Shown here: piece after piece, positions 1 through 64,000 of the stretch
Layout: each line of letters begins with the position of its first letter
Numbering within the stretch: the first letter of the stretch is position 1
Assembly (NCBI GenBank): GCA_963668695.2
Contig: CAXXLQ010000004.1
Coordinates: 2,875,187 to 2,939,186, forward strand
From: Vicinamibacteria bacterium
Lineage (GTDB): Bacteria > Acidobacteriota > Vicinamibacteria > Marinacidobacterales > Marinacidobacteraceae
Length of the DNA: 64,000 bases
Direction of reading: 5' to 3'
Notes under the pieces: model-generated
What the model was told of the DNA's origin: nothing
The model's database searches: none
The model's input: the letters and a program-made list of their open reading frames with translations, nothing else
Position numbers and translations under genes: made by a program

Positions 1-597
1 GGTGTCCGGATCGCGCGCGGTGGCGCCGGCGACGAACAGCGTGTCTCCCGCCTCGATGCCCCAGGAGTAGGGAAGCTCGGGGCTCTTCATCGCCTCGGGG
101 TTGATGACTCGCCGCTCCACCCCTTGTTTCACCGCGACCATCGAGATTTCGACGAGCGCTCCCGGGATCGCGATGCCGGCCTCCACCGTCGCGCGGGTCG
201 GAGGGTCCTCGGGGAAGTACTCGCGATACACACCGTTCATCGCCTGGAAGTGCCGGATGTCCGACAGATAGACGTTGACCGCCGCCACCCGGGAAAAATC
301 GAGTCCGACCTTCTCGAGGGTGGCGCCCATGTTGTCCATCGTCTGGCGAACCTGTGCCTCGATGCCCCCCGGAACGAGATCGAGGGTGCCGGGCACGTTG
401 CCGAGGGCGCCCGCCAGATAGACGAGGTCGCCGCTTTCCCGGAACTCGGAGAAGGGCAGACCGACGTCACCCGTGTCGGCCGGAGCCTCGGGTGCTTCTC
501 CCGTACCGCCGCAGCCGAGCGCGAGAAGGATCAGGAAGGGTGCGGCAACAAATCGGGTAGATCGGAACCATCGGATACCTTGGATACGCTGGATCAT
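1..597 (-). CDS. RidA/YjgF/L-PSP family lipoprotein, tandem-domain; 3-prime end cut by window edge
   Basis: Not in the ORF track because it runs off the edge. My own minus-strand translation from ATG at 597 gives MIQRIQGIRWFRSTRFVAAPFLILLALGCGG (signal peptide plus lipobox). It continues GDLVYLAGALG..IEAQVRQTMDNMGATLEKVGLDFSRVAAVNVYLSD..PTRATVEAG..ALVEISMVAV, which is RidA-like. A second RidA-like repeat then begins (YSWGIEAGDTLFVAGATARD). Confidence 0.7.
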   Translation of the reverse strand, partial: MIQRIQGIRWFRSTRFVAAPFLILLALGCGGTGEAPEAPADTGDVGLPFSEFRESGDLVYLAGALGNVPGTLDLVPGGIEAQVRQTMDNMGATLEKVGLDFSRVAAVNVYLSDIRHFQAMNGVYREYFPEDPPTRATVEAGIAIPGALVEISMVAVKQGVERRVINPEAMKSPELPYSWGIEAGDTLFVAGATARDPDT

Positions 598-634
598 GGG
601 GGGGAGTCCTCCGGACATCTTGAGACGGCTCGCG

Positions 635-2047
635 ATGATACATTCGGGAACCCCCGCGGCCCCGCGCGAAGGCCCGCCCACCGCCGCCCCGAAACCCGGA
701 ATCCTCCCGGGCCGGTGGCGCGGACCGGCCGCCCCAAAAAGATTGCATTCCGTTTTTTGTTCCGGCCCGGGCGGCCGCCTCGCCGCCGACGGGGTTTGCC
801 TGGAGCGCGCGCTGGCCGCTGCGGGGGCATCGACGCCCGCCTACGTGTACAGCGTGCGTGCGGTTGTCGAGCGGTTTTGCGCCCTGCAGGGGGCCCTCGC
901 GGGAACCGACCATCTGATTGCGGTGGCGCTCAAGGCGAACGCCCTGCCGGCGCTGCTGATCCCGCTCCGGGATCTCGGCGCCGGGGTGGAGGCGGTTTCG
1001 GCGGCGGAATTGCTGGTGGCGAGCGGACTCGGTTTCCCCGGGAATCGGATGGTCATGTCCGGTGTCGGCAAGACCGAGGTGGACCTCGAGACCGCGCTGG
1101 ACCTTGAGGTGCGTTTTGTTTCGGTCGAATCGGGAGCGGAGCTCGAGTTGCTGAACCGGCTGGCGCTGCGACGTGGTCTCCGGGCTCGGGCGCTCCTCCG
1201 TCTGAATCCCGGAGTGGACGTGGCGACACACCCCAAAATTGCCACGGGAACCCCCGCCGCCAAGTTCGGGATGGCAGCGGCGGACGTCCTCGAGGTCGCC
1301 GAGCGGGCCCGCGACTGGCACGGGGTGGAGGTCCTTGGAGTTCACGCCCACGCGGGATCCCAGGTCCGCGACGTGGCGACCCTGGCGCGGAGCGCCGAGC
1401 GGCTCGGCAAGGTCTTCGCCCGCCTGCGCCGCTCCGGGATCCCCGTGCGGATTCTGGATGTCGGTGGCGGGCTCGGTATCCCGCACCGCGACGGAGAAGA
1501 CGAGATCCCGCTGGCTGTTTATGCGGAAGCGGTGCTGCGAACGCTCCGGGATGTTTCGGCCAGCGAATTCCCCGATGCGGATCTCACCCTCGTGTTCGAG
1601 CCGGGGCGGGCGCTCTTCGGGCCCGCGGGAGCCTTGGTGGTGCGGGTTCTTCACACCAAGCAGACCGGAACCCGGGAGTTCTGCGTCGTCGACGGCGGGA
1701 TGAACGACTTCCTGCGGCCGGCGTTGTACGGGGCCTGGCATCGCGTCGTGCCGCTCGTCCGCCGCGCGGGTCCCGATCGGGTCTTCGATGTCGTGGGCGG
1801 GGTGTGCGAGTCCGGCGACCTGTTCGGAGAAGACCGCGCGCTGCCCCCTCCGGAACCGGGAGATCTGCTCGCCGTGCTGGATGCCGGGGCCTACGGGTAT
1901 TCGATGGCCTCCAACTACAACCTGCGCCCTCGACCGGCGGAAGTCGTAACCCGGGATGGCTCCGCGTTTCTGGCGCGGCCGGCTGAGAAGCCGGCGGAAC
2001 TTGCGGCCCGCGAACTCGGTGCCCAACTGGCAGGAATTCCTGGGTGA
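635..2047 (+). CDS. lysA: diaminopimelate decarboxylase
   Basis: Motifs TPAYVYS, AVALKAN (PLP Lys), HAHAGSQ, LDVGGGLGIP, FEPGRALF, GGVCESGDLF, YGYSMASNYN. Start is ambiguous (ATG 596/635 or TTG 743). The 5-prime part of ORF 473.. overlaps the divergent ridA-like gene. Confidence 0.9.
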   Translation: MIHSGTPAAPREGPPTAAPKPGILPGRWRGPAAPKRLHSVFCSGPGGRLAADGVCLERALAAAGASTPAYVYSVRAVVERFCALQGALAGTDHLIAVALKANALPALLIPLRDLGAGVEAVSAAELLVASGLGFPGNRMVMSGVGKTEVDLETALDLEVRFVSVESGAELELLNRLALRRGLRARALLRLNPGVDVATHPKIATGTPAAKFGMAAADVLEVAERARDWHGVEVLGVHAHAGSQVRDVATLARSAERLGKVFARLRRSGIPVRILDVGGGLGIPHRDGEDEIPLAVYAEAVLRTLRDVSASEFPDADLTLVFEPGRALFGPAGALVVRVLHTKQTGTREFCVVDGGMNDFLRPALYGAWHRVVPLVRRAGPDRVFDVVGGVCESGDLFGEDRALPPPEPGDLLAVLDAGAYGYSMASNYNLRPRPAEVVTRDGSAFLARPAEKPAELAARELGAQLAGIPG

Positions 2048-2568
2048 GCGCCGACAAGGCACCGCCGCCGCGTTTCGCGCTCCTCGGGGCGCTGGCGCTC
2101 CTGACCATCCTGGCGGCGGTCCGGGTCGCCACCACGATGGACGATCCGGCCGATTTCCTGCTCGCCCTCGGCCTCGTGGCGCTCTTCACGCCCCTGAAGG
2201 CATTGATGATCCGGTGGTTGGATGGACGGCGGCCCTACCAGTCGGCGTTTGCGGCGTCCGTGTTCTCCGCGATCGTCGGCATGGTGTTTCGCGAACCGCT
2301 CAACCTGTGGTCGCTGCTGTTTCGCAGCACGATGCTGACCGCGGCCCTCGAGGCGCTTCCGCTCTTTGCGATGCGGACCTCGGATTCCCCGGTGCGAGTC
2401 CTCGTGCTGTCCGGCTACATGAGCGTGGTGGTCCATCTGCTCTCCGGCGGGTTCGTGCTGCTCTCCTGGAGACCGCTCGTCGGGGGGCTGTTGATGGTGG
2501 CCGGAGTTGGGGCGATGTGGCTTCCGCTGTTCCTCGGCGGTTTCCGGCGCACCGGGGTCCCGCGGTAG
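2044..2568 (+). CDS. hypothetical polytopic membrane protein
   Basis: GTGA start/stop overlap with lysA. Several hydrophobic helices (LLGALALLTILAAV, LLALGLVALF, VVHLLSGGFVLL, LLMVAGVGAMWLPLFLGG). No recognisable family. Confidence 0.5.
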   Translation: MSADKAPPPRFALLGALALLTILAAVRVATTMDDPADFLLALGLVALFTPLKALMIRWLDGRRPYQSAFAASVFSAIVGMVFREPLNLWSLLFRSTMLTAALEALPLFAMRTSDSPVRVLVLSGYMSVVVHLLSGGFVLLSWRPLVGGLLMVAGVGAMWLPLFLGGFRRTGVPR

Positions 2569-2651
2569 CCCGCCAACCGAGAGTCCGAGCCCGACGACGA
2601 AACTGTCGGGGAAACCGTCAGGAAACCGTCAGGAAGGCCGCGGACGGGCGG

Positions 2652-6921
<4,270 letters not shown>

Positions 6922-6930
6922 GCTCCGGGT

Positions 6931-7125
6931 ATGGCTGGCTTCCTCCTCTGGCTCCTGCTCTTGATCATCTGCTGGCCGCTCGCGCTGCTGGCGCTCCTGC
7001 TCTATCCGCTCGTCTGGTTGCTACTGCTCCCCTTCCGGTTGCTGGGCGTTGCCGTAGACGGGGTTTTCTCGCTGCTCGGCGCGATGCTGCGCCTGCCGGC
7101 CCGAGTGCTCGGCGGGCCCGGGTAA
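6931..7125 (+). CDS. small hydrophobic membrane protein
   Basis: 64 aa, almost entirely hydrophobic (FLLWLLLLIICWPLALLALLLYPLVWLLLLPF). Sits 10 nt after ligA. Confidence 0.4.
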   Translation: MAGFLLWLLLLIICWPLALLALLLYPLVWLLLLPFRLLGVAVDGVFSLLGAMLRLPARVLGGPG

Positions 7126-7143
7126 GGCTCGGAGGAGGATTCG

Positions 7144-8763
7144 ATGTCCGAACTCCGGGTGGCCGCCGCCGAGGAGCGCGCCGCAGCCCTCCGGATCGAA
7201 CTGGAGGCGGTGAGGCGCCTGCTCGCCGGACTGCCGGATCCTCCGGAGCCGCTCACCTCCGGCGAGCTGGCCGCGCGTGCCCTGGCTCCGGTTGCGAGGC
7301 GCCCGATCCGGCAGATCCCGATCCGGCAGATGCCGGCCCGGCAGATCCCGACCCGGCAGATCCCCGCACCGCCGGCGGATTCCGCACCCGGGACCATCGC
7401 CGCCGCGCGGTCCGGGCTGGCTGCGGGCCGCATCTCGCCGGTGGACCTGGTGGAGGAGGCGCTCGAACGGGCGCGGGCGTCCGAAGGACTCGGGGCGTTT
7501 CTTCTCCTCCGGGAGGAGGAGGCGCTCGCCGAGGCGCGCCGCGCGACCGAGTCGTTCGCAGCGGTCGGGCGGGGCGAGGCCGGCGCGCGCCCGCTCCTCG
7601 GGATTCCGCTCAGCGTCAAGGACATCGTTGACGTTGCCGGATTGACCACCACCTCGGGGTCGAAGTTCCCGCACGAGGCGACCCGGAGCGCACCGGCCTG
7701 GCAGGCGCTCGCCGACGCCGGGGCCATTCTGCTCGGCAAGAACAACCTGCAGGAGTTCGCCTTCGGGGTCAGCGGCGACAACCCGACCTTCGGCCGCACG
7801 CGAAACCCCCACGATCCGGGGCGCATCCCGGGTGGGTCGTCTTCGGGTTCGGCGGTGGCGGTGGCCGCCGGCGTCGGCTACGGATCGGTCGGGAGCGACA
7901 CGGGAGGCTCCATCCGGATCCCGGCGGGGCTCACCGGGGTTTTCGGATTGAAGCCGTCGTACGGCGTCGTCTCGCGGGCCGGGGTTACGCCGCTGTCGTG
8001 GAGCCTCGACCACGTCGGGCCGATCGCCCGGAGCGCGGGCGACATCGCCGCCCTCTTCGAGGCACTTTCCGCCGTGCCGGCGGTGCCGCCGCCGAGCCGT
8101 GGGCGGGAGGACTCGCAGCCGCTCGCGGGACTGCGGGTCGGAGTTCCCCTCGATTTCTTCTACACCGACCTGAGCCGGGACGCCCGCCGGGCGGCGGAGA
8201 GTGTGGTGGCGGACCTCGTCGGGCTCGGTGCCGAACGCATCGAGGTGCGGATCCCGGAAGTGGAACTGGGCGGCGTATGCCGCAACGTGCTCGCCTTCAC
8301 GGAGGCCGCGGCGGTGCATCGCGAGCGGCTCGCCGCGCGGCCGGACGACTTCAGCGAGGACGTGCGCCGGCTCCTGGAACTCGGCGGCGTGCTGTCCGCC
8401 GGCGACCTCCTCACGGCGCTCTGCTGCCGGCGATTCGTCACCGACGCCTTCACCCGGCTGTTCGACACCGTGGACATCCTGGCGGTTCCGACCACGCCCG
8501 CGGGGGCTCCGGAAGCGGGGGAGCCGCTGCTGGCCACCGGGGAAGAGATCCGTCCCGGACTCATCCGGCTGGTCGGCCCTTTCAACTTCACGGGCCTGCC
8601 CGCGCTTCAGGTTCCGGCAGGGTTCGATGCGCTCGGGATGCCGCTCGGGGCGCAGCTCGTTGCCGGCCCCGGGCAGGACGTCACGGCGATCCGGGTGGCG
8701 GCGTGGTTGGAAACGAGCGGCGCCATCCGGGCGCGCCCGCCGCCCTTCGGAACGTCAATCTGA
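7144..8763 (+). CDS. amidase-signature family enzyme (GatA-like amidase) with repeat-bearing N-terminal extension
   Basis: Amidase signature GGSSSGSAVAVAAGVGYGSVGSDTGGSIRIPA. The typical N-terminal helix ISPVDLVEEALERA is preceded by ~80 extra residues that include the IRQIP-type repeats. Confidence 0.88.
   Translation: MSELRVAAAEERAAALRIELEAVRRLLAGLPDPPEPLTSGELAARALAPVARRPIRQIPIRQMPARQIPTRQIPAPPADSAPGTIAAARSGLAAGRISPVDLVEEALERARASEGLGAFLLLREEEALAEARRATESFAAVGRGEAGARPLLGIPLSVKDIVDVAGLTTTSGSKFPHEATRSAPAWQALADAGAILLGKNNLQEFAFGVSGDNPTFGRTRNPHDPGRIPGGSSSGSAVAVAAGVGYGSVGSDTGGSIRIPAGLTGVFGLKPSYGVVSRAGVTPLSWSLDHVGPIARSAGDIAALFEALSAVPAVPPPSRGREDSQPLAGLRVGVPLDFFYTDLSRDARRAAESVVADLVGLGAERIEVRIPEVELGGVCRNVLAFTEAAAVHRERLAARPDDFSEDVRRLLELGGVLSAGDLLTALCCRRFVTDAFTRLFDTVDILAVPTTPAGAPEAGEPLLATGEEIRPGLIRLVGPFNFTGLPALQVPAGFDALGMPLGAQLVAGPGQDVTAIRVAAWLETSGAIRARPPPFGTSI
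7303..7362 (+). repeat. 4 x 15-bp in-frame tandem repeat (CCGATCCGGCAGATC) inside the amidase 5-prime extension
   Basis: Direct reading gives ccgatccggcagatc / ccgatccggcagatg / ccggcccggcagatc / ccgacccggcagatc, which encodes P-I-R-Q-I-like pentapeptides. Confidence 0.9.
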
Positions 8764-8767
8764 CTGC

Positions 8768-9109
8768 TAGCAGCCGGTGGGCAAAGTGACGTGAGCGCCG
8801 AGAGCGGTGAGGCGCCCGGCTGACAAGGCGCGTGAGGGAGGAATACCGGGTGTATTTCGACCGAAGCGCAACGATGAGCGGCGCGAAGCGACGCGTTTCA
8901 GCCGGGATGGATCGCCGCTCGAACGCCGTGTGGGTTTTGCCACAGGCTGCTAAGCAGCGCGTTTCAGCCGGGATGGATCGCCGCTCGCTTCCGGAGCGGG
9001 GCGCTAGCACCGCGGAGACCCCGGAGCGGAAGAGACGGGGGACGGGGCTGCCCGACCCCCATCTCTGCTGGCTCGGGAACGCCGCGTGACCTTGTCTACC
9101 GGCTGCTAA
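8768..9109. repeat. Mosaic MITE/REP-like element locus R1 (two units)
   Basis: Unit 1 is TAGCAGCCGGTGGGCAAAGTG ... conserved core ... GGGTTTTGCCACAGGCTGCTAA (8768-8953). Unit 2 runs from 8951 to ACCGGCTGCTAA at 9109. It fills nearly the whole amidase-fabI spacer. Confidence 0.85.
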
Positions 9110-9121
9110 ATTGGGAGCAAC

Positions 9122-9919
9122 GTGCTACTGGAAAAGAAACGAGGGCTGATCGTCGGGGTCGCGAACCACCGCTCCTTTGCGTGGGGCATCGCCCGGTCTA
9201 CGGCGCGCGAGGGCGCCGAGCTCGCCCTCAGCTTCCAGAACGAGCGGCTCCAGCGCAATGTGGACAAGCTGGCGGCCGGGCTCCCGGGGACCATCACCTT
9301 TCCGCTCGACGTCTCGAGCGAAGAGCAGTTGGAGCGCGCGGTCGAGACCGTCCGGGAACGTTTCGGCGGGCTTGACTTCCTGGTCCACGCCGTCGCCTAC
9401 GCGCTGCGCGAGGACCTCAAGGGCGATTTCGTTTCCACCTCCCGCGAAGGGTTCCGGGTGGCCCACGACATCTCGGTCTATTCGCTGACGGCGCTGGTCC
9501 GGCACTTCGCGCCGCTGCTCGAGGCGGACGGAGGCGGTTCGGCCCTGACCCTCAGCTACCTGGGAGGCGAGCGGGCGGTTCCCCACTACAACGTGATGGG
9601 GGTGGCCAAGGCGGCGCTCGAGTCCTCGGTCCGTTACCTGGCCAGCGACCTGGGTCCGCGCGGCGTTCGGGTGAACGCGATTTCGGCAGGCCCGGCAAAG
9701 ACGCTCGCCGCCTCGGGAGTCTCCGGAATCGGAAAAATGGTGGAGCACTACCGCGAATACGCGCCGCTCCGCGCCGGCACCGATCCGATGGAAGTGGGAG
9801 ACGCGGCGGCGTTCCTCCTGTCCGACGCCGCGCGCGGAATTACCGGCGAAGTGCTGCATGTGGACAGCGGATTTCACGCGCTGGGCGCGACGATTCCCGG
9901 ATTGGGCGTTGGGGCCTAG
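9122..9919 (+). CDS. fabI: enoyl-ACP reductase (NADH)
   Basis: GLIVGVANHRSFAWGIA N-terminus and the Tyr/Lys catalytic region YLGGERAVPHYNVMGVAKAALE. GTG start preceded by GGGAG. Confidence 0.9.
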   Translation: MLLEKKRGLIVGVANHRSFAWGIARSTAREGAELALSFQNERLQRNVDKLAAGLPGTITFPLDVSSEEQLERAVETVRERFGGLDFLVHAVAYALREDLKGDFVSTSREGFRVAHDISVYSLTALVRHFAPLLEADGGGSALTLSYLGGERAVPHYNVMGVAKAALESSVRYLASDLGPRGVRVNAISAGPAKTLAASGVSGIGKMVEHYREYAPLRAGTDPMEVGDAAAFLLSDAARGITGEVLHVDSGFHALGATIPGLGVGA

Positions 9920-9930
9920 CGGACAAGGCG

Positions 9931-11226
9931 ATGACCGATCCGACCCGGAACGCTGAAGAGCGGGGAGATCCGCGATTTCCGACGGGGAACGGCAACGTTC
10001 CCACCACGAAGGCGCTGATTTACGACTGGAATCGGCCGGATCCCGACAACGCCTGGTTCCCGCCCAAACCGGTCCTGCTGAACGACGAGACGCTCCGGGA
10101 CGGGCTCCAGAGCCCGTCGGTCGTGTCGCCCTCGCTCGAGAACAAGGCGAAGGTGCTCCACCTGATGGAGTCGCTGGGGATTCACTCGGCCGACATCGGG
10201 CTTCCCGCCGCCGGCCCGCACGTGGAGGAGCAGGTCCTGCATCTCGCCCGGGAGATCGTGGACAACCGGATGAAAATTCGTCCCAACTGCGCGGCGCGCA
10301 CGGTCATCTCCGACATCGAGCCGATTGCGCGGGTGGCCGACAAGGTCGGCATACCGATCGAGGTCGCGATGTTCATCGGGTCGAGTCCCATCCGCCAGTA
10401 CGCCGAGGATTGGAACCTCGATCTGCTGCTCCGCCACACCGAAAAGGCGGTGTCGTGGGCGGTCGCCCACGGCGTGCCGCCGATGTATGTGACCGAGGAC
10501 ACCACCAGGGCGCGTCCCGAGAGCATCCGCCGGCTCTACACGGCGGCGATCGAGGCGGGGGCGCGGCGCGTGGTGGTCTGCGACACCGTGGGGCACGCAA
10601 CCCCGGACGGAGTCACGCGCCTGCTGCGTTTCGTTCGCGGGGTGATCGATGACACCGGAGAGGACGTCCAGCTCGACTGGCACGGGCACCGGGACCGGGG
10701 ACTGTCCGTCCCGAACAGCCTCACCGCGATCGAAGCCGGCGCCGACTGCGTTCACGGGACCGCGATCGGCATCGGGGAGCGCTGCGGCAACGCGCCGATG
10801 GATCAGTTGCTCGTGAACCTGCGCCTCCTCGGGTGGATCGACAACGACCTGACCCACCTGGCCGACTATTGCCAGACGGTTGCCGAAGCCACTTCGACCC
10901 GCATCCCGCCCGGCTATCCGGTGGTTGGGAAGGACGCCTTTCGGACGGGGACCGGCGTGCACGCCGCGGCCATCATCAAGGCGATGGCCAAGGGCGACGA
11001 ATGGCTGGCGGACCGCGTCTATTCGGGCGTCCCGGCCGGGGACTACGGCCTCCACCAACAAGTCGAGGTCGGCCCCATGAGCGGCCTTTCGAACGTCATC
11101 TACTGGCTGCAAAAGCATGGACACGAGCCGACCGACGAGTTGAAGCACCGGATCTTTCGCGCGGCCAAGGACGCGCGACGGCTGCTGACCGATGACGAAA
11201 TCGAGGCGCTGATCGCGTCCCCCTGA
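9931..11226 (+). CDS. HMGL-like / 2-isopropylmalate synthase-family (DRE-TIM) enzyme, paralog of leuA
   Basis: LNDETLRDGLQSP, DWHGHRDRGL, and TAIGIGERCGNAPMDQLL (metal-binding HxH and GERxGN motifs). No LeuA regulatory domain. Confidence 0.7.
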   Translation: MTDPTRNAEERGDPRFPTGNGNVPTTKALIYDWNRPDPDNAWFPPKPVLLNDETLRDGLQSPSVVSPSLENKAKVLHLMESLGIHSADIGLPAAGPHVEEQVLHLAREIVDNRMKIRPNCAARTVISDIEPIARVADKVGIPIEVAMFIGSSPIRQYAEDWNLDLLLRHTEKAVSWAVAHGVPPMYVTEDTTRARPESIRRLYTAAIEAGARRVVVCDTVGHATPDGVTRLLRFVRGVIDDTGEDVQLDWHGHRDRGLSVPNSLTAIEAGADCVHGTAIGIGERCGNAPMDQLLVNLRLLGWIDNDLTHLADYCQTVAEATSTRIPPGYPVVGKDAFRTGTGVHAAAIIKAMAKGDEWLADRVYSGVPAGDYGLHQQVEVGPMSGLSNVIYWLQKHGHEPTDELKHRIFRAAKDARRLLTDDEIEALIASP

Positions 11227-11250
11227 TCGCGTCCCCCTGATCGCGTCCCC
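11209..11250 (+). repeat. 3 x 14-bp tandem repeat (CTGATCGCGTCCCC) spanning the stop codon of the preceding gene, followed by a GCGTCCC/GGGACGC hairpin
   Basis: Direct reading. The unit contains TGA, and the 14-bp period places one TGA in each of the three frames. Confidence 0.85.
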
Positions 11251-11331
11251 CTGACGGGACGCGTCGGGTTTGTCCGGCCGGCTATTGCCACTAGTGTCAT
11301 GTCACATGTGATATGTCGTATTTGACGGTAG

Positions 11332-12025
11332 CCTGCTCGTCGCCCAACGAGGGCGAGGAGGCCGCAATCCCCGCAGGGCAACGCGGACTTCGCGGCGGCG
11401 ATGGAGCGAGTGCTGGATGTCTATCGGCGTCCCTACGATGCGGCCTTTCCGGTCGTGTGCATGGACGAGACGCCCCGGCAACTGATCGGGGAGACCCGGG
11501 TGCCCATCCCGTCGGCACCGGGGCGGGCGCTGCGCCAGGACTACGAGTATCGGCGCTGCGGAACCTGCAACGTGTTCATGGCGAGCGAGCCTCTGGCTGG
11601 GCGGCGCATGACCAAGGTCACGGCCCGGCGAACCAAGACCGACTGGGCGCACTTCCTCAACGACATCGCCAAGCGGCACCCCGATGCCAAGCGGATCACG
11701 CTGGTGATGGACAACCTCAGGCACGCACCGCCCCGGCGCCTTCTACGAGACCTTTCCCCCGGCACGAGCCAAGGCGCTGTGGGACCGCTTTGAGTTCGTC
11801 TACACCCCCAAGCACGGCAGTTGGCTCAACGTCGCCGAGGTCGAACTCAATGTCCTGATCCGTCAGTGCCTCAACCGTCGCATTGACTCCCTCGAGACCC
11901 TGCGCGACGAGGTCGCGGCCTGGCAGGCGTCCCGAGACCGCATCCAGGCCAAGGTCAACTGGCAGTTCACCACGGACGATGCCCGCGTCAAGCTGAAACG
12001 CCTCTACCCGACACTTGATGAATGA
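11332..12025 (+). pseudogene. IS630-family DDE transposase remnant (N-terminal DNA-binding domain missing, 1-nt frameshift near 11725)
   Basis: ADFAAAMERVLDVYRRPYD..VVCMDETP..DYEYRRCGT..ITLVMDNL, then after the frameshift GAFYETFPPARAKALWDRFEFVYTPKHGSWLNVAEVELNVL..KLKRLYPTLDE. Only ~40 nt separate the left IR from the mid-gene sequence. Confidence 0.8.
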
Positions 12026-12030
12026 CAGGA

Positions 12031-13398
12031 CACTAGTGCGACATGTTCGGCTCCAACCGAACCCGCTAGAGCGACATGTTCCCGGGCAGATCCTGCTAGT
12101 GCGACATGTTCCGATCCAGCCGGCCCGGCTAGTGCGACATGTTCCCCCGGGCAGATCCGGCTACTGCGACATGTTCGGCTCCAGCCGATCCCGCTACTGC
12201 GACATGTTTCCCGGGCAGATCCGGCTACTGCGACATGTTTCCCGGGCAGATCCGGCTACTGCGACATGTTCGGCTCCAGCCGATCCCGCTACTGCGACAT
12301 GTTCCCCCCGTAGATCCGGCTATTGCGACATGTTCGGCTCCAGCCGATCCCGCTAGAGCGACATGTTCCCCCCGCCGAACCGGTTAGAGCGACATGTTCG
12401 GCTCCAGCCGACCCCGCTAGAGCGACATGTTCCCCGGGCAGATCCGGTTAGTGCGACATGTTCGCCTCCAGCCGATCCCGCTAGAGCGACATGTTCCCCC
12501 CGCAGATCCGGTTAGTGCGACATGTTCGGCTCCAGCCGATCCCGCTAGAGCGACATGTTCCCCGGCAGATCCGGCTAGTGCGACATGTTCGGCTCCAGCC
12601 GATCCCGCTAGAGCGACATGTTCCCCCCGCAGAACCGGTTAGAGCGACATGTTCGGCTCCAGCCGATCCCGCTAGAGCGACATGTTCCCCGGCAGATCCC
12701 GCTAGTGCGACATGTTCGGCTCCAGCCGATCCCGCTAGAGCGACATGTTCCCCGGCAGAACCCGCTACTGCGACATGTTCGGCTCCAGCCGACCCCGCTA
12801 GAGCGACATGTTCCCCGGCAGATCCGGCTAGTGCGACATGTTCGGCTCCAGCCGACCCCGCTAGAGCGACATGTTCCCCCCGCAGATCCGGCTAGTGCGA
12901 CATGTTGGGCTCCAGCCGATCCCGCTAGAGCGACATGTTCCCCGGCAGATCCCGCTAGTGCGACATGTTCGGCTCCAGCCGACCCCGCTAGAGCGACATG
13001 TTCCCCCCGCAGATCCGGCTAGTGCGACATGTTCGGCTCCAGCCGATCCCGCTAGAGCGACATGTTCCCCGGCAGATCCGGCTAGTGCGACATGTTCGGC
13101 CCCGGCCTCCAGCGGTTAGTGCGACATGTTCGGCCCCAGCCGATCCCGCTAGAGCGACATGTTCCCCGGCAGATCCCGCTAGAGCGACATGTTCGGCTCC
13201 AGCCGATCCCGCTAGAGCGACATGTTCCCCGGCAGGCTAGAGCGACAGCCGATCCCGCTAGAGCGACATGTTCGGCTCCAGCCGATCCCGCTAGAGCGAC
13301 ATGTTCCCCGGCCGATCCCGCTAGAGCGACATGTTCGGCTCCAGCCGATCCCGCTAGAGCGACATGTTCCCCCCGCAGATCCGGCTACTGCGACATGT
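12031..13398 (+). repeat. Tandem array: 43 copies of 17-nt box CTAG[A/T/C]GCGACATGTTC with two alternating fillers (63-65-bp higher-order unit)
   Basis: Manual count gives 43 GCGACATGT cores plus one truncated box at ~13228. Filler A is GGCTCCAGCCGATCCCG and filler B is CCC(CC)GGCAGATCCGG. The first box is continuous with the IS right end. Confidence 0.95.
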
Positions 13399-13513
13399 CA
13401 GGCGTCCCGAGACCGCATCCAGGCCAAGGTCAACTGGCAGTTCACCACGGACGATGCCCGCGTCAAGCTGAAACGCCTCTACCCGACACTTGATGAATGA
13501 CAGGACACTAGTA
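13399..13513 (+). repeat. Second copy of the 115-bp IS right end (duplicate of 11924-12038)
   Basis: CAGGCGTCCCGAGACCGCATCCAGGCC...CTTGATGAATGACAGGACACTAGT is identical by eye to 11924-12038 except for the last base (A vs G). Confidence 0.9.
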
Positions 13514-13552
13514 GCGGTCCGCCGATCCGGGGATCGCCGCTGTTCGTGGCGG

Positions 13553-14434
13553 CTACCGCCGCGAGAGGACGGTAGCCACGCCCTCGTGGATGAGACGCGC
13601 GGCGAGGATCAGCGTCCGGTGGTCGCGGTCGTCCGGACAAGCCTCCACGACATCCATCCCCAGGAGGCGGCGCCCCGAAGTTGCGATTTCCTTGACGAGC
13701 TCGAGCCCCGCCCGCGCCGACAGCCCGCCCGGAACCGGATGGGCCACCGCCGGGGCGAAGGCCGGGTCGAACCCGTCCATATCCACCGTCAGGTAGATCG
13801 CGGCACCCTCCGGGAGGTGGGACAGGAGCGCCGTTCGCCTCTCCGCCTCCCAGGCCGGAATCTGCGTGACCCGGCCACCCGACGACTCCCGGATCCCGCG
13901 CTGCACCGAGGTCTCGGTACGGACTCCGATCTGGGTGATGCTCGCCACGTGCGGCATTTCCAGCAGGCGGGCGGCAACGCAGGCGTGGGAGTCCGGGTTG
14001 CCCTCGAAGTCCGGATACATGTCGGGATGGGCGTCCCACTGGACCACCTGGATCGGACCTCGTCCCGCGTAGGCGGCCACCAGCGCGGGGGTGATCGCGT
14101 GGTCGCCCCCGAGGATGAAGGGAGTCCGGCCCCGTGCGAGTTCCGCCTCGATCGCGGCCCGATACCGCGCGGCGTTCTCCCGGAAACCCGCACCGTCCGG
14201 CCCCAGGTCGCCAACGTCCGCAACACTCCCCGCGCAGTCCACCCCGCTCTCGGAGACCGGGTTGTAGCAGGCGCCGTCGTAGGCGGCGCGGATCGCGGGC
14301 GGCGCCTCGGCGCAGCGATCGCGGTAGGTGGACTGGGTCGCGTCCATGACGCCGAGCAGGGAGACGGAGGAATGTTCGGCGTCCGCGCCGGCCGCGATCA
14401 GACCCCCAAACGGGATTCTGGTTGGTTCGTGCAC
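13553..14434 (-). CDS. speB: agmatinase/ureohydrolase (arginase family)
   Basis: ILGGDHAITP, VQWDAHPD, and VDMDGFDPAFAPAV (Mn-binding motifs). GTG start at 14434 chosen from the alignment-like N-terminus IPFGGL. The upstream part of the ORF looks non-coding. Confidence 0.8.
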   Translation of the reverse strand: MHEPTRIPFGGLIAAGADAEHSSVSLLGVMDATQSTYRDRCAEAPPAIRAAYDGACYNPVSESGVDCAGSVADVGDLGPDGAGFRENAARYRAAIEAELARGRTPFILGGDHAITPALVAAYAGRGPIQVVQWDAHPDMYPDFEGNPDSHACVAARLLEMPHVASITQIGVRTETSVQRGIRESSGGRVTQIPAWEAERRTALLSHLPEGAAIYLTVDMDGFDPAFAPAVAHPVPGGLSARAGLELVKEIATSGRRLLGMDVVEACPDDRDHRTLILAARLIHEGVATVLSRR

Positions 14435-14476
14435 GCCGGTATGTTGGCAGCACGCGGCATTTAAGCTCCCGGGAAG

Positions 14477-15973
14477 ATGGCTGCTCCGCCGCGCCCCGCC
14501 GCGTCCGTGATGCTCACCCGCGGCGACGAAGTGCTCCTGGTTCGGCGCTCGCCGCGCCTCAAGGCGTTCGCGAACCTGTGGGCGTTCCCCGGCGGGACGC
14601 TTTCCGAAGGGGATTGGGGGATCCCCGTCAGCGGCGCACCGGATGCCGAGATGGCAACCCGGATAGCGGCCGCGGTGCGCGAGGTGTTCGAGGAGACCGG
14701 GGTATTCCTGGGGCAGGGCAGGAGGCCTCTTTCGGTGTCCGACCGGGACGAACTCCGCCAGGCCCTGCTCGCCGGCGAGATTGGACTCGAGGAGGTCCTC
14801 GAAGGCTTCGGTGCGGAAATCGATGCCTCGCACTTCGCCCCGGTCGAAGAACTCGTGACGCCGGAATCGGCCCCCTTCCGGTTCGACACCCGCTTCTACC
14901 GGCTCCCGCTACCGGACGGCGCCGAACCGTCGGTGTGGCCCGGGGAGATCGTCGATCAGGCCATGCTCCGTCCCGAGGCGGCGCTCGCTCGTTGGCGCGG
15001 CGGAGAGATGGCGCTGGCGCCGCCCATCATTGGCCTCCTGGAGCGGTGGTCTCCCGACGATGGAGTCTTTCGGGATCGCAACCGGGAGGCGGCCCGCCTG
15101 CGGCCGGCGGTCCGCTATTCGCCCGGCATCGCGGTGGTCCCCTGCCGGACGCGCACTCTGCCGCCCGCGACCCACACGAACAGCGTCCTCATCGGCACCT
15201 CACGCCGCTACCTGGTGGACCCTGCCGCGGAAGACCGGGCGGAGCGGCGCGAGCTGTTCGAAATGGTCGACCGGCAGCTCGGACCGGGAGACCGGCTCGA
15301 GGCGGTTCTCGTCACCCATCACCACCGCGACCACATCGGGTCGGTTTCCGCGGCGTCGTCACGCTATGGGGTTCCGGTCGGGGCCCATCCGGAGACCCTC
15401 GCCCGGATCCCGGCGCCTCCCGGGGGCGTCATCGAACTCGGCGAGGGAGACGCGCTCGACCTCGGAGACGCCCCCGACGGGTCGTCCGGCTGGACGCTCG
15501 GGGTGCGGTTCGTGCCCGGACACGCTCCGGGACATCTTGCCTTCGTGGAGAGCCGCTACGGAGCGATGGTGGTGGGCGACATGGTCTCCTCGCTGTCCTC
15601 CATCCTCATTTCGCCGGAAGACGGGGATCTCGGCCAATACCTGGATTCACTGCGCCGCCTGGCGGCCGAATGCCGGGGGATCGTGTACCCGGCGCACGGG
15701 GTACCGGTGGTGGCCGGCGATGAGCTGCTGGGCGGCCAGCTCCGCCACCGGGAAGCCCGCGAAGCCAGTCTGCTCGCCGCGCTGGAACCCGCGCCCGCCC
15801 GCCTTCGGGACATCGGGCTCAGGGTCTATCCGCCGGCAGAGATTCCCCGCTGGGGTCCCGCCCGCGAGCTGGCGGAGGTCGCGCTCACCTCGGGCCTTCT
15901 GAAACTGCAACGCGAAGGCCGCGCCGCCCACGACGGCGGGCAGTGGCGCCTCAGAGAAGCGGTCAGTCCGTAA
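14477..15973 (+). CDS. Nudix hydrolase / MBL-fold metallo-hydrolase fusion protein
   Basis: N-terminal Nudix box GGTLSEGDW...AAVREVFEETGV. C-terminal half has THHHRDHIGS (HxHxDH) and later PGHAPGH. Confidence 0.8.
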   Translation: MAAPPRPAASVMLTRGDEVLLVRRSPRLKAFANLWAFPGGTLSEGDWGIPVSGAPDAEMATRIAAAVREVFEETGVFLGQGRRPLSVSDRDELRQALLAGEIGLEEVLEGFGAEIDASHFAPVEELVTPESAPFRFDTRFYRLPLPDGAEPSVWPGEIVDQAMLRPEAALARWRGGEMALAPPIIGLLERWSPDDGVFRDRNREAARLRPAVRYSPGIAVVPCRTRTLPPATHTNSVLIGTSRRYLVDPAAEDRAERRELFEMVDRQLGPGDRLEAVLVTHHHRDHIGSVSAASSRYGVPVGAHPETLARIPAPPGGVIELGEGDALDLGDAPDGSSGWTLGVRFVPGHAPGHLAFVESRYGAMVVGDMVSSLSSILISPEDGDLGQYLDSLRRLAAECRGIVYPAHGVPVVAGDELLGGQLRHREAREASLLAALEPAPARLRDIGLRVYPPAEIPRWGPARELAEVALTSGLLKLQREGRAAHDGGQWRLREAVSP

Positions 15974-16024
15974 AGACGGCGGGTCAGTCCGTAAAGACGG
16001 CGGGTCAGTCCGTAAAGACGGCGG
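15962..16024 (+). repeat. 3 x 21-bp tandem repeat (GTCAGTCCGTAAAGACGGCGG) duplicating the last codons plus stop of the Nudix-MBL gene
   Basis: Direct reading. Each unit holds the TAA stop and a small CCGT-AAAG-ACGG hairpin. It lies between convergent genes. Confidence 0.9.
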
Positions 16025-16036
16025 GGCCGCCGGGCC

Positions 16037-17350
16037 TTATTCGCCGGCGCTGCCCGGAACCGTGTTCCCCGCGATCACCACCCGGTCGATGGACCTGAGG
16101 GCGGCGATGTCCGCGAGCGGGTCTTCGTCCAGCACGATGAAGTCCGCCCAGTTGCCGGCGGTAAGGGTGCCCACGCCTTCGATGCCGAGACACGCGGCCG
16201 CATCTCCCGTCGCGGAAAGCAGGATCTGCTCGGCGGTGAGGCCGGCCTCCGACATCTCAGCGGTCTCGATGTGCTCGAAGTACCCCTGAAAGCGCCCGGC
16301 CGGGCCGGTGTCGGTGCCGAAGGCGATCTTCACCCCGGCGTCGGCGACGGCCTTCGCATTGGCCATCGCGATGGGATAGTGCTCCCGGTAACCCTGCGCG
16401 GAGGGGCTCTCCGCCACCCGCGCCATCCGCTCCGGATCCTTCAGTTGTTCCAGCACCGCCGGGTCGGCGTCCTTCAGGAAGAACGGGTCCTCGAAGAACT
16501 CGGGCACCTCCGAATAGACGAAGGTGGAGATCTCCCGGACCAGGGTGGGGACGTAACAGACGTCCTTCTCCTTCATCAGCTCGAGGAACTCCTCATCCAC
16601 GGGCTGGTCCCGCACGCTGTGGGCGATGAGTCCGGAACCCGCTCGCAGCACCTCCTTGGCGTCGTCCAGGTAGAAGATGTGGGTGGTGACGCGCTTGCCG
16701 GCTTCCTTCCCCAGCTCCATCACCTTCTCGATGGTCTCGGAAGAGACCCGCTCGTTGGCGCCGAGGTTGGTGTCCACCCGCATTTTCAGGAAGTCGGCGG
16801 GGAGCGCCAGGCTCCGGGCCGCCGATTCCGCGGCTTCCTCAGGCGTTCCGCTGGCGATCACCTCGCCGGCGATCCAGATCCGGGCGCGGTCCAGATTCTC
16901 GTCCTGCTCGTCGCGCAGTTGCGCTGCCTCGGGACCGTCCCCGCCCAGCGAAGCAACGCTGGTGATGCCGTAGCGGGCGTAGAGGCCGAGTTGACGGATC
17001 AGGTTCTCCCGGCTGTAGTGGCCCGTCTCGAGTCCGATGACGTCGCTCGCGTGCGCGTGGGCGTTGATGAATCCGGGAACGACGATCTTGCCGGAGAGGT
17101 CTTCCACCTGGGCGCCCGGCGGGATCTCCACGTCGCCGGCCGCTCCCGCCGCCGCGATGCGCCCGTGATCCACCACGAGCACCGCGTTCTCCACGGCGGC
17201 GCTCCCGGTCCCGTCCCACAGGGTGGCTCCGGTGAATGCCGTAACGCCGGGGAGCGGCGGCGGTTCGGACCCGCAGCCGCCGAAGGCGAGCAGGACGGCG
17301 ATCGCGAACGGAATGAGGAGGGGCTGCGTCTTCTGCGAGCGGATGATCAT
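16037..17350 (-). CDS. amidohydrolase-family lipoprotein
   Basis: Signal/lipobox AVLLAFGGCGS, metal motif VVPGFINAHAHAS, and C-terminal IAFGTDTG .. GTLTAGNWADFIVLD, typical of the amidohydrolase superfamily. Confidence 0.8.
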   Translation of the reverse strand: MIIRSQKTQPLLIPFAIAVLLAFGGCGSEPPPLPGVTAFTGATLWDGTGSAAVENAVLVVDHGRIAAAGAAGDVEIPPGAQVEDLSGKIVVPGFINAHAHASDVIGLETGHYSRENLIRQLGLYARYGITSVASLGGDGPEAAQLRDEQDENLDRARIWIAGEVIASGTPEEAAESAARSLALPADFLKMRVDTNLGANERVSSETIEKVMELGKEAGKRVTTHIFYLDDAKEVLRAGSGLIAHSVRDQPVDEEFLELMKEKDVCYVPTLVREISTFVYSEVPEFFEDPFFLKDADPAVLEQLKDPERMARVAESPSAQGYREHYPIAMANAKAVADAGVKIAFGTDTGPAGRFQGYFEHIETAEMSEAGLTAEQILLSATGDAAACLGIEGVGTLTAGNWADFIVLDEDPLADIAALRSIDRVVIAGNTVPGSAGE

Positions 17351-17448
17351 GGTCGGTCGGGCCTCCGGAAACACCCGAGCATATCGACCTTGGATCGCTG
17401 GCTGACCGCCGCCTGATCTTGACCGCAGGCTGCTAGCGTTCCCGGACC

Positions 17449-18354
17449 ATGACGACTGCGACGATGGTCTCCGCGCCGACCGAATTGGGGCCGCCCGGAA
17501 TGTGCGGAAAACTCCGTCGGGCCCTCCTGATTGGGCCGCGCACCGCCGGCTGGAAGGCTTCGGCCCCGTGGCGGGACCTCGGCTACCTCCATCCGCCGGA
17601 TCCGGACGCGGCGGCGCGGCAGCATGCGGAGCTCCGTGCCCACCTGGTTGCCCGCGAGGTCGAACTCGTGGAGCCTGAAGAAGGCCTTTCCGGACTCAGT
17701 CCCGACGCGGTGTACTGCCACGACGCCTCGCTGCCCGCACCGCGCGGCACGATCCTGATGCGGATGGGCAAGGAAAGTCGGCGGGGCGAGCCCGCGGCGC
17801 ACGCCCGGATCTACGAGGCGCACAAAATCCCGGTGATCGGTGCGATCGAGGCGCCGGGACTTGCCGAAGGCGGGGACCTCGTCTGGCTTGATGAGCGCAC
17901 CCTCCTGGCGGGAGAGGGGTACCGCACGAACGCCGCCGGAATCGCTCAACTCCGGGACCTCCTCGCCGGCGATGGGGTGGAAGTCATTGCCGCGCCCCTC
18001 CCGTACGGGGACGGGCCGGACTGCTGCCTCCACCTGATGTCCCTGCTGAGCGCCCTGGACCGGCGGACCATGGTTGCCGACCTGCGCTTCCTCGCGGTCC
18101 CCACGTTCCGGCTCCTGGAGGAGCGCGGCTTCGAACTGATTCCCATCGTGGAGGAAGAGCGGGGGACGATGGCGGCGAACGTGCTGGCGCTCGGGGAACG
18201 GACCCTCCTCGCGATCGCGGCCAATCGGAGGACCAACGACCGGCTGCGGGAAGCGGGTTTCGAGGTGTTGACCTACGGGGGCAGCGAAATCAGCCAGAAC
18301 GGCTCGGGAGGCCCCACCTGCCTTACCCGACCCCTGGTCCGGGAGGCGGCGTGA
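17449..18354 (+). CDS. dimethylarginine dimethylaminohydrolase / amidinotransferase-fold enzyme
   Basis: C-terminal catalytic Cys context GSGGPTCLTRPL, plus AEGGDLVWLDERTLLAGEGYRTN and CLHLMS motifs of the DDAH/arginine deiminase fold. Start uncertain (17449 or 17500). Confidence 0.7.
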   Translation: MTTATMVSAPTELGPPGMCGKLRRALLIGPRTAGWKASAPWRDLGYLHPPDPDAAARQHAELRAHLVAREVELVEPEEGLSGLSPDAVYCHDASLPAPRGTILMRMGKESRRGEPAAHARIYEAHKIPVIGAIEAPGLAEGGDLVWLDERTLLAGEGYRTNAAGIAQLRDLLAGDGVEVIAAPLPYGDGPDCCLHLMSLLSALDRRTMVADLRFLAVPTFRLLEERGFELIPIVEEERGTMAANVLALGERTLLAIAANRRTNDRLREAGFEVLTYGGSEISQNGSGGPTCLTRPLVREAA

Positions 18355-18626
18355 ACACCCGCATGCGCCGGATCGGCTGGCTCGTTTTCGGCCTTTTCGC
18401 CCTGCTCGTCGTCTTCCTGGTGACTTCAACGCTCACCATGGGCGAGGCGCGCTGCGAAGTGACCATGGAAATGGTGGGTCGCCAGGCCACCGTGACCGCC
18501 CGGGGAGCAACGGAGGCCGACGCGATTCGGGCGGCGGTTACCGGGGCCTGCGCCCGGATCGCGGACGGCCGGACGGCGAACATCCGCTGTCTGGATTCGC
18601 CGCCCCGCTCGGTTCGCTGCGACTAA
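18351..18626 (+). CDS. small membrane-anchored hypothetical protein
   Basis: GTGA overlap with the preceding gene. N-terminal TM IGWLVFGLFALLVVFLV followed by a Cys-containing domain. Its TAA stop lies inside the terminus of repeat R2. Confidence 0.45.
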   Translation: MNTRMRRIGWLVFGLFALLVVFLVTSTLTMGEARCEVTMEMVGRQATVTARGATEADAIRAAVTGACARIADGRTANIRCLDSPPRSVRCD

Positions 18627-19113
18627 CAGCCTGTGGTGAAAGCACCCCGCACGAGCCCCAGGAGGTCGCGCGCGGCGAATCCGTCGGTTTGTGTGCGTGC
18701 GGGGCGCTTTCCCCTCCCCACACCCCACCCCCGCGGCGCTGCGCGCCGCGAATGGATGCCTTCCGGGTTTCACCACAGGCTGTTAACAGCCGGTGGTGGA
18801 ATCCGGGTCAGCGCCGAGGCCGGCCAGTTCTTTTGGTGGGGGCGAGGCCCAGTTCTCCCGGTGGGGGTCCGGCTGACAAGGCGCGTGAGGGAGGAGCCCC
18901 CACCGGGAGAACTGGCCCGGGTGTATTTCGACCGAAACGCAACGATGAGCGGCGCGCAGCGACGCGGCTCAGCCGGGATGGATCGCTGGCCGAGCCCCCA
19001 CCGGGAGAACTGGGCCGCGTGGGTTCCACCACCGGCTGTTTGGCCGGGATGGATCGCCGGGCGAGCCCCCACCGGGAGAACTGGGCCGCCTGGGTTTCAC
19101 TACAGGCTGTTAA
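18623..19113. repeat. Mosaic MITE/REP-like element locus R2 (two units, nested 20-nt modules)
   Basis: Unit 1 is TAACAGCCTGTGGTGAAAGC ... GGGTTTCACCACAGGCTGTTAA (to ~18787). Unit 2 then follows, with the conserved core split by CCCCCACCGGGAGAACTGGCC and two extra terminal sub-modules, ending CACTACAGGCTGTTAA. Confidence 0.85.
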
Positions 19114-19612
19114 TTCCCCGCCGCGGCGGCTGCGCCAGGGTGCCGTCCGGACGGACGATGAAAGCCCGGATCGGGCGCTGGAACAGGACCCGGGCGGCAG
19201 CCCGGTAGCGCCGGGCGCGGGCCTCGGCGGCTTCGGCGCCGCCTTCCTGCATCGCGACGACCGTGACCGTGCCGCTCTCGCGCCGGTAGATCAGACTGGG
19301 GATCAGGACGACCCGGCTGCTTCCGTCCCTCCGCCGGAGTCCAACGCGGACGTTCGGGCGCAATTCGCCCTCGAGACGCCCCCCGGGTTTTCGCTCGCCG
19401 AGCGCGGCGAGGCAAAGCTGGTGCGCCCGCTCCGCCACCTGCCGGCGCCCATCCGGCGAGGGGACGAGGCGCTCGTCCGCAAGCCGGAGCGCCGCGTTGG
19501 GGTCCGGCTTCCTTCCGAGCCGGTCGGCGCGGTGAAGAAGCCGGTGGGCCAACACCCGCACCGCCGTCGCCGTGCGGTCCCGACCACCGGGACGATGTTC
19601 GCCTTGCTTCAC
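19100..19612 (-). CDS. hypothetical protein translationally coupled to the UvrD/AddA-like helicase
   Basis: GTG at 19612 overlaps the helicase stop (GTGA). ~170 aa (VKQGEHRPGG...IVRPDGTLAQPPRRGINSL). The last codons and TAG lie inside repeat R2. No family recognised. Confidence 0.4.
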   Translation of the reverse strand: MKQGEHRPGGRDRTATAVRVLAHRLLHRADRLGRKPDPNAALRLADERLVPSPDGRRQVAERAHQLCLAALGERKPGGRLEGELRPNVRVGLRRRDGSSRVVLIPSLIYRRESGTVTVVAMQEGGAEAAEARARRYRAAARVLFQRPIRAFIVRPDGTLAQPPRRGINSL

Positions 19613-22296
19613 GCGCCCGGTGTCGCCTCGGCGTCCGCCGCTACCGGCGGGAGAACTTCGATGACGTGCTCCTCCCACGGGAAGCTCGCCCGGCGCTGTT
19701 TCGCGGCGAGGGCGGCCGCCGTCGTGAAGCCCGTAGGGAGATAGCGTGGCCGGTCGCGCCCGTCCGGCGTGCCGTCCTTCGTGAAGCGCGTCTTCCACGA
19801 GAGCGTCAGCGTCTCGCGGGCCCGGGTCATGGCGACGTACATACACCGCCGCTCTTCCGATTCGGCGCGTCCTCCGTCCTTGATCTGCCAGGCGGTGGCG
19901 TCCGCCACCAGGGCGATGTTCCAGACCCCGGGCTCGCTTTCGACCACCCGGGGAATACCGGTGTTCCGGCCGCCGCGCCCGCCACAGTCCACGACGAAGA
20001 CGTGGTCGAACTCCAGACCCTTGGCGGCGTGGATCGAAAGGGCCTGGACGGCCCCCTTCGCCTGGACCGCCGCCTGGGTCGCATCGCCATCTGCCGCCTC
20101 GGCCAGCCGCTCGGCGATCCGCTCGAAACCGGTGAAACCTCCGCGCTCGAAGCTGCGCACCAACTGGAGGCCCTTCGCCACGTTCGCGGACTGCTGCCGG
20201 GCCTCGTAGCCGTTCCCGGCGGCCGCCTCGGCGCGGCGCACGTACTGCGTTTCCTCGAGAATCCGGGCGACGGTGCGGGAAGGCGGCAGCCGGCGCGCGA
20301 GCCGGACCCAGGGCGCCACCCGGTCTCCCGCCCGCTGGAGCCGCTCCGCGCGGTCCGAGCCCAGCGAGGGCGGAAGCTCCTGCGCTCCACAACGGAGGAG
20401 GTCCGAAAACGGAGTGGGGGACCCCCTGGCCCGGCGCAGCCGGACGAAGTCGTCGCCGGGGAGCGCAAAGAATCGGGAGCGCAGGAGTTCCACGGCCCGC
20501 CGGTCGGAGTGGGGACGCGCCAGATAGCGGCAAAGGGCGCGCAGATCGCGGATTTCGCTGGTTTCGAAGAAGTCCGCGCCCTTGAGCAGGTAGGTGGGGA
20601 TCCCCAACTCCTCCACGGCGGTACGGTAGATCGGAAGCCGGGTACCGGCCCGCGCCAGGAGGGCGATCTGCTCGGGTTCGACCCGGTCTTCCTGGACGAG
20701 CGCCGCGATCCGCCGGGCGAGGCGGGCGGCGACGTCCTCGTGGCTCGCGGCCACCCCCACCGCCAGCGCCGATCGTTCCGAGCGCCTTTCCTCCTCCGGG
20801 CCCGGCGCTTCGGGCAGGAGGTCGTCCTCGTCGTAACGGAAGGCCCAGTCGGCGTCGCGATCGGCCTCCGAGCTCTCGGCGATCCGGTGTGAAGCGCGGT
20901 TCACGAAGCGGCGCAGGAGGTGGTGGGAACGGAAGTTCCAGCGGAGCACCACCCGCGGCGAAGCCGTGTCGTCCGGAGCCGCCAGGGAGCCGATCTCCCT
21001 CTCGGCCCGCTGCAGGATCTCCACGCGGGCGTCGCGGAAGCGGTAGATGGACTGCTTGTGGTCGCCCACCACGAAGATGGTCGGCCGCGAGAGCCGGCCC
21101 GCCGTAACGCGCTGCACTTCCTCGGCGGCGAGCCCCATCCCCGCGGCCCAGGGGGCGATGACCGCGCGGAGCAGGTCCCACTGGTGGTCGCTCGTGTCGT
21201 GGAACTCGTCGAGGAGCAGATGGTGATAGCGGGCTTCGAGACGGAAGCGGCTCGCCGAGAACTCTCCGAGACGCGAGAGCAGGTGGGTGGCGGCCAGCGT
21301 CAGGTCGTCAAAGTCCATGACCCCCCGGTCCTGCTTGAGCCGCTGGTATTCCGCCTCGACCGCCCGGAAGAGTCGCCAGACCGGATCGAAGGCCCGCTCG
21401 TTCAGGAAGTCGAGCCAAAGGGATCGGAACGCCTTGACCCGCCCGGCCACGGCGACGTAGTCCTCCTTCAGTTCGCCGGGAAACCCGCGCGGCGGGTTCT
21501 TGCGTCTGATGGAGAAGTAGCTCTCGAGCGCCTCCCGGTCCAGCGCGTCCCGGCTGCTTTCCTGTTCCTCGAGCCGGAGGGCCAGGCGGACCGCCAGCGG
21601 CATTTGCAGCGGCATTTCCAGCCCCGGAAGCCCGTCGAGCGCTGCCTCCCGGAGACGTTCGCACGCGGGTGCGATCTCACCGAAGAAGGTGCGGAGGCAC
21701 GGCGGAGAGGTGGGTTGCCGGTCCTCTGCCGCCGCTTTCTCCTCAAAATACCGCCGCCAGGTGAGTCGCCGGTCGAGGTAGCTGCGGACCGCCTTTACGA
21801 CCTCGCCGCGGGAGCGGCCGAGCAGCAGGGGCAGGGAACCCAGCACGTCGCGATCGAAGCCGGTGACTCCGGAGAGGACCCGCCGGATGGCCTCCTCGCG
21901 CACCACCGGCATCGACCGTTCGTCCAGGACCTCGACGCCGGGGCTCACCCCGGCATCCAGCGGAAACTCGCGGATCAGCCCGAGGGTGAAGGCGTCGAGC
22001 GTCGAGATGTTCACTTCGGCAATGTCGGTCCGGCCGGCGAGGGCCTGCCGCCGGTGCGCCTTCCCCAGTTCGCCGACGATCCGGTCCTTCATCTCCTGCG
22101 CCGCTTTCCTCGTGAAGGTGAGGGCGAGGATGTTCCGGGGCGGCGTTCCCGCCTCGACCAGCGCCACGTAGCGGTCGGTCAGCACCGTCGTCTTCCCGGT
22201 TCCGGCCGATGCCCGCAGCACGACGTTGCGCCGCGGGTCGGCGGCGGCGCGCCGGGCCTCCAGATCGGGAGGGAAAGGAGCGCGCGAGGAGTTCAT
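19609..22296 (-). CDS. UvrD/PcrA/AddA-like superfamily-1 DNA helicase (no C-terminal nuclease domain seen)
   Basis: Walker A ASAGTGKTTVL, plus ILALTFTRKAAQEM, VVGDHKQSIYRFRDA, SIHAAKGLEFDHVFVVD and YVAMTRARETL. ATG at 22296 lies 5 nt downstream of the upstream gene's stop. Confidence 0.88.
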   Translation of the reverse strand: MNSSRAPFPPDLEARRAAADPRRNVVLRASAGTGKTTVLTDRYVALVEAGTPPRNILALTFTRKAAQEMKDRIVGELGKAHRRQALAGRTDIAEVNISTLDAFTLGLIREFPLDAGVSPGVEVLDERSMPVVREEAIRRVLSGVTGFDRDVLGSLPLLLGRSRGEVVKAVRSYLDRRLTWRRYFEEKAAAEDRQPTSPPCLRTFFGEIAPACERLREAALDGLPGLEMPLQMPLAVRLALRLEEQESSRDALDREALESYFSIRRKNPPRGFPGELKEDYVAVAGRVKAFRSLWLDFLNERAFDPVWRLFRAVEAEYQRLKQDRGVMDFDDLTLAATHLLSRLGEFSASRFRLEARYHHLLLDEFHDTSDHQWDLLRAVIAPWAAGMGLAAEEVQRVTAGRLSRPTIFVVGDHKQSIYRFRDARVEILQRAEREIGSLAAPDDTASPRVVLRWNFRSHHLLRRFVNRASHRIAESSEADRDADWAFRYDEDDLLPEAPGPEEERRSERSALAVGVAASHEDVAARLARRIAALVQEDRVEPEQIALLARAGTRLPIYRTAVEELGIPTYLLKGADFFETSEIRDLRALCRYLARPHSDRRAVELLRSRFFALPGDDFVRLRRARGSPTPFSDLLRCGAQELPPSLGSDRAERLQRAGDRVAPWVRLARRLPPSRTVARILEETQYVRRAEAAAGNGYEARQQSANVAKGLQLVRSFERGGFTGFERIAERLAEAADGDATQAAVQAKGAVQALSIHAAKGLEFDHVFVVDCGGRGGRNTGIPRVVESEPGVWNIALVADATAWQIKDGGRAESEERRCMYVAMTRARETLTLSWKTRFTKDGTPDGRDRPRYLPTGFTTAAALAAKQRRASFPWEEHVIEVLPPVAADAEATPGA

Positions 22297-22300
22297 GCCG

Positions 22301-25300
22301 TCAGGAGTCGAAGGGGGCTCCGGCGTCCGCCGGGGGCTGCGGCGCCCGCTCGGGAAGGTCCCGGCGGATGACCAGCTGGAAGTCGAAGTTCCCGTCTTTC
22401 CCGGGCGCGGGTGGGAAGGCCCCGGTGGCGAGTTGGTCGCGGATCTCCGCGAGCTGGGCGTCCTGCTCGGCGTCTTTCGGGGTGTCCTCCGGTCCGATCC
22501 ATCGCCGGCTCCCGAAATAGGGAATGGCGAAGTCGGTGGGGGCTCCGTCCGCGGCCTCCAGGATGCGCGCGTAGAGCCGGGCCTGGAGGGGCTTTTGATA
22601 GAAGCGGCCCGACTTGTATTCGACCACCCGGCGCGTTCCGTCGGGCCGTTGATCGAGGCGGTCCAGCCGGCCTTCAACCCGCAGACGGGGTGTTCCGGGA
22701 GCGGCCGGCTCGGGCTCGCCGCCGATCCACTGCTCGAACTGCACGGGGAGCGACGGTCCGCGGTCCGCTTCTTCCCGGAGGAACCACTCCATCGCGCCGG
22801 GGGTCGCCTCGCCGCCGAAGAGCCAGCGCTCCTCTCCCCGCCGCTGTGTCGCATCCATTCCCCGGGCGCTGGCGAAGCGCCGGAACTCCTCCCGGAAGAA
22901 AGCCAGCAGGTCCTCCAGCGCGGACTCCCGGACGGCGAGTCCCCGATCGCCCAGGGCCCGGTAACTCTCCTCCAGGAACTCATGGAGGATTTCGCCGCGC
23001 TCCGTGGGCGGCGGGACGTCGGCGAGCTGACGCTCCTCGTCGAGCCGCAGCACGTAGCGGGCGAAGAACTGGGCGGGACTGGCCGCGCAGGTGTCCAGCG
23101 CGGTGGGAGAAACCGGGCGTTCCAGCACGGCGGCGGAAGGAGCGCGCCGATCGAGCGTGGTCGGCAGGGGCTCGCACTCCGCCCGGTCCGGCGGGCCCTC
23201 CGTGACTCGGGGTTCAGGAAACGGGATCCGGGAATGCGCCGGGCTGGCGGCGCCGATCGCTTCGGCCAGCTCGACTTCGAACGGGGAGACGGCTACCGGA
23301 AACCCGTCGTCGAGTTCGGGGCGAGTGAAGAGAGCGGCGGTGCGGGGAAGGCCGGGAATGGCTCGCAGGAGCCGGATCTCCCGCTGGCGGGCCCGCGAAT
23401 GGCGCGAGCGAGTGGCTTCCTCAAGGAGGTGGTTGGGAAAGAAGATGTTGCGGGGGCGCGGCCCGGGCCAGTCGGCGTCCGCGACTCCGAGGAGCACCAG
23501 GAAGTCGTAGTCGCCGAAAGGAGCATCGGAGGCGGCGATCAGGGACACCCCCCCGCGATGAATCCCTCCGCCGCCGGTGCCGGTGTCGGGTGGGGGACGC
23601 CGTCCGAGCGTGCGGCCGTTCAGCAGCCGCCGGATGCGCCGGGGGAAGCGACCCGGCCCGCCGGCGAGCGCCCCGGGGGGCGCGGCGGCGGCCGCCTGCC
23701 GGAGCGTTTGGAGCACGGCTTCCTTGACCTCGCCGTCTCCCTCCGCAGGAGGTTCGAGGCACGTTTCCAGGAAGTCGAGAAGCGCCTCGACTGCCGTCTG
23801 GAATCCCGTGCCCGGATCCCTTACCGGGCGCAGTCTCCCGGCAGCGGAAGCGAGCGTCCGGAGAGCGGCGGCGGCCGTCTCGAGCGACTCCGCCCGCCCG
23901 AGCCTTCGCTCGACGATCGCCGGGCTGTTCGCGTCGGCCTGCTCCCCGTTCTGAATGTCACGGCGGATTGCTTCCGCCCTCCCATCCAACGGAATGGCGA
24001 GGGCGGGGAAGGCCTCCGGATCGTTCGTGTCCCGCAGTCCCGCGTCCAGCGCCTGTTTCTGGAGGATGTCGGCCGCCCGCGCGGGGGCGCCAGTGAGTTC
24101 GGAAGCGAGGAAGAACGGGTTGCGCAGCAGGTTCAGGCCGACGGAGATCCGGCCGGGGTGGGCCCCGAACTCCAGGACGTCGGAAACGGCGGCGACCCAG
24201 GGTTCGCTGCTCAGGCGGGAGTCGAGATGCGTGTCGAAGGGGATTCCCAGCCCCGACAGCAGCGTCTCGGCGCTCTCGAGGTACCGGTGGGGCTCCTGGG
24301 CCACGAGCGCGCAGCGTTCGTAGCCCCGAAAGGCCTTTCCGCGGTTCTCCCGGAACCTCAAAATCACCGAAGCCGCCGTCCGGACCTCCGCCTCCCGGTC
24401 GGTCACGCGGCAGACGAGGCCGCTACCCGACTCGGGGACGTAGATCGCCGGCGGGGTTGGAGTCTCCTTCGGCGGGCCGGCATTCAACGGAGGTGCCGGC
24501 ACCGGAGGCGCCGGGAACGGGGCGGAGAAGAGGGTGGGTTGCTTCCGCGGCGGCGACGGGAGCGTGCCGGCAGCCGGGGAACCACCAGGCATCGGGGTCT
24601 CCCGAACTTCCAACCAGCGGGGCAGCAATCCGCGGGGGAAGGGGGGCGGCGCATCGGCGGGAAGCGCCCACCAGAGGCCACCCGGCGGCAGCAGCGTGGC
24701 GAACAACCCGGCATCCGCGAGGCGCAGGGCGTCTTCGCCGACGGCGAGCACCCGCGTTCGGAGCAGCATCGGACGGAGCGCCGGCGCGAATCGGAGCAGG
24801 CGGTCGCGGAGCGAACCCGGATCAACCCGCGCAACCGCTTCGAGCGCTTCCTGGTAGCGGCGATGGGTTCGCCGCAGCCAGCGGGTGAGCGCCAGGAGGC
24901 GCAGCGCCCCCTCGTCCGTTTCCTGCGCTTCGGCAAGCCGCCTTGCGGTCCGCTCGGCGAAAGCCTCGAACGCCGACCCGTCCGGCCTGAGGTGGGCGTC
25001 CTTCGCCTGCTCGTCCAGGAAGGCGAGCAGCGGATCGGCGAGTTGCGCCGGATCCCCGGGAGGGACTTCGGGCTCGGAGGCTCCCGCGAGCAGCGCCTCT
25101 TCGATCAGGATTTCGCGGGTCAGCCGCGGCGCCACCCGGAATGGGGGCTCGAGATCGCCGGCGAGATCGCGCAGCGCGCGGTCTGCCACCCCTATCCAGG
25201 GAAGGGGGGAACCCTCAAGAAGCCGGGCGCGCAGCATGCGGTCAAACACCCAGGCGGCCCCCGTTCCGGGAACGACGATCTGGAGGCGCTCGCTGGCCGG

Positions 25301-25462
25301 GCCGGAGACCTGCCCGGGATCCGCAGGCGAGGCTTCCCCGACGACCCATTCCCGGAGTTCCCCCCAGTTTGGGAACCGCCGGATCTCGATCCGGCGCGGC
25401 GACTCGGGTTCCGGCAGGGAAGAACTCATCAGTCGCAGGATCATACGGAGGGAGCACGCCAT
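22301..25462 (-). CDS. AddB/RecB-like PD-(D/E)XK nuclease subunit
   Basis: Large protein directly upstream of the helicase. C-terminal nuclease motif VEGRLDRLDQRPDGTRRVVEYKSG. No intact Walker A seen in the N-terminal part. Confidence 0.65.
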   Translation of the reverse strand: MACSLRMILRLMSSSLPEPESPRRIEIRRFPNWGELREWVVGEASPADPGQVSGPASERLQIVVPGTGAAWVFDRMLRARLLEGSPLPWIGVADRALRDLAGDLEPPFRVAPRLTREILIEEALLAGASEPEVPPGDPAQLADPLLAFLDEQAKDAHLRPDGSAFEAFAERTARRLAEAQETDEGALRLLALTRWLRRTHRRYQEALEAVARVDPGSLRDRLLRFAPALRPMLLRTRVLAVGEDALRLADAGLFATLLPPGGLWWALPADAPPPFPRGLLPRWLEVRETPMPGGSPAAGTLPSPPRKQPTLFSAPFPAPPVPAPPLNAGPPKETPTPPAIYVPESGSGLVCRVTDREAEVRTAASVILRFRENRGKAFRGYERCALVAQEPHRYLESAETLLSGLGIPFDTHLDSRLSSEPWVAAVSDVLEFGAHPGRISVGLNLLRNPFFLASELTGAPARAADILQKQALDAGLRDTNDPEAFPALAIPLDGRAEAIRRDIQNGEQADANSPAIVERRLGRAESLETAAAALRTLASAAGRLRPVRDPGTGFQTAVEALLDFLETCLEPPAEGDGEVKEAVLQTLRQAAAAAPPGALAGGPGRFPRRIRRLLNGRTLGRRPPPDTGTGGGGIHRGGVSLIAASDAPFGDYDFLVLLGVADADWPGPRPRNIFFPNHLLEEATRSRHSRARQREIRLLRAIPGLPRTAALFTRPELDDGFPVAVSPFEVELAEAIGAASPAHSRIPFPEPRVTEGPPDRAECEPLPTTLDRRAPSAAVLERPVSPTALDTCAASPAQFFARYVLRLDEERQLADVPPPTERGEILHEFLEESYRALGDRGLAVRESALEDLLAFFREEFRRFASARGMDATQRRGEERWLFGGEATPGAMEWFLREEADRGPSLPVQFEQWIGGEPEPAAPGTPRLRVEGRLDRLDQRPDGTRRVVEYKSGRFYQKPLQARLYARILEAADGAPTDFAIPYFGSRRWIGPEDTPKDAEQDAQLAEIRDQLATGAFPPAPGKDGNFDFQLVIRRDLPERAPQPPADAGAPFDS

Positions 25463-25540
25463 TTCCCGCCACCCTGGGAGTGCCCGCGGGCATCGCGATG
25501 GCGCCGGCGTGCTGCAATTTGCCGGGACGCACGCGCCCAG

Positions 25541-25628
25541 TTGTTGTGAGAATGCAGTAGCGCCGGGACGCCGACAGCCCAGCTGGCGCGCTGCCAGGGA
25601 ACGCCGGGCAGTTCTCCCGGTGGAGCCC
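25541..25628 (+). repeat. Second repeat family (B), copy B1, inserted into a CAGTTCTCCCGGTGG module
   Basis: GTTGTTGTGAGAATGCAGTAGCGCCGGGACGCCGACAGCC..CTGGCGCGCTGCCAGGGAACGCCG matches 59298-59379. It is followed by GGCAGTTCTCCCGGTGGAGCCC. Confidence 0.75.
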
Positions 25629-25814
25629 TTCAGACCGGCACCGCGGCCCGGGGGGCCGCGAAACCGCGTACCGTCGATTGCGAAGAAGCGCGGGGTGTGC
25701 AGGCCCCGATCATGGGGATTTCCCCCCCGCGGTTGGTAGCATCGTCGCCGGACCGGCGCCGGTTTCGCCGACTACCTTGGAACCCGACCCGGCGCTCCCA
25801 ACGGAAACGGATTT

Positions 25815-27119
25815 TTGGCGCGGCAACCGGCACACGTGTTCCCACTCGGCACTGCGGGGGCAAACGGGGCACACCTTTTCTCCGAGTCCGCGAGATCTCC
25901 CGCTCCCCTGGACGTGGCGGCATTTGAGTCAGAGCTGCGTTCGTTTCGCGACTTCGGAACGCGAACGAGGCTGGTTCCATTTCCCGACCCGTCGGTCCGG
26001 CTTCCCGTGTACGTCAACGAGTTCTGGACCTCGAAGCAGCGGGCGGCCCATTCGCTGCACGAGATTTCGTACCGCGCCTGCTTCAAGCCGCAGTTGCCGC
26101 GCTTTTTCATTACCCGGCTGGCGCGGCCCGGAGACGTGGTGTACGACCCCTTCATGGGTCGGGGCACCACCCCGCTCGAGGCTGCCCTACTCGGGCGCCG
26201 AGCCGTCGGATCGGACCTGAATCCATTGAGCGCCCGGCTGCTGGAACCCCGCCTGGATCCACCGCAAATCGCCGAGGTGGCCGCACGCCTCGAGTCGCTG
26301 GATCTCGAGCGCCCTTCCGATATCCCGGAGGAACTCCTCGCTTTCTACCATCCGGCCACCCTCCGGCGGGTGGTCAACCTCCGCCGGGAATTGCTCCGTC
26401 GCCGCGCGGAAGGAACCCTCGACCGGGTGGACGCCTGGATCCAGATGGTCGCGACGAATCGGCTCACCGGGCACTCCCCGGGGTTCTTCTCGGTGTACAC
26501 GCTGCCCCCCAACCAGGCGGCTTCGGTCCGGTCCCAGATCCGGATCAACGAGCGCCGGCAGCAGGCTCCTCCGGAGCGGGACGTGAAGGCTCTCATCCTG
26601 AGAAAGTCGGGGTCCCTGCTCGGCCGTTTCGATACCGGTGACGGCGTTCGGTTGGCGGGGGCAGACCCTCTTCTCCTGACCGCTTCGGCCGACTGCACGC
26701 CGGAGCTCGAGGACGGGTCGGTCCGGTTGGTCGTGACCTCGCCGCCCTTCCTCGACGTCGTGAACTACCGGGCGGACAACTGGCTCCGTTGCTGGTTCAA
26801 TGGAGTCGATCCGGATAAGGTGGCGCTGTGGCACTGGAAGCGCGCGGCGGATTGGCAGGCGGCCATGACCCGGGTCTTCTCGGAGCTCTCCCGGGTCCTG
26901 GTCCCGTCCGGGTTGGTGGCCTTCGAAGTTGGCGAGGTGCGAAGTGGGCGCCTGCTGCTGGAGACCCTCGTGGTGCCGGCGGCCAGGGAGGCAGGACTCG
27001 AGCCGCTACTCGTGCTGGTGAACGATCAGCAGTTCACCAAGACCTCCAACTGCTGGGGGGTGGACAACCAGCGAAAGGGCACGAACACCAACCGCGTCGT
27101 GCTGCTCCGAAAGCCCTAG
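25815..27119 (+). CDS. DNA methyltransferase (N4-C/N6-A class, SPPF catalytic motif), no adjacent restriction gene
   Basis: AdoMet motif VVYDPFMGRGTTPLEAALLGR and catalytic motif VVTSPPFLDVVNY. The N-terminal FWTSKQRAAHSLHEISYRACFKPQLP is typical of this MTase group. Start codon uncertain. Confidence 0.8.
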   Translation: MARQPAHVFPLGTAGANGAHLFSESARSPAPLDVAAFESELRSFRDFGTRTRLVPFPDPSVRLPVYVNEFWTSKQRAAHSLHEISYRACFKPQLPRFFITRLARPGDVVYDPFMGRGTTPLEAALLGRRAVGSDLNPLSARLLEPRLDPPQIAEVAARLESLDLERPSDIPEELLAFYHPATLRRVVNLRRELLRRRAEGTLDRVDAWIQMVATNRLTGHSPGFFSVYTLPPNQAASVRSQIRINERRQQAPPERDVKALILRKSGSLLGRFDTGDGVRLAGADPLLLTASADCTPELEDGSVRLVVTSPPFLDVVNYRADNWLRCWFNGVDPDKVALWHWKRAADWQAAMTRVFSELSRVLVPSGLVAFEVGEVRSGRLLLETLVVPAAREAGLEPLLVLVNDQQFTKTSNCWGVDNQRKGTNTNRVVLLRKP

Positions 27120-27139
27120 CCCGAGGAAGACCTGACCGG

Positions 27140-30064
27140 ATGGAGAGGCGCATGACGGGCCGCCGGGGAGGTTCGCTGGTCCGGAACCTGTCTGCCTGGT
27201 TGCTTCTGCTCGGCGCGTCGGCCGCGAGTGCGGAGGAGCCCGGAGAAACGGCCCGGCGGGTCCTCGCTGGACTGACGCTCGATCAAAAGGTGGGCCAGGT
27301 GCTGATGCCGCGAGCCCCCGCGGAATTCCGGAACGTGGGAGATCCCGAGCGCCGGGAACTGCTCGAGCTGGCGGAAAGCGGCCGGCTGGGAGGGGTCGTG
27401 GTGTTCGCCGGCAGCCCCGAAGGCACGCGGGGAATCACCGCGGCGCTGCAGAACGTGGCGCCGCTCCCGCTGCTCGTTGCTGCCGACTACGAGTGGGGAA
27501 CCCCGATGCGCACGGCCGGCGGCATCCGTTTTCCGCCGGCGATGCAGGCGGCGGCGGCGCCCGATCCCGCTGCTCTCGAACGCCAGGGGCGCATCGTGGC
27601 GCGGGAGGCGCGGGCGGTGGGAGTCCATCTGGTGCTCGCTCCGGTGCTGGACGTGCTCCAGAGCGCCTCGAGTGCGGTGATCGGGACCCGCTCATTCGGT
27701 TCCGACCCGGGTCTCGTTGCGGATCTCGGGGTCGCGTTCCTGCGAGGGATCGAAGCGGGCGGGGCGCTCGCCACTGCGAAGCACTTTCCCGGACACGGCG
27801 GAACCGGCACGGACTCCCACAACGGGCTCGCCCTGGTCCCCGCGGATCGGGAACACCTCGACGCGGTGGATCTCGCTCCCTTCCGGGCGGCGGTGGCGGC
27901 GGGGGTTTCCGCAGTGATGCCGGGACACCTGGCGGTGCCGGCGCTCGACGGCCGGGACGATCGCCCGGCCATCCTGTCCCCGGAAATGCTCGAGGGGGTG
28001 CTTCGCTCGGAGATGGGGTTCGACGGGTTGGTGGTGAGCGACGCGCTGGAGATGGAGGGCGCGCGCGCCGGACGCTTCGACGGTGAAGTGGCGGCGCTCG
28101 CGCTCGGGGCCGGGGTGGACGTCATCCTGGTGCCGCGCGATCCGGTGGTGGCCCACGGCGCGCTCGTCCGGGCGGTGCGCGCCGGCCGGCTCGACCCGGA
28201 ACGGCTCGATGAGGCGGTGCTGCGCGTGCTGGAGGCGAAGGCGCGCCTCGGTCTCTTCGCCGACCGCACCCCGCCGGAGCCGCTCGCTGAGGCGTTCGGG
28301 GATCCGGCCGCCCGCGACTGGGCGGAGACGCTTTTTGCCCGCGGGTTGACGCTCCTCCGCGATCCGGAGGGGCTGGTCCCCTGGTCCACCCGCCTCACCG
28401 GGAAGAGGCCGGGAGCGTCCGACCTGACGCCCGACCTGCTGCTCGTCGAGATCCATCAGGAAGGTCCCTACGAGCCGGATCGCCGGCCGTTCCGGGAAGC
28501 CCTGCGCCGGAGAGGCGCCCTGTTGTCGAGGATTCCGACGACCCGTCACGGCGCCCTGCCGCTTCCCCGCTTCGCTCGGGATGCCGACCGGGCCGCTGCG
28601 GTGGTGGTGGCCGATTTCCGGAGAGACGGTCTCGAAATGGCGGATGAGTTGCTGAATGCGGTCACTCCCTTCGCCGAGAAGTTGCTCGTGGTTTCCTTCG
28701 GCAATCCGCACGGCGTCCGGAACGCGCCGCCGGAGGCGGCAATCCTGCTCGCCTGGGACGGCGCCCGCGAGAACCAGGAAGCGGCGGCGGCCGCGCTCTT
28801 TGGCGAGAGTGCGGTGGCGGGACGCCTCCCGATCCCGCTCGAGGGGCAGGCCGCGGGAGCGGGTGTCCCAAAACAGGCGGAGCGCCAACGGCTCCGCGCG
28901 GTCCAACCCGGGGAGGTCGGCATGAGTCCCGAAGGCGTAGAGAACATCCGCGCGGTGATCGAGGATGCCATCGCCGAAGGCGTGACGCCGGGCGCGAGCG
29001 CTCTCGTGGTGCACCGGGGCAGGGTGCTGTTTCAGGAGGGCTTTGGCCGGCTGACCTACGACGAGGACGCGCCGGCGGTGACTCCGGACACGATGTACGA
29101 CCTGGCGTCGCTCACCAAGGTCGTCGGGACGACAACCCTGGTGATGATGCTGGTTGAAGAGCGCGCGCTCGACATTTCGCTTCCGGTGAGCGCGTACCTG
29201 CCGGAGTTCCTCGACCAGGCGCCCACCGGGGAAGAGCGGAACCGGCGGTCCGCCGTGACCGTCGCCGATCTGCTGGCTCACTGCTCGGGTCTTCCGGCAT
29301 GGATCCAGTTCTATCTGGAGTTCGACCCCGAGGCCCGCGGTCTGCCGCTCGACGAGGCCAGAAAGCTCGTCTTCGACCGGATCATGGGTGCGGCGTCCGA
29401 CTACGAACCGCGCACCGACACGGTGTATTCCGACAACGGAGTCCTCCTGGTGGGAGAAATCATCGAGCGGGTCTCCGGCAAGACTCTGGATGCACTCGTT
29501 CAGGAACGCCTCTTCGTCCCTCTCGGAATGGTGAACACGCGCTACCGGCCGCCGGCGGAATGGCTCGACCGCATCGCGCCGACCGAGGACAACCCCTGGC
29601 GGGGCACCGTGGTTCGCGGACAGGTGCACGACGAGAACACGGTGGTGCTCGGCGAGGTGGCGGCGCACGCCGGGCTCTTCAGCACCACCGGCGATCTGGG
29701 TGTCTTCCTCCAGATGCTGCTGAACGGCGGTTCGATGAACGGCCGGCGGCTGCTGCGCGCGGACACCATCGCCCGCTTCACGCGACGCGTGGAACTCGTG
29801 CCGGGCAGCAGCCGGGCGCTCGGCTGGGACACCCCGTCCCGGAGTTCGTCCGGAGGCCCCTCTTCCGCGGGCGACCATTTCTCCGCTTCGTCCTTCGGCC
29901 ATACGGGTTTCACCGGCACCTCGATCTGGGTGGATCCGGAACGCGAGCTCTTTGCGGTGCTGCTGACCAATCGCGTGTATCCCACGCGGGAAAACGAGGG
30001 AATCTTCCGCCTGCGTCCGGCCTTTCACGACGCGGTCATCGCGGCGCTCGGGGAAGATCCCTGA
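27140..30064 (+). CDS. Secreted glycoside hydrolase family 3 (NagZ-like) fused to serine beta-lactamase/PBP-like hydrolase
   Basis: Signal peptide AWLLLLGASAASA. GH3 motifs KHFPGHGGT and VVSDALEM. C-terminal half has SxxK (LASLTKV), YxN (YSDNG) and HTG (FGHTGFTGT). Confidence 0.85.
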   Translation: MERRMTGRRGGSLVRNLSAWLLLLGASAASAEEPGETARRVLAGLTLDQKVGQVLMPRAPAEFRNVGDPERRELLELAESGRLGGVVVFAGSPEGTRGITAALQNVAPLPLLVAADYEWGTPMRTAGGIRFPPAMQAAAAPDPAALERQGRIVAREARAVGVHLVLAPVLDVLQSASSAVIGTRSFGSDPGLVADLGVAFLRGIEAGGALATAKHFPGHGGTGTDSHNGLALVPADREHLDAVDLAPFRAAVAAGVSAVMPGHLAVPALDGRDDRPAILSPEMLEGVLRSEMGFDGLVVSDALEMEGARAGRFDGEVAALALGAGVDVILVPRDPVVAHGALVRAVRAGRLDPERLDEAVLRVLEAKARLGLFADRTPPEPLAEAFGDPAARDWAETLFARGLTLLRDPEGLVPWSTRLTGKRPGASDLTPDLLLVEIHQEGPYEPDRRPFREALRRRGALLSRIPTTRHGALPLPRFARDADRAAAVVVADFRRDGLEMADELLNAVTPFAEKLLVVSFGNPHGVRNAPPEAAILLAWDGARENQEAAAAALFGESAVAGRLPIPLEGQAAGAGVPKQAERQRLRAVQPGEVGMSPEGVENIRAVIEDAIAEGVTPGASALVVHRGRVLFQEGFGRLTYDEDAPAVTPDTMYDLASLTKVVGTTTLVMMLVEERALDISLPVSAYLPEFLDQAPTGEERNRRSAVTVADLLAHCSGLPAWIQFYLEFDPEARGLPLDEARKLVFDRIMGAASDYEPRTDTVYSDNGVLLVGEIIERVSGKTLDALVQERLFVPLGMVNTRYRPPAEWLDRIAPTEDNPWRGTVVRGQVHDENTVVLGEVAAHAGLFSTTGDLGVFLQMLLNGGSMNGRRLLRADTIARFTRRVELVPGSSRALGWDTPSRSSSGGPSSAGDHFSASSFGHTGFTGTSIWVDPERELFAVLLTNRVYPTRENEGIFRLRPAFHDAVIAALGEDP

Positions 30065-30210
30065 GTCGATCCGGTCTGCCCCGCGCAGAACCCGGTTGCC
30101 GGCGTTCCGGTTTGGCGGGGGATTGTGGTTCCCGTACACTCATAAGGTTCGGCGCCGCCACGGTGCCGGTGTTTGATATCCGGTCGGGGCAGGAGCTCCG
30201 GGAGAAAGAA

Positions 30211-31371
30211 ATGAAAAACAAGAATCTGGCTCTTGTCCTGATCGCTTTGGGGACGGCCTTCGCCGTCGGCTGTCAGGCTGACGCCGAACGGACGAGCGGC
30301 GCACCGATGGACGACCCGCACGCGGAGCACGCGGTAATGCCCGAGGTGGATCCGCATTGGCCCATGCTTCCCGACGACTGGCTGATCGGGGAAGTCGCCG
30401 GGATCGCGGTGGACATGAACGACCACATCTGGCTCATTCATCGTCCCCGCACCCTGAACGCCGACGAAGCGGGGCTCGCGCAGGATCCGCCCCTCTCCCA
30501 GTGTTGCAACCCGGCGCCGCCGGTGCTGAAGTTCGACGCCGACGGGAACCTGCTCGACAGTTGGGGCGACGCGGGCGGCTATCAGGGCGAGGGCTACGAG
30601 TGGCCGGCGAGCGAGCACGGGATCTTCGTGGACCACCTGGGGAACGTCTGGATCGCCGGCAACGGGCCCGACGACCACCAGGTCCTCAAGTTCAGCGGTG
30701 ACGGCACCTTCCTCATGCAGATCGGGCAGGCGGGCCGCACCGAAGGCAGCAATAACACCGAGTTTCTCGGACGCCCCGCCGACATGGAAGTGGATCCCGA
30801 GACCAACGAGCTCTACATCGCGGACGGCTACCTCAACAAGCGCGTCATCGTGTTCAATGCCGAGACCGGTGAGTATCTGCGGCACTGGGGCGCCTACGGG
30901 CACGAGCCCTCCGACGAGGACACCGGCGGGTTCGCCCCGGGCTCCGAGCCGATCCAGCAGTTCCGGAACCCGGTGCACGCCGTCCGGATCGCCAAGGACG
31001 GGATGGTCTACGTGGCCGACCGGGTGAACAACCGGATCCAGGTGTTTCAGAAGGACGGGACCTACGTGAGCGAGATGATCGTGGAAGGGAACAGCCTCGG
31101 GAACGGCTCCACCTGGGACCTCGAGCTCTCGCCGGACGAAGGGCAGGTGGATCTTTACAACGCGGACGGCCAGAACCAGCGGATCCACATCATCAACCGC
31201 GCCACGATGGAGATCGAGGCTTACTTCGGGCGGCGCGGCCGTTACGCCGGCCAGTTCCACTGGGTCCACAACCTGGTCGTGGATTCGATGGGCAACTTCT
31301 ACACCGCCGAGGTGAACCAGGGACGCCGGGCGCAGAAGTTCGTCGTGAGCCACGCGGGTCACGTCCACTGA
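30211..31371 (+). CDS. NHL-repeat beta-propeller lipoprotein
   Basis: SD GGAGAAAG, then MKNKNLALVLIALGTAFAVGC (lipobox). Repeated blades: NVWIAGNG, ELYIADGYLNKRVIVF, MVYVADRVNNRIQVF, FYTAEVNQGRRAQKF. Confidence 0.8.
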   Translation: MKNKNLALVLIALGTAFAVGCQADAERTSGAPMDDPHAEHAVMPEVDPHWPMLPDDWLIGEVAGIAVDMNDHIWLIHRPRTLNADEAGLAQDPPLSQCCNPAPPVLKFDADGNLLDSWGDAGGYQGEGYEWPASEHGIFVDHLGNVWIAGNGPDDHQVLKFSGDGTFLMQIGQAGRTEGSNNTEFLGRPADMEVDPETNELYIADGYLNKRVIVFNAETGEYLRHWGAYGHEPSDEDTGGFAPGSEPIQQFRNPVHAVRIAKDGMVYVADRVNNRIQVFQKDGTYVSEMIVEGNSLGNGSTWDLELSPDEGQVDLYNADGQNQRIHIINRATMEIEAYFGRRGRYAGQFHWVHNLVVDSMGNFYTAEVNQGRRAQKFVVSHAGHVH

Positions 31372-31432
31372 TCGCCGCCCGGGTTCGGGAATCCCTGAGA
31401 AAGCCCTCCCTGAGAAAGTCCTGACCCGAAGG

Positions 31433-31471
31433 CCGTGCGCCTCGCTTCGGGCGAGGCGCACGGTCGTTTTT
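31433..31471 (+). terminator. Rho-independent terminator
   Basis: 13-bp perfect stem CCGTGCGCCTCGC / GCGAGGCGCACGG with loop TTCGG, followed by TCGTTTTTG. It lies 60 nt after the NHL gene stop. Confidence 0.8.
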
Positions 31472-31508
31472 GTCCTCGCCCGGCGCGAGTCGCGGGCCTG
31501 ATCGCATC

Positions 31509-32840
31509 ATGCAGAAGCGCGCCCGAACAGTGGCTTCGCTGCTCGCAGCGACCCTTGTCTTCCTGGCCGTCGTTCCGCGGCCGGCGGTTGCGCATGACAT
31601 CCCGGACGAGGTCCGGATCCCCGTCTTCGTGCGCGAGCTGGACGGAGAGCTGCACCTGGTGGCCCGGGTGCCGCTGCTCCTGCTGCTGTCTCTGAACGTG
31701 CCCAAGTGGGGCGCCGGGTTCCTTGATTTCGAGCGCGCGGATCCCGCGCTCCGGCGTGCGGGGGAGGCGTTCGGCGCCGAAGCGCCGCTGTTCCATCCCG
31801 ACGGCAGCCTCCTGCCGCCCACGCTGCGGAGCTACCGGATCGCGCTCCCGTGGGACCGCTCCTTCACCTCCTTCGAATCGGCTCGGGAGACGGTCCTCTC
31901 CGAGTCGCTGCCATCCGATACCCAGATCTTCTGGAATCAGGGTTTTCTGGATCTTTATCTGACCTATCCGGCACCGACCGACGGAAGCGCGTCCATCGAG
32001 TGCACGGTCGCACCCGGTTTTGGCGACCGGGTAGCGCTCGATCTCGTTTACGAGCGGCGTGCCGAGGACGCGGATGACTGGAAGAGCCACCTCTTCCATA
32101 TCAGCATCCGGGAGGGGCGGGTGGTTCTCGACCCCTCGCCCTTCCAGGCCTTTTTCGCCTTCGGACGCTCCGGGGTCGAACACATCCTCACCGGCTGGGA
32201 CCACCTGCTCTTCCTGATCTGCCTCATTGCTCCCTTCGGACAGCTCGGGCGCCTCCGGCACCTTCTCTTGATCGTGACCGGGTTCACCGTGGCCCACTCG
32301 GTGACCCTGGTGGCGGCGGCGCTCGGCCACGCTCCGACCGCGCTGTGGTTCGTTCCGCTCGTCGAGGGCGTCGTGGCGCTCTCGATCCTCTATACGGCGA
32401 TCGAAAACCTGATTTCGGCAAGCGTCGTGCGGCGGGCGGTACTGGCTTTCGGCTTCGGGCTCTTCCACGGCTTTGGCTTCGCTTTCGCGCTCGGCGAATC
32501 GCTGGCCTTCGCCGGCGACCACCTCCCGCTCGCGCTCTTTTCGTTCAATCTGGGAGTGGAGGCAGGCCAGGCCGCGGTTGTCCTCGCGGTCATTCCGATC
32601 CTCCATCTGCTGGGCGGTCGCGAGCGGTCCCGGTTCGCGGTGACGGCCCTGCTCTCGGTGGTTGGCGGTCACGCCGCGTGGCACCTGCTCGAATCCCGCT
32701 ACTCCGAGCTGACCCGGGCCTGGGCGATCTCGGGGGGGGCGCCGCCTTCATGGTCCTGGCTGCTTTGGCCGCTCATCCTCGCCGGCGCCGCCGGCTGGGC
32801 GGCAGTGGTATGGCGCCGCCGCGCGCCAAGTCGAGGCTGA
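31509..32840 (+). CDS. HupE/UreJ-like membrane protein with N-terminal periplasmic domain
   Basis: Signal peptide, then TM core with GWDHLLFLICL, GFTVAHSVTL, FGLFHGFGFAFALGE and NLGVEAGQ. Confidence 0.7.
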   Translation: MQKRARTVASLLAATLVFLAVVPRPAVAHDIPDEVRIPVFVRELDGELHLVARVPLLLLLSLNVPKWGAGFLDFERADPALRRAGEAFGAEAPLFHPDGSLLPPTLRSYRIALPWDRSFTSFESARETVLSESLPSDTQIFWNQGFLDLYLTYPAPTDGSASIECTVAPGFGDRVALDLVYERRAEDADDWKSHLFHISIREGRVVLDPSPFQAFFAFGRSGVEHILTGWDHLLFLICLIAPFGQLGRLRHLLLIVTGFTVAHSVTLVAAALGHAPTALWFVPLVEGVVALSILYTAIENLISASVVRRAVLAFGFGLFHGFGFAFALGESLAFAGDHLPLALFSFNLGVEAGQAAVVLAVIPILHLLGGRERSRFAVTALLSVVGGHAAWHLLESRYSELTRAWAISGGAPPSWSWLLWPLILAGAAGWAAVVWRRRAPSRG

Positions 32841-32928
32841 CCGCCCCCGCGGGAGGCCACCGGTCCCAGGCGGCGGCGCGCTCAGGCGGGTCGGCGGTAC
32901 CCAGCGGGCGGGGCTCCATTCCCGGTGT

Positions 32929-33573
32929 CAACAACCTGTGGTGAAACCCAGGCGGCGTTCAAGCGGCGATCGATCCCGCCGGAATACAACCCGGTATTCC
33001 TCCCTCACGCGCCTTGTCAGCCGGGCCCCCACCGGGAGGACTGGCCCCACCGGGAGAACTGGGCCTCGCCCCCACCGGGAGGACTGGCCGACCTCGGCGC
33101 TCACGTGGGTTCCACCACCGGCTGTTCACCGCGTCGCTTCGCGCCGCTCATCGTTGCGTTTCGGTCGGAATACACCCGGTATTCCTCCCTCACGCGCCTT
33201 GTCAGCCGGGCCCCCACCGGGAGGACTGGCCCCACCGGGAGAACTGGGCCTCGCCCCCACCGGGAGGACTGGCCAACCTCGGCGCTCACGTGGGTTCCAC
33301 CACCGGCTGTTCACCGCGTCGCTTCGCGCCGCTCATCGTTGCGTTTCGGTCGGAATACACCCGGTATTCCTCCCTCACGCGCCTTGTCAGCCGGGCGCCT
33401 CCCCGGCCTCGGCGCTCCCGTGGGCTCCACCACCGGCTGTTCACCGCGCCGCTTCGCTCCGTTCTGCGTTGCGTTTCGGTCGAAATACACCCGGCATTCC
33501 TCCCTCACGCGCCTTGTCAGCCGGGCGCCTCACCGCTCTCGGCGCTCACCCGGGTTCCACCACAGGCTGTTAG
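32929..33573. repeat. Mosaic MITE/REP-like element locus R3 (three tandem ~190-bp copies of the core, reverse orientation)
   Basis: Period ~190 bp (e.g. GGCGCTCACGTGGGTTCCACCACCGGCTGTTCACC recurs at ~33097 and ~33287). Ends CCACCACAGGCTGTTAG, 13 nt before the ilvE ATG. Confidence 0.85.
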
Positions 33574-33585
33574 CATGCGGCGCCG

Positions 33586-34671
33586 ATGAGTCCACCCCCC
33601 TCTGCGCCCGCGTCCAGCCCTCCCATCCGCATCGAGCGGGTCCCTGAGTCCCGGCTGCCCCAGGTAGATCTGACGAACGTAGCGTTCGGTCGGGTGTACA
33701 GCGACCACATGCTGAGCGCCCGCTGCCGCGACGGCGGGTGGGACGCCCCGGAGATCGTTCCGTTCGGAGACATCTCGCTCCATCCGGCGACGGCGGTGTT
33801 CCACTACGCCCAGGCCATCTTCGAGGGGATGAAGGCGCACCTGACCGACGACGGCGTTCCGGTGCTCTTCCGGCCGGAGGAAAACTGGCGGCGCTTGAAC
33901 CGGTCGGCGCGCCGGATGGTGATGGCCGAGGTCCCGGAGGACATTTTCCTCGGCGGCGTCCGTGAACTCGTCCGGCTCGACCGGGACTGGATCCCCGGAA
34001 ACGAGTTCGGCTCCCTCTACATTCGCCCCTTTCTGTTCGCCTCCGATCCCTTCATCGGGGTAAGTCCCTCGCGGGAATACCGGTTCTTCATATTCACCGC
34101 CCCGGTCGGCGCCTACTACGAAGGCTCGGTGAGCCTCTACGTGACCAGGAAGTGGATTCGCGCTGCCGAGGGTGGCATCGGAGAAGCGAAGGCCGCCGGA
34201 AACTACTCCGCGAGCTACTACGGGATGGCGGAGGCTAAGGAGCATGGCTGCGACAACGTGCTCTGGCTGGACGCGAAGGAACACCGGTTTGTCGAGGAAT
34301 GCGGCACGATGAACATGATGTTCGTGATCGGCGATCGGGTGGTAACGCCGCCTCTCGGGGGCACCATCCTGCCGGGGATCACCCGGGACAGTGCGATCCG
34401 GCTCCTCCGCGAGCAACTGGGAACCGCGGTGGAGGAACGGCCGGTATCCATCGAGGAAGTGGCCGAGGCGCACGCTTCCGGGACGCTTCGCGAATGCTTC
34501 GGGGTGGGAACCGCCGCGGTCGTGACTCCGGTTGCGCGTTTGACCGGCGGCGGCGTGGAAGTCAACCTCCCGGAGGAAACCCCGATACAGGACGCGTTAC
34601 GGGATGTGCTGACCGGGATCCGACTCGGGCGCCGTCCCGATCCCTACGGCTGGGTGGACCGGCTTCTCTGA
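33586..34671 (+). CDS. ilvE: branched-chain amino acid aminotransferase
   Basis: FGRVYSDHM, AIFEGMKAH, YIRPF, GEAKAAGNY (PLP Lys), and LPGITRDS. Confidence 0.9.
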   Translation: MSPPPSAPASSPPIRIERVPESRLPQVDLTNVAFGRVYSDHMLSARCRDGGWDAPEIVPFGDISLHPATAVFHYAQAIFEGMKAHLTDDGVPVLFRPEENWRRLNRSARRMVMAEVPEDIFLGGVRELVRLDRDWIPGNEFGSLYIRPFLFASDPFIGVSPSREYRFFIFTAPVGAYYEGSVSLYVTRKWIRAAEGGIGEAKAAGNYSASYYGMAEAKEHGCDNVLWLDAKEHRFVEECGTMNMMFVIGDRVVTPPLGGTILPGITRDSAIRLLREQLGTAVEERPVSIEEVAEAHASGTLRECFGVGTAAVVTPVARLTGGGVEVNLPEETPIQDALRDVLTGIRLGRRPDPYGWVDRLL

Positions 34672-34683
34672 CAGTCCGTCGTC

Positions 34684-35949
34684 TTGACGGTTCTCGGAGG
34701 CGGCCGGGTCGCGGCGATCGTTCTGGCAGTTGCCTCGCTTGCCTGCGGGTCTCCGACCGGCGATCCGCTTGCTCCCGGACACGTTCTACCTGGTCTCGAC
34801 CGGCTCGTTGCCGAGGGACCCGGGGACCTGCTCGGCAAACGGGTGGGGCTGATCACGAACCACACCGGCCGCACCATCGACGGAAGGTCTGCGGCCACCG
34901 CGCTCTTGGAAGCGGGGGTCCACGTCGAGGTGCTCTTTGGTCCGGAGCACGGCGTCTCGGGATCGGCCGCCGCCGGCGAGGGGGTCGCATCGGGCCGCGA
35001 TCCGGAGACCGGTCTTCCGGTGGTGAGCCTCTACGGTGAGCAGCGGATCCCCAGCGAAGCGTCGCTGGCCGGACTGGATGCGCTCGTTTTCGACATCCAG
35101 GACATCGGGGTTCGCTTCTACACCTACATTTCCACCCTCCGGAACTCGCTGGTCGCCGCTTCCCGGGTGGGTCTCGAATTCTGGGTGCTGGACCGGCCCA
35201 ACCCGAACGGCGGGGACCGGGTAGAAGGTCCGATGCTGGAGCCGGAGTTCCAATCCTTTGTGGGGACGGACCGGCTGCCCCTGCTCCACGGGATGACGGT
35301 CGGCGAGCTGGCCCGGCTCTTCGCGGCGCGCGAGGGGGTATCGGTGCAGGTGGTCCCGGTGAAGGAGCTGAGCCGCGCCACCCGCTGGGAGGAAACCGGA
35401 CTGCCCTGGCGGGCGCCTTCCCCCAACATCCCAACGCTTGAGAGCGCTCGCGTCTATCCCGGTTTCGGATTGTTCGAGGGAGTGATGCTGTCGGAGGGGC
35501 GGGGGACCGCGACCCCCTTCGAGGTCGTGGGGGCTCCCTGGGTGGATCCGGGGGCCTGGCTCTCGGCGCTAGGGGGGCCGCTGGCGGTTCCGGGAGTCCG
35601 GTTTTCCGAGGTGCGGTTCACGCCCCGGCCGCTTGCCGCCGCTCCCAATCCGCGCTTCGCCGGCGAAGAGGCCGCCGGGCTGCGCGTCGAGATCACCGAT
35701 CCGGTCGCGTTTCGACCGGTGAGGAGCGCTCTGGAGGCGATCCAGGCGGTCCGAAGAACCCATCCGGAGGAGTTCGCGTGGCGGATCAGCGGCGGGCGTT
35801 ACTGGCTGGATCTCCTGCTCGGAACGGACCGGATCCGCATCGGGATCGAGCGGGGAGAGCCGGTGGCCAACCTCATGGACGACGCGGACGAGGCGGTGCG
35901 CCGCTTCCTGCCGGAGCGCAGCCGCCATCTCCTGTACTCCGAACGATGA
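34684..35949 (+). CDS. DUF1343 / NamZ-like exo-beta-N-acetylmuramidase lipoprotein
   Basis: Lipobox VASLACGS. GLITNHTGR, LFGPEHG, SLYGE, FDIQDIGVRFYTYISTL. TTG start. Confidence 0.8.
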   Translation: MTVLGGGRVAAIVLAVASLACGSPTGDPLAPGHVLPGLDRLVAEGPGDLLGKRVGLITNHTGRTIDGRSAATALLEAGVHVEVLFGPEHGVSGSAAAGEGVASGRDPETGLPVVSLYGEQRIPSEASLAGLDALVFDIQDIGVRFYTYISTLRNSLVAASRVGLEFWVLDRPNPNGGDRVEGPMLEPEFQSFVGTDRLPLLHGMTVGELARLFAAREGVSVQVVPVKELSRATRWEETGLPWRAPSPNIPTLESARVYPGFGLFEGVMLSEGRGTATPFEVVGAPWVDPGAWLSALGGPLAVPGVRFSEVRFTPRPLAAAPNPRFAGEEAAGLRVEITDPVAFRPVRSALEAIQAVRRTHPEEFAWRISGGRYWLDLLLGTDRIRIGIERGEPVANLMDDADEAVRRFLPERSRHLLYSER

Positions 35950-36929
35950 ACGAAACAGCTGACGGCCGGTTGCCCCGGGAGGAGGCCGTCCCCGGCGAGA
36001 TCGCGGCTCCTGGCATCGCCCCAGCCGTCCGGCGGCCGCGCCTGCTGGTTCCCGTGGCCCTCTTCCTCGCCACCCTCGCCACCACCCTGTGGGTGGGCGG
36101 AGCTATCGGGATTGCCGCCGAATCGCCGGAACTCTTCAGGGAGGGGGCGGACTCGCGGTCCGGACTCGAATGGACGTTGCTCTGGATTCGTCACGGGATT
36201 CCGTATTCGTTCTCCCTGCTGTTGATCCTTCTCTGCCACGAAATGGGGCACTACCTCACCGCCCGGGCCTACCGGGTGGACGCCAGCCCTCCCTACTTCC
36301 TGCCGATGCCGTTCACCATGGTGGGAACGCTCGGGGCCTTCATCCGGATCCGGTCTCCCTTTCCCAACCGCCGGGCCCTGCTGGATGTGGGGCTCGCCGG
36401 ACCGATCGCCGGATTCCTGGTCTGTCTCCCCTTTCTGGCAGCGGGGGTCGCCTCCTCGCGCGCGGGCCCCATGATCTCCGGAGGACTGCAGTTCGGCGAG
36501 CCGATCGTCTTTCGGCTGTTTGCCTCGGTATTCGGCCCGGCGGTTCTCGACGGCGAGGTGCTCTATCTGAGCCCGATGGGCCTCGCGGCCTGGTTCGGCC
36601 TGCTGGTGACCGCGATCAATCTCCTGCCGATGGGCCAACTCGACGGCGGACACGCCCTCTACGCACTGCTGCGCGACCGGGCGGCCCGGTTTTCGAAGAC
36701 CGTGCACCTGCTCATGTTTCCGCTGGCCTTGTGGTCCCCGACGTGGCTCGTTTGGGGGCTCCTGTGTCTTGTCCTCGGCGCTCGGCGGCCGCACCCGCCG
36801 ACGCTCGACGACGCGGCGCCGCTGGGACGGAGCCGCCGGCTCCTTGCCGGAGTGGGGCTCGCCACCTTCGTCCTGTGCTTCACTCCGGAGCCGGTCGTCA
36901 TGGATTGGAGCGAGCTGTTCGGCTCCTGA
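35946..36929 (+). CDS. M50-family (site-2 protease-like) membrane metalloprotease
   Basis: HEMGHY (HExxH) in a TM helix, and later NLLPMGQLDGGH. ATGA overlap with the preceding gene. Confidence 0.8.
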   Translation: MNETADGRLPREEAVPGEIAAPGIAPAVRRPRLLVPVALFLATLATTLWVGGAIGIAAESPELFREGADSRSGLEWTLLWIRHGIPYSFSLLLILLCHEMGHYLTARAYRVDASPPYFLPMPFTMVGTLGAFIRIRSPFPNRRALLDVGLAGPIAGFLVCLPFLAAGVASSRAGPMISGGLQFGEPIVFRLFASVFGPAVLDGEVLYLSPMGLAAWFGLLVTAINLLPMGQLDGGHALYALLRDRAARFSKTVHLLMFPLALWSPTWLVWGLLCLVLGARRPHPPTLDDAAPLGRSRRLLAGVGLATFVLCFTPEPVVMDWSELFGS

Positions 36930-36986
36930 GTGGCGGCGCGCGAAGACTCAGAAAACCGGCGGCGTTCCCCGGACGAAGCGAACGCT

Positions 36987-37015
36987 TTGACAGGGACCCT
37001 CCCGGGGTCTACCTT
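36987..37015 (+). promoter_or_regulatory. Candidate sigma70-type promoter upstream of leuA
   Basis: TTGACA, a 17-nt spacer, then TACCTT, about 100 nt upstream of the leuA ATG. The -10 matches only TAnnnT. Confidence 0.25.
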
Positions 37016-37115
37016 TGCGATACCGGTATTCCCCGGCGTCCCACCCGGTCGTCGGATTTCCGCCGCATCAGGCCGCTCCCACGTGGCGCCGGCCTTTTCT
37101 CGGGGACAACCCAAC

Positions 37116-38321
37116 ATGACATCCACCCCTGCATCGGACCGTGTCTTGATATTCGACACGACGCTCCGGGACGGCGAACAGTCACCGGGCTGCAGCATGG
37201 GTCTCGAAGGCAAGCTTCGGATGGCTCGGCAGCTCGCGCGACTTAGGGTGGACATCCTGGAGGCGGGTTTTCCAGCGGTGTCAGAGGGAGACCACGAAGC
37301 GGTGCAGGCGATTGCGCGGGAGGTCGAAGGGCCCCGCATCGCGGCTCTCGCCCGCTGCGTGCCGGGTGACATCGAGGCGGCCTGGGACGCGCTCCGCGAT
37401 GCGCCGCGGTCCCGGCTCCACATTTTCCTCGCGACGAGCGCCCTCCACCGCGAATTCAAGCTCCGGATGGCGAAGCGCGAGATCGTGCGCCGTACCGCCG
37501 AGTCGGTCGCGGCCGCGCGGGAACTCACCGAGGATGTGGAGTTCTCCCCGGAGGACGGCTCGCGCACCGAACCGGATTTCCTGGCCGAAGTGGTAGAGAC
37601 GGCGATCGAGGCCGGCGCTTCGACGGTCAACATCCCGGACACGGTCGGCTACACGATGCCCGCCGAGTTCAGTGCCCTGATCGGTCACCTGCGCCGGACG
37701 GTCCCGAATATCGGCAAAGCGGTTATCAGTGTGCACTGCCACAACGACCTCGGGATGGCGGTCGCGAACAGTCTCGCGGCGGTCGGCACCGGCGCCCGCC
37801 AGGTCGAGTGCACGGTGAACGGTATCGGGGAGCGGGCGGGGAACGCCTCCCTGGAGGAAGTGGTGATGAGCCTCCGCACCCGGCGCGACCTCTTCACCGT
37901 CACCACCGGGATTGACACCCGCGAGATCTTCCCGTCCAGCCGGTTGCTCTCCGAGATCACCGGAATGGTGGTGCAGCGGAACAAGGCCATCGTGGGGCAA
38001 AACGCATTCGCCCACGAGGCAGGTATCCATCAGCACGGAGTGCTGCGGAATCGCGCCACCTACGAAATCATGCATCCGCACGACGTGGGGGTGGCCGGCA
38101 ACGTCCTGGTTCTCGGTAAACACAGCGGCCGGCATGCCCTCCGGGCGCGGCTGGGCGAGCTCGGCTTCGCGCCGCAGGACAGCGAGCTGGACGCGATCTT
38201 CCGCGATTTCAAGCGGCTTGCGGACCGAATCCGGGAAGTTGACGACGCGGATCTCACGGCCCTCATGGGGCAGCGAGCGGTGGGAAGATCGGACCGATCG
38301 GCAGCCTCTCGGCCAAACTGA
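37116..38321 (+). CDS. leuA: 2-isopropylmalate synthase / citramalate synthase, short form lacking the C-terminal regulatory domain
   Basis: [31 protein letters not shown], and [18 protein letters not shown]. 401 aa. Confidence 0.85.
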
Positions 38322-38397
38322 AACGGGACCTGAAGCCGCCCGCACGGGCAGGAAACGCCTCCCCCGGACGGCCGGAGTCGGTTAGGCTCCCCGCCGC

Positions 38398-38937
38398 TTG
38401 TCCGTCAAGACCGCGGGGCTCCGCGCCACCCTCGAAAAACGTCCGCTGAAAGTACTGTCACGACTCGCTCAACTGGAAGATCCAGGCGAGTTGCCGGCGG
38501 TGCTTGGCCCGCTGGTAGCGAAGCGCCATCCCTTCGCCGCCTACCGGAAGGCCGCCCGCGAACTCGTCGCCGAGCGGGCGGAGGCGCGTGCGCGCCGACT
38601 GGGCGAGCCGCAGCTCTCGGAAACCGAGCAGGCGGCGCTCCGCGGCGCCGGGAGCCGGCTTCTTGGCCTGTCGAGCGGCGCTTCGCCACTTGCCGGCTTC
38701 TCCGACGAAGCGCTCGAAGCGGTGCGCCAGGAGCGTGATCCGGGCCGGGTCGCCGAGCGTCTCGGGGAACTGGATCCGGAGGGCGCCTGGGACCAGGTGC
38801 CGCGCATGGGGCTTCTGAACGGATTGGTCCTGGTGGCGGTATCCTCGGAGCAGGAGCGGCGCTGGCGGCTGAAAGAGGTGGAGAACCGGTCGCGCGTCCG
38901 CCGCAATCGCGACACCGACGGAGGCGCCGGTCGATGA
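38398..38937 (+). CDS. hypothetical protein inside the leu operon
   Basis: TTG start. Stop overlaps the leuC ATG (ATGA). Charged, helical-looking sequence with no recognisable motif. Confidence 0.4.
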
Positions 38938-40334
38938 CGAGCCCGCGAACCCTCTTCGACAAGATCTGGGGCACCCACGAGGTCACTCCCGCCGGTCCCG
39001 ATCATCCGGCGGTGATCTACGTGGATACCCATCTGATCCACGAGGTGACGTCGCCGCAGGCGTTCTCCCTGCTCCGGGATCGAGGGCTCGCGGTCCGGCG
39101 GCCGGGTCGAACCTGGGCCACGGTGGATCACTCGATTCCGACCCGTTTCATCGCCGGGGAACCGGCGTTTCTGAATCAGGCCACCCGAAACCAGGTCGCG
39201 ACGCTCGAGCAGAACTGCGAGGAGCACGGGATTCCGCTGTTCCGAATGGGGGATCCGGGTCAGGGAATCGTCCATGTCATCGGCCCCGAACTCGGACTCA
39301 CGCAGCCGGGACGGACGATCGTGTGCGGGGACAGCCACACGAGCACCCACGGCGCCTTCGGCGCCTGGGCCTTCGGCATCGGGACCACCGAGGTGGCGCA
39401 GGTTCTCGCCACCCAGTGCCTGCTGCAGGAGCGTCCCCGCACCCTGGGAATCGAGATTTCCGGCCGGCTCGCCGCCGGCGTCTCGGCCAAGGACCTGATC
39501 CTGGGTCTGATCCGGCGGTTCGGAGTCGCTGCCGGGAGTGGGCACGTGATCGAGTACCGCGGCGCGGCGATCCGGGCGCTCGACATGGAAGGGCGCATGA
39601 CCGTCTGCAACATGTCCATCGAGGCGGGCGCGCGCGCCGGCCTGATCGCCCCCGACGAGACCACCTTCGACTACCTCGAGGGGAAGGAGCATGTTCCGGA
39701 CGGCGAGGCGTTTCGGGATCTGGTGGCTGACTGGCGGCGGCTGCCGACCGACGACGAGGCCGAGTTCGACCGTTCGCTCTCCTTCGACGCCGGCGCGCTC
39801 GAGCCCATGATCACCTGGGGTACGAACCCGGGGATGTCCTGCGGGGTCTCCGAAGCCATCCCCGAACCCGAAAGTGCCGAGGAGCGGGCGGCGCTCGAGT
39901 ACATGGGTATCGAGGCCGGGCGTCCGCTGCTCGGCCGCCCGGCGGACGTGGTTTTCATCGGCAGTTGTACGAACGCCCGGATCTCCGACCTGCGCGCCGC
40001 CGCCCGGGTGCTCAGCGGTCGTCGCACCAACCCGGCGACTCGGGTCCTGGTCGTCCCCGGTTCCGCCAAGGTGCGGCGCCAGGCGGAGGCGGAAGGACTC
40101 GACGAGGTGTTTCGCAGCGCCGGGGCAGAATGGCGGGCGCCGGGCTGCTCCATGTGCATTGCCATGAACGGGGACCTGCTGTCGCCGCACGAACTCGCGG
40201 TCTCCACCTCGAACCGCAATTTCGAGGGTCGGCAGGGGCCCGGGGGACGGACGGTCCTCGCGTCGCCGGTGACTGCGGCGGCTTCGGCGCTTGCCGGAGC
40301 GGTTGCCGACCCGAGACCTTTCCTCACCCGCTGA
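38934..40334 (+). CDS. leuC: 3-isopropylmalate dehydratase large subunit
   Basis: [41 protein letters not shown], and CSMCIAMN (Fe-S Cys ligands). Confidence 0.95.
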
Positions 40335-40354
40335 AGAGGAAGAGAGGAATCGGC

Positions 40355-40969
40355 ATGGACCCAGTCGTTCGAATCGCTTCGCGCACCGTGTTGCTCGACG
40401 CCGACAACGTGGATACCGATCAGATCATTCCCGCCCGCTTCCTGACCGTGATCTGCCGGGACGGGCTCGGGCCGGGACTGTTCGCCGACTGGCGGCGCGA
40501 CGCCGGAGGCGCGTTGCGCCAGGATTTTCCCCTCAACCGTCCCGAGGCTGAAGGTGCCCGCATCCTGGTCGCGGGGGCCAACTTCGGGTGCGGTTCGTCG
40601 CGCGAACACGCGCCCTGGGCGCTCACCGACCACGGATTCGCCGCCGTGGTGAGTCCCTCGATCGCGGACATCTTCAAGGGGAATGCGGTCCGGAACGGGC
40701 TCGTGCCGGCGGAAATAGGACCGGCGGCGCACGCGGCGCTGGTGGCTCAGCTCCGGGCCGATCCGGGGGCGGACCTCGTGATTGACGTGGCGGCGGGAAC
40801 CGTGACCCTTCCGGACGGTGGAACGGCCGGCTTCCGGCTGTCTCCGTTCGCGCGCCGGTGCCTTTTGACCGGGTTGGGGCCTCTGGACTTCCTGCTCGAA
40901 CAAGAGCCCGCGATCGGGCGCTACGAGGAAGGCACCGAACACCCCGGCGCGCCGGGCCCATCCCGTTGA
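40355..40969 (+). CDS. leuD: 3-isopropylmalate dehydratase small subunit
   Basis: NVDTDQIIPARFL and GANFGCGSSREHAPWAL. Preceded by AGAGGAA. Confidence 0.93.
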   Translation: MDPVVRIASRTVLLDADNVDTDQIIPARFLTVICRDGLGPGLFADWRRDAGGALRQDFPLNRPEAEGARILVAGANFGCGSSREHAPWALTDHGFAAVVSPSIADIFKGNAVRNGLVPAEIGPAAHAALVAQLRADPGADLVIDVAAGTVTLPDGGTAGFRLSPFARRCLLTGLGPLDFLLEQEPAIGRYEEGTEHPGAPGPSR

Positions 40970-41535
40970 GCGGCCTGCGACGCTGTGGCTGGGCCGAGGG
41001 CACGTTCCCTGCGTACGTGCGTTACCACGACGAGGAATGGGGCCTGCCGGTGCGCGAGGACCGCACGCAGTTCGAGTTCCTCGTCCTCGAGTCCGCCCAG
41101 GCCGGCCTGAGCTGGGCCACGATCCTGAAACGCCGCGAGGGCTACCGGAAAGCGTTTGCCGGCTTCGATCCGGACCGGGTTTCCCGTTTCCGGAGGCCGC
41201 GCATCGAGGGACTCGTCCAGAACCCGGCAATCATCCGCAACCGCGCGAAGGTCGAGGCCGCGGTGAACAACGCCAAGCGTTTTCTGGAAGTGCAGCAGGA
41301 GTTCGGCAGCTTCAGCACCTACATCTGGGGTTTCGTCGGGGGTTCTCCCCAGGTCAGCCGCTGGGAGCGGGACGATGAGGTGCCAACGACCTCGGGCGAA
41401 TCCACGGCTCTCGCGAAAGACATGAAGGTGCGCGGGTTCCGGTACGTTGGGAGCACGATCCTCTACGCTCACATGCAGGCCACCGGACTCGTGAACGACC
41501 ACCTGGTCTCGTGTTTTCGGCACCGGGAGGTTTAG
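40966..41535 (+). CDS. tag: DNA-3-methyladenine glycosylase I
   Basis: RCGWA, YHDEEWG, and LESAQAGLSWATIL. TTGA overlap with leuD. The TAG stop is the first 3 nt of repeat R4. Confidence 0.85.
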   Translation: MSGLRRCGWAEGTFPAYVRYHDEEWGLPVREDRTQFEFLVLESAQAGLSWATILKRREGYRKAFAGFDPDRVSRFRRPRIEGLVQNPAIIRNRAKVEAAVNNAKRFLEVQQEFGSFSTYIWGFVGGSPQVSRWERDDEVPTTSGESTALAKDMKVRGFRYVGSTILYAHMQATGLVNDHLVSCFRHREV

Positions 41536-41822
41536 CAGCCGGTGGTGAAACCCAGGCGGCGTTCGGCCAGCGATCCATCCCGGCCAAACAGCCGGTAATG
41601 AAACCCGCGCGGCGTTCGGCGGCGATCCATCCCGGCCAAACAGCCTGTAGTGAAACCCGCGCGGCGTTCGGCGGCGATCCATCCCGGCTGAACCGCGTCG
41701 CTGCGCGCCGCTCGTCGTTGCGTTTCGGTCGAAATACACTCGGTATTCCTCGCTCACGCGCCTTGTCAGCCGGGCGCCTCGCCACTCTCGGCGCTCACGC
41801 CACTTTGCCCACAGGCTGCTAG
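41533..41822. repeat. Mosaic MITE/REP-like element locus R4 (three ~53-nt terminal sub-modules plus core, reverse orientation)
   Basis: TAGCAGCCGGTGGTGAAACCC.. with sub-modules starting at 41536, 41589 and 41641. The core follows, ending ..CACTTTGCCCACAGGCTGCTAG. Confidence 0.88.
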
Positions 41823-41935
41823 GGGCGCCGGTTCTCAGACCGGCATCGCCCCGCCAGGCGGGACGATGCCGGCTAGGGCCGGTCTGCGTGAGTGTGGTTC
41901 CCGGGAATGAGAGCGGTAGGCTTCCGAGCGTGCGA

Positions 41936-43111
41936 ATGCAGCGCATGCCTTCGGAAAAATGGTTTCTTCCGGGGTTCGGACTTCTCGCGGCCGCGGTCCT
42001 GTTGACCCTTTCCTGCGGGGGCGGGGAGAACGGCGGTACGCCGGTTGCTCCCACAACGCCGCGGCCCCCGCCGCGTCAGCTCACCGGCCTTGAAGTCTTC
42101 GTCGAACGGACACAAATCCGGGTGGGGCAGGCGGTTGGACCGCTGGTGGCATACGGACAATACGACGACGGCACCACCGGGAGCGTGAACGCCACCTGGA
42201 CCTCCTCCGATCCGGCGGTGGCCGAGGTGGCCGAAGACGGGATCGTGACCGGAGTGAGCGCGGGAGTTGTTGAAATCAACGCCACCTTCGAGAGTTTCAC
42301 CGAGACGGTCGACTTCGAGGTGGACGGGCCCAACCCCCGGAATACCCGGGATCAACCGGATGACACCTCCGGTCCGCAGATCCATGTGGTGTACGCCTTG
42401 CCGAGCGATGTCGAGGATGGCAACCTCGACCGCTACGGGGATATCGCGAGGTCCTTTGCAGCGATCCAGAACTGGTTGAGCGAAGACATCGGGTACCGCT
42501 TGTTGCTTGACACCTACGGCGGTGATCTTGACGTGACCTTCCTCCGTCTCCCGTTCACCCATCAGGAGGGAGATGGACGAAGCGGGAGCTTGGTGTTCGA
42601 TCTCGAACAGGCGATCAGGGACAGTATCGGGATCGCTCCGAACAAGATTTACGCGGTGTACTACGGGGGGCGGTCCGCGGGAGTCTGCGGAAGCGCCAAC
42701 CTCGGAGGCCCCGTGGGAGCCGTCTATGTGCACCGCGACGGATGCAGCAACAGCTCCCCGGGGATGGATCCGGAGGTGGCTTCCACCTACGAGGGGGTGA
42801 TGGTGCACGAATTGCTGCACGTCTACGGCGCGGTCGCCCCCTGCGCACCCCACCAGGGAGGTGGGGCCCACGTGCAAGACGATCCCGCGGACGTGATGTA
42901 CGCGGGAACCGAAAGGGAGCCTCGCGCTGAGGCGGTAGTCGACGTCGGACGCGACGACTATTTCGGGCACGGCCGGGCGGACTGCCTCGACACGGCGAAC
43001 AGCCGCTTCTGGGAGCGGGTGGAATCCCGGCGGGCCTGGTCGCCTGGCAGAAGAAGCTCGCACGTCGATATTCCGGTCGCCGACTGGCCCCTCCGCTGCG
43101 AACTGCACTGA
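41936..43111 (+). CDS. Lipoprotein with Big_2 (Ig-like) domain and a putative HExxH metalloprotease-like domain
   Basis: Lipobox LLTLSCGG. Big_2-like ATWTSSDPAVAEVAEDGIVTGVSAGVVEINA. Later VMVHELLHVYG. Confidence 0.65.
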   Translation: MQRMPSEKWFLPGFGLLAAAVLLTLSCGGGENGGTPVAPTTPRPPPRQLTGLEVFVERTQIRVGQAVGPLVAYGQYDDGTTGSVNATWTSSDPAVAEVAEDGIVTGVSAGVVEINATFESFTETVDFEVDGPNPRNTRDQPDDTSGPQIHVVYALPSDVEDGNLDRYGDIARSFAAIQNWLSEDIGYRLLLDTYGGDLDVTFLRLPFTHQEGDGRSGSLVFDLEQAIRDSIGIAPNKIYAVYYGGRSAGVCGSANLGGPVGAVYVHRDGCSNSSPGMDPEVASTYEGVMVHELLHVYGAVAPCAPHQGGGAHVQDDPADVMYAGTEREPRAEAVVDVGRDDYFGHGRADCLDTANSRFWERVESRRAWSPGRRSSHVDIPVADWPLRCELH

Positions 43112-43161
43112 CCGGGGCGCGTCGGTCGCGCTGCCAGCCCGCCGGCGCTTCGGTTTCGGTC

Positions 43162-44278
43162 ATGCCCCGGACTGCGCTCATCGTCGGCGCGGGGATCGGA
43201 GGCCTTTCGGCAGCCATCGCGCTCCGGCAGGCGGGTTGGAATGTCCGGATCCACGAACGGGCAGCGTCGAAGCGGGAACTCGGATTCGGACTCCTCCTGG
43301 CTCCGAACGCGATGGCGGCTCTCGGGCGCCTCGGCGTCGCCGGTGCGGTACTCGAGCAGGGATTCGCTCCGACCCTTGGCGAGGTGCGGCGGATGGACGG
43401 GACGCTTCTGAAGCGAACCGAATTTCCGTCCCCGGAAGTGCTTGGTGGGCCGACAGTGGTGGCGCTACGCCCCGCTCTCTTCGATGTCTTGCTCGATGCG
43501 GTTCCGGGTGACGTGCTCCAGCTCGGGAGTGAGGTCACCGAGTTTCGGGAGACAGCAGGCCGGGTGGTTCTTCGGACAGCCGGGGGCGACGATGAAGGAG
43601 ACTTGCTCGTGGGCGCGGACGGCGTCGGATCCGTCGTTCGTCGCCTGCTCCATCCGGCGCAGCCGCCGCCCCAATCGAGCGGCATCATCGCCGTCCGGGG
43701 GATTGCGTGGGATGCAATCGGCCGTCTTGGACCGCTGTCCGGCATCTCCTACCTCGGCCCGGGCGTCGAATCGTTCCTGGCCCGAGCAAGTGACACCCGG
43801 ATCTACTGGGCGCTTTCCCTGGCGCGGGAACTGGTTCCGGAGAAACCCGGGATCCCGCCGAAATACTGGCGCTGATGTCTCCCCGATTCGATGCGGACTT
43901 TCGCGCCGTGACGTCCGCAACCGAAGAAATGCGCTGTGACGAACTGGTGGACCGCGAGCCGCTCCCGTTCTGGGGAGAAGGCGCCGTCACGCTGCTCGGC
44001 GATGCGGCGCATCCACTACTGCCACACACTGGCCAGGGTGCCGCCCAAGCGATCGTCGACGCTGTCTCCCTGGCGCGCGCACTGGGTTGGGACGCAAGAC
44101 TCGAGGACGCCCTGAGGTCCTACGAACGGGAGCGGCGAAAGAGGACCGGGGTTCGCGTGGGCCAGGGGCGCCGGACGGCGCGCCTCATGCGGGCGACGAA
44201 TCCGCTCCTCTGCCGGATCCGGGAAGAAACGGTGCGGCGGATACCTGCGACCCTGCTGGTGAAGTTGTTTGCGAGGCT
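43162..44278 (+). pseudogene. FAD-dependent monooxygenase (UbiH/salicylate hydroxylase-like), split by a 1-nt frameshift near 43850 and lacking a stop before repeat R5
   Basis: IVGAGIGGLSAA (GxGxxG) and LVGADGVGSVVR in frame 1. LLGDAAHPLLPHTGQGAAQAI in frame 3. Both frames are open across 43794-43875, around the run AAACCCGGGATCCC. Confidence 0.7.
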
Positions 44279-44550
44279 TGACAGCCGGTGGTGGGACCCA
44301 CGCGACGTTCGGCCGGCGATCCATCCCGGCGAAACAGCCTGTAATGGAACCCGCGCGGCGTTCGGCCGGCGATCCATCCCGGCTGAACCGCGTCGCTACG
44401 CGCCGCGCATCGTTGCGTTTCGGTCGAAATACACTCGGTATTCCTCCCTCACGCGCCTTGTCAGCCGGGCCCCCACCGGGAGAACTGGCCCCACCGGGAG
44501 AACTGGGCCTCGCCGGCCTCGGCGCTCGCGCGGGTCCCACCACCGGCTGT
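44279..44550. repeat. Mosaic MITE/REP-like element locus R5
   Basis: TGACAGCCGGTGGTGGGACCC.. sub-modules, the core (GGCTGAACCGCGTCGCTACGCG..CTTGTCAGCC), tandem CCCACCGGGAGAACTGGCC modules, then ..GGGTCCCACCACCGGCTGT. Confidence 0.85.
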
Positions 44551-44694
44551 GGACCGGCGAGCCGGAACCGATTCCTCGGCCCAGTGACGCGCTCTTCGCT
44601 TCGAGTTTTCCACAGAGCCTGCCCTCGGCGGGAATTTCGCAGTCCCTCTTCCGTCTGAGGGAGTGTGCGCAGTCTTGTCAGATGGAGACGCTCC

Positions 44695-45846
44695 GTGACC
44701 GGGCTCGGGGTGGACTTCGGGTCTTCGGGAGTCAAGGCGGTAGCACTTTCCAGCGACGGCAGCGGCCTGACCCTCCTCGGAGCCGGACGCGAGGCGCTCG
44801 AACCGGGGGCTGTCCAGGACGGCGCGATCCGGGACCCCGACCCCGTCGGTGCGGCGCTCGGCCGCCTTCTCGCACGACTGGGGGTCCGTTGTCGTCGGGT
44901 GGCTCTTTCGATCGGCGGCAGTTCGGTCCTCGTCAAGAGGTTCCCGGCGCCGGCCGAAGCGGCCCTGTCCGGCAAGGCAGGGGACGGGTTCCGCGACGCT
45001 GTTGCACGGGAAGCGGCCCGACACGTTCCGTTCCATCTCGAATCCCTCGAGTTCGACTACGAGGGGCCGCTGCCGGCACTGGCGGAGCCGGTGCCCGGAG
45101 AGCCTGCTCGAAGGGAGCGCGGGGCCATCGTGTTTGGCGCCGCGCCGCGCGAGACGGTCGACAACCACTGTCGGGCCGTGACCGCGGCCGGGCGGCAGGT
45201 GACCCGGATCGAACTCGAACCCTACGCGCTCTATGCAGCGGCGGGCCTTACAACTTCGCTCACCTCTCCGGATCGGGAACCCAGCGCCCTGGCCATCGTG
45301 GAGATCGGTGCGTCGCGGGCCGGGGTGCATGTCTTCGGGGGCTCTCCTCCTCCCCATCGCCTGATCCGGGGTAACCATTCCGCGCCGGACCCCGGGGCCG
45401 GTGCGGGCGCGCCTGGCGACCTCCTGGCCAGCATCCCGGCACCCGGAGCGGGGGCACGGGAGGTGGATCGGCCGCCGTTGGATGCGGCCCCTCAATTCGC
45501 ACCGGCCGGCCGCGCCGGTCATTCCGAGCGTCAGGAAACGGGCTGGCCGGGACGCCCTACGGACGACGCGGACGTGTTCTGGAACCGCATTGTGGCGACG
45601 GCACGGGAGGCGCTCCGAGAGGCGGACCCGCGCGGTGGGGTTCGGTTGTGCGTAAGCGGCGGCGGAGCGGGCCTGCCCGGAATGCGCGCCCGGCTGGAGG
45701 AACTCGAATTGGGCAAACCCGTGGTCCTCAATCCGTTGGGGCAACTGGGCTCAGGGGACGGGGAGCCGGCGTTCTCGGTCGCAGCCGGTCTCGCCTATCA
45801 ACAGATTCTTGATCTGACGGGACCTGCAAACGGACGTCGCTCATGA
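44695..45846 (+). CDS. pilM: type IV pilus assembly protein PilM (actin-like ATPase fold) with low-complexity insertion
   Basis: GLGVDFGSSGVKAVAL N-terminus. Position directly upstream of pilN/O/P/Q. Start 44665 or 44695 (both GTG). Confidence 0.75.
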   Translation: MTGLGVDFGSSGVKAVALSSDGSGLTLLGAGREALEPGAVQDGAIRDPDPVGAALGRLLARLGVRCRRVALSIGGSSVLVKRFPAPAEAALSGKAGDGFRDAVAREAARHVPFHLESLEFDYEGPLPALAEPVPGEPARRERGAIVFGAAPRETVDNHCRAVTAAGRQVTRIELEPYALYAAAGLTTSLTSPDREPSALAIVEIGASRAGVHVFGGSPPPHRLIRGNHSAPDPGAGAGAPGDLLASIPAPGAGAREVDRPPLDAAPQFAPAGRAGHSERQETGWPGRPTDDADVFWNRIVATAREALREADPRGGVRLCVSGGGAGLPGMRARLEELELGKPVVLNPLGQLGSGDGEPAFSVAAGLAYQQILDLTGPANGRRS

Positions 45847-46463
45847 ATCTCCTGCCGGCGGAAGCCCGTCAAGGTCGAATGCTCGGAAAGCGCGCCGGTG
45901 CCTCTGCCCACGTTCGGATTTTTTGGGGCACGCTGCCCATCGCCCTGACGCTGGCGATGATTGGGCTCGACGTGAATGTCCTGCGTACGCGCCTTCAAGG
46001 CGCCCGCTCCGACCGGGACCGTCTGGGGACCCTGATCGCCGAACGGGAGGGGCTGGAGGAGCGTCTCGTGGCGGATCGGGAACGGCTTCGGCAACTGCGC
46101 GTGGCCGAAGGGCGCCTGGCGCGCTGGGACGAAGAGCGGTTTCTACTGCCGGAGCTCCTGCGGGGGCTCTCGGTCGCGGTTCCGGATGCGGTCGTTCTCG
46201 AAGAGGTCCGTCGGGAAGGCCCGGATTTCCGGGTGACCGGGCGCGGGGATTCGGCGTCCGTGGTCGCCAAGGCGGTGGACGCCCTTTCCGGGATGGAGCG
46301 AGTGCGCGATCTGGAGTTGCTCTGGGTCGAGCGGGTGGACGGAGCGGCCGGCGTGGAGGAGCAGCGATTCGCGCTCGCGGGCTCGCTTCGCTTCGCGTCG
46401 CGGGAACCTCAGCCGTTCGAGACGGTTGAGGCCGCACCGCGGGACCGGGAGCGTTATCGGTGA
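45843..46463 (+). CDS. pilN: type IV pilus assembly protein PilN
   Basis: MNLLP start, single TM, coiled-coil, ATGA overlap with pilM. Position in the pilMNOPQ order. Confidence 0.75.
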   Translation: MNLLPAEARQGRMLGKRAGASAHVRIFWGTLPIALTLAMIGLDVNVLRTRLQGARSDRDRLGTLIAEREGLEERLVADRERLRQLRVAEGRLARWDEERFLLPELLRGLSVAVPDAVVLEEVRREGPDFRVTGRGDSASVVAKAVDALSGMERVRDLELLWVERVDGAAGVEEQRFALAGSLRFASREPQPFETVEAAPRDRERYR

Positions 46464-47095
46464 GTTGGATGTCTTCCTGGTGGGCGGTGCTTGGGCCTTT
46501 CGTGACGACGGGTCTCGTCGTTTATGGCGCCTTTCGGTTCGCGGTTCGGCCAGGAATGGTTGCGGAACTCAAACGCGTCGAGGATCAGGTGGCGGAGTTG
46601 AGGGTGCGAGTTGCTACGGACGGGGCGGAGGGTTCGGATCCCGACATCGAGGGATCCGCCGAAGTCGCCGAGGAACTGGTTCGAACCCAGGAGCGGGTCA
46701 CGGCCCTGGCGGGCATCCTGGCGACTCCGAGGGAAGCCGAGGCCGTTCTGGAATCGCTCGGCTTCATGGCCTCGGAGTCGGGAGTCCGATTTCTGCGCTT
46801 TGCGCCGGAACCCGAGTACCGATTGGACGGATATCTTGCCCGCGCCGCTTCGGTGGTGGCCGAAGGGGCGTTCTTCGAAGTCCTGGACTTCTTCGAACGG
46901 GTTTCGCTCTCGCCCCATTTGGTCCTGGTCGAGGACGCTGGGCTCGAGCTGGGCCCGGGCGGCGTCATTCGCTGCCGCTTCGTGGCCGTTACCGTGCGGG
47001 TCGCCGGAGTCGGGCTCGGCTCGCGGCACGAATCAGCCCCGGTCGCGACCGGGGCCGATGCGGCAGGCCTGGGTGGCGGAGAGTCCGGATGCTGA
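46460..47095 (+). CDS. pilO: type IV pilus assembly protein PilO
   Basis: N-terminal TM, coiled-coil, then the ferredoxin-like part FLRFAPEPEYRLDGY. Operon position. Confidence 0.7.
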   Translation: MSWMSSWWAVLGPFVTTGLVVYGAFRFAVRPGMVAELKRVEDQVAELRVRVATDGAEGSDPDIEGSAEVAEELVRTQERVTALAGILATPREAEAVLESLGFMASESGVRFLRFAPEPEYRLDGYLARAASVVAEGAFFEVLDFFERVSLSPHLVLVEDAGLELGPGGVIRCRFVAVTVRVAGVGLGSRHESAPVATGADAAGLGGGESGC

Positions 47096-47550
47096 ATGGT
47101 GCATCGCTCCGGAGAGGAGCCCTGATCCTCTTGCTTGTCGGACTTCCCGGGTTCGCGGAGGGTCGCGAGGGAGGCCCGGCGCATCGCTCGCAGGTCCGGA
47201 GAACGCGCGAGGAGCGAGTTCGCGATCCATTTCAAAAGCCGGCTGAGGGGCCCGACACGGCGCGCCCTCCCGGACTTGCCGGCATCGGGATCATGGAAGC
47301 GGTGGTTCGGGGGATCGTGCGCTACCAGGAGCCCTCGGGCGGCGAAGAGGAGACCGGAGCATCCGGCTACGCGATTCTCGAGTCACGATCCGGAGGGGGA
47401 TTCGTTGCCGCGCCGGGAGGTCGTCTCCTGGACGGAGTTTTGGGCGAGATCGTGGACGGCGGAGTCATTTTCTGGCTTGAAGGCGATCCGCACCGCCCCG
47501 TTCATCGGCCCCTCGCGGCGCCAGGGGCGGATCCCCCGGAGGTCCGATGA
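47089..47550 (+). CDS. pilP: PilP-like pilus assembly protein
   Basis: Signal-like N-terminus, DPF motif (RVRDPFQKP), and a C-terminal beta-rich domain. Lies between pilO and pilQ. In frame with the tail of ORF 46426..47550. Confidence 0.6.
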   Translation: MLNGASLRRGALILLLVGLPGFAEGREGGPAHRSQVRRTREERVRDPFQKPAEGPDTARPPGLAGIGIMEAVVRGIVRYQEPSGGEEETGASGYAILESRSGGGFVAAPGGRLLDGVLGEIVDGGVIFWLEGDPHRPVHRPLAAPGADPPEVR

Positions 47551-49361
47551 GATATCCGACGAAGCGCTCGGGATCGCTGCTGCGGTCCGGTTTCGCGCTC
47601 TGGGTCCTCGTGGGCCCGGGCGCGCACCCGGCTTCCGCAGCTGGCGCCCGAACGACGCAGGTTCTGGTCGCCGCATCTCAACCGGCGGTAACCGGGTTAC
47701 AGGTTCATCCGGGGGAGGGCGAAACCAGTCTCCGGTTCCTCACCAACGGGAAGTTGCATGCGCCTGCCGCAGTGCGGTTGCAGGACCGATTCCAGGTGCT
47801 GATGCCGGGGGTGGATCTTTCGGCGGTGGTTGGATCCTGGGGCATTGGAACGCCCGAGATCCTTGAGGTGCGGGTATCCGCGGACGAGACGGAGGGCATC
47901 ACCGTGGAGGCGGCTCCCGGGGTTGTCTGCGACCCTTCGCTCTTCGAAGGCGGCCTTGAGATTTCGTGCCTTGCGCCGCCCTCGGAGAGTGAGGAGGGCG
48001 GCGCCGATGGCGAGACCCCCCGCGGGGTGGCGGGCGCCGGGGAACCGCGGGTCAGTCTCGATTTTCGGGACGCGGATCTCCGGGACGTGCTCCGCGTGCT
48101 GAGCGAGGTCAGCGGACTCGATTTCGTCCTGCAACCCGGGGTGTCGGGCCGGGTCTCGGTCCGGCTGACCGAGATTCCGTGGGACCGGGCGCTGGAGCTG
48201 ATCCTCCGCTCGCAGCGCCTCGGACACGTCCTTGAAGGGGGCGTTCTGCGCGTGGGCCCGTCAGCCGAACTTGCGGCCGAACATACGGAACGGCGGCGGC
48301 AGGAGGAACAGCGCGAGCTTGCCGGCGAGCTGATGACCTTCACTCGCAACCTGGCGTACGTGCGCCCGGAAGAGGTCAAGGAACTGCTCGAAAGCCGGTT
48401 GAGCGAGAGAGGGTCGCTCATCGCCGACCAGCGCACGGGGACCGTCCTGGTGGCGGACGTGGAGAGTCGGGTTCGCGAGATCGAATCGGTGCTGGACGTG
48501 CTCGACATCCCGGTTCCCGGGGTGGAGATCGAAGCGCGCATCGTCCTGGCGACCCGGACGCTTACCAGAAGACTCGGAATCCAGTGGGGCGGGGGCCTCC
48601 TGCGCGAACAGACCGGCAAGAAACTGCCCCAGTCCTTTCGAATCGGTGCGGACGCGATCGGAGGAGCCACCTCATCGTTCTCCACGGGTAGCCCGGCCGG
48701 TGGCGTGTTGCCCGCCGCGAACGCTGACGGCGGGCGCCCGGGCTACGGCGTGAATCTCCCCATCAGTGGCGCCCCCACCGGAGCGCTGGGCCTGGCGCTG
48801 GGTGCGCTCGGGGGCGCGGCCCATCTCGACCTGGCGCTGACCGCCGCCGAGCGGAAAGGCGAAGTGAGGATCCTTTCGGCGCCGAGGATCGTCGCGCAGA
48901 ACGGCTGGCCCGCGACAATCAAGCAGGGAGTGACTTTTCCGGTTCAGGTGGTGGCCAACAACACAGTTACCGTGCAGTTCCGGGATGCGGTCCTGGAACT
49001 CACGGTAACCCCACAGGTGAGTCCCGGGGGCACGGTCCTCCTGGATCTCACCGTGAGCAACGACTCGCTCGATTTCGGCCAGTCTGTCGGAGGAATTCCG
49101 AGCATCCTGACCCAGAGCGCCACGACCCGGATACGGGTCGCAGATGGAGAGACGACGGTGCTCGGAGGTGTCTTCGCCACGCAGGAGGCGCAGGCTCGGG
49201 GCCGGGTACCGGGGCTGCACCGAATCCCGCTGCTGGGGCACCTGTTCCGATCGCGGGAGGAGAACCACCGCGATGAAGAACTGCTCATCTTCCTCACACC
49301 GAGAATTCGGTTCGTTGAGCGTGCCCGTTTGCCTGGCGCCGCCCCTCCGTCTCAGGGGTGA
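47547..49361 (+). CDS. pilQ: type IV pilus secretin PilQ
   Basis: N0-like VSLDFRDADLRDVLRVLSEVSGLDFVL. Secretin C-domain TTVLGGVFATQE..RVPGLHRIPLLGHLFRS. Confidence 0.9.
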   Translation: MRYPTKRSGSLLRSGFALWVLVGPGAHPASAAGARTTQVLVAASQPAVTGLQVHPGEGETSLRFLTNGKLHAPAAVRLQDRFQVLMPGVDLSAVVGSWGIGTPEILEVRVSADETEGITVEAAPGVVCDPSLFEGGLEISCLAPPSESEEGGADGETPRGVAGAGEPRVSLDFRDADLRDVLRVLSEVSGLDFVLQPGVSGRVSVRLTEIPWDRALELILRSQRLGHVLEGGVLRVGPSAELAAEHTERRRQEEQRELAGELMTFTRNLAYVRPEEVKELLESRLSERGSLIADQRTGTVLVADVESRVREIESVLDVLDIPVPGVEIEARIVLATRTLTRRLGIQWGGGLLREQTGKKLPQSFRIGADAIGGATSSFSTGSPAGGVLPAANADGGRPGYGVNLPISGAPTGALGLALGALGGAAHLDLALTAAERKGEVRILSAPRIVAQNGWPATIKQGVTFPVQVVANNTVTVQFRDAVLELTVTPQVSPGGTVLLDLTVSNDSLDFGQSVGGIPSILTQSATTRIRVADGETTVLGGVFATQEAQARGRVPGLHRIPLLGHLFRSREENHRDEELLIFLTPRIRFVERARLPGAAPPSQG

Positions 49362-49454
49362 ATTGGCGGCCCGCTGACCGGTCGGATTCGGGGAATCGCG
49401 CCCGCCCCTTGTGGTAGCGTTCCGGCCGTTGCGGGCCAAGCCCCGCTGCCACTC

Positions 49455-49922
49455 GTGCCCGCATCTTCGTCCAAAGAGCCGAACCTCGCCGACCTTCTGG
49501 AGGCTTTGGATCAGCTTGCCGGAACGGAATTCCACGAGGTGGATCTCCGCGTCGGAGGCGCCCGCCTGCGCGTCGCGCGGGGGCCGACCACAACCGCCGC
49601 CGGAGCGGTACTACCGGCTGCGGTTCCCATGGCCCCGGCGGCCGGCGCCGACGACGGAGCGGCGGACGCGGCGGCATCCGGACTCAAGGCGATCATTGCT
49701 CCCATGGTCGGGACGTTCTACCGTCGTCCCAGGCCCGACGCGGAGCCGTTCGTCAGTGTCGGAGATCGGGTCCGGAAGGGCCAGGTCCTGTGCGTCATCG
49801 AAGCCATGAAGCTGATGAACAACATCGAGGCTGACGGCAGCGGCGAGGTTGTGGAGATCTTCCCGGAAGATGCCTCACCGGTGCAGTACGGAGACCGGCT
49901 CTTTGTGATCCGGCCCGCCTGA
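49455..49922 (+). CDS. accB: acetyl-CoA carboxylase biotin carboxyl carrier protein
   Basis: IIAPMVGTFYRRP and the biotinylation motif CVIEAMKLMNNIEA. Confidence 0.9.
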   Translation: MPASSSKEPNLADLLEALDQLAGTEFHEVDLRVGGARLRVARGPTTTAAGAVLPAAVPMAPAAGADDGAADAAASGLKAIIAPMVGTFYRRPRPDAEPFVSVGDRVRKGQVLCVIEAMKLMNNIEADGSGEVVEIFPEDASPVQYGDRLFVIRPA

Positions 49923-49926
49923 ACGG

Positions 49927-51261
49927 GTGTTCGACAAAGTCCTCGTTGCGAACCGCGGCGAGATCGCGGTCAGGATCCTCGCCGCCTGCCGGGAGCTCGG
50001 CCTGCGAACGGTGGTGGCCTACTCGGACGCGGATCGCCACTCGCTACCGGTGCGACTCGCCGATGAACGGGTGTGCATCGGCCCGGCCGCCCCGAGTGAG
50101 AGCTATCTGGATGTCCCGCGCATCCTGACGGCCGCAGAAATCTCGGGTGCCGACGCCATCCATCCCGGCTACGGATTCCTGGCCGAGAGCCACGCCTTGG
50201 CCGAGGTCTGCGAAGCCTGCCGGGTGACCTTCATCGGTCCGCTACCGGAGAGCATCCGCACCATGGGCGACAAGGCGCTGGCGCGGCGGGTCATGCGGAA
50301 GGCCGGGATTCCGATTCTTCCCGGGACCGAATCCGGGGTGTCGGGCGCGGAAGAAGCGGCGCGGATTGCCGGCGAGATCGGATATCCGGTCCTGCTGAAG
50401 GCCTCCTTTGGCGGGGGCGGGCGGGGAATGCGGATCGTCACGGCCGAATCCGAGCTGGCGCCGGCGCTGGCGTCCGCCGCCAGCGAGGCCCAGGCGGCGT
50501 TTGGGGACGCCGAGGTGTACGTCGAGCGGTACCTGCCGAGCGTGCGCCACGTCGAGGTCCAGGTCTTCGCTGACGCACACGGCGCCACCGTGCATCTGGG
50601 CGAGCGTGACTGTTCCGTGCAGCGTCGGCATCAGAAGCTCCTAGAGGAAGCTCCGGCGCCGGGCCTGACCGAAACCACCCGGAAGAAGCTCGGGGAAGCC
50701 GCGGTAAAGGCGGCGGAAGCGGTGCGTTATCGAAACGCGGGAACGGTCGAGTTCCTGATGGATCCTGACGGGAACTTCTTTTTCAGCGAAATGAATGTGC
50801 GCATTCAGGTAGAGCACCCGGTAACCGAAATGGTGACCGGACTGGACTTGGTGCGAGAGCAAATTCGGGTGGCTGCCGGCGAACCGCTTTCCTTCTCGCA
50901 GGAGTCCGTCCAGGTTGCGGGGGCCTCGATCGAATGCCGCATCAACGCCGAGGATTCGGAGCGGTTCATCCCGAGCCCGGGGACCATCACTTCCTTCCAT
51001 AGTCCCGGCGGACCCGGGGTACGGGTGGACACGGCAGCGTACGCCGGGGCCGTCATCCCGCCCTACTACGATTCCCTGGTAGCCAAACTCATCGTGCACG
51101 GCGACGATCGGCCGCATGCCGTGGCGAGGATGCGGCGGGCTCTCGCGGAGATGGAGGTGGAGGGAATCCACACGACCCTGCCACTCCATCGTCGCATCAT
51201 GGAGAGCGAGGAGTTTCTCGTCGGTGGCTTCGACACCGGGTTCATCGGACGTCTCCGCTGA
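49927..51261 (+). CDS. accC: acetyl-CoA carboxylase biotin carboxylase subunit
   Basis: FDKVLVANRGEIAVRI, GYPVLLKASFGGGGRGMR, EMNVRIQVEHPVTE. Confidence 0.95.
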   Translation: MFDKVLVANRGEIAVRILAACRELGLRTVVAYSDADRHSLPVRLADERVCIGPAAPSESYLDVPRILTAAEISGADAIHPGYGFLAESHALAEVCEACRVTFIGPLPESIRTMGDKALARRVMRKAGIPILPGTESGVSGAEEAARIAGEIGYPVLLKASFGGGGRGMRIVTAESELAPALASAASEAQAAFGDAEVYVERYLPSVRHVEVQVFADAHGATVHLGERDCSVQRRHQKLLEEAPAPGLTETTRKKLGEAAVKAAEAVRYRNAGTVEFLMDPDGNFFFSEMNVRIQVEHPVTEMVTGLDLVREQIRVAAGEPLSFSQESVQVAGASIECRINAEDSERFIPSPGTITSFHSPGGPGVRVDTAAYAGAVIPPYYDSLVAKLIVHGDDRPHAVARMRRALAEMEVEGIHTTLPLHRRIMESEEFLVGGFDTGFIGRLR

Positions 51262-52003
51262 TCGGGGCGCGAGCGGGACCTACCCAAGGGCGGGGTCCTG
51301 GTGTTCCCGGGCTTTCTTCGCGGCAAGCCCCGTCTATCCCATCGTGGACGCGAGCCTCTTCGGTGACGGAGATCCTGGCCCGGTTCTCCGGGCGCTCGGG
51401 GCCGCCGGGATCAGACTGGTTCAACTTCGGGGCAAGGGGATGCCGAGCGGAGCCTTCGTGTCCTGGGTATCAGCCGGAGTTCGCGCTGCTTCCGCGCGTG
51501 GGGTCCGGGTGCTGGTGAACGACCGTGCCGACGTCGCTCTGTTGACCGGTGCCGACGGAGTCCACCTCGGGCAGCACGATCTCTCCGCGAGGGCGGCCCG
51601 GAGGCTGCTGGGAGCCCGTGCCGTCATAGGCCTTTCCACCCACAATCGGGAGGAAATGCGCGCCGCCCGGCGCGAACCCGTCGACTATCTTGCCGTGGGA
51701 CCGGTGTTCGAAACCCCGACGAAAGCTGATTCCGCTCCCGTGGTTTCGCTGAAGGGCGTTCGGCAGGCACGGCGCCGCTACGAGGGACCGCTGGTTGCGA
51801 TCGGCGGGATCAGTCAGTCCCGGATACGCGCGGTGCTTGCCGCGGGAGCCGACGCGGCCGCGGTGATCTCGGCAGTGTCCGGTTCCTCGCCCCGGGAAAT
51901 CGCCGCTAGGGCGCGAGCGCTGCTGGCCGCGGCCGCAGGCGAGCCTCCGCGAGCGGGACCGGGCCGCGTGACTTTGTCCACAGGCTGCCAAGGAGAGTAT
52001 TGA
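51224..52003 (+). CDS. thiE: thiamine-phosphate synthase
   Basis: YPIVD, VQLRGK, VNDRADVALLTGADGVHLGQHDL, AVGPVFETPTK, AIGGI. No canonical start lies between the accC stop and the conserved YPIVD, so GTG 51224 (38-nt overlap with accC) is a guess. GTG 51354 is the alternative. Confidence 0.75.
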   Translation: MASTPGSSDVSADRGASGTYPRAGSWCSRAFFAASPVYPIVDASLFGDGDPGPVLRALGAAGIRLVQLRGKGMPSGAFVSWVSAGVRAASARGVRVLVNDRADVALLTGADGVHLGQHDLSARAARRLLGARAVIGLSTHNREEMRAARREPVDYLAVGPVFETPTKADSAPVVSLKGVRQARRRYEGPLVAIGGISQSRIRAVLAAGADAAAVISAVSGSSPREIAARARALLAAAAGEPPRAGPGRVTLSTGCQGEY

Positions 52004-52929
52004 TGTCGGGAAGAATCCTGGATGGGAAGAGAATCGGTGCCGCGATTCGCGCCGATGCCGCCGAGGCGGCTCGGGAGTTTGCGCGTGGCGGTCGCCTCCC
52101 CGGGCTGGCGGTGGTGCTCGTGGGAGACGATCCTGCCTCCGCGATCTATGTGCGGGGAAAGATCAAGGCGTCGCGGGAGGTGGGGATCATCTCGGAGACT
52201 CATCGTCTGCCGGCGACGACGAAGGCGCCGGAACTGGCCGGACTGCTGGAGCGGCTGAACCAGGACGAATCGGTGGACGCGATCCTGCTTCAGCTCCCTT
52301 TGCCGGGGGGGCTCGATGCGTCGGAGTTCCTGGCCCGGATTCGTCCGGACAAGGATGTCGACGGTTTTCATCCCGAAAACGTGGGCCGGCTGGTGGCCAA
52401 CCTCCCCGGCCCGAGCCCCTGTACCCCCGCGGGAATCATGGAGATGTTCCGCCGCGAAGGGATCGAGGTGCGTGGCTCCCGGGCGGTAGTGGTCGGGCGG
52501 AGCGACATCGTGGGCAAGCCCCTGGCGCTCCTGCTGCTGCATCAACACGCCACCGTTACGGTTTGCCACTCGCGGACGCGGGACCTCCCCGCGGTGTGCC
52601 GGGAGGCGGACATCCTCTGCACGGCGATCGGCCGGCCGGCGATGATTGGGGCGGACGCCATCCGCGAAGGTGCGGTCGTGGTGGACGTGGGGATGAACCG
52701 CGCCACTACCGAGGATGAGGTGCGCGATTTCTTTGGAGACGATGACAAGCGGCTGGCCCGCTTCCGGAGGAACGGGTACACCCTGGTCGGTGATGTCCAT
52801 CCGGTGGCGATGCGGGAACGGTCTTCCGCCTACACCCCGGTTCCCGGTGGAGTCGGACCACTCACCATCGCAATGCTGCTGGCAAACACCGTCGCTCTTG
52901 CCGCCGCCCGCCGGGCATCTTGCCCTTAA
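52003..52929 (+). CDS. folD: bifunctional methylene-THF dehydrogenase/cyclohydrolase
   Basis: ILDGK, VLVGDDPASAIYVRGK, DKDVDGFHPENVG, TPVPGGVGP. Confidence 0.93.
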   Translation: MSGRILDGKRIGAAIRADAAEAAREFARGGRLPGLAVVLVGDDPASAIYVRGKIKASREVGIISETHRLPATTKAPELAGLLERLNQDESVDAILLQLPLPGGLDASEFLARIRPDKDVDGFHPENVGRLVANLPGPSPCTPAGIMEMFRREGIEVRGSRAVVVGRSDIVGKPLALLLLHQHATVTVCHSRTRDLPAVCREADILCTAIGRPAMIGADAIREGAVVVDVGMNRATTEDEVRDFFGDDDKRLARFRRNGYTLVGDVHPVAMRERSSAYTPVPGGVGPLTIAMLLANTVALAAARRASCP

Positions 52930-52935
52930 CAGCCT

Positions 52936-53544
52936 GTGCTTCGGATCGGTCTCACTGGCGGGATCGCCTCCGGGAAAACGACGGTACGCCGGGTTTTCGA
53001 GCGCACCGGCATCCCCATGCTCGATGCGGACGCGCTGACGCACGAGTTCTTTCTTCCTGGCGGCGAACTGGTGGAAGCGATTGCGAGCCACTTTGGTCCC
53101 GACGTGATCGCCCCGGGGGGCGGCATCGAAAGAAAGATTCTGGGGGCTCGAGTCTTTGCCAACCCCGCGGAGCGGGGATGGCTGAACAACGTGGTGCATC
53201 CGCGGATCTGGGAGCGGATCGGCGCTTTTCTGGATGAGTGCGAACGGCGGGGAAGAGGGGTCGCCGGCATCGAGGCCGCGCTCATGGTGGAGACCGGTAG
53301 CGCGGCGAACTACGACCGGATCGTCGTTGTCGTCTGCCGTCCGGAACAGCAGTTCGAGCGCCTCACGGCCCGCTCCGGGATGAGCCCGGAAGAGGCTCGT
53401 CTGCGTCTCGCCGCCCAGATGGATCCCGTAGAGAAAGCAGGGCAGGCCGATGACCTGGTGGATGCGTCCGGAACCCTGGAGGAGACCGAAGCAGCGGCCG
53501 GAGCGCTCGCCCACGCACTCCTCGCGCGCGCTGCGGGGGCGTGA
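52936..53544 (+). CDS. coaE: dephospho-CoA kinase
   Basis: RIGLTGGIASGKTTV P-loop at the N-terminus. Length ~200 aa. Confidence 0.88.
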   Translation: MLRIGLTGGIASGKTTVRRVFERTGIPMLDADALTHEFFLPGGELVEAIASHFGPDVIAPGGGIERKILGARVFANPAERGWLNNVVHPRIWERIGAFLDECERRGRGVAGIEAALMVETGSAANYDRIVVVVCRPEQQFERLTARSGMSPEEARLRLAAQMDPVEKAGQADDLVDASGTLEETEAAAGALAHALLARAAGA

Positions 53545-53561
53545 CCGCCCGCGGGGCCAGC

Positions 53562-54075
53562 TAGCAGCCGGTGGTGAAACCCACGCGGCCCAGTTCTCCC
53601 GGTGGGGGCTCGGCCGGCGATCCATCCCGGCCAAACAGCCGGTGGTGGAACCCACGCGGCGTTCGGCCGGCGATCCATCCCAGCCAAACAGCCGGTGGTG
53701 GAACCCACGCGGCGTTCGGCCGGCGATCCATCCCAGCTGAACCGCGTCGCTTCGCGCCGCTCATCGTTGCGTTTCGGTCGGAAAACACCCGGGCCAGTTC
53801 TCCCGGTGGGGGCTCCTCCCTCACGCGCCTTGTCAGCCGGGCGCCTCGCCCCCACCGGGAGGACTGGCCAACCTCGGCGCTCACGTGGGTTCCACCACCG
53901 GCTGTTCACCACTCCGCTTCGCTGCGTTTTGCGTTGCGTTTCGGCCGGAAAACACCCGGGCCAGTTCTCCCGGTGGGGGCTCCTCCCTCACGCGCCTTGT
54001 CAGCCGGGCGCCTCGCCCCCACCGGGAGAACTGGCCGCTCTCGGCGCTCACCCGGGTTCCACCACCGGCTGCTAA
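53562..54075. repeat. Mosaic MITE/REP-like element locus R6 (three sub-modules plus two core copies with nested inserts)
   Basis: Starts TAGCAGCCGGTGGTGAAACCC, with repeated CAGCCGGTGGTGGAACCCACGCGGCGTTCGGCCGGCGATCCATCCC units. Two cores are interrupted by CCGGGCCAGTTCTCCCGGTGGGGGCTCC. Ends ..CCACCACCGGCTGCTAA. Confidence 0.88.
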
Positions 54076-54674
54076 CCCCAGAAGCGGAACAGGGCGTCGT
54101 CGAGCAGTCCCCGAGCGTCGAGGATCCGTTCGATGATCTGCCGAACGGCGCCCCGGCCACCCGGAGCGTCAGCGACGAAGTGGACGCATTCCAGCACCGC
54201 CGGGTGGGCGTCGGCCGGTGCGGCGGCAAACCCTGCCCTCCGGAGGGCAGGTAAGTCCTGAACGTCATCACCCACAAAGGCAACCTGCTCCGGCGTCAGG
54301 CCGAAAGCGACGCACGCTTCCTCAAAGGCCCGGCCCTTGTCGAAGCAGCCTTCCCGGAGGAAATCCAGAGACAGCTCGGCGGCGCGCCCCCTGACGACAC
54401 CGGAGCGGCGCCCGGTCACGAAACCGAGACGTAGTCCGCTCTTCTTGGCCATCACGAGCCCCAGCCCGTCGCGGGAATGGAATCGCTTGCGCTCCGGAAC
54501 CCCGGCGTCCTCGTCGCCCGGCTCGAAGGTCCCGTCGGTCAGCACGCCGTCCACGTCAAGCAGCACCGCTTTGATGGCCGCCGCCCGCCGCGCCACCGGA
54601 TCGTTTCCAGGAGGCGCGTTGGCCGTGGCGACGGGCTGAGAGGGGTCGGTTCGGCCGGAGTGCGTCCTGGGCAC
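54072..54674 (-). CDS. kdsC: HAD-IIIA phosphatase, KdsC-like (KDO-8-phosphate phosphatase)
   Basis: AVLLDVDGVLTDG, GFVTGRRS, and AFVGDDVQDLPAL. The TAG stop is formed by the terminal TTAGCAGCC of repeat R6. Confidence 0.7.
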   Translation of the reverse strand: MPRTHSGRTDPSQPVATANAPPGNDPVARRAAAIKAVLLDVDGVLTDGTFEPGDEDAGVPERKRFHSRDGLGLVMAKKSGLRLGFVTGRRSGVVRGRAAELSLDFLREGCFDKGRAFEEACVAFGLTPEQVAFVGDDVQDLPALRRAGFAAAPADAHPAVLECVHFVADAPGGRGAVRQIIERILDARGLLDDALFRFWG

Positions 54675-54688
54675 CGAAGCTCGGCCGG

Positions 54689-56389
54689 TCAGCCGATGGC
54701 GGCGGCGGCCGCGACTACCGGCAGGTCTTTCGCTACCCGCTGTTCCCGGTTCCGCAGGGCGGCTCCGATGAAATCGCTGAAAAGCGGATGCGGACGGAGC
54801 GGGTTCGACTGGAACTCCGGATGGAACTGAACCGCGAGGAACCAGGGATGGTCGGGAATTTCGGCGATTTCGTAGAACCCGTCCTCCGTGAGGCCGGTGA
54901 ACTTCATCCCTCGGGATTCGACGAGGTCCGTGTAGCCGCGCTCGAATTCGTAACGGTGCCGGTGGCGCTCACTGATGCGGGTTGCGCCATAGGCTCGCGC
55001 CGCCAGCGAACCCTCCCGCAGGATGCAGGTTGCCGCGCCCACCCGCATCGTCCCGCCCATCTGCTCGACGCCTTCGAGACCGCGCAACAACTGGAAGACC
55101 TGATGCTCCGCGTCCGGATCGAGTTCCTGGGTGCTCGCCCCGGCGAGTCCGCATTCGGAGCGCGCGAACTCCACCACCGCCCACTGGAACCCGTAACAGA
55201 TTCCGAAAAACGGAACCCCCTCGATTCGGGCTCTGCCGGCGGCCGCCGCCATCCCCTCGGTTCCTCGAGAGCCGAATCCCCCGGGCACGAGGACGCCGTC
55301 GCAGTTATCCAGCGAGGAAAGATCGCCGTTCTGGAGGCTCTCGGCTTCCACCCAGCGGATTTCCACCCGGGCGGCATGCGGGACTCCTCCGTGCACCAGG
55401 GCTTCGCTGAGGCTCTTGTACGAGTCCGCGAGTTCGACGTACTTGCCCACCACCCCGATCCGGACATCTCGCGTCCCCGCCCCGAGACGCTCCACCAGAT
55501 CTTTCCAATCGGTCAGCTCCCGTGCCCGCGAAGGGAGGCGGAAATGTTCGAGGACGCGGCTGTCCACCCCCTCGGCCGCCAGGTTCAGGGGGACTTCGTA
55601 CACGGAGCCTGCGTCCACGGCGGTAAAGACGGCGTCGCGCGCGACCGAGGTGTGCAAAGCGATCTTGGCCTTTACGTCGGCGGGCAGCCTCTCTGCGGCG
55701 CGGCACAGGAGTACATCGGGTTGGATCCCGATCGCCCGTAGTTCGCGGACACTGTGCTGGGTGGGCTTGGTCTTGTACTCGCCGGCCGTCGCGATCATCG
55801 GGACGAGAGTCAGATGCAGAAAGCAGACCCGAGTCGGACCCGCGTCCAGCCGGAACTGGCGGGCCGCTTCCAGAAAGGGTTGTCCCTCGATGTCACCCAC
55901 CGTGCCGCCGATCTCGATGATGACAACGTCGGCCCCGTCGTCGGCGACCGCAATCACCCGGCGCTTGATTTCGTCGGTGACGTGGGGAATTACCTGCACG
56001 GTGGCTCCCAAATAGCCGCCTTGCCGCTCGCGCTCGATAACGGTCTCGTAGATCTGGCCGCTCGTGACGTTCGAAAGCGCCGAGAAGGCGCTGCCGGTGA
56101 ATCGCTCGTAGTGGCCTACGTCAAGATCCGTTTCGGCGCCGTCGTGGGTCACGAAGACCTCGCCGTGCTGGTACGGGCTCATGGTGCCCGGGTCCACGTT
56201 CAGGTACGGGTCGAACTTGAGGAAAGTGACCGAGTACCCCTGAGATTTCAGCAGCCGTCCGATGGACGCGGATGCGATTCCCTTGCCGAGCGAAGAGATC
56301 ACCCCACCCGTAACGAAGAGAAAGCGCGTCTTGTCGGGGAAGGAGGGGAGACTCAAGGGGTATGACTCCCTTTCCCGAACGCCCGCCAT
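54689..56389 (-). CDS. pyrG: CTP synthase
   Basis: FLFVTGGVISSLGKGI, EIGGTVGDIEGQPFLEA, PFFGICYGFQ, HRHRYEF. ATG 56389 chosen because the ORF extends further upstream without homology-like sequence. Confidence 0.93.
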   Translation of the reverse strand: MAGVRERESYPLSLPSFPDKTRFLFVTGGVISSLGKGIASASIGRLLKSQGYSVTFLKFDPYLNVDPGTMSPYQHGEVFVTHDGAETDLDVGHYERFTGSAFSALSNVTSGQIYETVIERERQGGYLGATVQVIPHVTDEIKRRVIAVADDGADVVIIEIGGTVGDIEGQPFLEAARQFRLDAGPTRVCFLHLTLVPMIATAGEYKTKPTQHSVRELRAIGIQPDVLLCRAAERLPADVKAKIALHTSVARDAVFTAVDAGSVYEVPLNLAAEGVDSRVLEHFRLPSRARELTDWKDLVERLGAGTRDVRIGVVGKYVELADSYKSLSEALVHGGVPHAARVEIRWVEAESLQNGDLSSLDNCDGVLVPGGFGSRGTEGMAAAAGRARIEGVPFFGICYGFQWAVVEFARSECGLAGASTQELDPDAEHQVFQLLRGLEGVEQMGGTMRVGAATCILREGSLAARAYGATRISERHRHRYEFERGYTDLVESRGMKFTGLTEDGFYEIAEIPDHPWFLAVQFHPEFQSNPLRPHPLFSDFIGAALRNREQRVAKDLPVVAAAAAIG

Positions 56390-56621
56390 GCGGGACGTGA
56401 TTCTACCAGAACACGCCTTTCCGGCGGATGGCGCCCGGAGGGACCGTCCCAATGGGAGGGCGCGGGGGAGCGTCGGGTGCGGAGCCGTCCCGCTGTACTC
56501 CGTTGTTCGGTAGTGGTCCCGTCGGCGCGCCCAAAGCAATCGGTGGACCAGAACCCGACCCCTATTCGTCCGGCCAGAACTTTGAGAAGAAATCGCTCGC
56601 AATCTCGTCTGATGTCTTGGG

Positions 56622-57749
56622 ATGCCCGACCGACTGCCAGTATCGCCGCCCTCAGATCCATCCGGCCCCCCGGTGGGACTCGCCCGGCTCCTGAAGCACC
56701 TCGTGAGTGTCGGCGGGAGCGATCTTCACCTCAGGCCCGGAGCCGTTCCTCGCCTGCGGATCGATGGTCGGCTCATCCAGGCCGAGGGGGAACCGCTTCC
56801 CGCAGGCATGGTGGAGTCGATGGTCGCCGCCGGAATCCCGGAGCGCCACCGCGCGCTGCTCGAGCAGGGTGGTGAGGCTGACTACTCCTTCACCCTGACC
56901 GGGGTCGCCCGCTTTCGCGGCAGTGTCTTTCGCTGCCGAGGGGCGCTTGCCGCGGTCTATCGGGTGGTTGCTGACGAAGTTCCATCGCTGGATGCGCTTG
57001 GGTTGCCGGCAAGCGCGGCGAAGCTCGCCGCCCTCGGCTCCGGTCTGGTCCTCACTTCCGGTCCGGTCGGGTCGGGGAAGTCCACCACCATGGCGGCCAT
57101 CCTGGACCGGATCAACCGCACGCGCGCGGTCCATATTGTCACCGTCGAGGATCCGGTGGAAGTCATCCACCAGAATCGACGCGCCCTGGTAACGCAGCGG
57201 CAGGTCGGAAGCGACACCAACTCCTTTCACGCCGCTTTGAGGTCCGTTCTGCGCTCCGACCCGGACGTGGTGATGATTGGAGAGGTTCGCGATCGGGAGA
57301 CGGTAGACGCGGCGCTCCGGGTGAGTGAAACCGGACACCTGGCGCTCGCCACGATTCACGCCCGGTCGGCGCTCCACGCGCTGACCAGCGTCGTGGAAAT
57401 GTTCCCGGCGTCTCAACATCGCCAGGCCCGTATCCGGCTCTCCGCCTCGCTCGAGACGATCTACTGCCAGCGTCTTGTTCCACGCGCCGATGGACGCGGA
57501 CGCGTGCTTGCCGTCGAGCAACTCGCGCCCACGGCTGCGGCGCGCAACCTGATCCGCGAGGACAAGCTGCACCAGCTCTTTGCCGTCATGGATGCGGGCG
57601 CGGGGCAGGGAGCGGTGGTCTCTCTCAACGAGGCGCTGGCTTCGTTGTGCCGCCGGGGCATCGTTACCCGGAGCGACGCCCTCGCCGCATCGAACGAACC
57701 GGTGAAATTGACCGCCGCGCTCCGGTCCGCAACCAACGACCGAGGTTAG
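56622..57749 (+). CDS. pilT: type IV pilus retraction ATPase PilT
   Basis: GGSDLHL, Walker A SGPVGSGKSTT, VVMIGEVRD, LALATIHA. The TAG stop is the start of repeat R7. Alternative GTG start at 56673. Confidence 0.88.
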   Translation: MPDRLPVSPPSDPSGPPVGLARLLKHLVSVGGSDLHLRPGAVPRLRIDGRLIQAEGEPLPAGMVESMVAAGIPERHRALLEQGGEADYSFTLTGVARFRGSVFRCRGALAAVYRVVADEVPSLDALGLPASAAKLAALGSGLVLTSGPVGSGKSTTMAAILDRINRTRAVHIVTVEDPVEVIHQNRRALVTQRQVGSDTNSFHAALRSVLRSDPDVVMIGEVRDRETVDAALRVSETGHLALATIHARSALHALTSVVEMFPASQHRQARIRLSASLETIYCQRLVPRADGRGRVLAVEQLAPTAAARNLIREDKLHQLFAVMDAGAGQGAVVSLNEALASLCRRGIVTRSDALAASNEPVKLTAALRSATNDRG

Positions 57750-58124
57750 CAGCCTGTGGCAAAACCCACGCGGCCCAGTTCTCCCGGTGGGGGCTCGACC
57801 GGCGATCCATCCCGGCTGAACCACTCCGCTTCGCTGCGTTCTGCGTTGCGTTTCGGTCGAAATACACCCGGTATTCCTCCCTCACGCGCCTTGTCAGCCG
57901 GGCCCCCACCGGGAGAACTGGCCCCACCGGGAGAACTGGGCCTCACCGGCCTCGGCGCTCACCCGGGTTTCACCACAGGCTGCCAGGAGCCGGTGGACAA
58001 GGTCGCGCGGTCCGGTTCTCCCGGCGGGGGCTCGAGCGGCGATGCATCCCGACGCAAACACCCCCCACCGGGAGAACCGGACCGCACCATTCTCGGCGCT
58101 CACGCCACGTTGTCCACAGAGTCC
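57747..58124. repeat. Mosaic MITE/REP-like element locus R7 (two units)
   Basis: Unit 1 is TAGCAGCCTGTGGCAAAACCC.. core ..GGGTTTCACCACAGGCTGCC (to ~57984). Unit 2 is GGAGCCGGTGGACAAGGTCGCGCGG ... CGCCACGTTGTCCACAGAGTCC. Confidence 0.85.
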
Positions 58125-58156
58125 GGGTACCGCATGCGGCCGTTGGAGAGACTTCG

Positions 58157-59269
58157 GTGATCTTCCGATCGGCAGGGCGCGCGAGAACGTCGTCCGGGGT
58201 CATTCGCGGGGTTTCGGGTTGGATTTCCCTGAAGTCCGTCAGCCGCAGGAAGATCGCGGTCACGGTGCGGCAACTGGGAGTCATGGTGGGCGCGGGGCTG
58301 CCACTTGCCGAGAGTCTGTCCGTCCTCCAGCATCAGGAGGAGAACCGGCGGCTGCGGACCACGGTGGAGATGATCGCCCGCGACGTCGAATCGGGTAGTT
58401 CGCTTGCCATGGCGATGAGCCGCCATCCACGGATTTTCGGCCGGCTCGCGGTGGCTATGACTTCCATCGGAGAGGCAAGCGGGCGCCTTGATCAGAGCCT
58501 TCTTCGTCTGGCAACGGAACTCGAAAAGGCAGCGGCAGTGACGCAGCATGTCCGTGGAGCGTTCGCCTATCCCCTGGTCGTGGGCGCCATCGGAGCGCTC
58601 GTGGTTTCGGTAATCCTGTGGCGCGTGGTACCTGTCTTCAACGAGCTCTACGAGGGCCTCGATGCCGAGTTGCCTCTCCTGACCCGTATCGTGGTTGACG
58701 CATCCCGATCGTTCGGGTCGTGGGCGCTCGGAGCGTCGACTGCCGTCGTCGGCATTGCGTTGGGAGTCACCCGAATTCGGCGGACTGAGCGCGGAGGCGC
58801 CTTGTGCGACCGCCTCGCCCTTCGCATCCCGATGCTCGGAGGCCTGCTGCGGCGTGCGGGAATCTCGCGGTTTTGCCGAACCCTGTCGGTACTGACGGGG
58901 GCCGGGGTTCCGGTACTGGAGGGACTGGACATCGCCCGCCGCGCCGTGGGAAACCGGCATCTCGAAGGAGCGATATCGAGCGTTCGTTCGAGAGTGGAGG
59001 CGGGAGCCTCCCTCGCGATCCCGCTTCGGCAGACCGGACTGTTCCCACCCATGGTGGTGCAGATGGTTGCGGTGGGGGAGCGTACCGGGGAACTCGAAAT
59101 GTCGCTGGAAAAAGTTGCGGAGTTCTACGAGGAGGAGGTGCGGCGGACGACCGCAACCATCCTGCCTCTCATCGAGCCCCTGTTGATCCTCGTTCTGGGC
59201 CTGGTGGTCGGGGCGATCGTGATCGCGATGTATCTCCCGATCTGGACGCTCGTCGGCCGTTTGGGGTAA
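58157..59269 (+). CDS. pilC: type IV pilus platform protein PilC (GspF family)
   Basis: Two GspF repeats (VRQLGVMVGAGLPLAESL.. and FCRTLSVLTGAGVPVLEGL..) and C-terminal MYLPIWTLVG. GTG start just after R7. The N-terminus is ~35 aa shorter than classical PilC. Confidence 0.85.
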   Translation: MIFRSAGRARTSSGVIRGVSGWISLKSVSRRKIAVTVRQLGVMVGAGLPLAESLSVLQHQEENRRLRTTVEMIARDVESGSSLAMAMSRHPRIFGRLAVAMTSIGEASGRLDQSLLRLATELEKAAAVTQHVRGAFAYPLVVGAIGALVVSVILWRVVPVFNELYEGLDAELPLLTRIVVDASRSFGSWALGASTAVVGIALGVTRIRRTERGGALCDRLALRIPMLGGLLRRAGISRFCRTLSVLTGAGVPVLEGLDIARRAVGNRHLEGAISSVRSRVEAGASLAIPLRQTGLFPPMVVQMVAVGERTGELEMSLEKVAEFYEEEVRRTTATILPLIEPLLILVLGLVVGAIVIAMYLPIWTLVGRLG

Positions 59270-59379
59270 CAACCGGTGGACAAAGTCGCACGGCGCGGTT
59301 GCTGTGCAAATGCAGTAGCGCCCGGACGCCGACAGCCGGACGCCGACAGCCTGGATGGCGCGCTGGCAAGGGAACGCCG
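59267..59379 (+). repeat. Half mosaic element (TAACAACCGGTGGACAAAGTCGC) joined to repeat-family-B copy B2
   Basis: The pilC TAA lies in TAACAACCGGTGG. 59298-59379 matches B1 (25541-25606) and has an internal GGACGCCGACAGCC duplication. Confidence 0.75.
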
Positions 59380-59697
59380 ACCTCTGGCCTCCATCGCGCG
59401 GGAGCGCGAAACGAGCGCCGATGACGTTGCGCCATGCCAAGGTGAGGGCCGCGTCTTTTTGCCGCGTCTTTTTCATGACGGGCGAGGGTGTGCAGGAGGA
59501 CCCGATCATGGGGGTTTCTTCCGGTCGGGCCTCGGCGTCCATCCTCTCGGCTACCGGCGGCCGGGGGCAACCACGAAATCCTGCGCTGTCTCTCAGCCTC
59601 GCCGTCCCGCCTGGACGGGTGCGAGTGGGGCGCCGTTCGCCTGCGGCCTCGTCTCCGCCGGCGCGATCCACGAATCGTCCAAGGAGGACGTATCCTT

Positions 59698-60348
59698 ATG
59701 AAACACACCGACTCCGTCTTTCCGGTCCGGGACTTCCACATGAAAGAGCCACATTCGGGGCCCATCGTCCAGGGGACGAAGAGGCTCGAGGCGTGCTCCC
59801 GCCATTCGCCTCCGTCTGCCGGCTTCACTCTTATCGAATTGCTGATCGTCATTGCGATCATCGGGGTGATTGCCGGAATTGCCATTCCGCAGTTGTTGCG
59901 CGCGCGTTTGTCCGCGAACGAGGCGCAGGCGATCGGAGACTCGCGGGCGGTAATTGCGGCGCAGCAGACCTATGCGGCCTCCAACTGCGGATTCTTCGCC
60001 GACCTTACAAACCTCTGCCGTAACGGCGCCGATTGCGGCGGGGCGATCGGAATTCCCGACTATCCGGACGCCGCCCCGGAATTCGTTGGTGGGGATCTGG
60101 GGCGGACGAGTCCGTACGTGAAAGGTGGATACACCCGGACGCTGACTCCAAACGGGACACCGACTTCCATCCCGGATCACTGTGACCCCGACAGCCTGCT
60201 CGACTACTGCTACCACGCGGAGCCCGCCGACGTCGGACGCACCGGGGTCCGGTCCTTCTCGGCGACGAGTTCCGGAGCGATTTACAACGATCCGTCCGGA
60301 ACGGCGATCGCATGCCCCGTTCCCGCCGCAACCGCGTTCCTCGAATGA
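59698..60348 (+). CDS. pilA: type IV pilin (PilA-like) with unusually long leader
   Basis: Prepilin motif AGFTLIELLIVIAIIGVIAGIAIP. Strong SD AAGGAGGA lies 10 nt before ATG 59698 (leader ~41 aa). Alternative ATG 59740 (leader ~27 aa). Confidence 0.85.
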   Translation: MKHTDSVFPVRDFHMKEPHSGPIVQGTKRLEACSRHSPPSAGFTLIELLIVIAIIGVIAGIAIPQLLRARLSANEAQAIGDSRAVIAAQQTYAASNCGFFADLTNLCRNGADCGGAIGIPDYPDAAPEFVGGDLGRTSPYVKGGYTRTLTPNGTPTSIPDHCDPDSLLDYCYHAEPADVGRTGVRSFSATSSGAIYNDPSGTAIACPVPAATAFLE

Positions 60349-60356
60349 GTCGGGGC

Positions 60357-60440
60357 GAGCAGCCGGTGGACAAAGTCGCGCGGCCCAGTTCTCCCGGTGG
60401 GGCCCTTGGCGCTCACGCCTCTCGGTCCACGGACTGCTAG
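60357..60440. repeat. Minimal (~84-bp) mosaic element R9
   Basis: GAGCAGCCGGTGGACAAAGTCGCGCGGCCCAGTTCTCCCGGTGGGGCCCTTGGCGCTCACGCCTCTCGGTCCACGGACTGCTAG, i.e. the two termini plus one 20-nt module. Confidence 0.8.
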
Positions 60441-60441
60441 C

Positions 60442-61211
60442 TTGGAGATTCGAGCCCGTTCGCTGACCTGTTCCTATCCGGCCCCAGGGCGTTTCGGATT
60501 GTCGCTTCGGCGGTGGGCTGCCGTCCGGGATCTGAGTTTGGTGGTGGCGCCAGGAGAGGTGGTGGCGCTTTGTGGGAAGAACGGATCGGGGAAGTCCACG
60601 ACGCTGCGACTCCTCGCGGGACTCCTGATTCCCGACGCGGGCGAAGCGCTTCTCGGTGGAATCCCGGCGGCCAGGAGCGACGCCCGTCGCCGCTTGGGCT
60701 ACGTTGCTGAAGAAGATGAATTCCCGCCAAGTCTGCGGGTGTGGGAGATTCTGCGCTACGCCGCGGTGCTCGCCGGACATAGCGGCGCGCGGGCGCGCCG
60801 CGAAGCCGAAGTCGCCGCGGAGGCGGCCGAACTGGGCGGTTGGACTTCCCCGGGATGCGTTGCTCGCGCGGGGTCCGGCGTCTGGTTTCGCTCGCGCAGG
60901 CGCTTGTCGGCCAGCCTCTGGCGCTCGTGCTCGACGAGCCGTTCACCGGTCTCGATCCGGAGGCGCGGGCCCGGTCCATCGCGGCCGTCCGCCGAGCGGC
61001 TGGACGGGGAGCCGCCGTGATCCTGAGCCTCCACGAGGCTGCCGCCATCGAGTCCCTGGCGGACCGACTGATCGTGCTTGCGGCCGGTAGCGTCGCGTCC
61101 TGCGGACCGCCCGGGGACTTCATCGGAAATGGGTGCGGTTCCACTGCTGCTCCCGGTGGTGGCGGCGACTGGCTTCTCGCCGCGTTGGGCGGCGAGAAGC
61201 AGATTTCCTGA
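60442..61211 (+). pseudogene. ABC transporter ATP-binding protein, interrupted by a 1-nt frameshift near 60838 (or sequencing error)
   Basis: Frame 1 has Walker A CGKNGSGKST. Frame 3 has the signature-like CSRGVRRLVSLAQAL and Walker B LVLDEPFTGLD. The join fits LGG(L)DFPG if one T is added in GGTTGG. TTG start directly after R9. Confidence 0.7.
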
Positions 61212-61214
61212 CTG

Positions 61215-61997
61215 GTGATGTCCGTCGTCCGCCTGGCGGCGACCGCGGTCGTGGCCCTGCGCGGTTTTGTCTCCGAGCGGAGCCTGGTGGCCAGTTTGGC
61301 TTTGGTAGTGGTGTCGCTCGGCATCGGGGTAGCTCTCGCCGATGCGTCGCTTGGTCACGAGGGACGGTTCGAGGCCGACATCGCCTGGGCTTCGGCGGAA
61401 GCACTGGGTTGGTTCCTGGCTCTTACCCAGGGAGCCGGACTTGCCGGCTACCGGGGTGTGCTCGGTGCCTTCGCCCTCGCCAGGCCTGTCCCCGCGAATC
61501 TCCTGCTGGCGGGACGGTTTCTCGGCCTGGCGGCGGGTCTCTTCCTCTATGCGGCGGCGGTGAGTGTGATCCTGCTCGCGTGGCTGTCCGGCTGGTCGGG
61601 AACTGCATCGGTCCCGGTGCTCGGGTTGGGTTGGTTGTTGTGGTTACGGCTGCTCGTGGTCCTCGCCGTCGCCACGTTCCTGCTGGCGCTTGCACGGCCT
61701 TCGGTTGCGGCGCCCCTGGCGGCCGCGTCTTGCGTCGCGGGCTGGTTCTTCGGGAGTGTCTCGCCGGCTCCGAGCCCCCTCGCTCTGAGACCGTTGTCGG
61801 TGTTCGCGACCTTCGTTCTTCCGGACTTTCCGGTCCTTGACGCTCCGCTCGGAGGCTTGCCGGATGCGCTTGCCGCGGTATCGGTGCTGCTTGCCGGACC
61901 TACGCTCTACGCAGCGCTCTACGCGGCCGCGATGGTTGCAGCAGCGATCGCCATTTTCCCGCGGCGCGCGCGCCGGTTGTTGGCGAGAGTTCCCTGA
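61215..61997 (+). CDS. polytopic membrane protein, probable ABC-2-type permease partner
   Basis: Six or so hydrophobic helices. Starts 4 nt after the ATPase stop. Confidence 0.55.
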   Translation: MMSVVRLAATAVVALRGFVSERSLVASLALVVVSLGIGVALADASLGHEGRFEADIAWASAEALGWFLALTQGAGLAGYRGVLGAFALARPVPANLLLAGRFLGLAAGLFLYAAAVSVILLAWLSGWSGTASVPVLGLGWLLWLRLLVVLAVATFLLALARPSVAAPLAAASCVAGWFFGSVSPAPSPLALRPLSVFATFVLPDFPVLDAPLGGLPDALAAVSVLLAGPTLYAALYAAAMVAAAIAIFPRRARRLLARVP

Positions 61998-62004
61998 ACA
62001 TCGG

Positions 62005-62904
62005 ATGCGTCTCCGTCCCAAGGTTGCTTTCCTCCGGCGCTACGCGGGACGCATCGCTGGCGTCGGGCTGTCGATCGCGTGCCTCGGGGCATCCGAATTC
62101 GTGTCGCCGGCGGTGCAGTCTGCGTCCGGGTCGGCCCGTTGGTGGTCGGGCGCTCACCTCAGCGATGATGGGATCGCCGTCCTCCCGACGGCGATCCGGC
62201 GAGTGCTGGCCGACACCTCGTGGCTGCTCGCGATCCAGCACTATGGAAGCCGGAGACTTGAAGGCTCCTCCCATTTCCCGAGCCTCGGCGCACTCATCGA
62301 CCGGACGCTGCGCCTGGATCCGGGATTTCGTCCCGCGGCGGTGGTGGGGGCCTTACTCCTGGGGGAGTCCCCGCCATTTGGCGCCGGCGAGCCGCAGCGC
62401 GCCGATCGGATCCTTGCGGAATGGCTGGCTCGGCACCCAGGGGATTTCGATGCGGTGCTGGTTCGGGGACTACTGCATTCCTGGTATCTGAGAGACCTGG
62501 ACGCGGCCGCCCGCATCCTCGAAGCTGCGAGCGCGCGGGACGGCGCCCCCCCGTGGTTCACGGCCCTCACCGCCCGATCCCTGACCGAGACGGGAGATCG
62601 CGAAACGGCGCGCAGGCTGTGGCGCGCCTTGTTGGAGAGAGCAGACGACGGTCGCACGAGGTCCAACGCTTCGACGCATCTGCTGCAGCTGGACGCTTTG
62701 GACCAGCGTGATCGACTCGTCGCGGCGGTAGGGGAGTACGAGCGCCGCTCGGGACGAAGCCCGGTTGACTGGAACCAGTTGATCGCGAAGGGATTGTTGC
62801 CGGGCCGGCCGGTGGACCCGGCAGGCGCTCCCTTCGTTCTGGACCGCGACGGAATGCCCCGAATAGCCCGTACCTCTCCGCTGGCCGGTTTCCCCGGCCG
62901 CTGA
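62005..62904 (+). CDS. membrane-anchored helical-repeat (TPR-like) protein
   Basis: N-terminal TM (IAGVGLSIACLGA), then helical repeats (ILAEWLARHPGDFDAVLVRGLLH.., ARRLWRALLERA). No firm family. Confidence 0.45.
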   Translation: MRLRPKVAFLRRYAGRIAGVGLSIACLGASEFVSPAVQSASGSARWWSGAHLSDDGIAVLPTAIRRVLADTSWLLAIQHYGSRRLEGSSHFPSLGALIDRTLRLDPGFRPAAVVGALLLGESPPFGAGEPQRADRILAEWLARHPGDFDAVLVRGLLHSWYLRDLDAAARILEAASARDGAPPWFTALTARSLTETGDRETARRLWRALLERADDGRTRSNASTHLLQLDALDQRDRLVAAVGEYERRSGRSPVDWNQLIAKGLLPGRPVDPAGAPFVLDRDGMPRIARTSPLAGFPGR

Positions 62905-62907
62905 CCG

Positions 62908-63672
62908 GTGGCAGGACCTGAAGCCGGTTTTCCCGGCGCCTTCAGCCTTGTGTTGCTGTTCGTCATGGGACTCATCCTCGGGAGTTTCTTCAACGTGGTG
63001 ATCCACCGCCTCCCCATTGGGGAGTCCCTGCTGTTTCCCGGATCGAGGTGCCCTTCGTGCACCGCGCCGATTCGGGTCCGGGACAACCTGCCGGTGATCT
63101 CCTGGCTCTGGCTGCGCGGCCGGTGCCGGGATTGCCGGATCCCGATCTCCATCCGGTACCCGGTGGTCGAACTCCTGACCGGGCTCCTGGTCGTCTTCGC
63201 CCTGGGAACGGGCGACCCGGCGATGGCCGCGTCCCGGTTCGTTTTCGGGAGTTTGCTGCTCATCCTGGCGCTGACCGATTGGGAGCGCATGGTGCTGCCG
63301 GACATTCTCACCCTTCCCGGTGCTGCGCTCGGCCTGCTGCTCGCGGGACCCCGGGCCGACCTGGACCTCGTGACCTCCTGCATCGGGGCCGCCCTAGGCG
63401 GTGGGCTGCTCTTCTTGTTGCGCGCTCTCTGGTTGAGGTTTCGGGGCGTTGAAGCGGTTGGCCTCGGGGACGTCAAGTTTCTCCTGATGATCGGGACGTT
63501 TCTGGGCCCGGTCCCGACGCTGGGCGCGATCGCCCTCGCGGCGGCAACCGGCGTGGCGGCGGCGGGGCCGCTTCTGCTGCTCGGGAAGATCCGGCGCGAC
63601 ACCCCACTTCCGTTCGGCACGCTCCTGGCTCTTGGTGCGGCCGTAGCCTTCGGCGTCTCGACCGGCGGCTGA
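62908..63672 (+). CDS. pilD: prepilin peptidase (A24 family)
   Basis: SFFNVVIHRLP, CPSC..CRDC zinc motif, ILALTDWE, and GLGDVKFL (catalytic Asp contexts). Confidence 0.88.
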   Translation: MAGPEAGFPGAFSLVLLFVMGLILGSFFNVVIHRLPIGESLLFPGSRCPSCTAPIRVRDNLPVISWLWLRGRCRDCRIPISIRYPVVELLTGLLVVFALGTGDPAMAASRFVFGSLLLILALTDWERMVLPDILTLPGAALGLLLAGPRADLDLVTSCIGAALGGGLLFLLRALWLRFRGVEAVGLGDVKFLLMIGTFLGPVPTLGAIALAAATGVAAAGPLLLLGKIRRDTPLPFGTLLALGAAVAFGVSTGG

Positions 63673-63822
63673 CGCCCGGCCCGGCACGAGCCGCCGGCGG
63701 GAAGGGAAGCCGGACGGGCTCCGTCAGGGTTCTTCGGCCTTCGCTTCGACTTTTCCACATTCGGCCCTTTCGCGGGAAAAAAGCGAAGCGATTCCCGTCC
63801 TTTCTCTTCATAGGGAAGAGAC

Positions 63823-64000
63823 ATGGGCAGACCCGATGAACCTCGCCGGACCGTTTGCCGGGCAGGCGAGGAGGGCTTTTCCCTCGTCGAGACGCTGTTT
63901 GCCGTCCTCCTCCTCGTTGTCGCGGGCGGCGGACTCGTCCGGGCGCTCGCCCAGCTGTCCCTGGCCCGGCAGACCGCCGCCTACAGCGGCCTCGCGACCC
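63823..64000 (+). CDS. prepilin-type N-terminal methylation-domain protein (minor pilin/pseudopilin), 3-prime end cut by window edge
   Basis: My own translation gives MGRPDEPRRTVCRAGEEGFSLVETLFAVLLLVVAGGG... with the G/FSLVE cleavage-methylation motif. SD GGAAGAG upstream. Confidence 0.7.
   Translation, partial: MGRPDEPRRTVCRAGEEGFSLVETLFAVLLLVVAGGGLVRALAQLSLARQTAAYSGLAT

Follow-up and report, generated by a model that had tools for sequence, protein, structure and literature searches.

A family of probable TA-duplicating MITEs with modular, hairpin-forming units in the intergenic spacers of Vicinamibacteria

We analysed a 64,000-nucleotide stretch (the window) of contig CAXXLQ010000004.1 from a Vicinamibacteria bacterium, in which members of one repeat family adjoin or separate genes including those for an amidase and fabI, a 3-methyladenine glycosylase, pilM, thiE and folD, coaE and a HAD hydrolase, and PilT (Table 1). 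Copies were located by a repeat search (families D4-D20), a motif map and nhmmer with the family profile. These recovered full or composite elements at 8768-9109, 18623-19113, 32929-33573, 41533-41822, 44279-44550, 53562-54075 and 57747-58124 and short forms at 59267-59297 and 60357-60440. The first-pass annotation had assigned these nine loci to a single family covering about 3 kb; all nine were confirmed, their spans sum to 3047 bp (~5 % of the window for the family), and three further remnants were added, at 17391-17437, at 51963-51990 and, as a 12-nt match to the element end, at 52926-52938. The spacer between the amidase gene and fabI measures 358 bp, 342 of which are element, as had been reported. 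The terminal decamer CAGCCGGTGG (≤ 1 mismatch) occurs 44 times compared with 10.6 ± 3.3 in shuffles.

Table 1 Family members, insertion sequence remnant and second-family insertion identified in the window
Position	Strand	Feature	Evidence	Context
8767..8953	-	Canonical 179-nt unit (left module, core, right end)	Alignment A2 row; nhmmer E=1.3e-57; motif map	Amidase/fabI spacer; flanks CTAG and CTAA
8954..9109	-	Second element, same terminus and h motif as its neighbour, other interior (same-end subfamily)	Motif map	Subfamily copies also in L083, L079, L014, L039
11291..12036	+	Truncated IS630-family IS (DDE_3 C-terminal part)	tblastn; Pfam PF13358 36.7 bits; inverted repeat I3	16-nt inverted ends CACTAGTGTCATGTCA / TGACAGGACACTAGTG; flanks cTAg
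17391..17437	-	Lone degenerate left (T) module	nhmmer E=3.7e-4	Divergent spacer
18623..18786	.	Subfamily B: family termini, unrelated interior	Motif map	CTAA and TTAA flanks; partial copies in L008, L014, L036
18784..19113	-	Full unit with four 18-nt inserts (two right arm, one apex, one left module), plus extra insert-bearing left module	Motif map; nhmmer E=7.8e-35, 4.2e-6	
32929..33573	+	Array: one left module, then four core-plus-right modules (two carry three 18-nt inserts apiece)	Repeat families D4, D9; motif map; nhmmer	
41533..41822	+	Three left modules, core, right end	Motif map; nhmmer	First TAG doubles as stop codon of the 3-methyladenine glycosylase gene; site also filled in L019
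44279..44550	+	Two left modules, core, two inserts, right end	Motif map; nhmmer	Upstream of pilM
51963..51990	+	Lone right-end remnant	Repeat family D16	thiE/folD junction
53562..54075	+	Array: three left and two core-plus-right modules, apex insert	Motif map; nhmmer	coaE/HAD hydrolase gene spacer (convergent genes); L092 and L093 have other module counts
57747..57984	+	Element A: 233 nt between ends; one left-arm and two right-arm inserts	Relatives compared	TAG is the PilT stop codon; missing in L093, L094; insert-free version in L092
57985..58124	+	Element B: core-less (left module, insert, right end)	Motif map; relatives compared	Found in 4/4 relatives
59267..59297	+	Element C (minimal), left part	Intact copies in L092, L093	
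59298..59516	+	~215-nt insertion of a second repeat family		Inside the 18-nt module of element C; lacking in L092, L093, L094
59517..59562 (approx.)	+	Element C (minimal), right part	Intact copies in relatives	
60357..60440	+	Minimal 84-bp element (terminus, insert, right end)	Kept in L092-L094	

The canonical unit measures exactly 179 nt from its CAGCC end to its GGCTG end, with the ends CAGCC(T/G)GTGG…CCAC(A/C)GGCTG and the flanks yTA(G/A)…(C/T)TAr. Counting the outer bases, the basic element is 181 bp long, (G/A)CAGCC(T/G)GTGG…CCAC(A/C)GGCTG(C/T). Exactly 179 nt and yTAr flanks were found for 49 of 90 units, and a gap-free alignment of 61 distinct canonical copies has a mean column identity of 91 %, with columns 3-13 pairing with columns 175-185 as terminal inverted repeats in 95.5 % of cells. 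Units are assembled from a 53-nt left module (T), a core-plus-right module (130-185 nt, with CCGGCTG at both edges) and an 18-nt insert, combinations of which give lengths of 179, 197, 215, 233 and 251 nt, while variants of the element span 84-253 nt. Tandem modules are joined at the short repeat CCGGCTG. The modular build described earlier thus stands, although the insert is 18 nt rather than ~20 nt, and the 84-bp minimal form was recovered as described. The short locus at 59267-59297 likewise belongs to the family, as the left part of a minimal element split by the insertion of another family. Subfamilies with common termini and unrelated interiors are present, as are decayed copies. The elements are non-coding. 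A candidate peptide, read from a small ORF or from a Shine-Dalgarno-like GGGAGGA followed by GTG on the reverse strand, was rejected because changes in this region compensate the stem and do not preserve codons.

The first-pass annotation left room for a family confined to this locus or already catalogued. Matches to a core 20-mer were found in more than 91 stretches from related genomes, all of them Acidobacteriota MAGs (Ca. Marinacidobacterium, other Vicinamibacteria and sponge bins); the lineage is Vicinamibacteria. The window and 91 loci contain 146 motif clusters, and 132 core-bearing arrays were counted once L092-L094 were added; exact look-ups of the FabI and PilT proteins of the window returned nothing, and relatives were reached via PilT homologues. 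Rfam gave no match in the window at the gathering score, nor at E ≤ 1 in L019 with its two canonical copies, and PLSDB plasmids did not match the family. Searches of a paper library on Marinacidobacterium, MITEs of sponges and Acidobacteria, and REP elements returned nothing specific to it. The family is thus undescribed, although bacterial MITEs are a well known kind of selfish DNA, and it probably occupies several hundred intergenic spacers per genome.

Comparison of orthologous spacers, proposed in the first-pass annotation, revealed presence/absence polymorphism. Comparisons with relatives 89-98 % identical display filled and empty sites with duplicated TA, insertions beside or inside resident copies and altered module counts, and differences in presence and copy number extend to genomes that are 95-98 % identical. 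Duplication of TA was seen in five comparisons. These are empty L093 (GGGTTAACAGCC) and filled L094 (GGGTTA[201 nt]…TAACAGCC); empty L093/L094 (GAGGCTAGCAGCCGG) and filled window/L092 (GAGGTTA[element A]CAGGAGCCGG); two sites at which L075 is empty and L038 filled, namely TCCTTACCGGG against TCCCTA[82 nt]TACCGGG and GGGTTAACGG against GGTTA[179]TCACGG (flank identity 95.5 %); and L045 with L070. Three of the five are imperfect, with a change in the second TA or in the base adjoining an element end (TA…CA, TA…TC, a missing base), and some junction flanks have also diverged. One site is filled in opposite orientations in L013 and L068, and in genomes ~98 % identical one copy is nested in another. 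Insertion occurs at TA, preferentially within YTAR (CTAG, TTAA, TTAG, CTAA), and duplicates the TA. A 4-bp YTAR duplication was considered and rejected: the outer bases form no direct repeat and behave like palindrome positions or reflect a preference for the target, and the two flank pairs CA…TG in L018 and L038 vary in the manner of an inverted repeat, not a direct one.

That these are non-mobile intergenic repeats, spread and homogenised by recombination, gene conversion and tandem duplication alone, we consider highly improbable. The module junctions at CCGGCTG, mirrored 18-nt indels of in situ origin that separate genomes 98 % identical and the variable make-up of arrays among close relatives would fit such a process, but complete 181-bp units stand at unrelated sites with sharp edges and TA flanks, and copies have inserted into unrelated sequence, another repeat family and the core of another copy included. 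Insertion at TA, for its part, does not account for the 18-nt insert or the tandems of left modules.

Duplication of TA at YTAR points to mobilisation of the IS630/Tc1-mariner type, and we consider it likely that the family consists of non-autonomous DNA transposons (MITEs) of this kind. Excision and insertion would then be carried out in trans by a DDE transposase of that type encoded elsewhere in the genome. The transposases encountered in passing in the sampled DNA are all of the DDE_3 type, and no Y1 gene was noticed among them. The earlier statement that the window holds no transposase with matching ends is literally correct, but the window does contain the cTAg-flanked IS630-family remnant listed in Table 1, whose ends do not match those of the MITEs. 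The tandem repeat at 12.0-13.4 kb was rejected as a CRISPR array, its units being 87 % identical and devoid of unique spacers. An IS630-family element in L001 (5477-6620), with HTH and DDE_3 domains and homologues named 'IS630 family transposase' by NCBI, is also cTAg-flanked, with 19-bp inverted ends inside 23-nt arms that include the flanks; another, in L017 (2752-3877), has TA flanks and lies between two MITEs. Consensus comparison of the three with the MITEs, as candidate parents, returned only chance-level words, the sole resemblance being TAG-N5-TGT in register. As their ends differ from those of the MITEs, none of the three is assigned as the partner. The search for an IS with the family's own termini, also suggested at first pass, returned none in ~760 kb of related DNA, and where family termini lie 700-3000 nt apart around an ORF only ordinary genes stand between separate elements.

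TA, and above all YTAR, is scarce in this 68 % GC genome (617 TA against 1594 expected), which restricts the usable targets. Once the IS remnant with its tandem array is set aside, the window has only 28 YTAR sites, 15 of which flank elements. Usable targets would therefore mostly be stop codons and the TA flanking resident copies, so that elements would accumulate just downstream of genes and beside or within each other, while duplication of the 53-nt left modules and the 130-185-nt core-plus-right modules would add further variety, as would the separate 18-nt insert. Effects on the host, such as the supply of stop codons and the introduction of large hairpins into transcripts, are probably incidental.

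Inverted termini, long hairpins and both orientations had been noted before and were borne out, with folding z-scores of -7 to -8. The basic element is a near-complete palindrome that can form a hairpin of ~85 bp from either strand. Within the 61-copy alignment 22 of 50 predicted pairs display compensatory double changes and 97.4 % of cells are paired, values not reached in any of 500 shuffles, and slid controls score ≤ 0.042 compared with 0.185 observed. A 39-nt core block is conserved at ≥ 93 % in every column of copies from many species. The R-to-T strand folds better as RNA in all 61 copies (by 19.8 ± 5.7 kcal/mol) and carries more minor-state G.T mismatches (43 vs 21, p=0.008), an asymmetry which depends however on few consensus positions. 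Conservation of the whole stem and of the core block far exceeds what binding of a transposase to the termini only would need.

A structured RNA or regulatory hairpin selected by the host, acting in processing, stabilisation, attenuation, antisense or protein binding and with mobility secondary or ancient, would draw on this covariation, core conservation and strand asymmetry, and on an orientation bias of 41 vs 20 in co-directional spacers. At the Tag site, moreover, the elements of the window and L019 are ~88 % identical beside spacer that cannot be aligned. We nevertheless regard it as unlikely. The variable stems of the Tag-site copies differ, which suggests turnover rather than descent, and elements change in presence and number between close genomes, insert into each other, lie in both orientations, occupy every type of spacer and include tolerated decayed copies. 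They lack an Rfam match, and a scan of the elements for promoters and terminators found nothing exceeding chance; two weak terminator-like sites derive from the apex insert at 53562-54075.

Movement as single-stranded hairpins, either as REP/REPIN-like units via a RAYT (Y1 HUH) or as palindrome-associated elements of the IS200/IS605 type, appears very unlikely. The covariation of the hairpin is like that of REPINs (PMC3116915). The strand bias in wobble pairs would suit a single-stranded intermediate, and the mosaic organisation is reminiscent of BIMEs. The MITE half of the original MITE/REP-like label holds for elements that are small, non-coding, intergenic, modular and abundant elsewhere; the REP/RAYT half does not. 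REPs are palindromes of about 20-35 nt that carry a conserved GTAG-type 5' motif and are set as inverted doublets. In our family there is no GTAG-plus-short-palindrome unit, GTAG being confined to a minority form of the terminal decamer. The termini (TA(G/A)CAGCC…) are symmetric and inverted with TA on both sides, rather than asymmetric with subterminal hairpins as in IS200/IS605-type elements, which insert 3' of a fixed tetra- or pentanucleotide. The TA is duplicated on insertion, whereas transposition of the IS200/IS605 Y1 HUH type is not known to duplicate a target, nor, by inference, is RAYT-mediated REPIN movement. Nearby transposases that share the cTAg target are of the DDE type.

If the family is mobilised as a MITE, the hairpin and the core block may persist because only copies retaining both are amplified, and the block could be a binding site for the transposase or a host factor, or act in a single-stranded intermediate. 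A possible, though improbable, extension is that the element is not just a passive IS630-type MITE and that the whole hairpin and its invariant core are selected as the single-stranded nucleic acid of one strand. This might be an intermediate of transposition, or a transcript that serves the cell, for instance as a processing or regulatory hairpin. The 18-nt sub-module would have an insertion mechanism of its own and a tendency to turn up in both arms, and the family would be a replicator that is long-lived and persists vertically, REPIN-like but driven by a DDE transposase.

Bacterial MITEs are typically shorter than 200 bp, with inverted termini, a terminal TA, target duplication and a long stem-loop, and RUP of Streptococcus pneumoniae is mobilised by IS630-Spn1 (PMC2229807). 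Like RUP and other IS630-linked MITEs, our family is small and non-coding, has inverted termini, duplicates TA, forms a long stem-loop, is dispersed in many copies, inserts into other mobile elements and has a host with an IS630-family transposase (PMC2229807). It differs from RUP in length (~181 bp compared with 107 bp), in its GC-rich rather than AT-rich host, in lacking an IS with matching termini in the related DNA searched, and in its near-full palindromy, compensatory stem evolution, modular arrays and presence in many species of the class. Correia elements (CREE/NEMIS) of Neisseria also duplicate TA and have inverted termini, length variants through internal blocks, positions often beside genes, predicted long transcript hairpins and no cognate transposase identified (PMC2229807). 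Their sequence is unrelated, and our family has far more tandem and nested arrangements as well as the 18-nt sub-module. Further traits of Correia-like elements are an IHF binding site and the processing of transcribed hairpins by RNase III. REPINs too are hairpin-forming doublets that replicate as a unit, with compensatory changes on both arms and long persistence in a lineage (PMC3116915), but our family has no GTAG-type REP, duplicates TA and has nearby transposases of the DDE (IS630-family) rather than the Y1 type. Spacers packed with a few short modules in varying number and combination recall BIME of E. coli and BOX of the pneumococcus, although the building block here is a defined 181-bp TA-flanked transposon. 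BIMEs are built on REP units and BOX elements on boxA, boxB and boxC, and neither is known to duplicate TA.

The hosts are uncultured, ecologically important marine and sponge-associated Acidobacteria in which the family disrupts gene calls, as spurious ORFs cross elements and element ends supply stop codons, and in which it serves as a marker of recent genomic change among strains 95-98 % identical. The consensus and the rules by which modules combine can be used for masking and annotating genomes and for seeking the missing transposase, and the copies constitute a natural data set on why some MITEs retain a full-length hairpin through compensatory change. The second repeat family, which interrupts element C, also has copies elsewhere, and a similar element lies at 25530-25735 in the window.

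We mapped seven signature motifs within the window, namely the terminus (t), the left-module signature (h), the insert (i), the right-arm signature (r) and the left, apex and right of the core (c1, a and c2), and found that a single grammar, [t (i) h]n [c1 a c2 (i)* r t]m, fits all nine loci at which the first-pass annotation had reported a repeat family. The family is equally borne out by the decamer CAGCCGGTGG, for which the window has 44 occurrences with one mismatch or none and dinucleotide shuffles 10.6 ± 3.3, by a repeat search whose interlinked families (D4-D20) coincide exactly with the reported positions and by a profile search recovering the same loci. The window is chromosomal with 68 % GC and carries housekeeping genes, including those for an amidase, FabI, a UvrD-like helicase, a HupE/UreJ-family protein, a class IV aminotransferase, a T2SSF-family protein and a pilin as well as tag, pilM, thiE, folD, coaE, pyrG and pilT, and all loci are intergenic. 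The listed spans total 3047 bp, in line with the ~3 kb first estimated, and the element does fill nearly the whole amidase-fabI spacer (342 of 358 bp). The eighth locus is a genuine family member but had been listed incompletely, the minimal element there being interrupted by 215 nt of another repeat. Two additional remnants had been missed.

Elements and related features in the window and in MITE-bearing related genomes
Feature	Coordinates	Evidence	Details
Nine reported MITE loci	8768-9109, 18623-19113, 32929-33573, 41533-41822, 44279-44550, 53562-54075, 57747-58124, 59267-59297, 60357-60440	motif map, repeat and profile searches	intergenic
Additional remnant	17391-17437	profile search and sequence	missing from first list
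Additional remnant	51963-51990	repeat search (D16)	missing from first list
Elements with unrelated interiors	18623-18786, 8954-9109		same termini as the family
Element A	57747-57984		starts at the pilT stop codon
Element B	57985-58124		core-less form
Element C	59267-59297 and ~59517-59562		minimal element, split
Second repeat family, copy in element C	59298-59516		within 18-nt module
Second repeat family, further copy	25530-25735		bears an 18-nt module itself
Truncated IS630-family IS	11291-12036	DDE_3 C-terminal part, 36.7 bits	ORF 11708-12025
Tandem array	12062-13398		period 64/127 nt, ~42 subunits of ~32 nt, 87 % matches
Complete IS630-family element	L001 5477-6620 (= L020 ~4187-5330, reverse)	HTH and DDE_3	1144 bp, 362-aa product
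Frameshifted IS630-family element	L017 2752-3877	HTH and DDE_3 in separate frames	between two MITEs

Measured between its CAGCC and GGCTG ends, the canonical unit is exactly 179 nt long, a length shared by 49 of 90 units from the window and 91 related loci, and almost all of these have yTA(G/A) as left flank and (C/T)TAr as right flank. The 61 distinct canonical copies form a gap-free alignment in which identity averages 91 % per column and 87 % between pairs. The most frequent architecture, t h c1 a c2 r t, accounts for 24 of 146 clusters, while the remaining clusters have modules added or repeated relative to it. Units come in discrete lengths of 179, 197, 215, 233 and 251 nt, in steps of one 18-nt insert, which had first been put at ~20 nt; the insert consists of CCAGTTCTCCCGGTGGGG or its complement and takes fixed positions in the left arm, the apex and the right arm (1-3 times). 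The 53-nt left modules and the core-plus-right modules of 130-185 nt can follow one another in tandem too, with junctions at the short repeat CCGGCTG. Elements of the type sharing the termini around unrelated interiors have copies in related genomes.

An exact scan for the core 20-mer TCACGCGCCTTGTCAGCCGG, using one genome per species, extended the family beyond the window to at least 91 stretches of related genomes, and among the matches listed all carriers are Acidobacteriota MAGs, comprising Candidatus Marinacidobacterium, other Vicinamibacteria and sponge-metagenome bins. The window shares ~85-90 % identity over shared genes with Ca. Marinacidobacterium OZ244986.1, ~98 % with the metagenome contig L092 and 94-97 % with L093 and L094. 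Rfam yielded no catalogued ncRNA match, with no family in the window at the gathering score; a locus holding two canonical copies likewise gave none when searched at E ≤ 1. Neither of the outcomes named in the first-pass annotation as refuting the family, its absence elsewhere or a match to a catalogued family, was thus observed. PLSDB plasmids held nothing similar to the element and the literature searched gave no description of the MITE family, which appears to be undescribed, though of an already known kind.

Comparison of orthologous intergenic regions, a check suggested by the first-pass annotation, revealed presence/absence polymorphism among L092-L094 and between the related stretches L075 and L038 and L045 and L070. 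L093 and L092 have the empty site GTTTGGGTTAACAGCCGGTGGAC, filled in L094 as GGGTTA[ACAACC...GGCGGT]TAACAGCC, where the 201 extra nucleotides are a 199-nt element and a second TA; PilT is identical in L094 and L093. A second site is empty in L093 and L094 (GAGGCTAGCAGCCGGTGGACAAGG) and filled in the window and L092 (GAGGTTA[GCAGCC...GGCTGC]CAGGAGCCGGTGGACAAGG), indicating that element A inserted in the TA of the CTAG that holds the PilT stop codon and adjoins element B. Further pairs are TCCTTACCGGG in L075 with TCCCTA[82 nt]TACCGGG in L038, GCGTTAACC in L045 with GTCTA[179 nt...T]TAACC in L070, and GGGTTAACGG in L075 with GGTTA[179 nt]TCACGG in L038, the flanks of the last being 95.5 % identical. 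One of two ~98 % identical genomes has a complete copy nested in the core of another copy. Together these comparisons show insertion at TA with TA duplication and a preference for YTAR in the outer bases, part of the filled/empty junctions being imperfect or diverged. At a single site in two related genomes the element lies in opposite orientations (L013 2290-2550, L068 5735-5355), the result of separate insertions at a hot spot or else of inversion in situ between the arms. Insertion at TA with TA duplication and YTAR preference is the signature of IS630/Tc1-mariner transposition. The pattern is also common among bacterial MITEs such as RUP, for which mobilisation by IS630-Spn1 has been proposed (PMC2229807).

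Suitable targets are rare in the window, where the TA dinucleotide is 2.6-fold under-represented (617 observed, 1594 expected). The whole window holds 65 YTAR sites, 37 of which fall within 11285-13420; outside the IS remnant and its tandem array only 28 occur in ~62 kb. Fifteen of these 28 flank the MITEs and several others overlap stop codons, such as the fabI TAG at 9917-9919. The targets chiefly open to insertion are therefore stop codons and TA dinucleotides next to copies already in place. This would explain why elements start at or a few bases past stop codons (tag, 41533; pilT, 57747), why they lie head to tail and why spacers are filled almost wholly. By crude gene calls, array spacers are co-directional in 62 cases, convergent in 31 and divergent in 23.

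A search of ~760 kb of related DNA turned up no IS carrying the termini of the MITE itself, but the MITE-bearing genomes do contain IS630-family elements whose ends are flanked by TA. The complete element in Ca. Marinacidobacterium (L001) has inverted ends GTGTGG(T/C)GTCCCGCAAATA and encodes a transposase for which the target TAG completes the stop codon; NCBI gives the homologues of this protein the name 'IS630 family transposase'. The element adjoins a degenerate MITE and occupies the exact TA at which the related genome L031 has a MITE. The L017 element, with ends TACA(C/T)A(A/G)CGCC..., lies exactly between its two neighbouring MITEs, and its two domain-coding parts meet at an A7 run, possibly a site of programmed frameshifting. 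The remnant in the window lacks the N-terminal HTH part and has 16-nt inverted ends (CACTAGTGTCATGTCA and TGACAGGACACTAGTG) with cTAg flanks. The tandem array directly adjoins its right end and contains most of the 37 clustered YTAR sites; the subunits each begin CTAG(T/A)GCGACATGTTC, similar to the IS terminus, so that the array looks like amplified IS-end-like units. The ends of these three IS630-family elements resemble those of the MITE only in TAG-N5-TGT in register and their interiors show no similarity to it above chance, and we rejected all three as its parent. The assignment is thus confined to family level, where target and context support a mobiliser of IS630 type.

A canonical copy folds into a hairpin of -105 kcal/mol compared with -69 ± 4.5 in shuffles (z = -8.2); z is -7.1 for element A (241 nt) and only -2.0 for the 84-nt form. 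The consensus structure from the 61-copy alignment has 50 pairs, with 97.4 % of cells paired. Changes on both sides affect 22 pairs compared with 10.8 in shuffles, none of 500 reaching the observed value, and covariation scores 0.185, where shuffles give 0.069 and slid partners ≤ 0.042. Variable stem segments such as columns 34-39, paired with 147-152, come in five or more versions whose two sides complement each other. Pairs often swap from CG to GC, while G.U intermediates are rare. Compensatory changes of like kind are described for REPINs (PMC3116915). Unpaired positions are conserved nearly as well as paired ones, and every column of the 39-nt block GGTATTCCTCCCTCACGCGCCTTGTCAGCCGGGCGCCTC is ≥ 93 % conserved. 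The right-arm-to-left-arm strand folds better as RNA in all 61 copies, by 19.8 ± 5.7 kcal/mol, an asymmetry depending on few consensus positions (-129.5 vs -113.7 kcal/mol). Minor-state G.T mismatches number 43 on this strand vs 21 (p = 0.008; cells not fully independent), and in co-directional spacers left-to-right orientation along genes prevails by 41 to 20. The elements contain no promoter or terminator signal above chance. In our reading the predicted hairpin probably forms in vivo and matters to the success of the element; its upkeep may reflect a transposition requirement, templated correction within the palindrome or an RNA-level effect. Decayed copies exist and the orthologous tag-site copies of the window and L019 differ in their variable stems, which argues that conservation is due chiefly to turnover by active copies, as opposed to selection by the host on individual resident copies.

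Between the window and L092 element A is identical base for base apart from 18-nt inserts, which both arms have gained or lost: the window copy carries a single left-arm insert and two right-arm ones (57775-57792 and 57904-57939; L092 10928-11114). Among 86 distinct units, inserts in one arm tend to go with inserts in the other (odds ratio 11.6, p = 3e-5), and in the predicted fold they pair with each other even though the two sites are not opposite in the canonical hairpin. The inserts have no TA flanks. The repeat interrupting element C belongs to a second family of ~200 nt, starting ...AGTTG(C/T)TGTG...AATGCAGTAGCGCC and ending ...GGTGTGCAGG...CCGATCATGGGG(A/G)TTTC; this insertion is absent in L092-L094, and other copies occur in many related loci, including L065, L067, L069, L055 and L082.

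Save for an identified partner IS, the family fits the definition of a bacterial MITE; it does not fit those of REP/REPIN and of IS200/IS605-type elements. BIME and BOX mosaic arrays operate alike, although here the building block is a TA-flanked transposon; the closest analogues are the IS630-linked RUP and the Correia elements, which have TA duplication and no known transposase. What lifts the family above the routine is the degree and breadth of its conservation, the full-length hairpin with compensatory change, the nested 18-nt module and demonstrable activity between near-identical strains.

L092 (ENA ERZ25074053 ctg445184_3x) is a low-coverage long-read contig with several frameshifted gene calls, in which one PilT-T2SSF fusion ORF runs through the element, an example of annotation distorted by these repeats together with assembly errors. 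A 12-nt match to the left end of the element, TTAACAGCCTGTG at 52926-52938, lies directly on the folD TAA stop and provides the coaE GTG start; it is either a chance match or the relic of an old insertion.

Follow-up and report, generated by a model that had tools for sequence, protein, structure and literature searches.

What is the short folded sequence that recurs between the genes of a sponge-associated acidobacterium, and what keeps it conserved? The genome in question (assembly G000; 4.1 Mb, 67.5% G+C) belongs to the phylum Acidobacteriota, class Vicinamibacteria, and the window, that is, the whole 64-kb stretch of DNA analysed here (G000:C4:2875187-2939186), carries at positions 8818-8903 of its plus strand an 86-nt core that an earlier note had read as a structured module of RNA or single-stranded DNA. 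The core string quoted in that note was located at this position with two differing letters (8866 is G, not A, and 8896 is T, not G), because the family consensus had been quoted and not this particular copy. Its recurrence, also claimed there, was readily confirmed: the first 24 nt of the core are found 11 times in the window when up to 3 mismatches are allowed, and shuffled sequences predict none. An iterated nhmmer search over the 4.1-Mb assembly, which is 91.7% complete, retrieved about 654 copies, corresponding to 524 distinct sequences. With the 2,920 genes delimited in G000 by a purpose-built codon-usage gene caller, 646 of the 654 copies (99%) are intergenic, and cores occupy 476 of 2,916 intergenic gaps (16%). 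The 24-mer has exact matches in genomes that bear the names Candidatus Marinacidobacterium and Vicinamibacteria bacterium, sponge-derived MAGs among them. The copies located in the window are as follows:

8818-8903, plus strand: the core as reported, a three-way junction of helices P1, P2 and P3
18871-18974, plus strand: core copy with an 18-nt insert in the P2 tip
33122-33207, minus strand: core copy in a head-to-tail array, with more copies at about 33307-33392 and 33437-33522
ending at 33022: truncated core copy of the same head-to-tail array
41686-41771, minus strand: core copy
44381-44466, minus strand: core copy
53735-53838, minus strand: core copy with the 18-nt insert, with a second such copy at about 53902-54005
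57814-57899, minus strand: core copy

Fold of the core and covariation of its pairs

The folding of the core on the given strand into three helices, P1, P2 and P3, is strongly supported, and the helices are placed in the reported copy as follows:

8815-8823, plus strand: 5' strand of P1 (CCCGGCTGA), pairing with 8898-8906
8898-8906, plus strand: 3' strand of P1 (TCAGCCGGG)
8830-8869, plus strand: P2, an irregular helix with a GCGT/RCGC base, tandem G.A, GG/CC, tandem G.A and a GGAATAC/GTATTTC tip
8840-8858, plus strand: tip hairpin of P2 (the 7-bp hairpin of the earlier note), site of the 18-nt insert in other copies
8878-8894, plus strand: P3, a 7-bp stem of highly variable sequence, capped by a G-N-A triloop (GCGAAGC at 8883-8889), in the marine family only

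The GGCTGA/TCAGCC stem that was said to close the core is indeed present, with a true length of 9 bp (CCCGGCTGA/TCAGCCGGG, or CCCGGCUGA/UCAGCCGGG in RNA letters), and the stem formed between the two arms of the surrounding element runs on into it. In tandem arrays the 3' side of this stem is GAACAGCC in place of TCAGCCGGG, and compensatory variants of P1 occur in other genomes (GGCTGG/CCAGCC, GTCTGA/TCAGAC and GCCTGA/TCAGGC). P2 comprises about 17 steps, its Watson-Crick stretches being interrupted by two or three tandem G.A/A.G pairs. The GGAATAC-CGGGT-GTATTTC hairpin described earlier does exist, but as the tip of this longer helix and not as a self-standing 7-bp unit; its variants are pairing-compatible, as had been noticed (e.g., G.U to G-C), and the larger inserts observed in one of its arms correspond to one net insert of 18 nt at a single site, present in about 295-315 copies. 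The strings GCGAAGC, GCGCAGC and GCGTAGC were likewise seen, as a G-N-A triloop on P3, but the stable mini-hairpin to which they had been ascribed is not conserved beyond the genus: the loop is GUGAAAC, CGCUUUGCG or a longer hairpin in other genera, and P3 is missing from most of the class. The mini-hairpin with GCGAAGC represents a variant, at the genus level, of a stem-loop that is hypervariable.

Covariation, the check that the earlier note had proposed for this fold, was assessed in two independent alignments against a pre-specified structure, and in both of them compensatory changes keep the pairing of a structured single-strand module, with none of 500 shuffles reaching the observed score. 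In alignment A1, with 91 sequences from several genera, 93.5% of cells are paired, vs 31-46% with slid partners, and both sides have changed in 12 pairs, 6 of the 7 pairs of P3 among them. Alignment A2, with 78 distinct short-core sequences from three distant genomes (G100, G085 and G118), was aligned by a covariance model already carrying most of the tested pairs, and gave 93.9% of cells paired, vs 27-40% with slid partners, with both sides changed in 18 of 26 pairs (10 of 12 in P2); two lower P2 pairs lie outside that model, 24-62 (CG 58, UA 15) and 27-59 (CG 46, GC 9). Within G000, the top non-adjacent association is that of core columns 16 and 49 (TA 407, CG 169, AT 6, TG 27, CA 20), and several P3 pairs swap Watson-Crick types. 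Furthermore, the outer helix was recovered independently by RNAalifold, with covariation. G.U pairs exceed A.C mismatches (91:26 and 137:50), the tandem G.A steps are conserved, and the plus strand folds better than the minus strand (-45.3 vs -34.8 and -44.0 vs -38.0 kcal/mol), all of which argues for a fold on the given strand and not for a symmetric duplex feature.

In about half of the G000 copies, the 18-nt insert replaces part of the 5' arm of the P2 tip, and the fold of an insert-bearing copy was no better than that of shuffled sequence (z = -0.21), from which the canonical fold appears to be dispensable in G000. Alternatively, the insert can pair with its complement in a module immediately upstream, which 204 of 295 insert copies possess. 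Regarding known RNA families, no Rfam match was obtained at gathering thresholds across the whole window, and around the element only a chance 9.6-bit match appeared with E values up to 5. Inspection by eye also discarded a hammerhead core (CUGANGA...GAAA), a k-turn, box C/D and an integron attC (R''/R' boxes), none of which suits the conserved positions.

The surrounding miniature transposon and its partner insertion sequence

The core is embedded in a larger element whose termini, RCAGCCKGTGG...CCACMGGCTGY, are terminal inverted repeats (TIRs) followed by long, complementary arms; end-type matches in G000 amount to 475 on the left and 446 on the right. At the reported locus the following were identified:

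8770-8950, plus strand: complete miniature transposon (MITE; GCAGCC...GGCTGC), with TA at 8768-8769 and 8951-8952
8953-9106, plus strand: second, rearranged element at that insertion site, with TA after it at 9107-9108

Canonical elements measure 187 nt, and longer ones 187 + 18n nt, with n = 1-5 copies of an 18-nt module. As a whole, the element folds as a single long hairpin (-97.9 kcal/mol, z = -5.2 on the plus strand; -78.5 kcal/mol on the other). It is non-coding, its lone open frame differing between the long and short forms of the core. At the orthologous locus, the congeneric genomes G001, G008 and G010 display an empty site with a single TA (ACTGC-TA-AATTGG), and the site is filled in G004 and G014. 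Of 103 elements with TA on both sides, 87 have inner terminal bases that complement each other, and a Y-TA-R target with a 2-bp TA duplication fits these observations; some copies may have a 4-bp YTAR duplication instead. Terminal inverted repeats, a TA duplication with presence/absence polymorphism, small size, non-coding sequence and multiple copies were thus all found, as in a MITE.

Several further observations concern the architecture of the element. Occupancy of the reported site did not follow relatedness, the nearest genome by flank identity (G001, 95-96%) being empty, and G004 (84-89%) and G014 (77-85%) filled; this reflects either repeated insertion at one TA beside the amidase stop codon or precise loss. 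The 18-nt module (CCAGTTCTCCCGGTGGGG) has 1,631 occurrences in G000 with up to 2 mismatches, in both orientations, and 1,292 of them lie within 150 nt of a core. Each element holds 0-5 modules, with exact 18-nt length steps and often at mirrored complementary positions; in the window, module sites were located as follows:

18826-19085: 18-nt module sites
44467-44502: 18-nt module sites
53584-53614: 18-nt module sites
57769-57935: 18-nt module sites

Head-to-tail arrays of units made of the core and the left arm extend over 32929-33573 and 53735-54075, with periods of 185, 130 and 167 nt. At the array junctions, the 3' side of the core runs straight into the next left end (GGTGAACAGCC), which suggests that unequal recombination, and not transposition, was the amplification route of these arrays.

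A search for a partner insertion sequence (IS), which started from the IS end CAGCCCGTGGTGAAA, brought up among the solo element ends of G100 a 1.48-kb TA-flanked IS with ends GTAGCCCGTGGTGAAAC and GCAGCCCGTGGCAG. Its transposase matches Pfam DUF772 and, weakly, DDE_Tnp_1, and the best NCBIfam match was IS1182; the split gene gave E = 5e-26 and 1e-7 against NF033551, below the 270-bit cut-off because it is divided into two ORFs. These frames encode 214 and 245 aa (G100:C1:3435750-3438000; L335:749-2231), and correspond either to a frameshifted pseudogene or to programmed frameshifting. Among the 151 genomes sampled from the class, 26 have intact relatives with frames of 465-487 aa, that of the G001 element being 487 aa, and in sister species the IS measures 1.46-1.52 kb with TA on its flanks. 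The IS ends are TA followed by GCAGCCTGTGGTGGAAAG and TA followed by ACAGCCTGTGGTGAAAC in G001 and G010, which belong to the genus of the window, and GCAGCCCGTGGTGAAAG in G118, G046, G124 and G078. The MITE termini, TA followed by RCAGCCKGTGGTGRAAC, match these ends of IS1182-like elements of the IS5 superfamily (DUF772 + DDE); the sequence in common covers the first 16-18 nt only, and the IS loci lack the core. Further, the core is present in 20 of the 26 genomes with the IS, vs 56 of the 125 without it (Fisher p = 0.004). No cognate IS1182-like IS was found in the G000 assembly (91.7% complete), where element-end pairs lying 0.6-4 kb apart enclose ordinary genes (Fic, atpC and prfA) and no full-length IS. 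Presumably, an IS1182-like element supplies the transposase in trans.

Two other candidate mobilisers were considered and rejected. The ends of the IS630 copies in G000 and related genomes (GTGTCGTGTCAC, GTGTGGTGTCCC, GTGGACTGTAACA and similar) are unlike those of the element, and none of the IS630 loci displayed element-matching ends or a core; the element end type GTGTCCCGTCTCGGAAG resembles an IS630 end of G098 at 14 of 17 positions, a likeness that is suggestive only. A RAYT-driven REP/BIME system was discarded, with no PF01797 (Y1 transposase) match in G000 at 91.7% completeness. IS630 copies were also seen abutting element ends exactly, with the TA in common, at three ends in G027 (two left and one right; G027:C3:455097, 1399651 and 1017366), and abutting elements on both sides in G000 (G000:C4:667039-668195, L119); IS630 seems to favour, as its target, the CTAG/TTAA created where elements end. 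Several solo element ends of G100:C1 (L329-L334 and L336) are 25-35 nt long, with CTAG beside them and unrelated unique sequence after, and most solo ends of G100 are remnants of truncated elements.

Distribution, conservation and orientation of the core

A covariance model built from the core (R1) was used for searches across the class and the phylum. The module is multicopy in 76 of 151 sampled Vicinamibacteria genomes, representing 40 of 76 genera, and beyond the class, among about 139 genomes of the phylum, R1 detected it in only 5. The widespread form consists of P1 and P2 alone, spans about 66 nt between invariant GAGGCGCCC and GGGATGCATCG, and is invariably found within an element about 170 nt long with TA on its flanks; P3 was added in the marine family. 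The end types differ by lineage (CAGCC.GTGGTGAAAC, GTGCCGTGGTCCATAAA and GTGTCCCGTCTCGGAAG) and the arms are alignable throughout, hence the core was kept while the ends diverged. No similar sequence was found in plasmid and phage collections, and the literature searched contained nothing about this genus or about MITEs in such bacteria.

No other part of the element is as well conserved as the core. In canonical G000 elements, identity to the consensus is 0.975 in the 5' half of the core and 0.94-0.95 in the inner arms, decreasing to 0.87-0.89 in the TIRs and 0.856 in P3. Individual copies nevertheless decay nearly equally in both: at otherwise conserved columns the mismatch rate was 0.0164 for the core vs 0.0198 for the arms, with 0.0380 for the TIRs. 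Variants private to one or two copies accumulate at 0.0029 per site per copy in the core vs 0.0027-0.0032 in the arms, in a test of modest power (about 60 events per class) in which the arms may be constrained too. The mismatch rate of the core is 0.0188 at paired and 0.0187 at unpaired positions, decayed arms go with decayed cores (Spearman 0.28), and at the reported site the copy of G004 retains neither the pattern of the P2 5' strand nor P3. Within the modest power of the rare-variant test, the data taken together point to conservation of the core among spreading lineages, with no strong protection of inserted copies. Such a combination is predicted by a requirement in cis for propagation or tolerance of the element, and not by a regulator maintained by the host.

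Orientation with respect to the neighbouring genes was not random in G000. In gaps between co-directional genes, cores are antisense at 222 loci vs sense at 97 (p = 2e-12), a ratio observed for genes of the leading strand (136:59) as well as of the lagging strand (81:37), and no replication-strand bias of the core was detected in this genome (247 vs 213). The bias was uniform across insert status, module number, junction type and gap length, none of which affected it. Other species of the genus displayed 40:23, and the three distant short-form genomes 22:31, that is, no bias. The median distance from the stop codon to the core is 96 nt, with about 45 nt from the stop codon to the element end, and convergent gaps were not enriched in cores. 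The terminator function contemplated in the earlier note found no backing, as a scan of 8600-9200 on both strands retrieved no site with the GC-rich hairpin and T run of an intrinsic terminator; no promoter-like or sigma-70-like signal was found either in the scan of the element region. The long form has, in sum, a transcription-related asymmetry, which keeps open an RNA-level effect as a rival or additional layer.

Possible roles of the fold and comparison with known elements

Among the functions named in the earlier note, that of a transposition substrate or cis element suits the core best, because the core is conserved among propagating lineages while single inserted copies decay. We therefore consider, at even chances, that the conserved fold at the centre of this non-coding MITE is a cis-acting module selected during the spread of the element. 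An IS1182-like transposase would move the MITE in trans through the common termini; the fold may help the single-stranded or extruded element to fold back and bring both ends together, may bind a host or transposase factor, or may make insertions tolerable. In any of these cases, we infer a cis module and not a host regulator maintained locus by locus. DDE transposases of the IS5 superfamily are not known to require folded single strands, and the 70:30 orientation bias in the genus hints at an RNA-level effect that a purely DNA-level role does not predict. A more specific possibility, which we hold tentatively and with more doubt than confidence, is that the selected unit is the internal module of G.A helix and junction, acting, in single-stranded DNA or RNA, as a portable motif for protein binding. 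Such a module would, for example, bring to the folded element a factor from the host or one associated with the transposase, and would have stayed nearly unchanged across Vicinamibacteria while its carrier swapped or remodelled the ends bound by the transposase.

Other explanations place the function outside the spread of the element, or dispense with it. It is rather unlikely that the fold works as RNA within host transcripts, as a stabiliser of mRNA ends, an insulator against Rho or RNase, or a weak terminator kept by the host. The strand-specific structure, with its tandem G.A pairs and G.U excess, would suit this role, as would the location of elements just past stop codons and an orientation bias that tracks transcription and not replication, both in G000 and elsewhere in the genus; however, the better-folding strand is the one found less often in the mRNA sense, the distant genomes are unbiased, the scans gave neither terminator-like nor promoter-like signals, convergent gaps are not enriched, and the core of inserted copies decays about as fast as the arms. 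The opposite explanation, by which the core would be functionless and would reflect recent spread, with the 'compensatory' changes arising from template switching in a quasi-palindrome as one arm is copied onto the other, appears improbable. The G000 copies are young, with about 0.3% private variants per site, the entire element is an imperfect palindrome, and the 18-nt modules often occupy mirrored, complementary positions; nevertheless, TIRs and arms have diverged between families far more than the core, the tandem G.A steps and unpaired junction bases are near-invariant across the class and have not been 'corrected' to perfect pairs, and G.U pairs outnumber A.C mismatches. That each element is a gene for a small RNA or a micro-peptide is hardly credible, in spite of the strong fold on one strand and of an SD-like GGGAGGA located 7 nt before the GTG of a 34-codon frame that ends at the terminal TAA/TAG: no sigma-70-like promoter was found in the element region, the SD-like string is not conserved, being GAGTGAGC or GAGGGCGA in other genera, and the homologous segment GGGATGCATCG is read in one frame in the long form and in another in the short form, so that no peptide is conserved.

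In its general features the element is an ordinary MITE and can be set beside Correia, ERIC and BOX. MITEs normally conserve their ends while their interiors drift; the unusual trait of the Vicinamibacteria element is an interior constituted by a class-wide, covarying and strand-specific fold that is better conserved than the ends and matches no described RNA family. Correia or NEMIS elements of Neisseria are non-coding, with inverted ends, TA flanks and hundreds of intergenic copies, often co-transcribed with their neighbours, and the Tourist and mPing MITEs are moved by PIF/Harbinger transposases, eukaryotic relatives of IS5. The likeness to Correia resides in size (both about 100-190 nt), non-coding sequence, TA flanks and a long hairpin; in contrast, Correia elements contain pieces of promoters and a site for IHF, have no known cognate transposase and are unrelated in sequence, whereas the Vicinamibacteria element has a covarying junction centre with tandem G.A pairs, spread over the class, and an IS partner that can be named. 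Tourist and mPing are similarly non-autonomous, have only their termini in common with an IS5-superfamily transposon and insert at short TA-containing targets, but they are eukaryotic, generate a 3-bp TWA duplication, and no conserved folded core has been reported for them. The REP/BIME system with RAYT resembles the present one in that short modules of either orientation form mosaics that are very abundant between genes, and differs in that the Vicinamibacteria element has TIRs, a TA duplication and no replication-orientation bias, with no Y1 transposase (RAYT/IS200) in G000. The size, TA flanks, copy numbers, hairpin and co-transcription of Correia and NEMIS are summarised in PMC3049150 and PMC2229807. 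The ERIC or IRU elements of enterobacteria are also imperfect palindromes at TA, with size variants derived from insertions at fixed internal sites, and orientation-dependent effects on transcripts have been reported for them (cited in PMC3049150); they differ in their unrelated sequence and host and far fewer copies, and no class-wide structured core has been described. BOX/RUP of Streptococcus pneumoniae are modular, with internal modules amplified in tandem (boxB, as compared with the core units and 18-nt modules), and their pairing inverted ends and a proposed mobilisation in trans by a resident IS have been described (PMC3049150); these elements, however, are AT-rich and confined to a few streptococci, and it is in the Vicinamibacteria element that the internal module exceeds the ends in conservation.

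If the fold were needed for movement, a DDE-type miniature transposon would depend on an internal structured module; if the core were a protein-binding motif, a DDE-type MITE would both carry and need a functional nucleic-acid motif that is new. For genome annotation, the element lies against stop and start codons in many places, and it will confuse the assignment of gene starts and of non-coding RNAs, and the R1 covariance model can be used to mask it.
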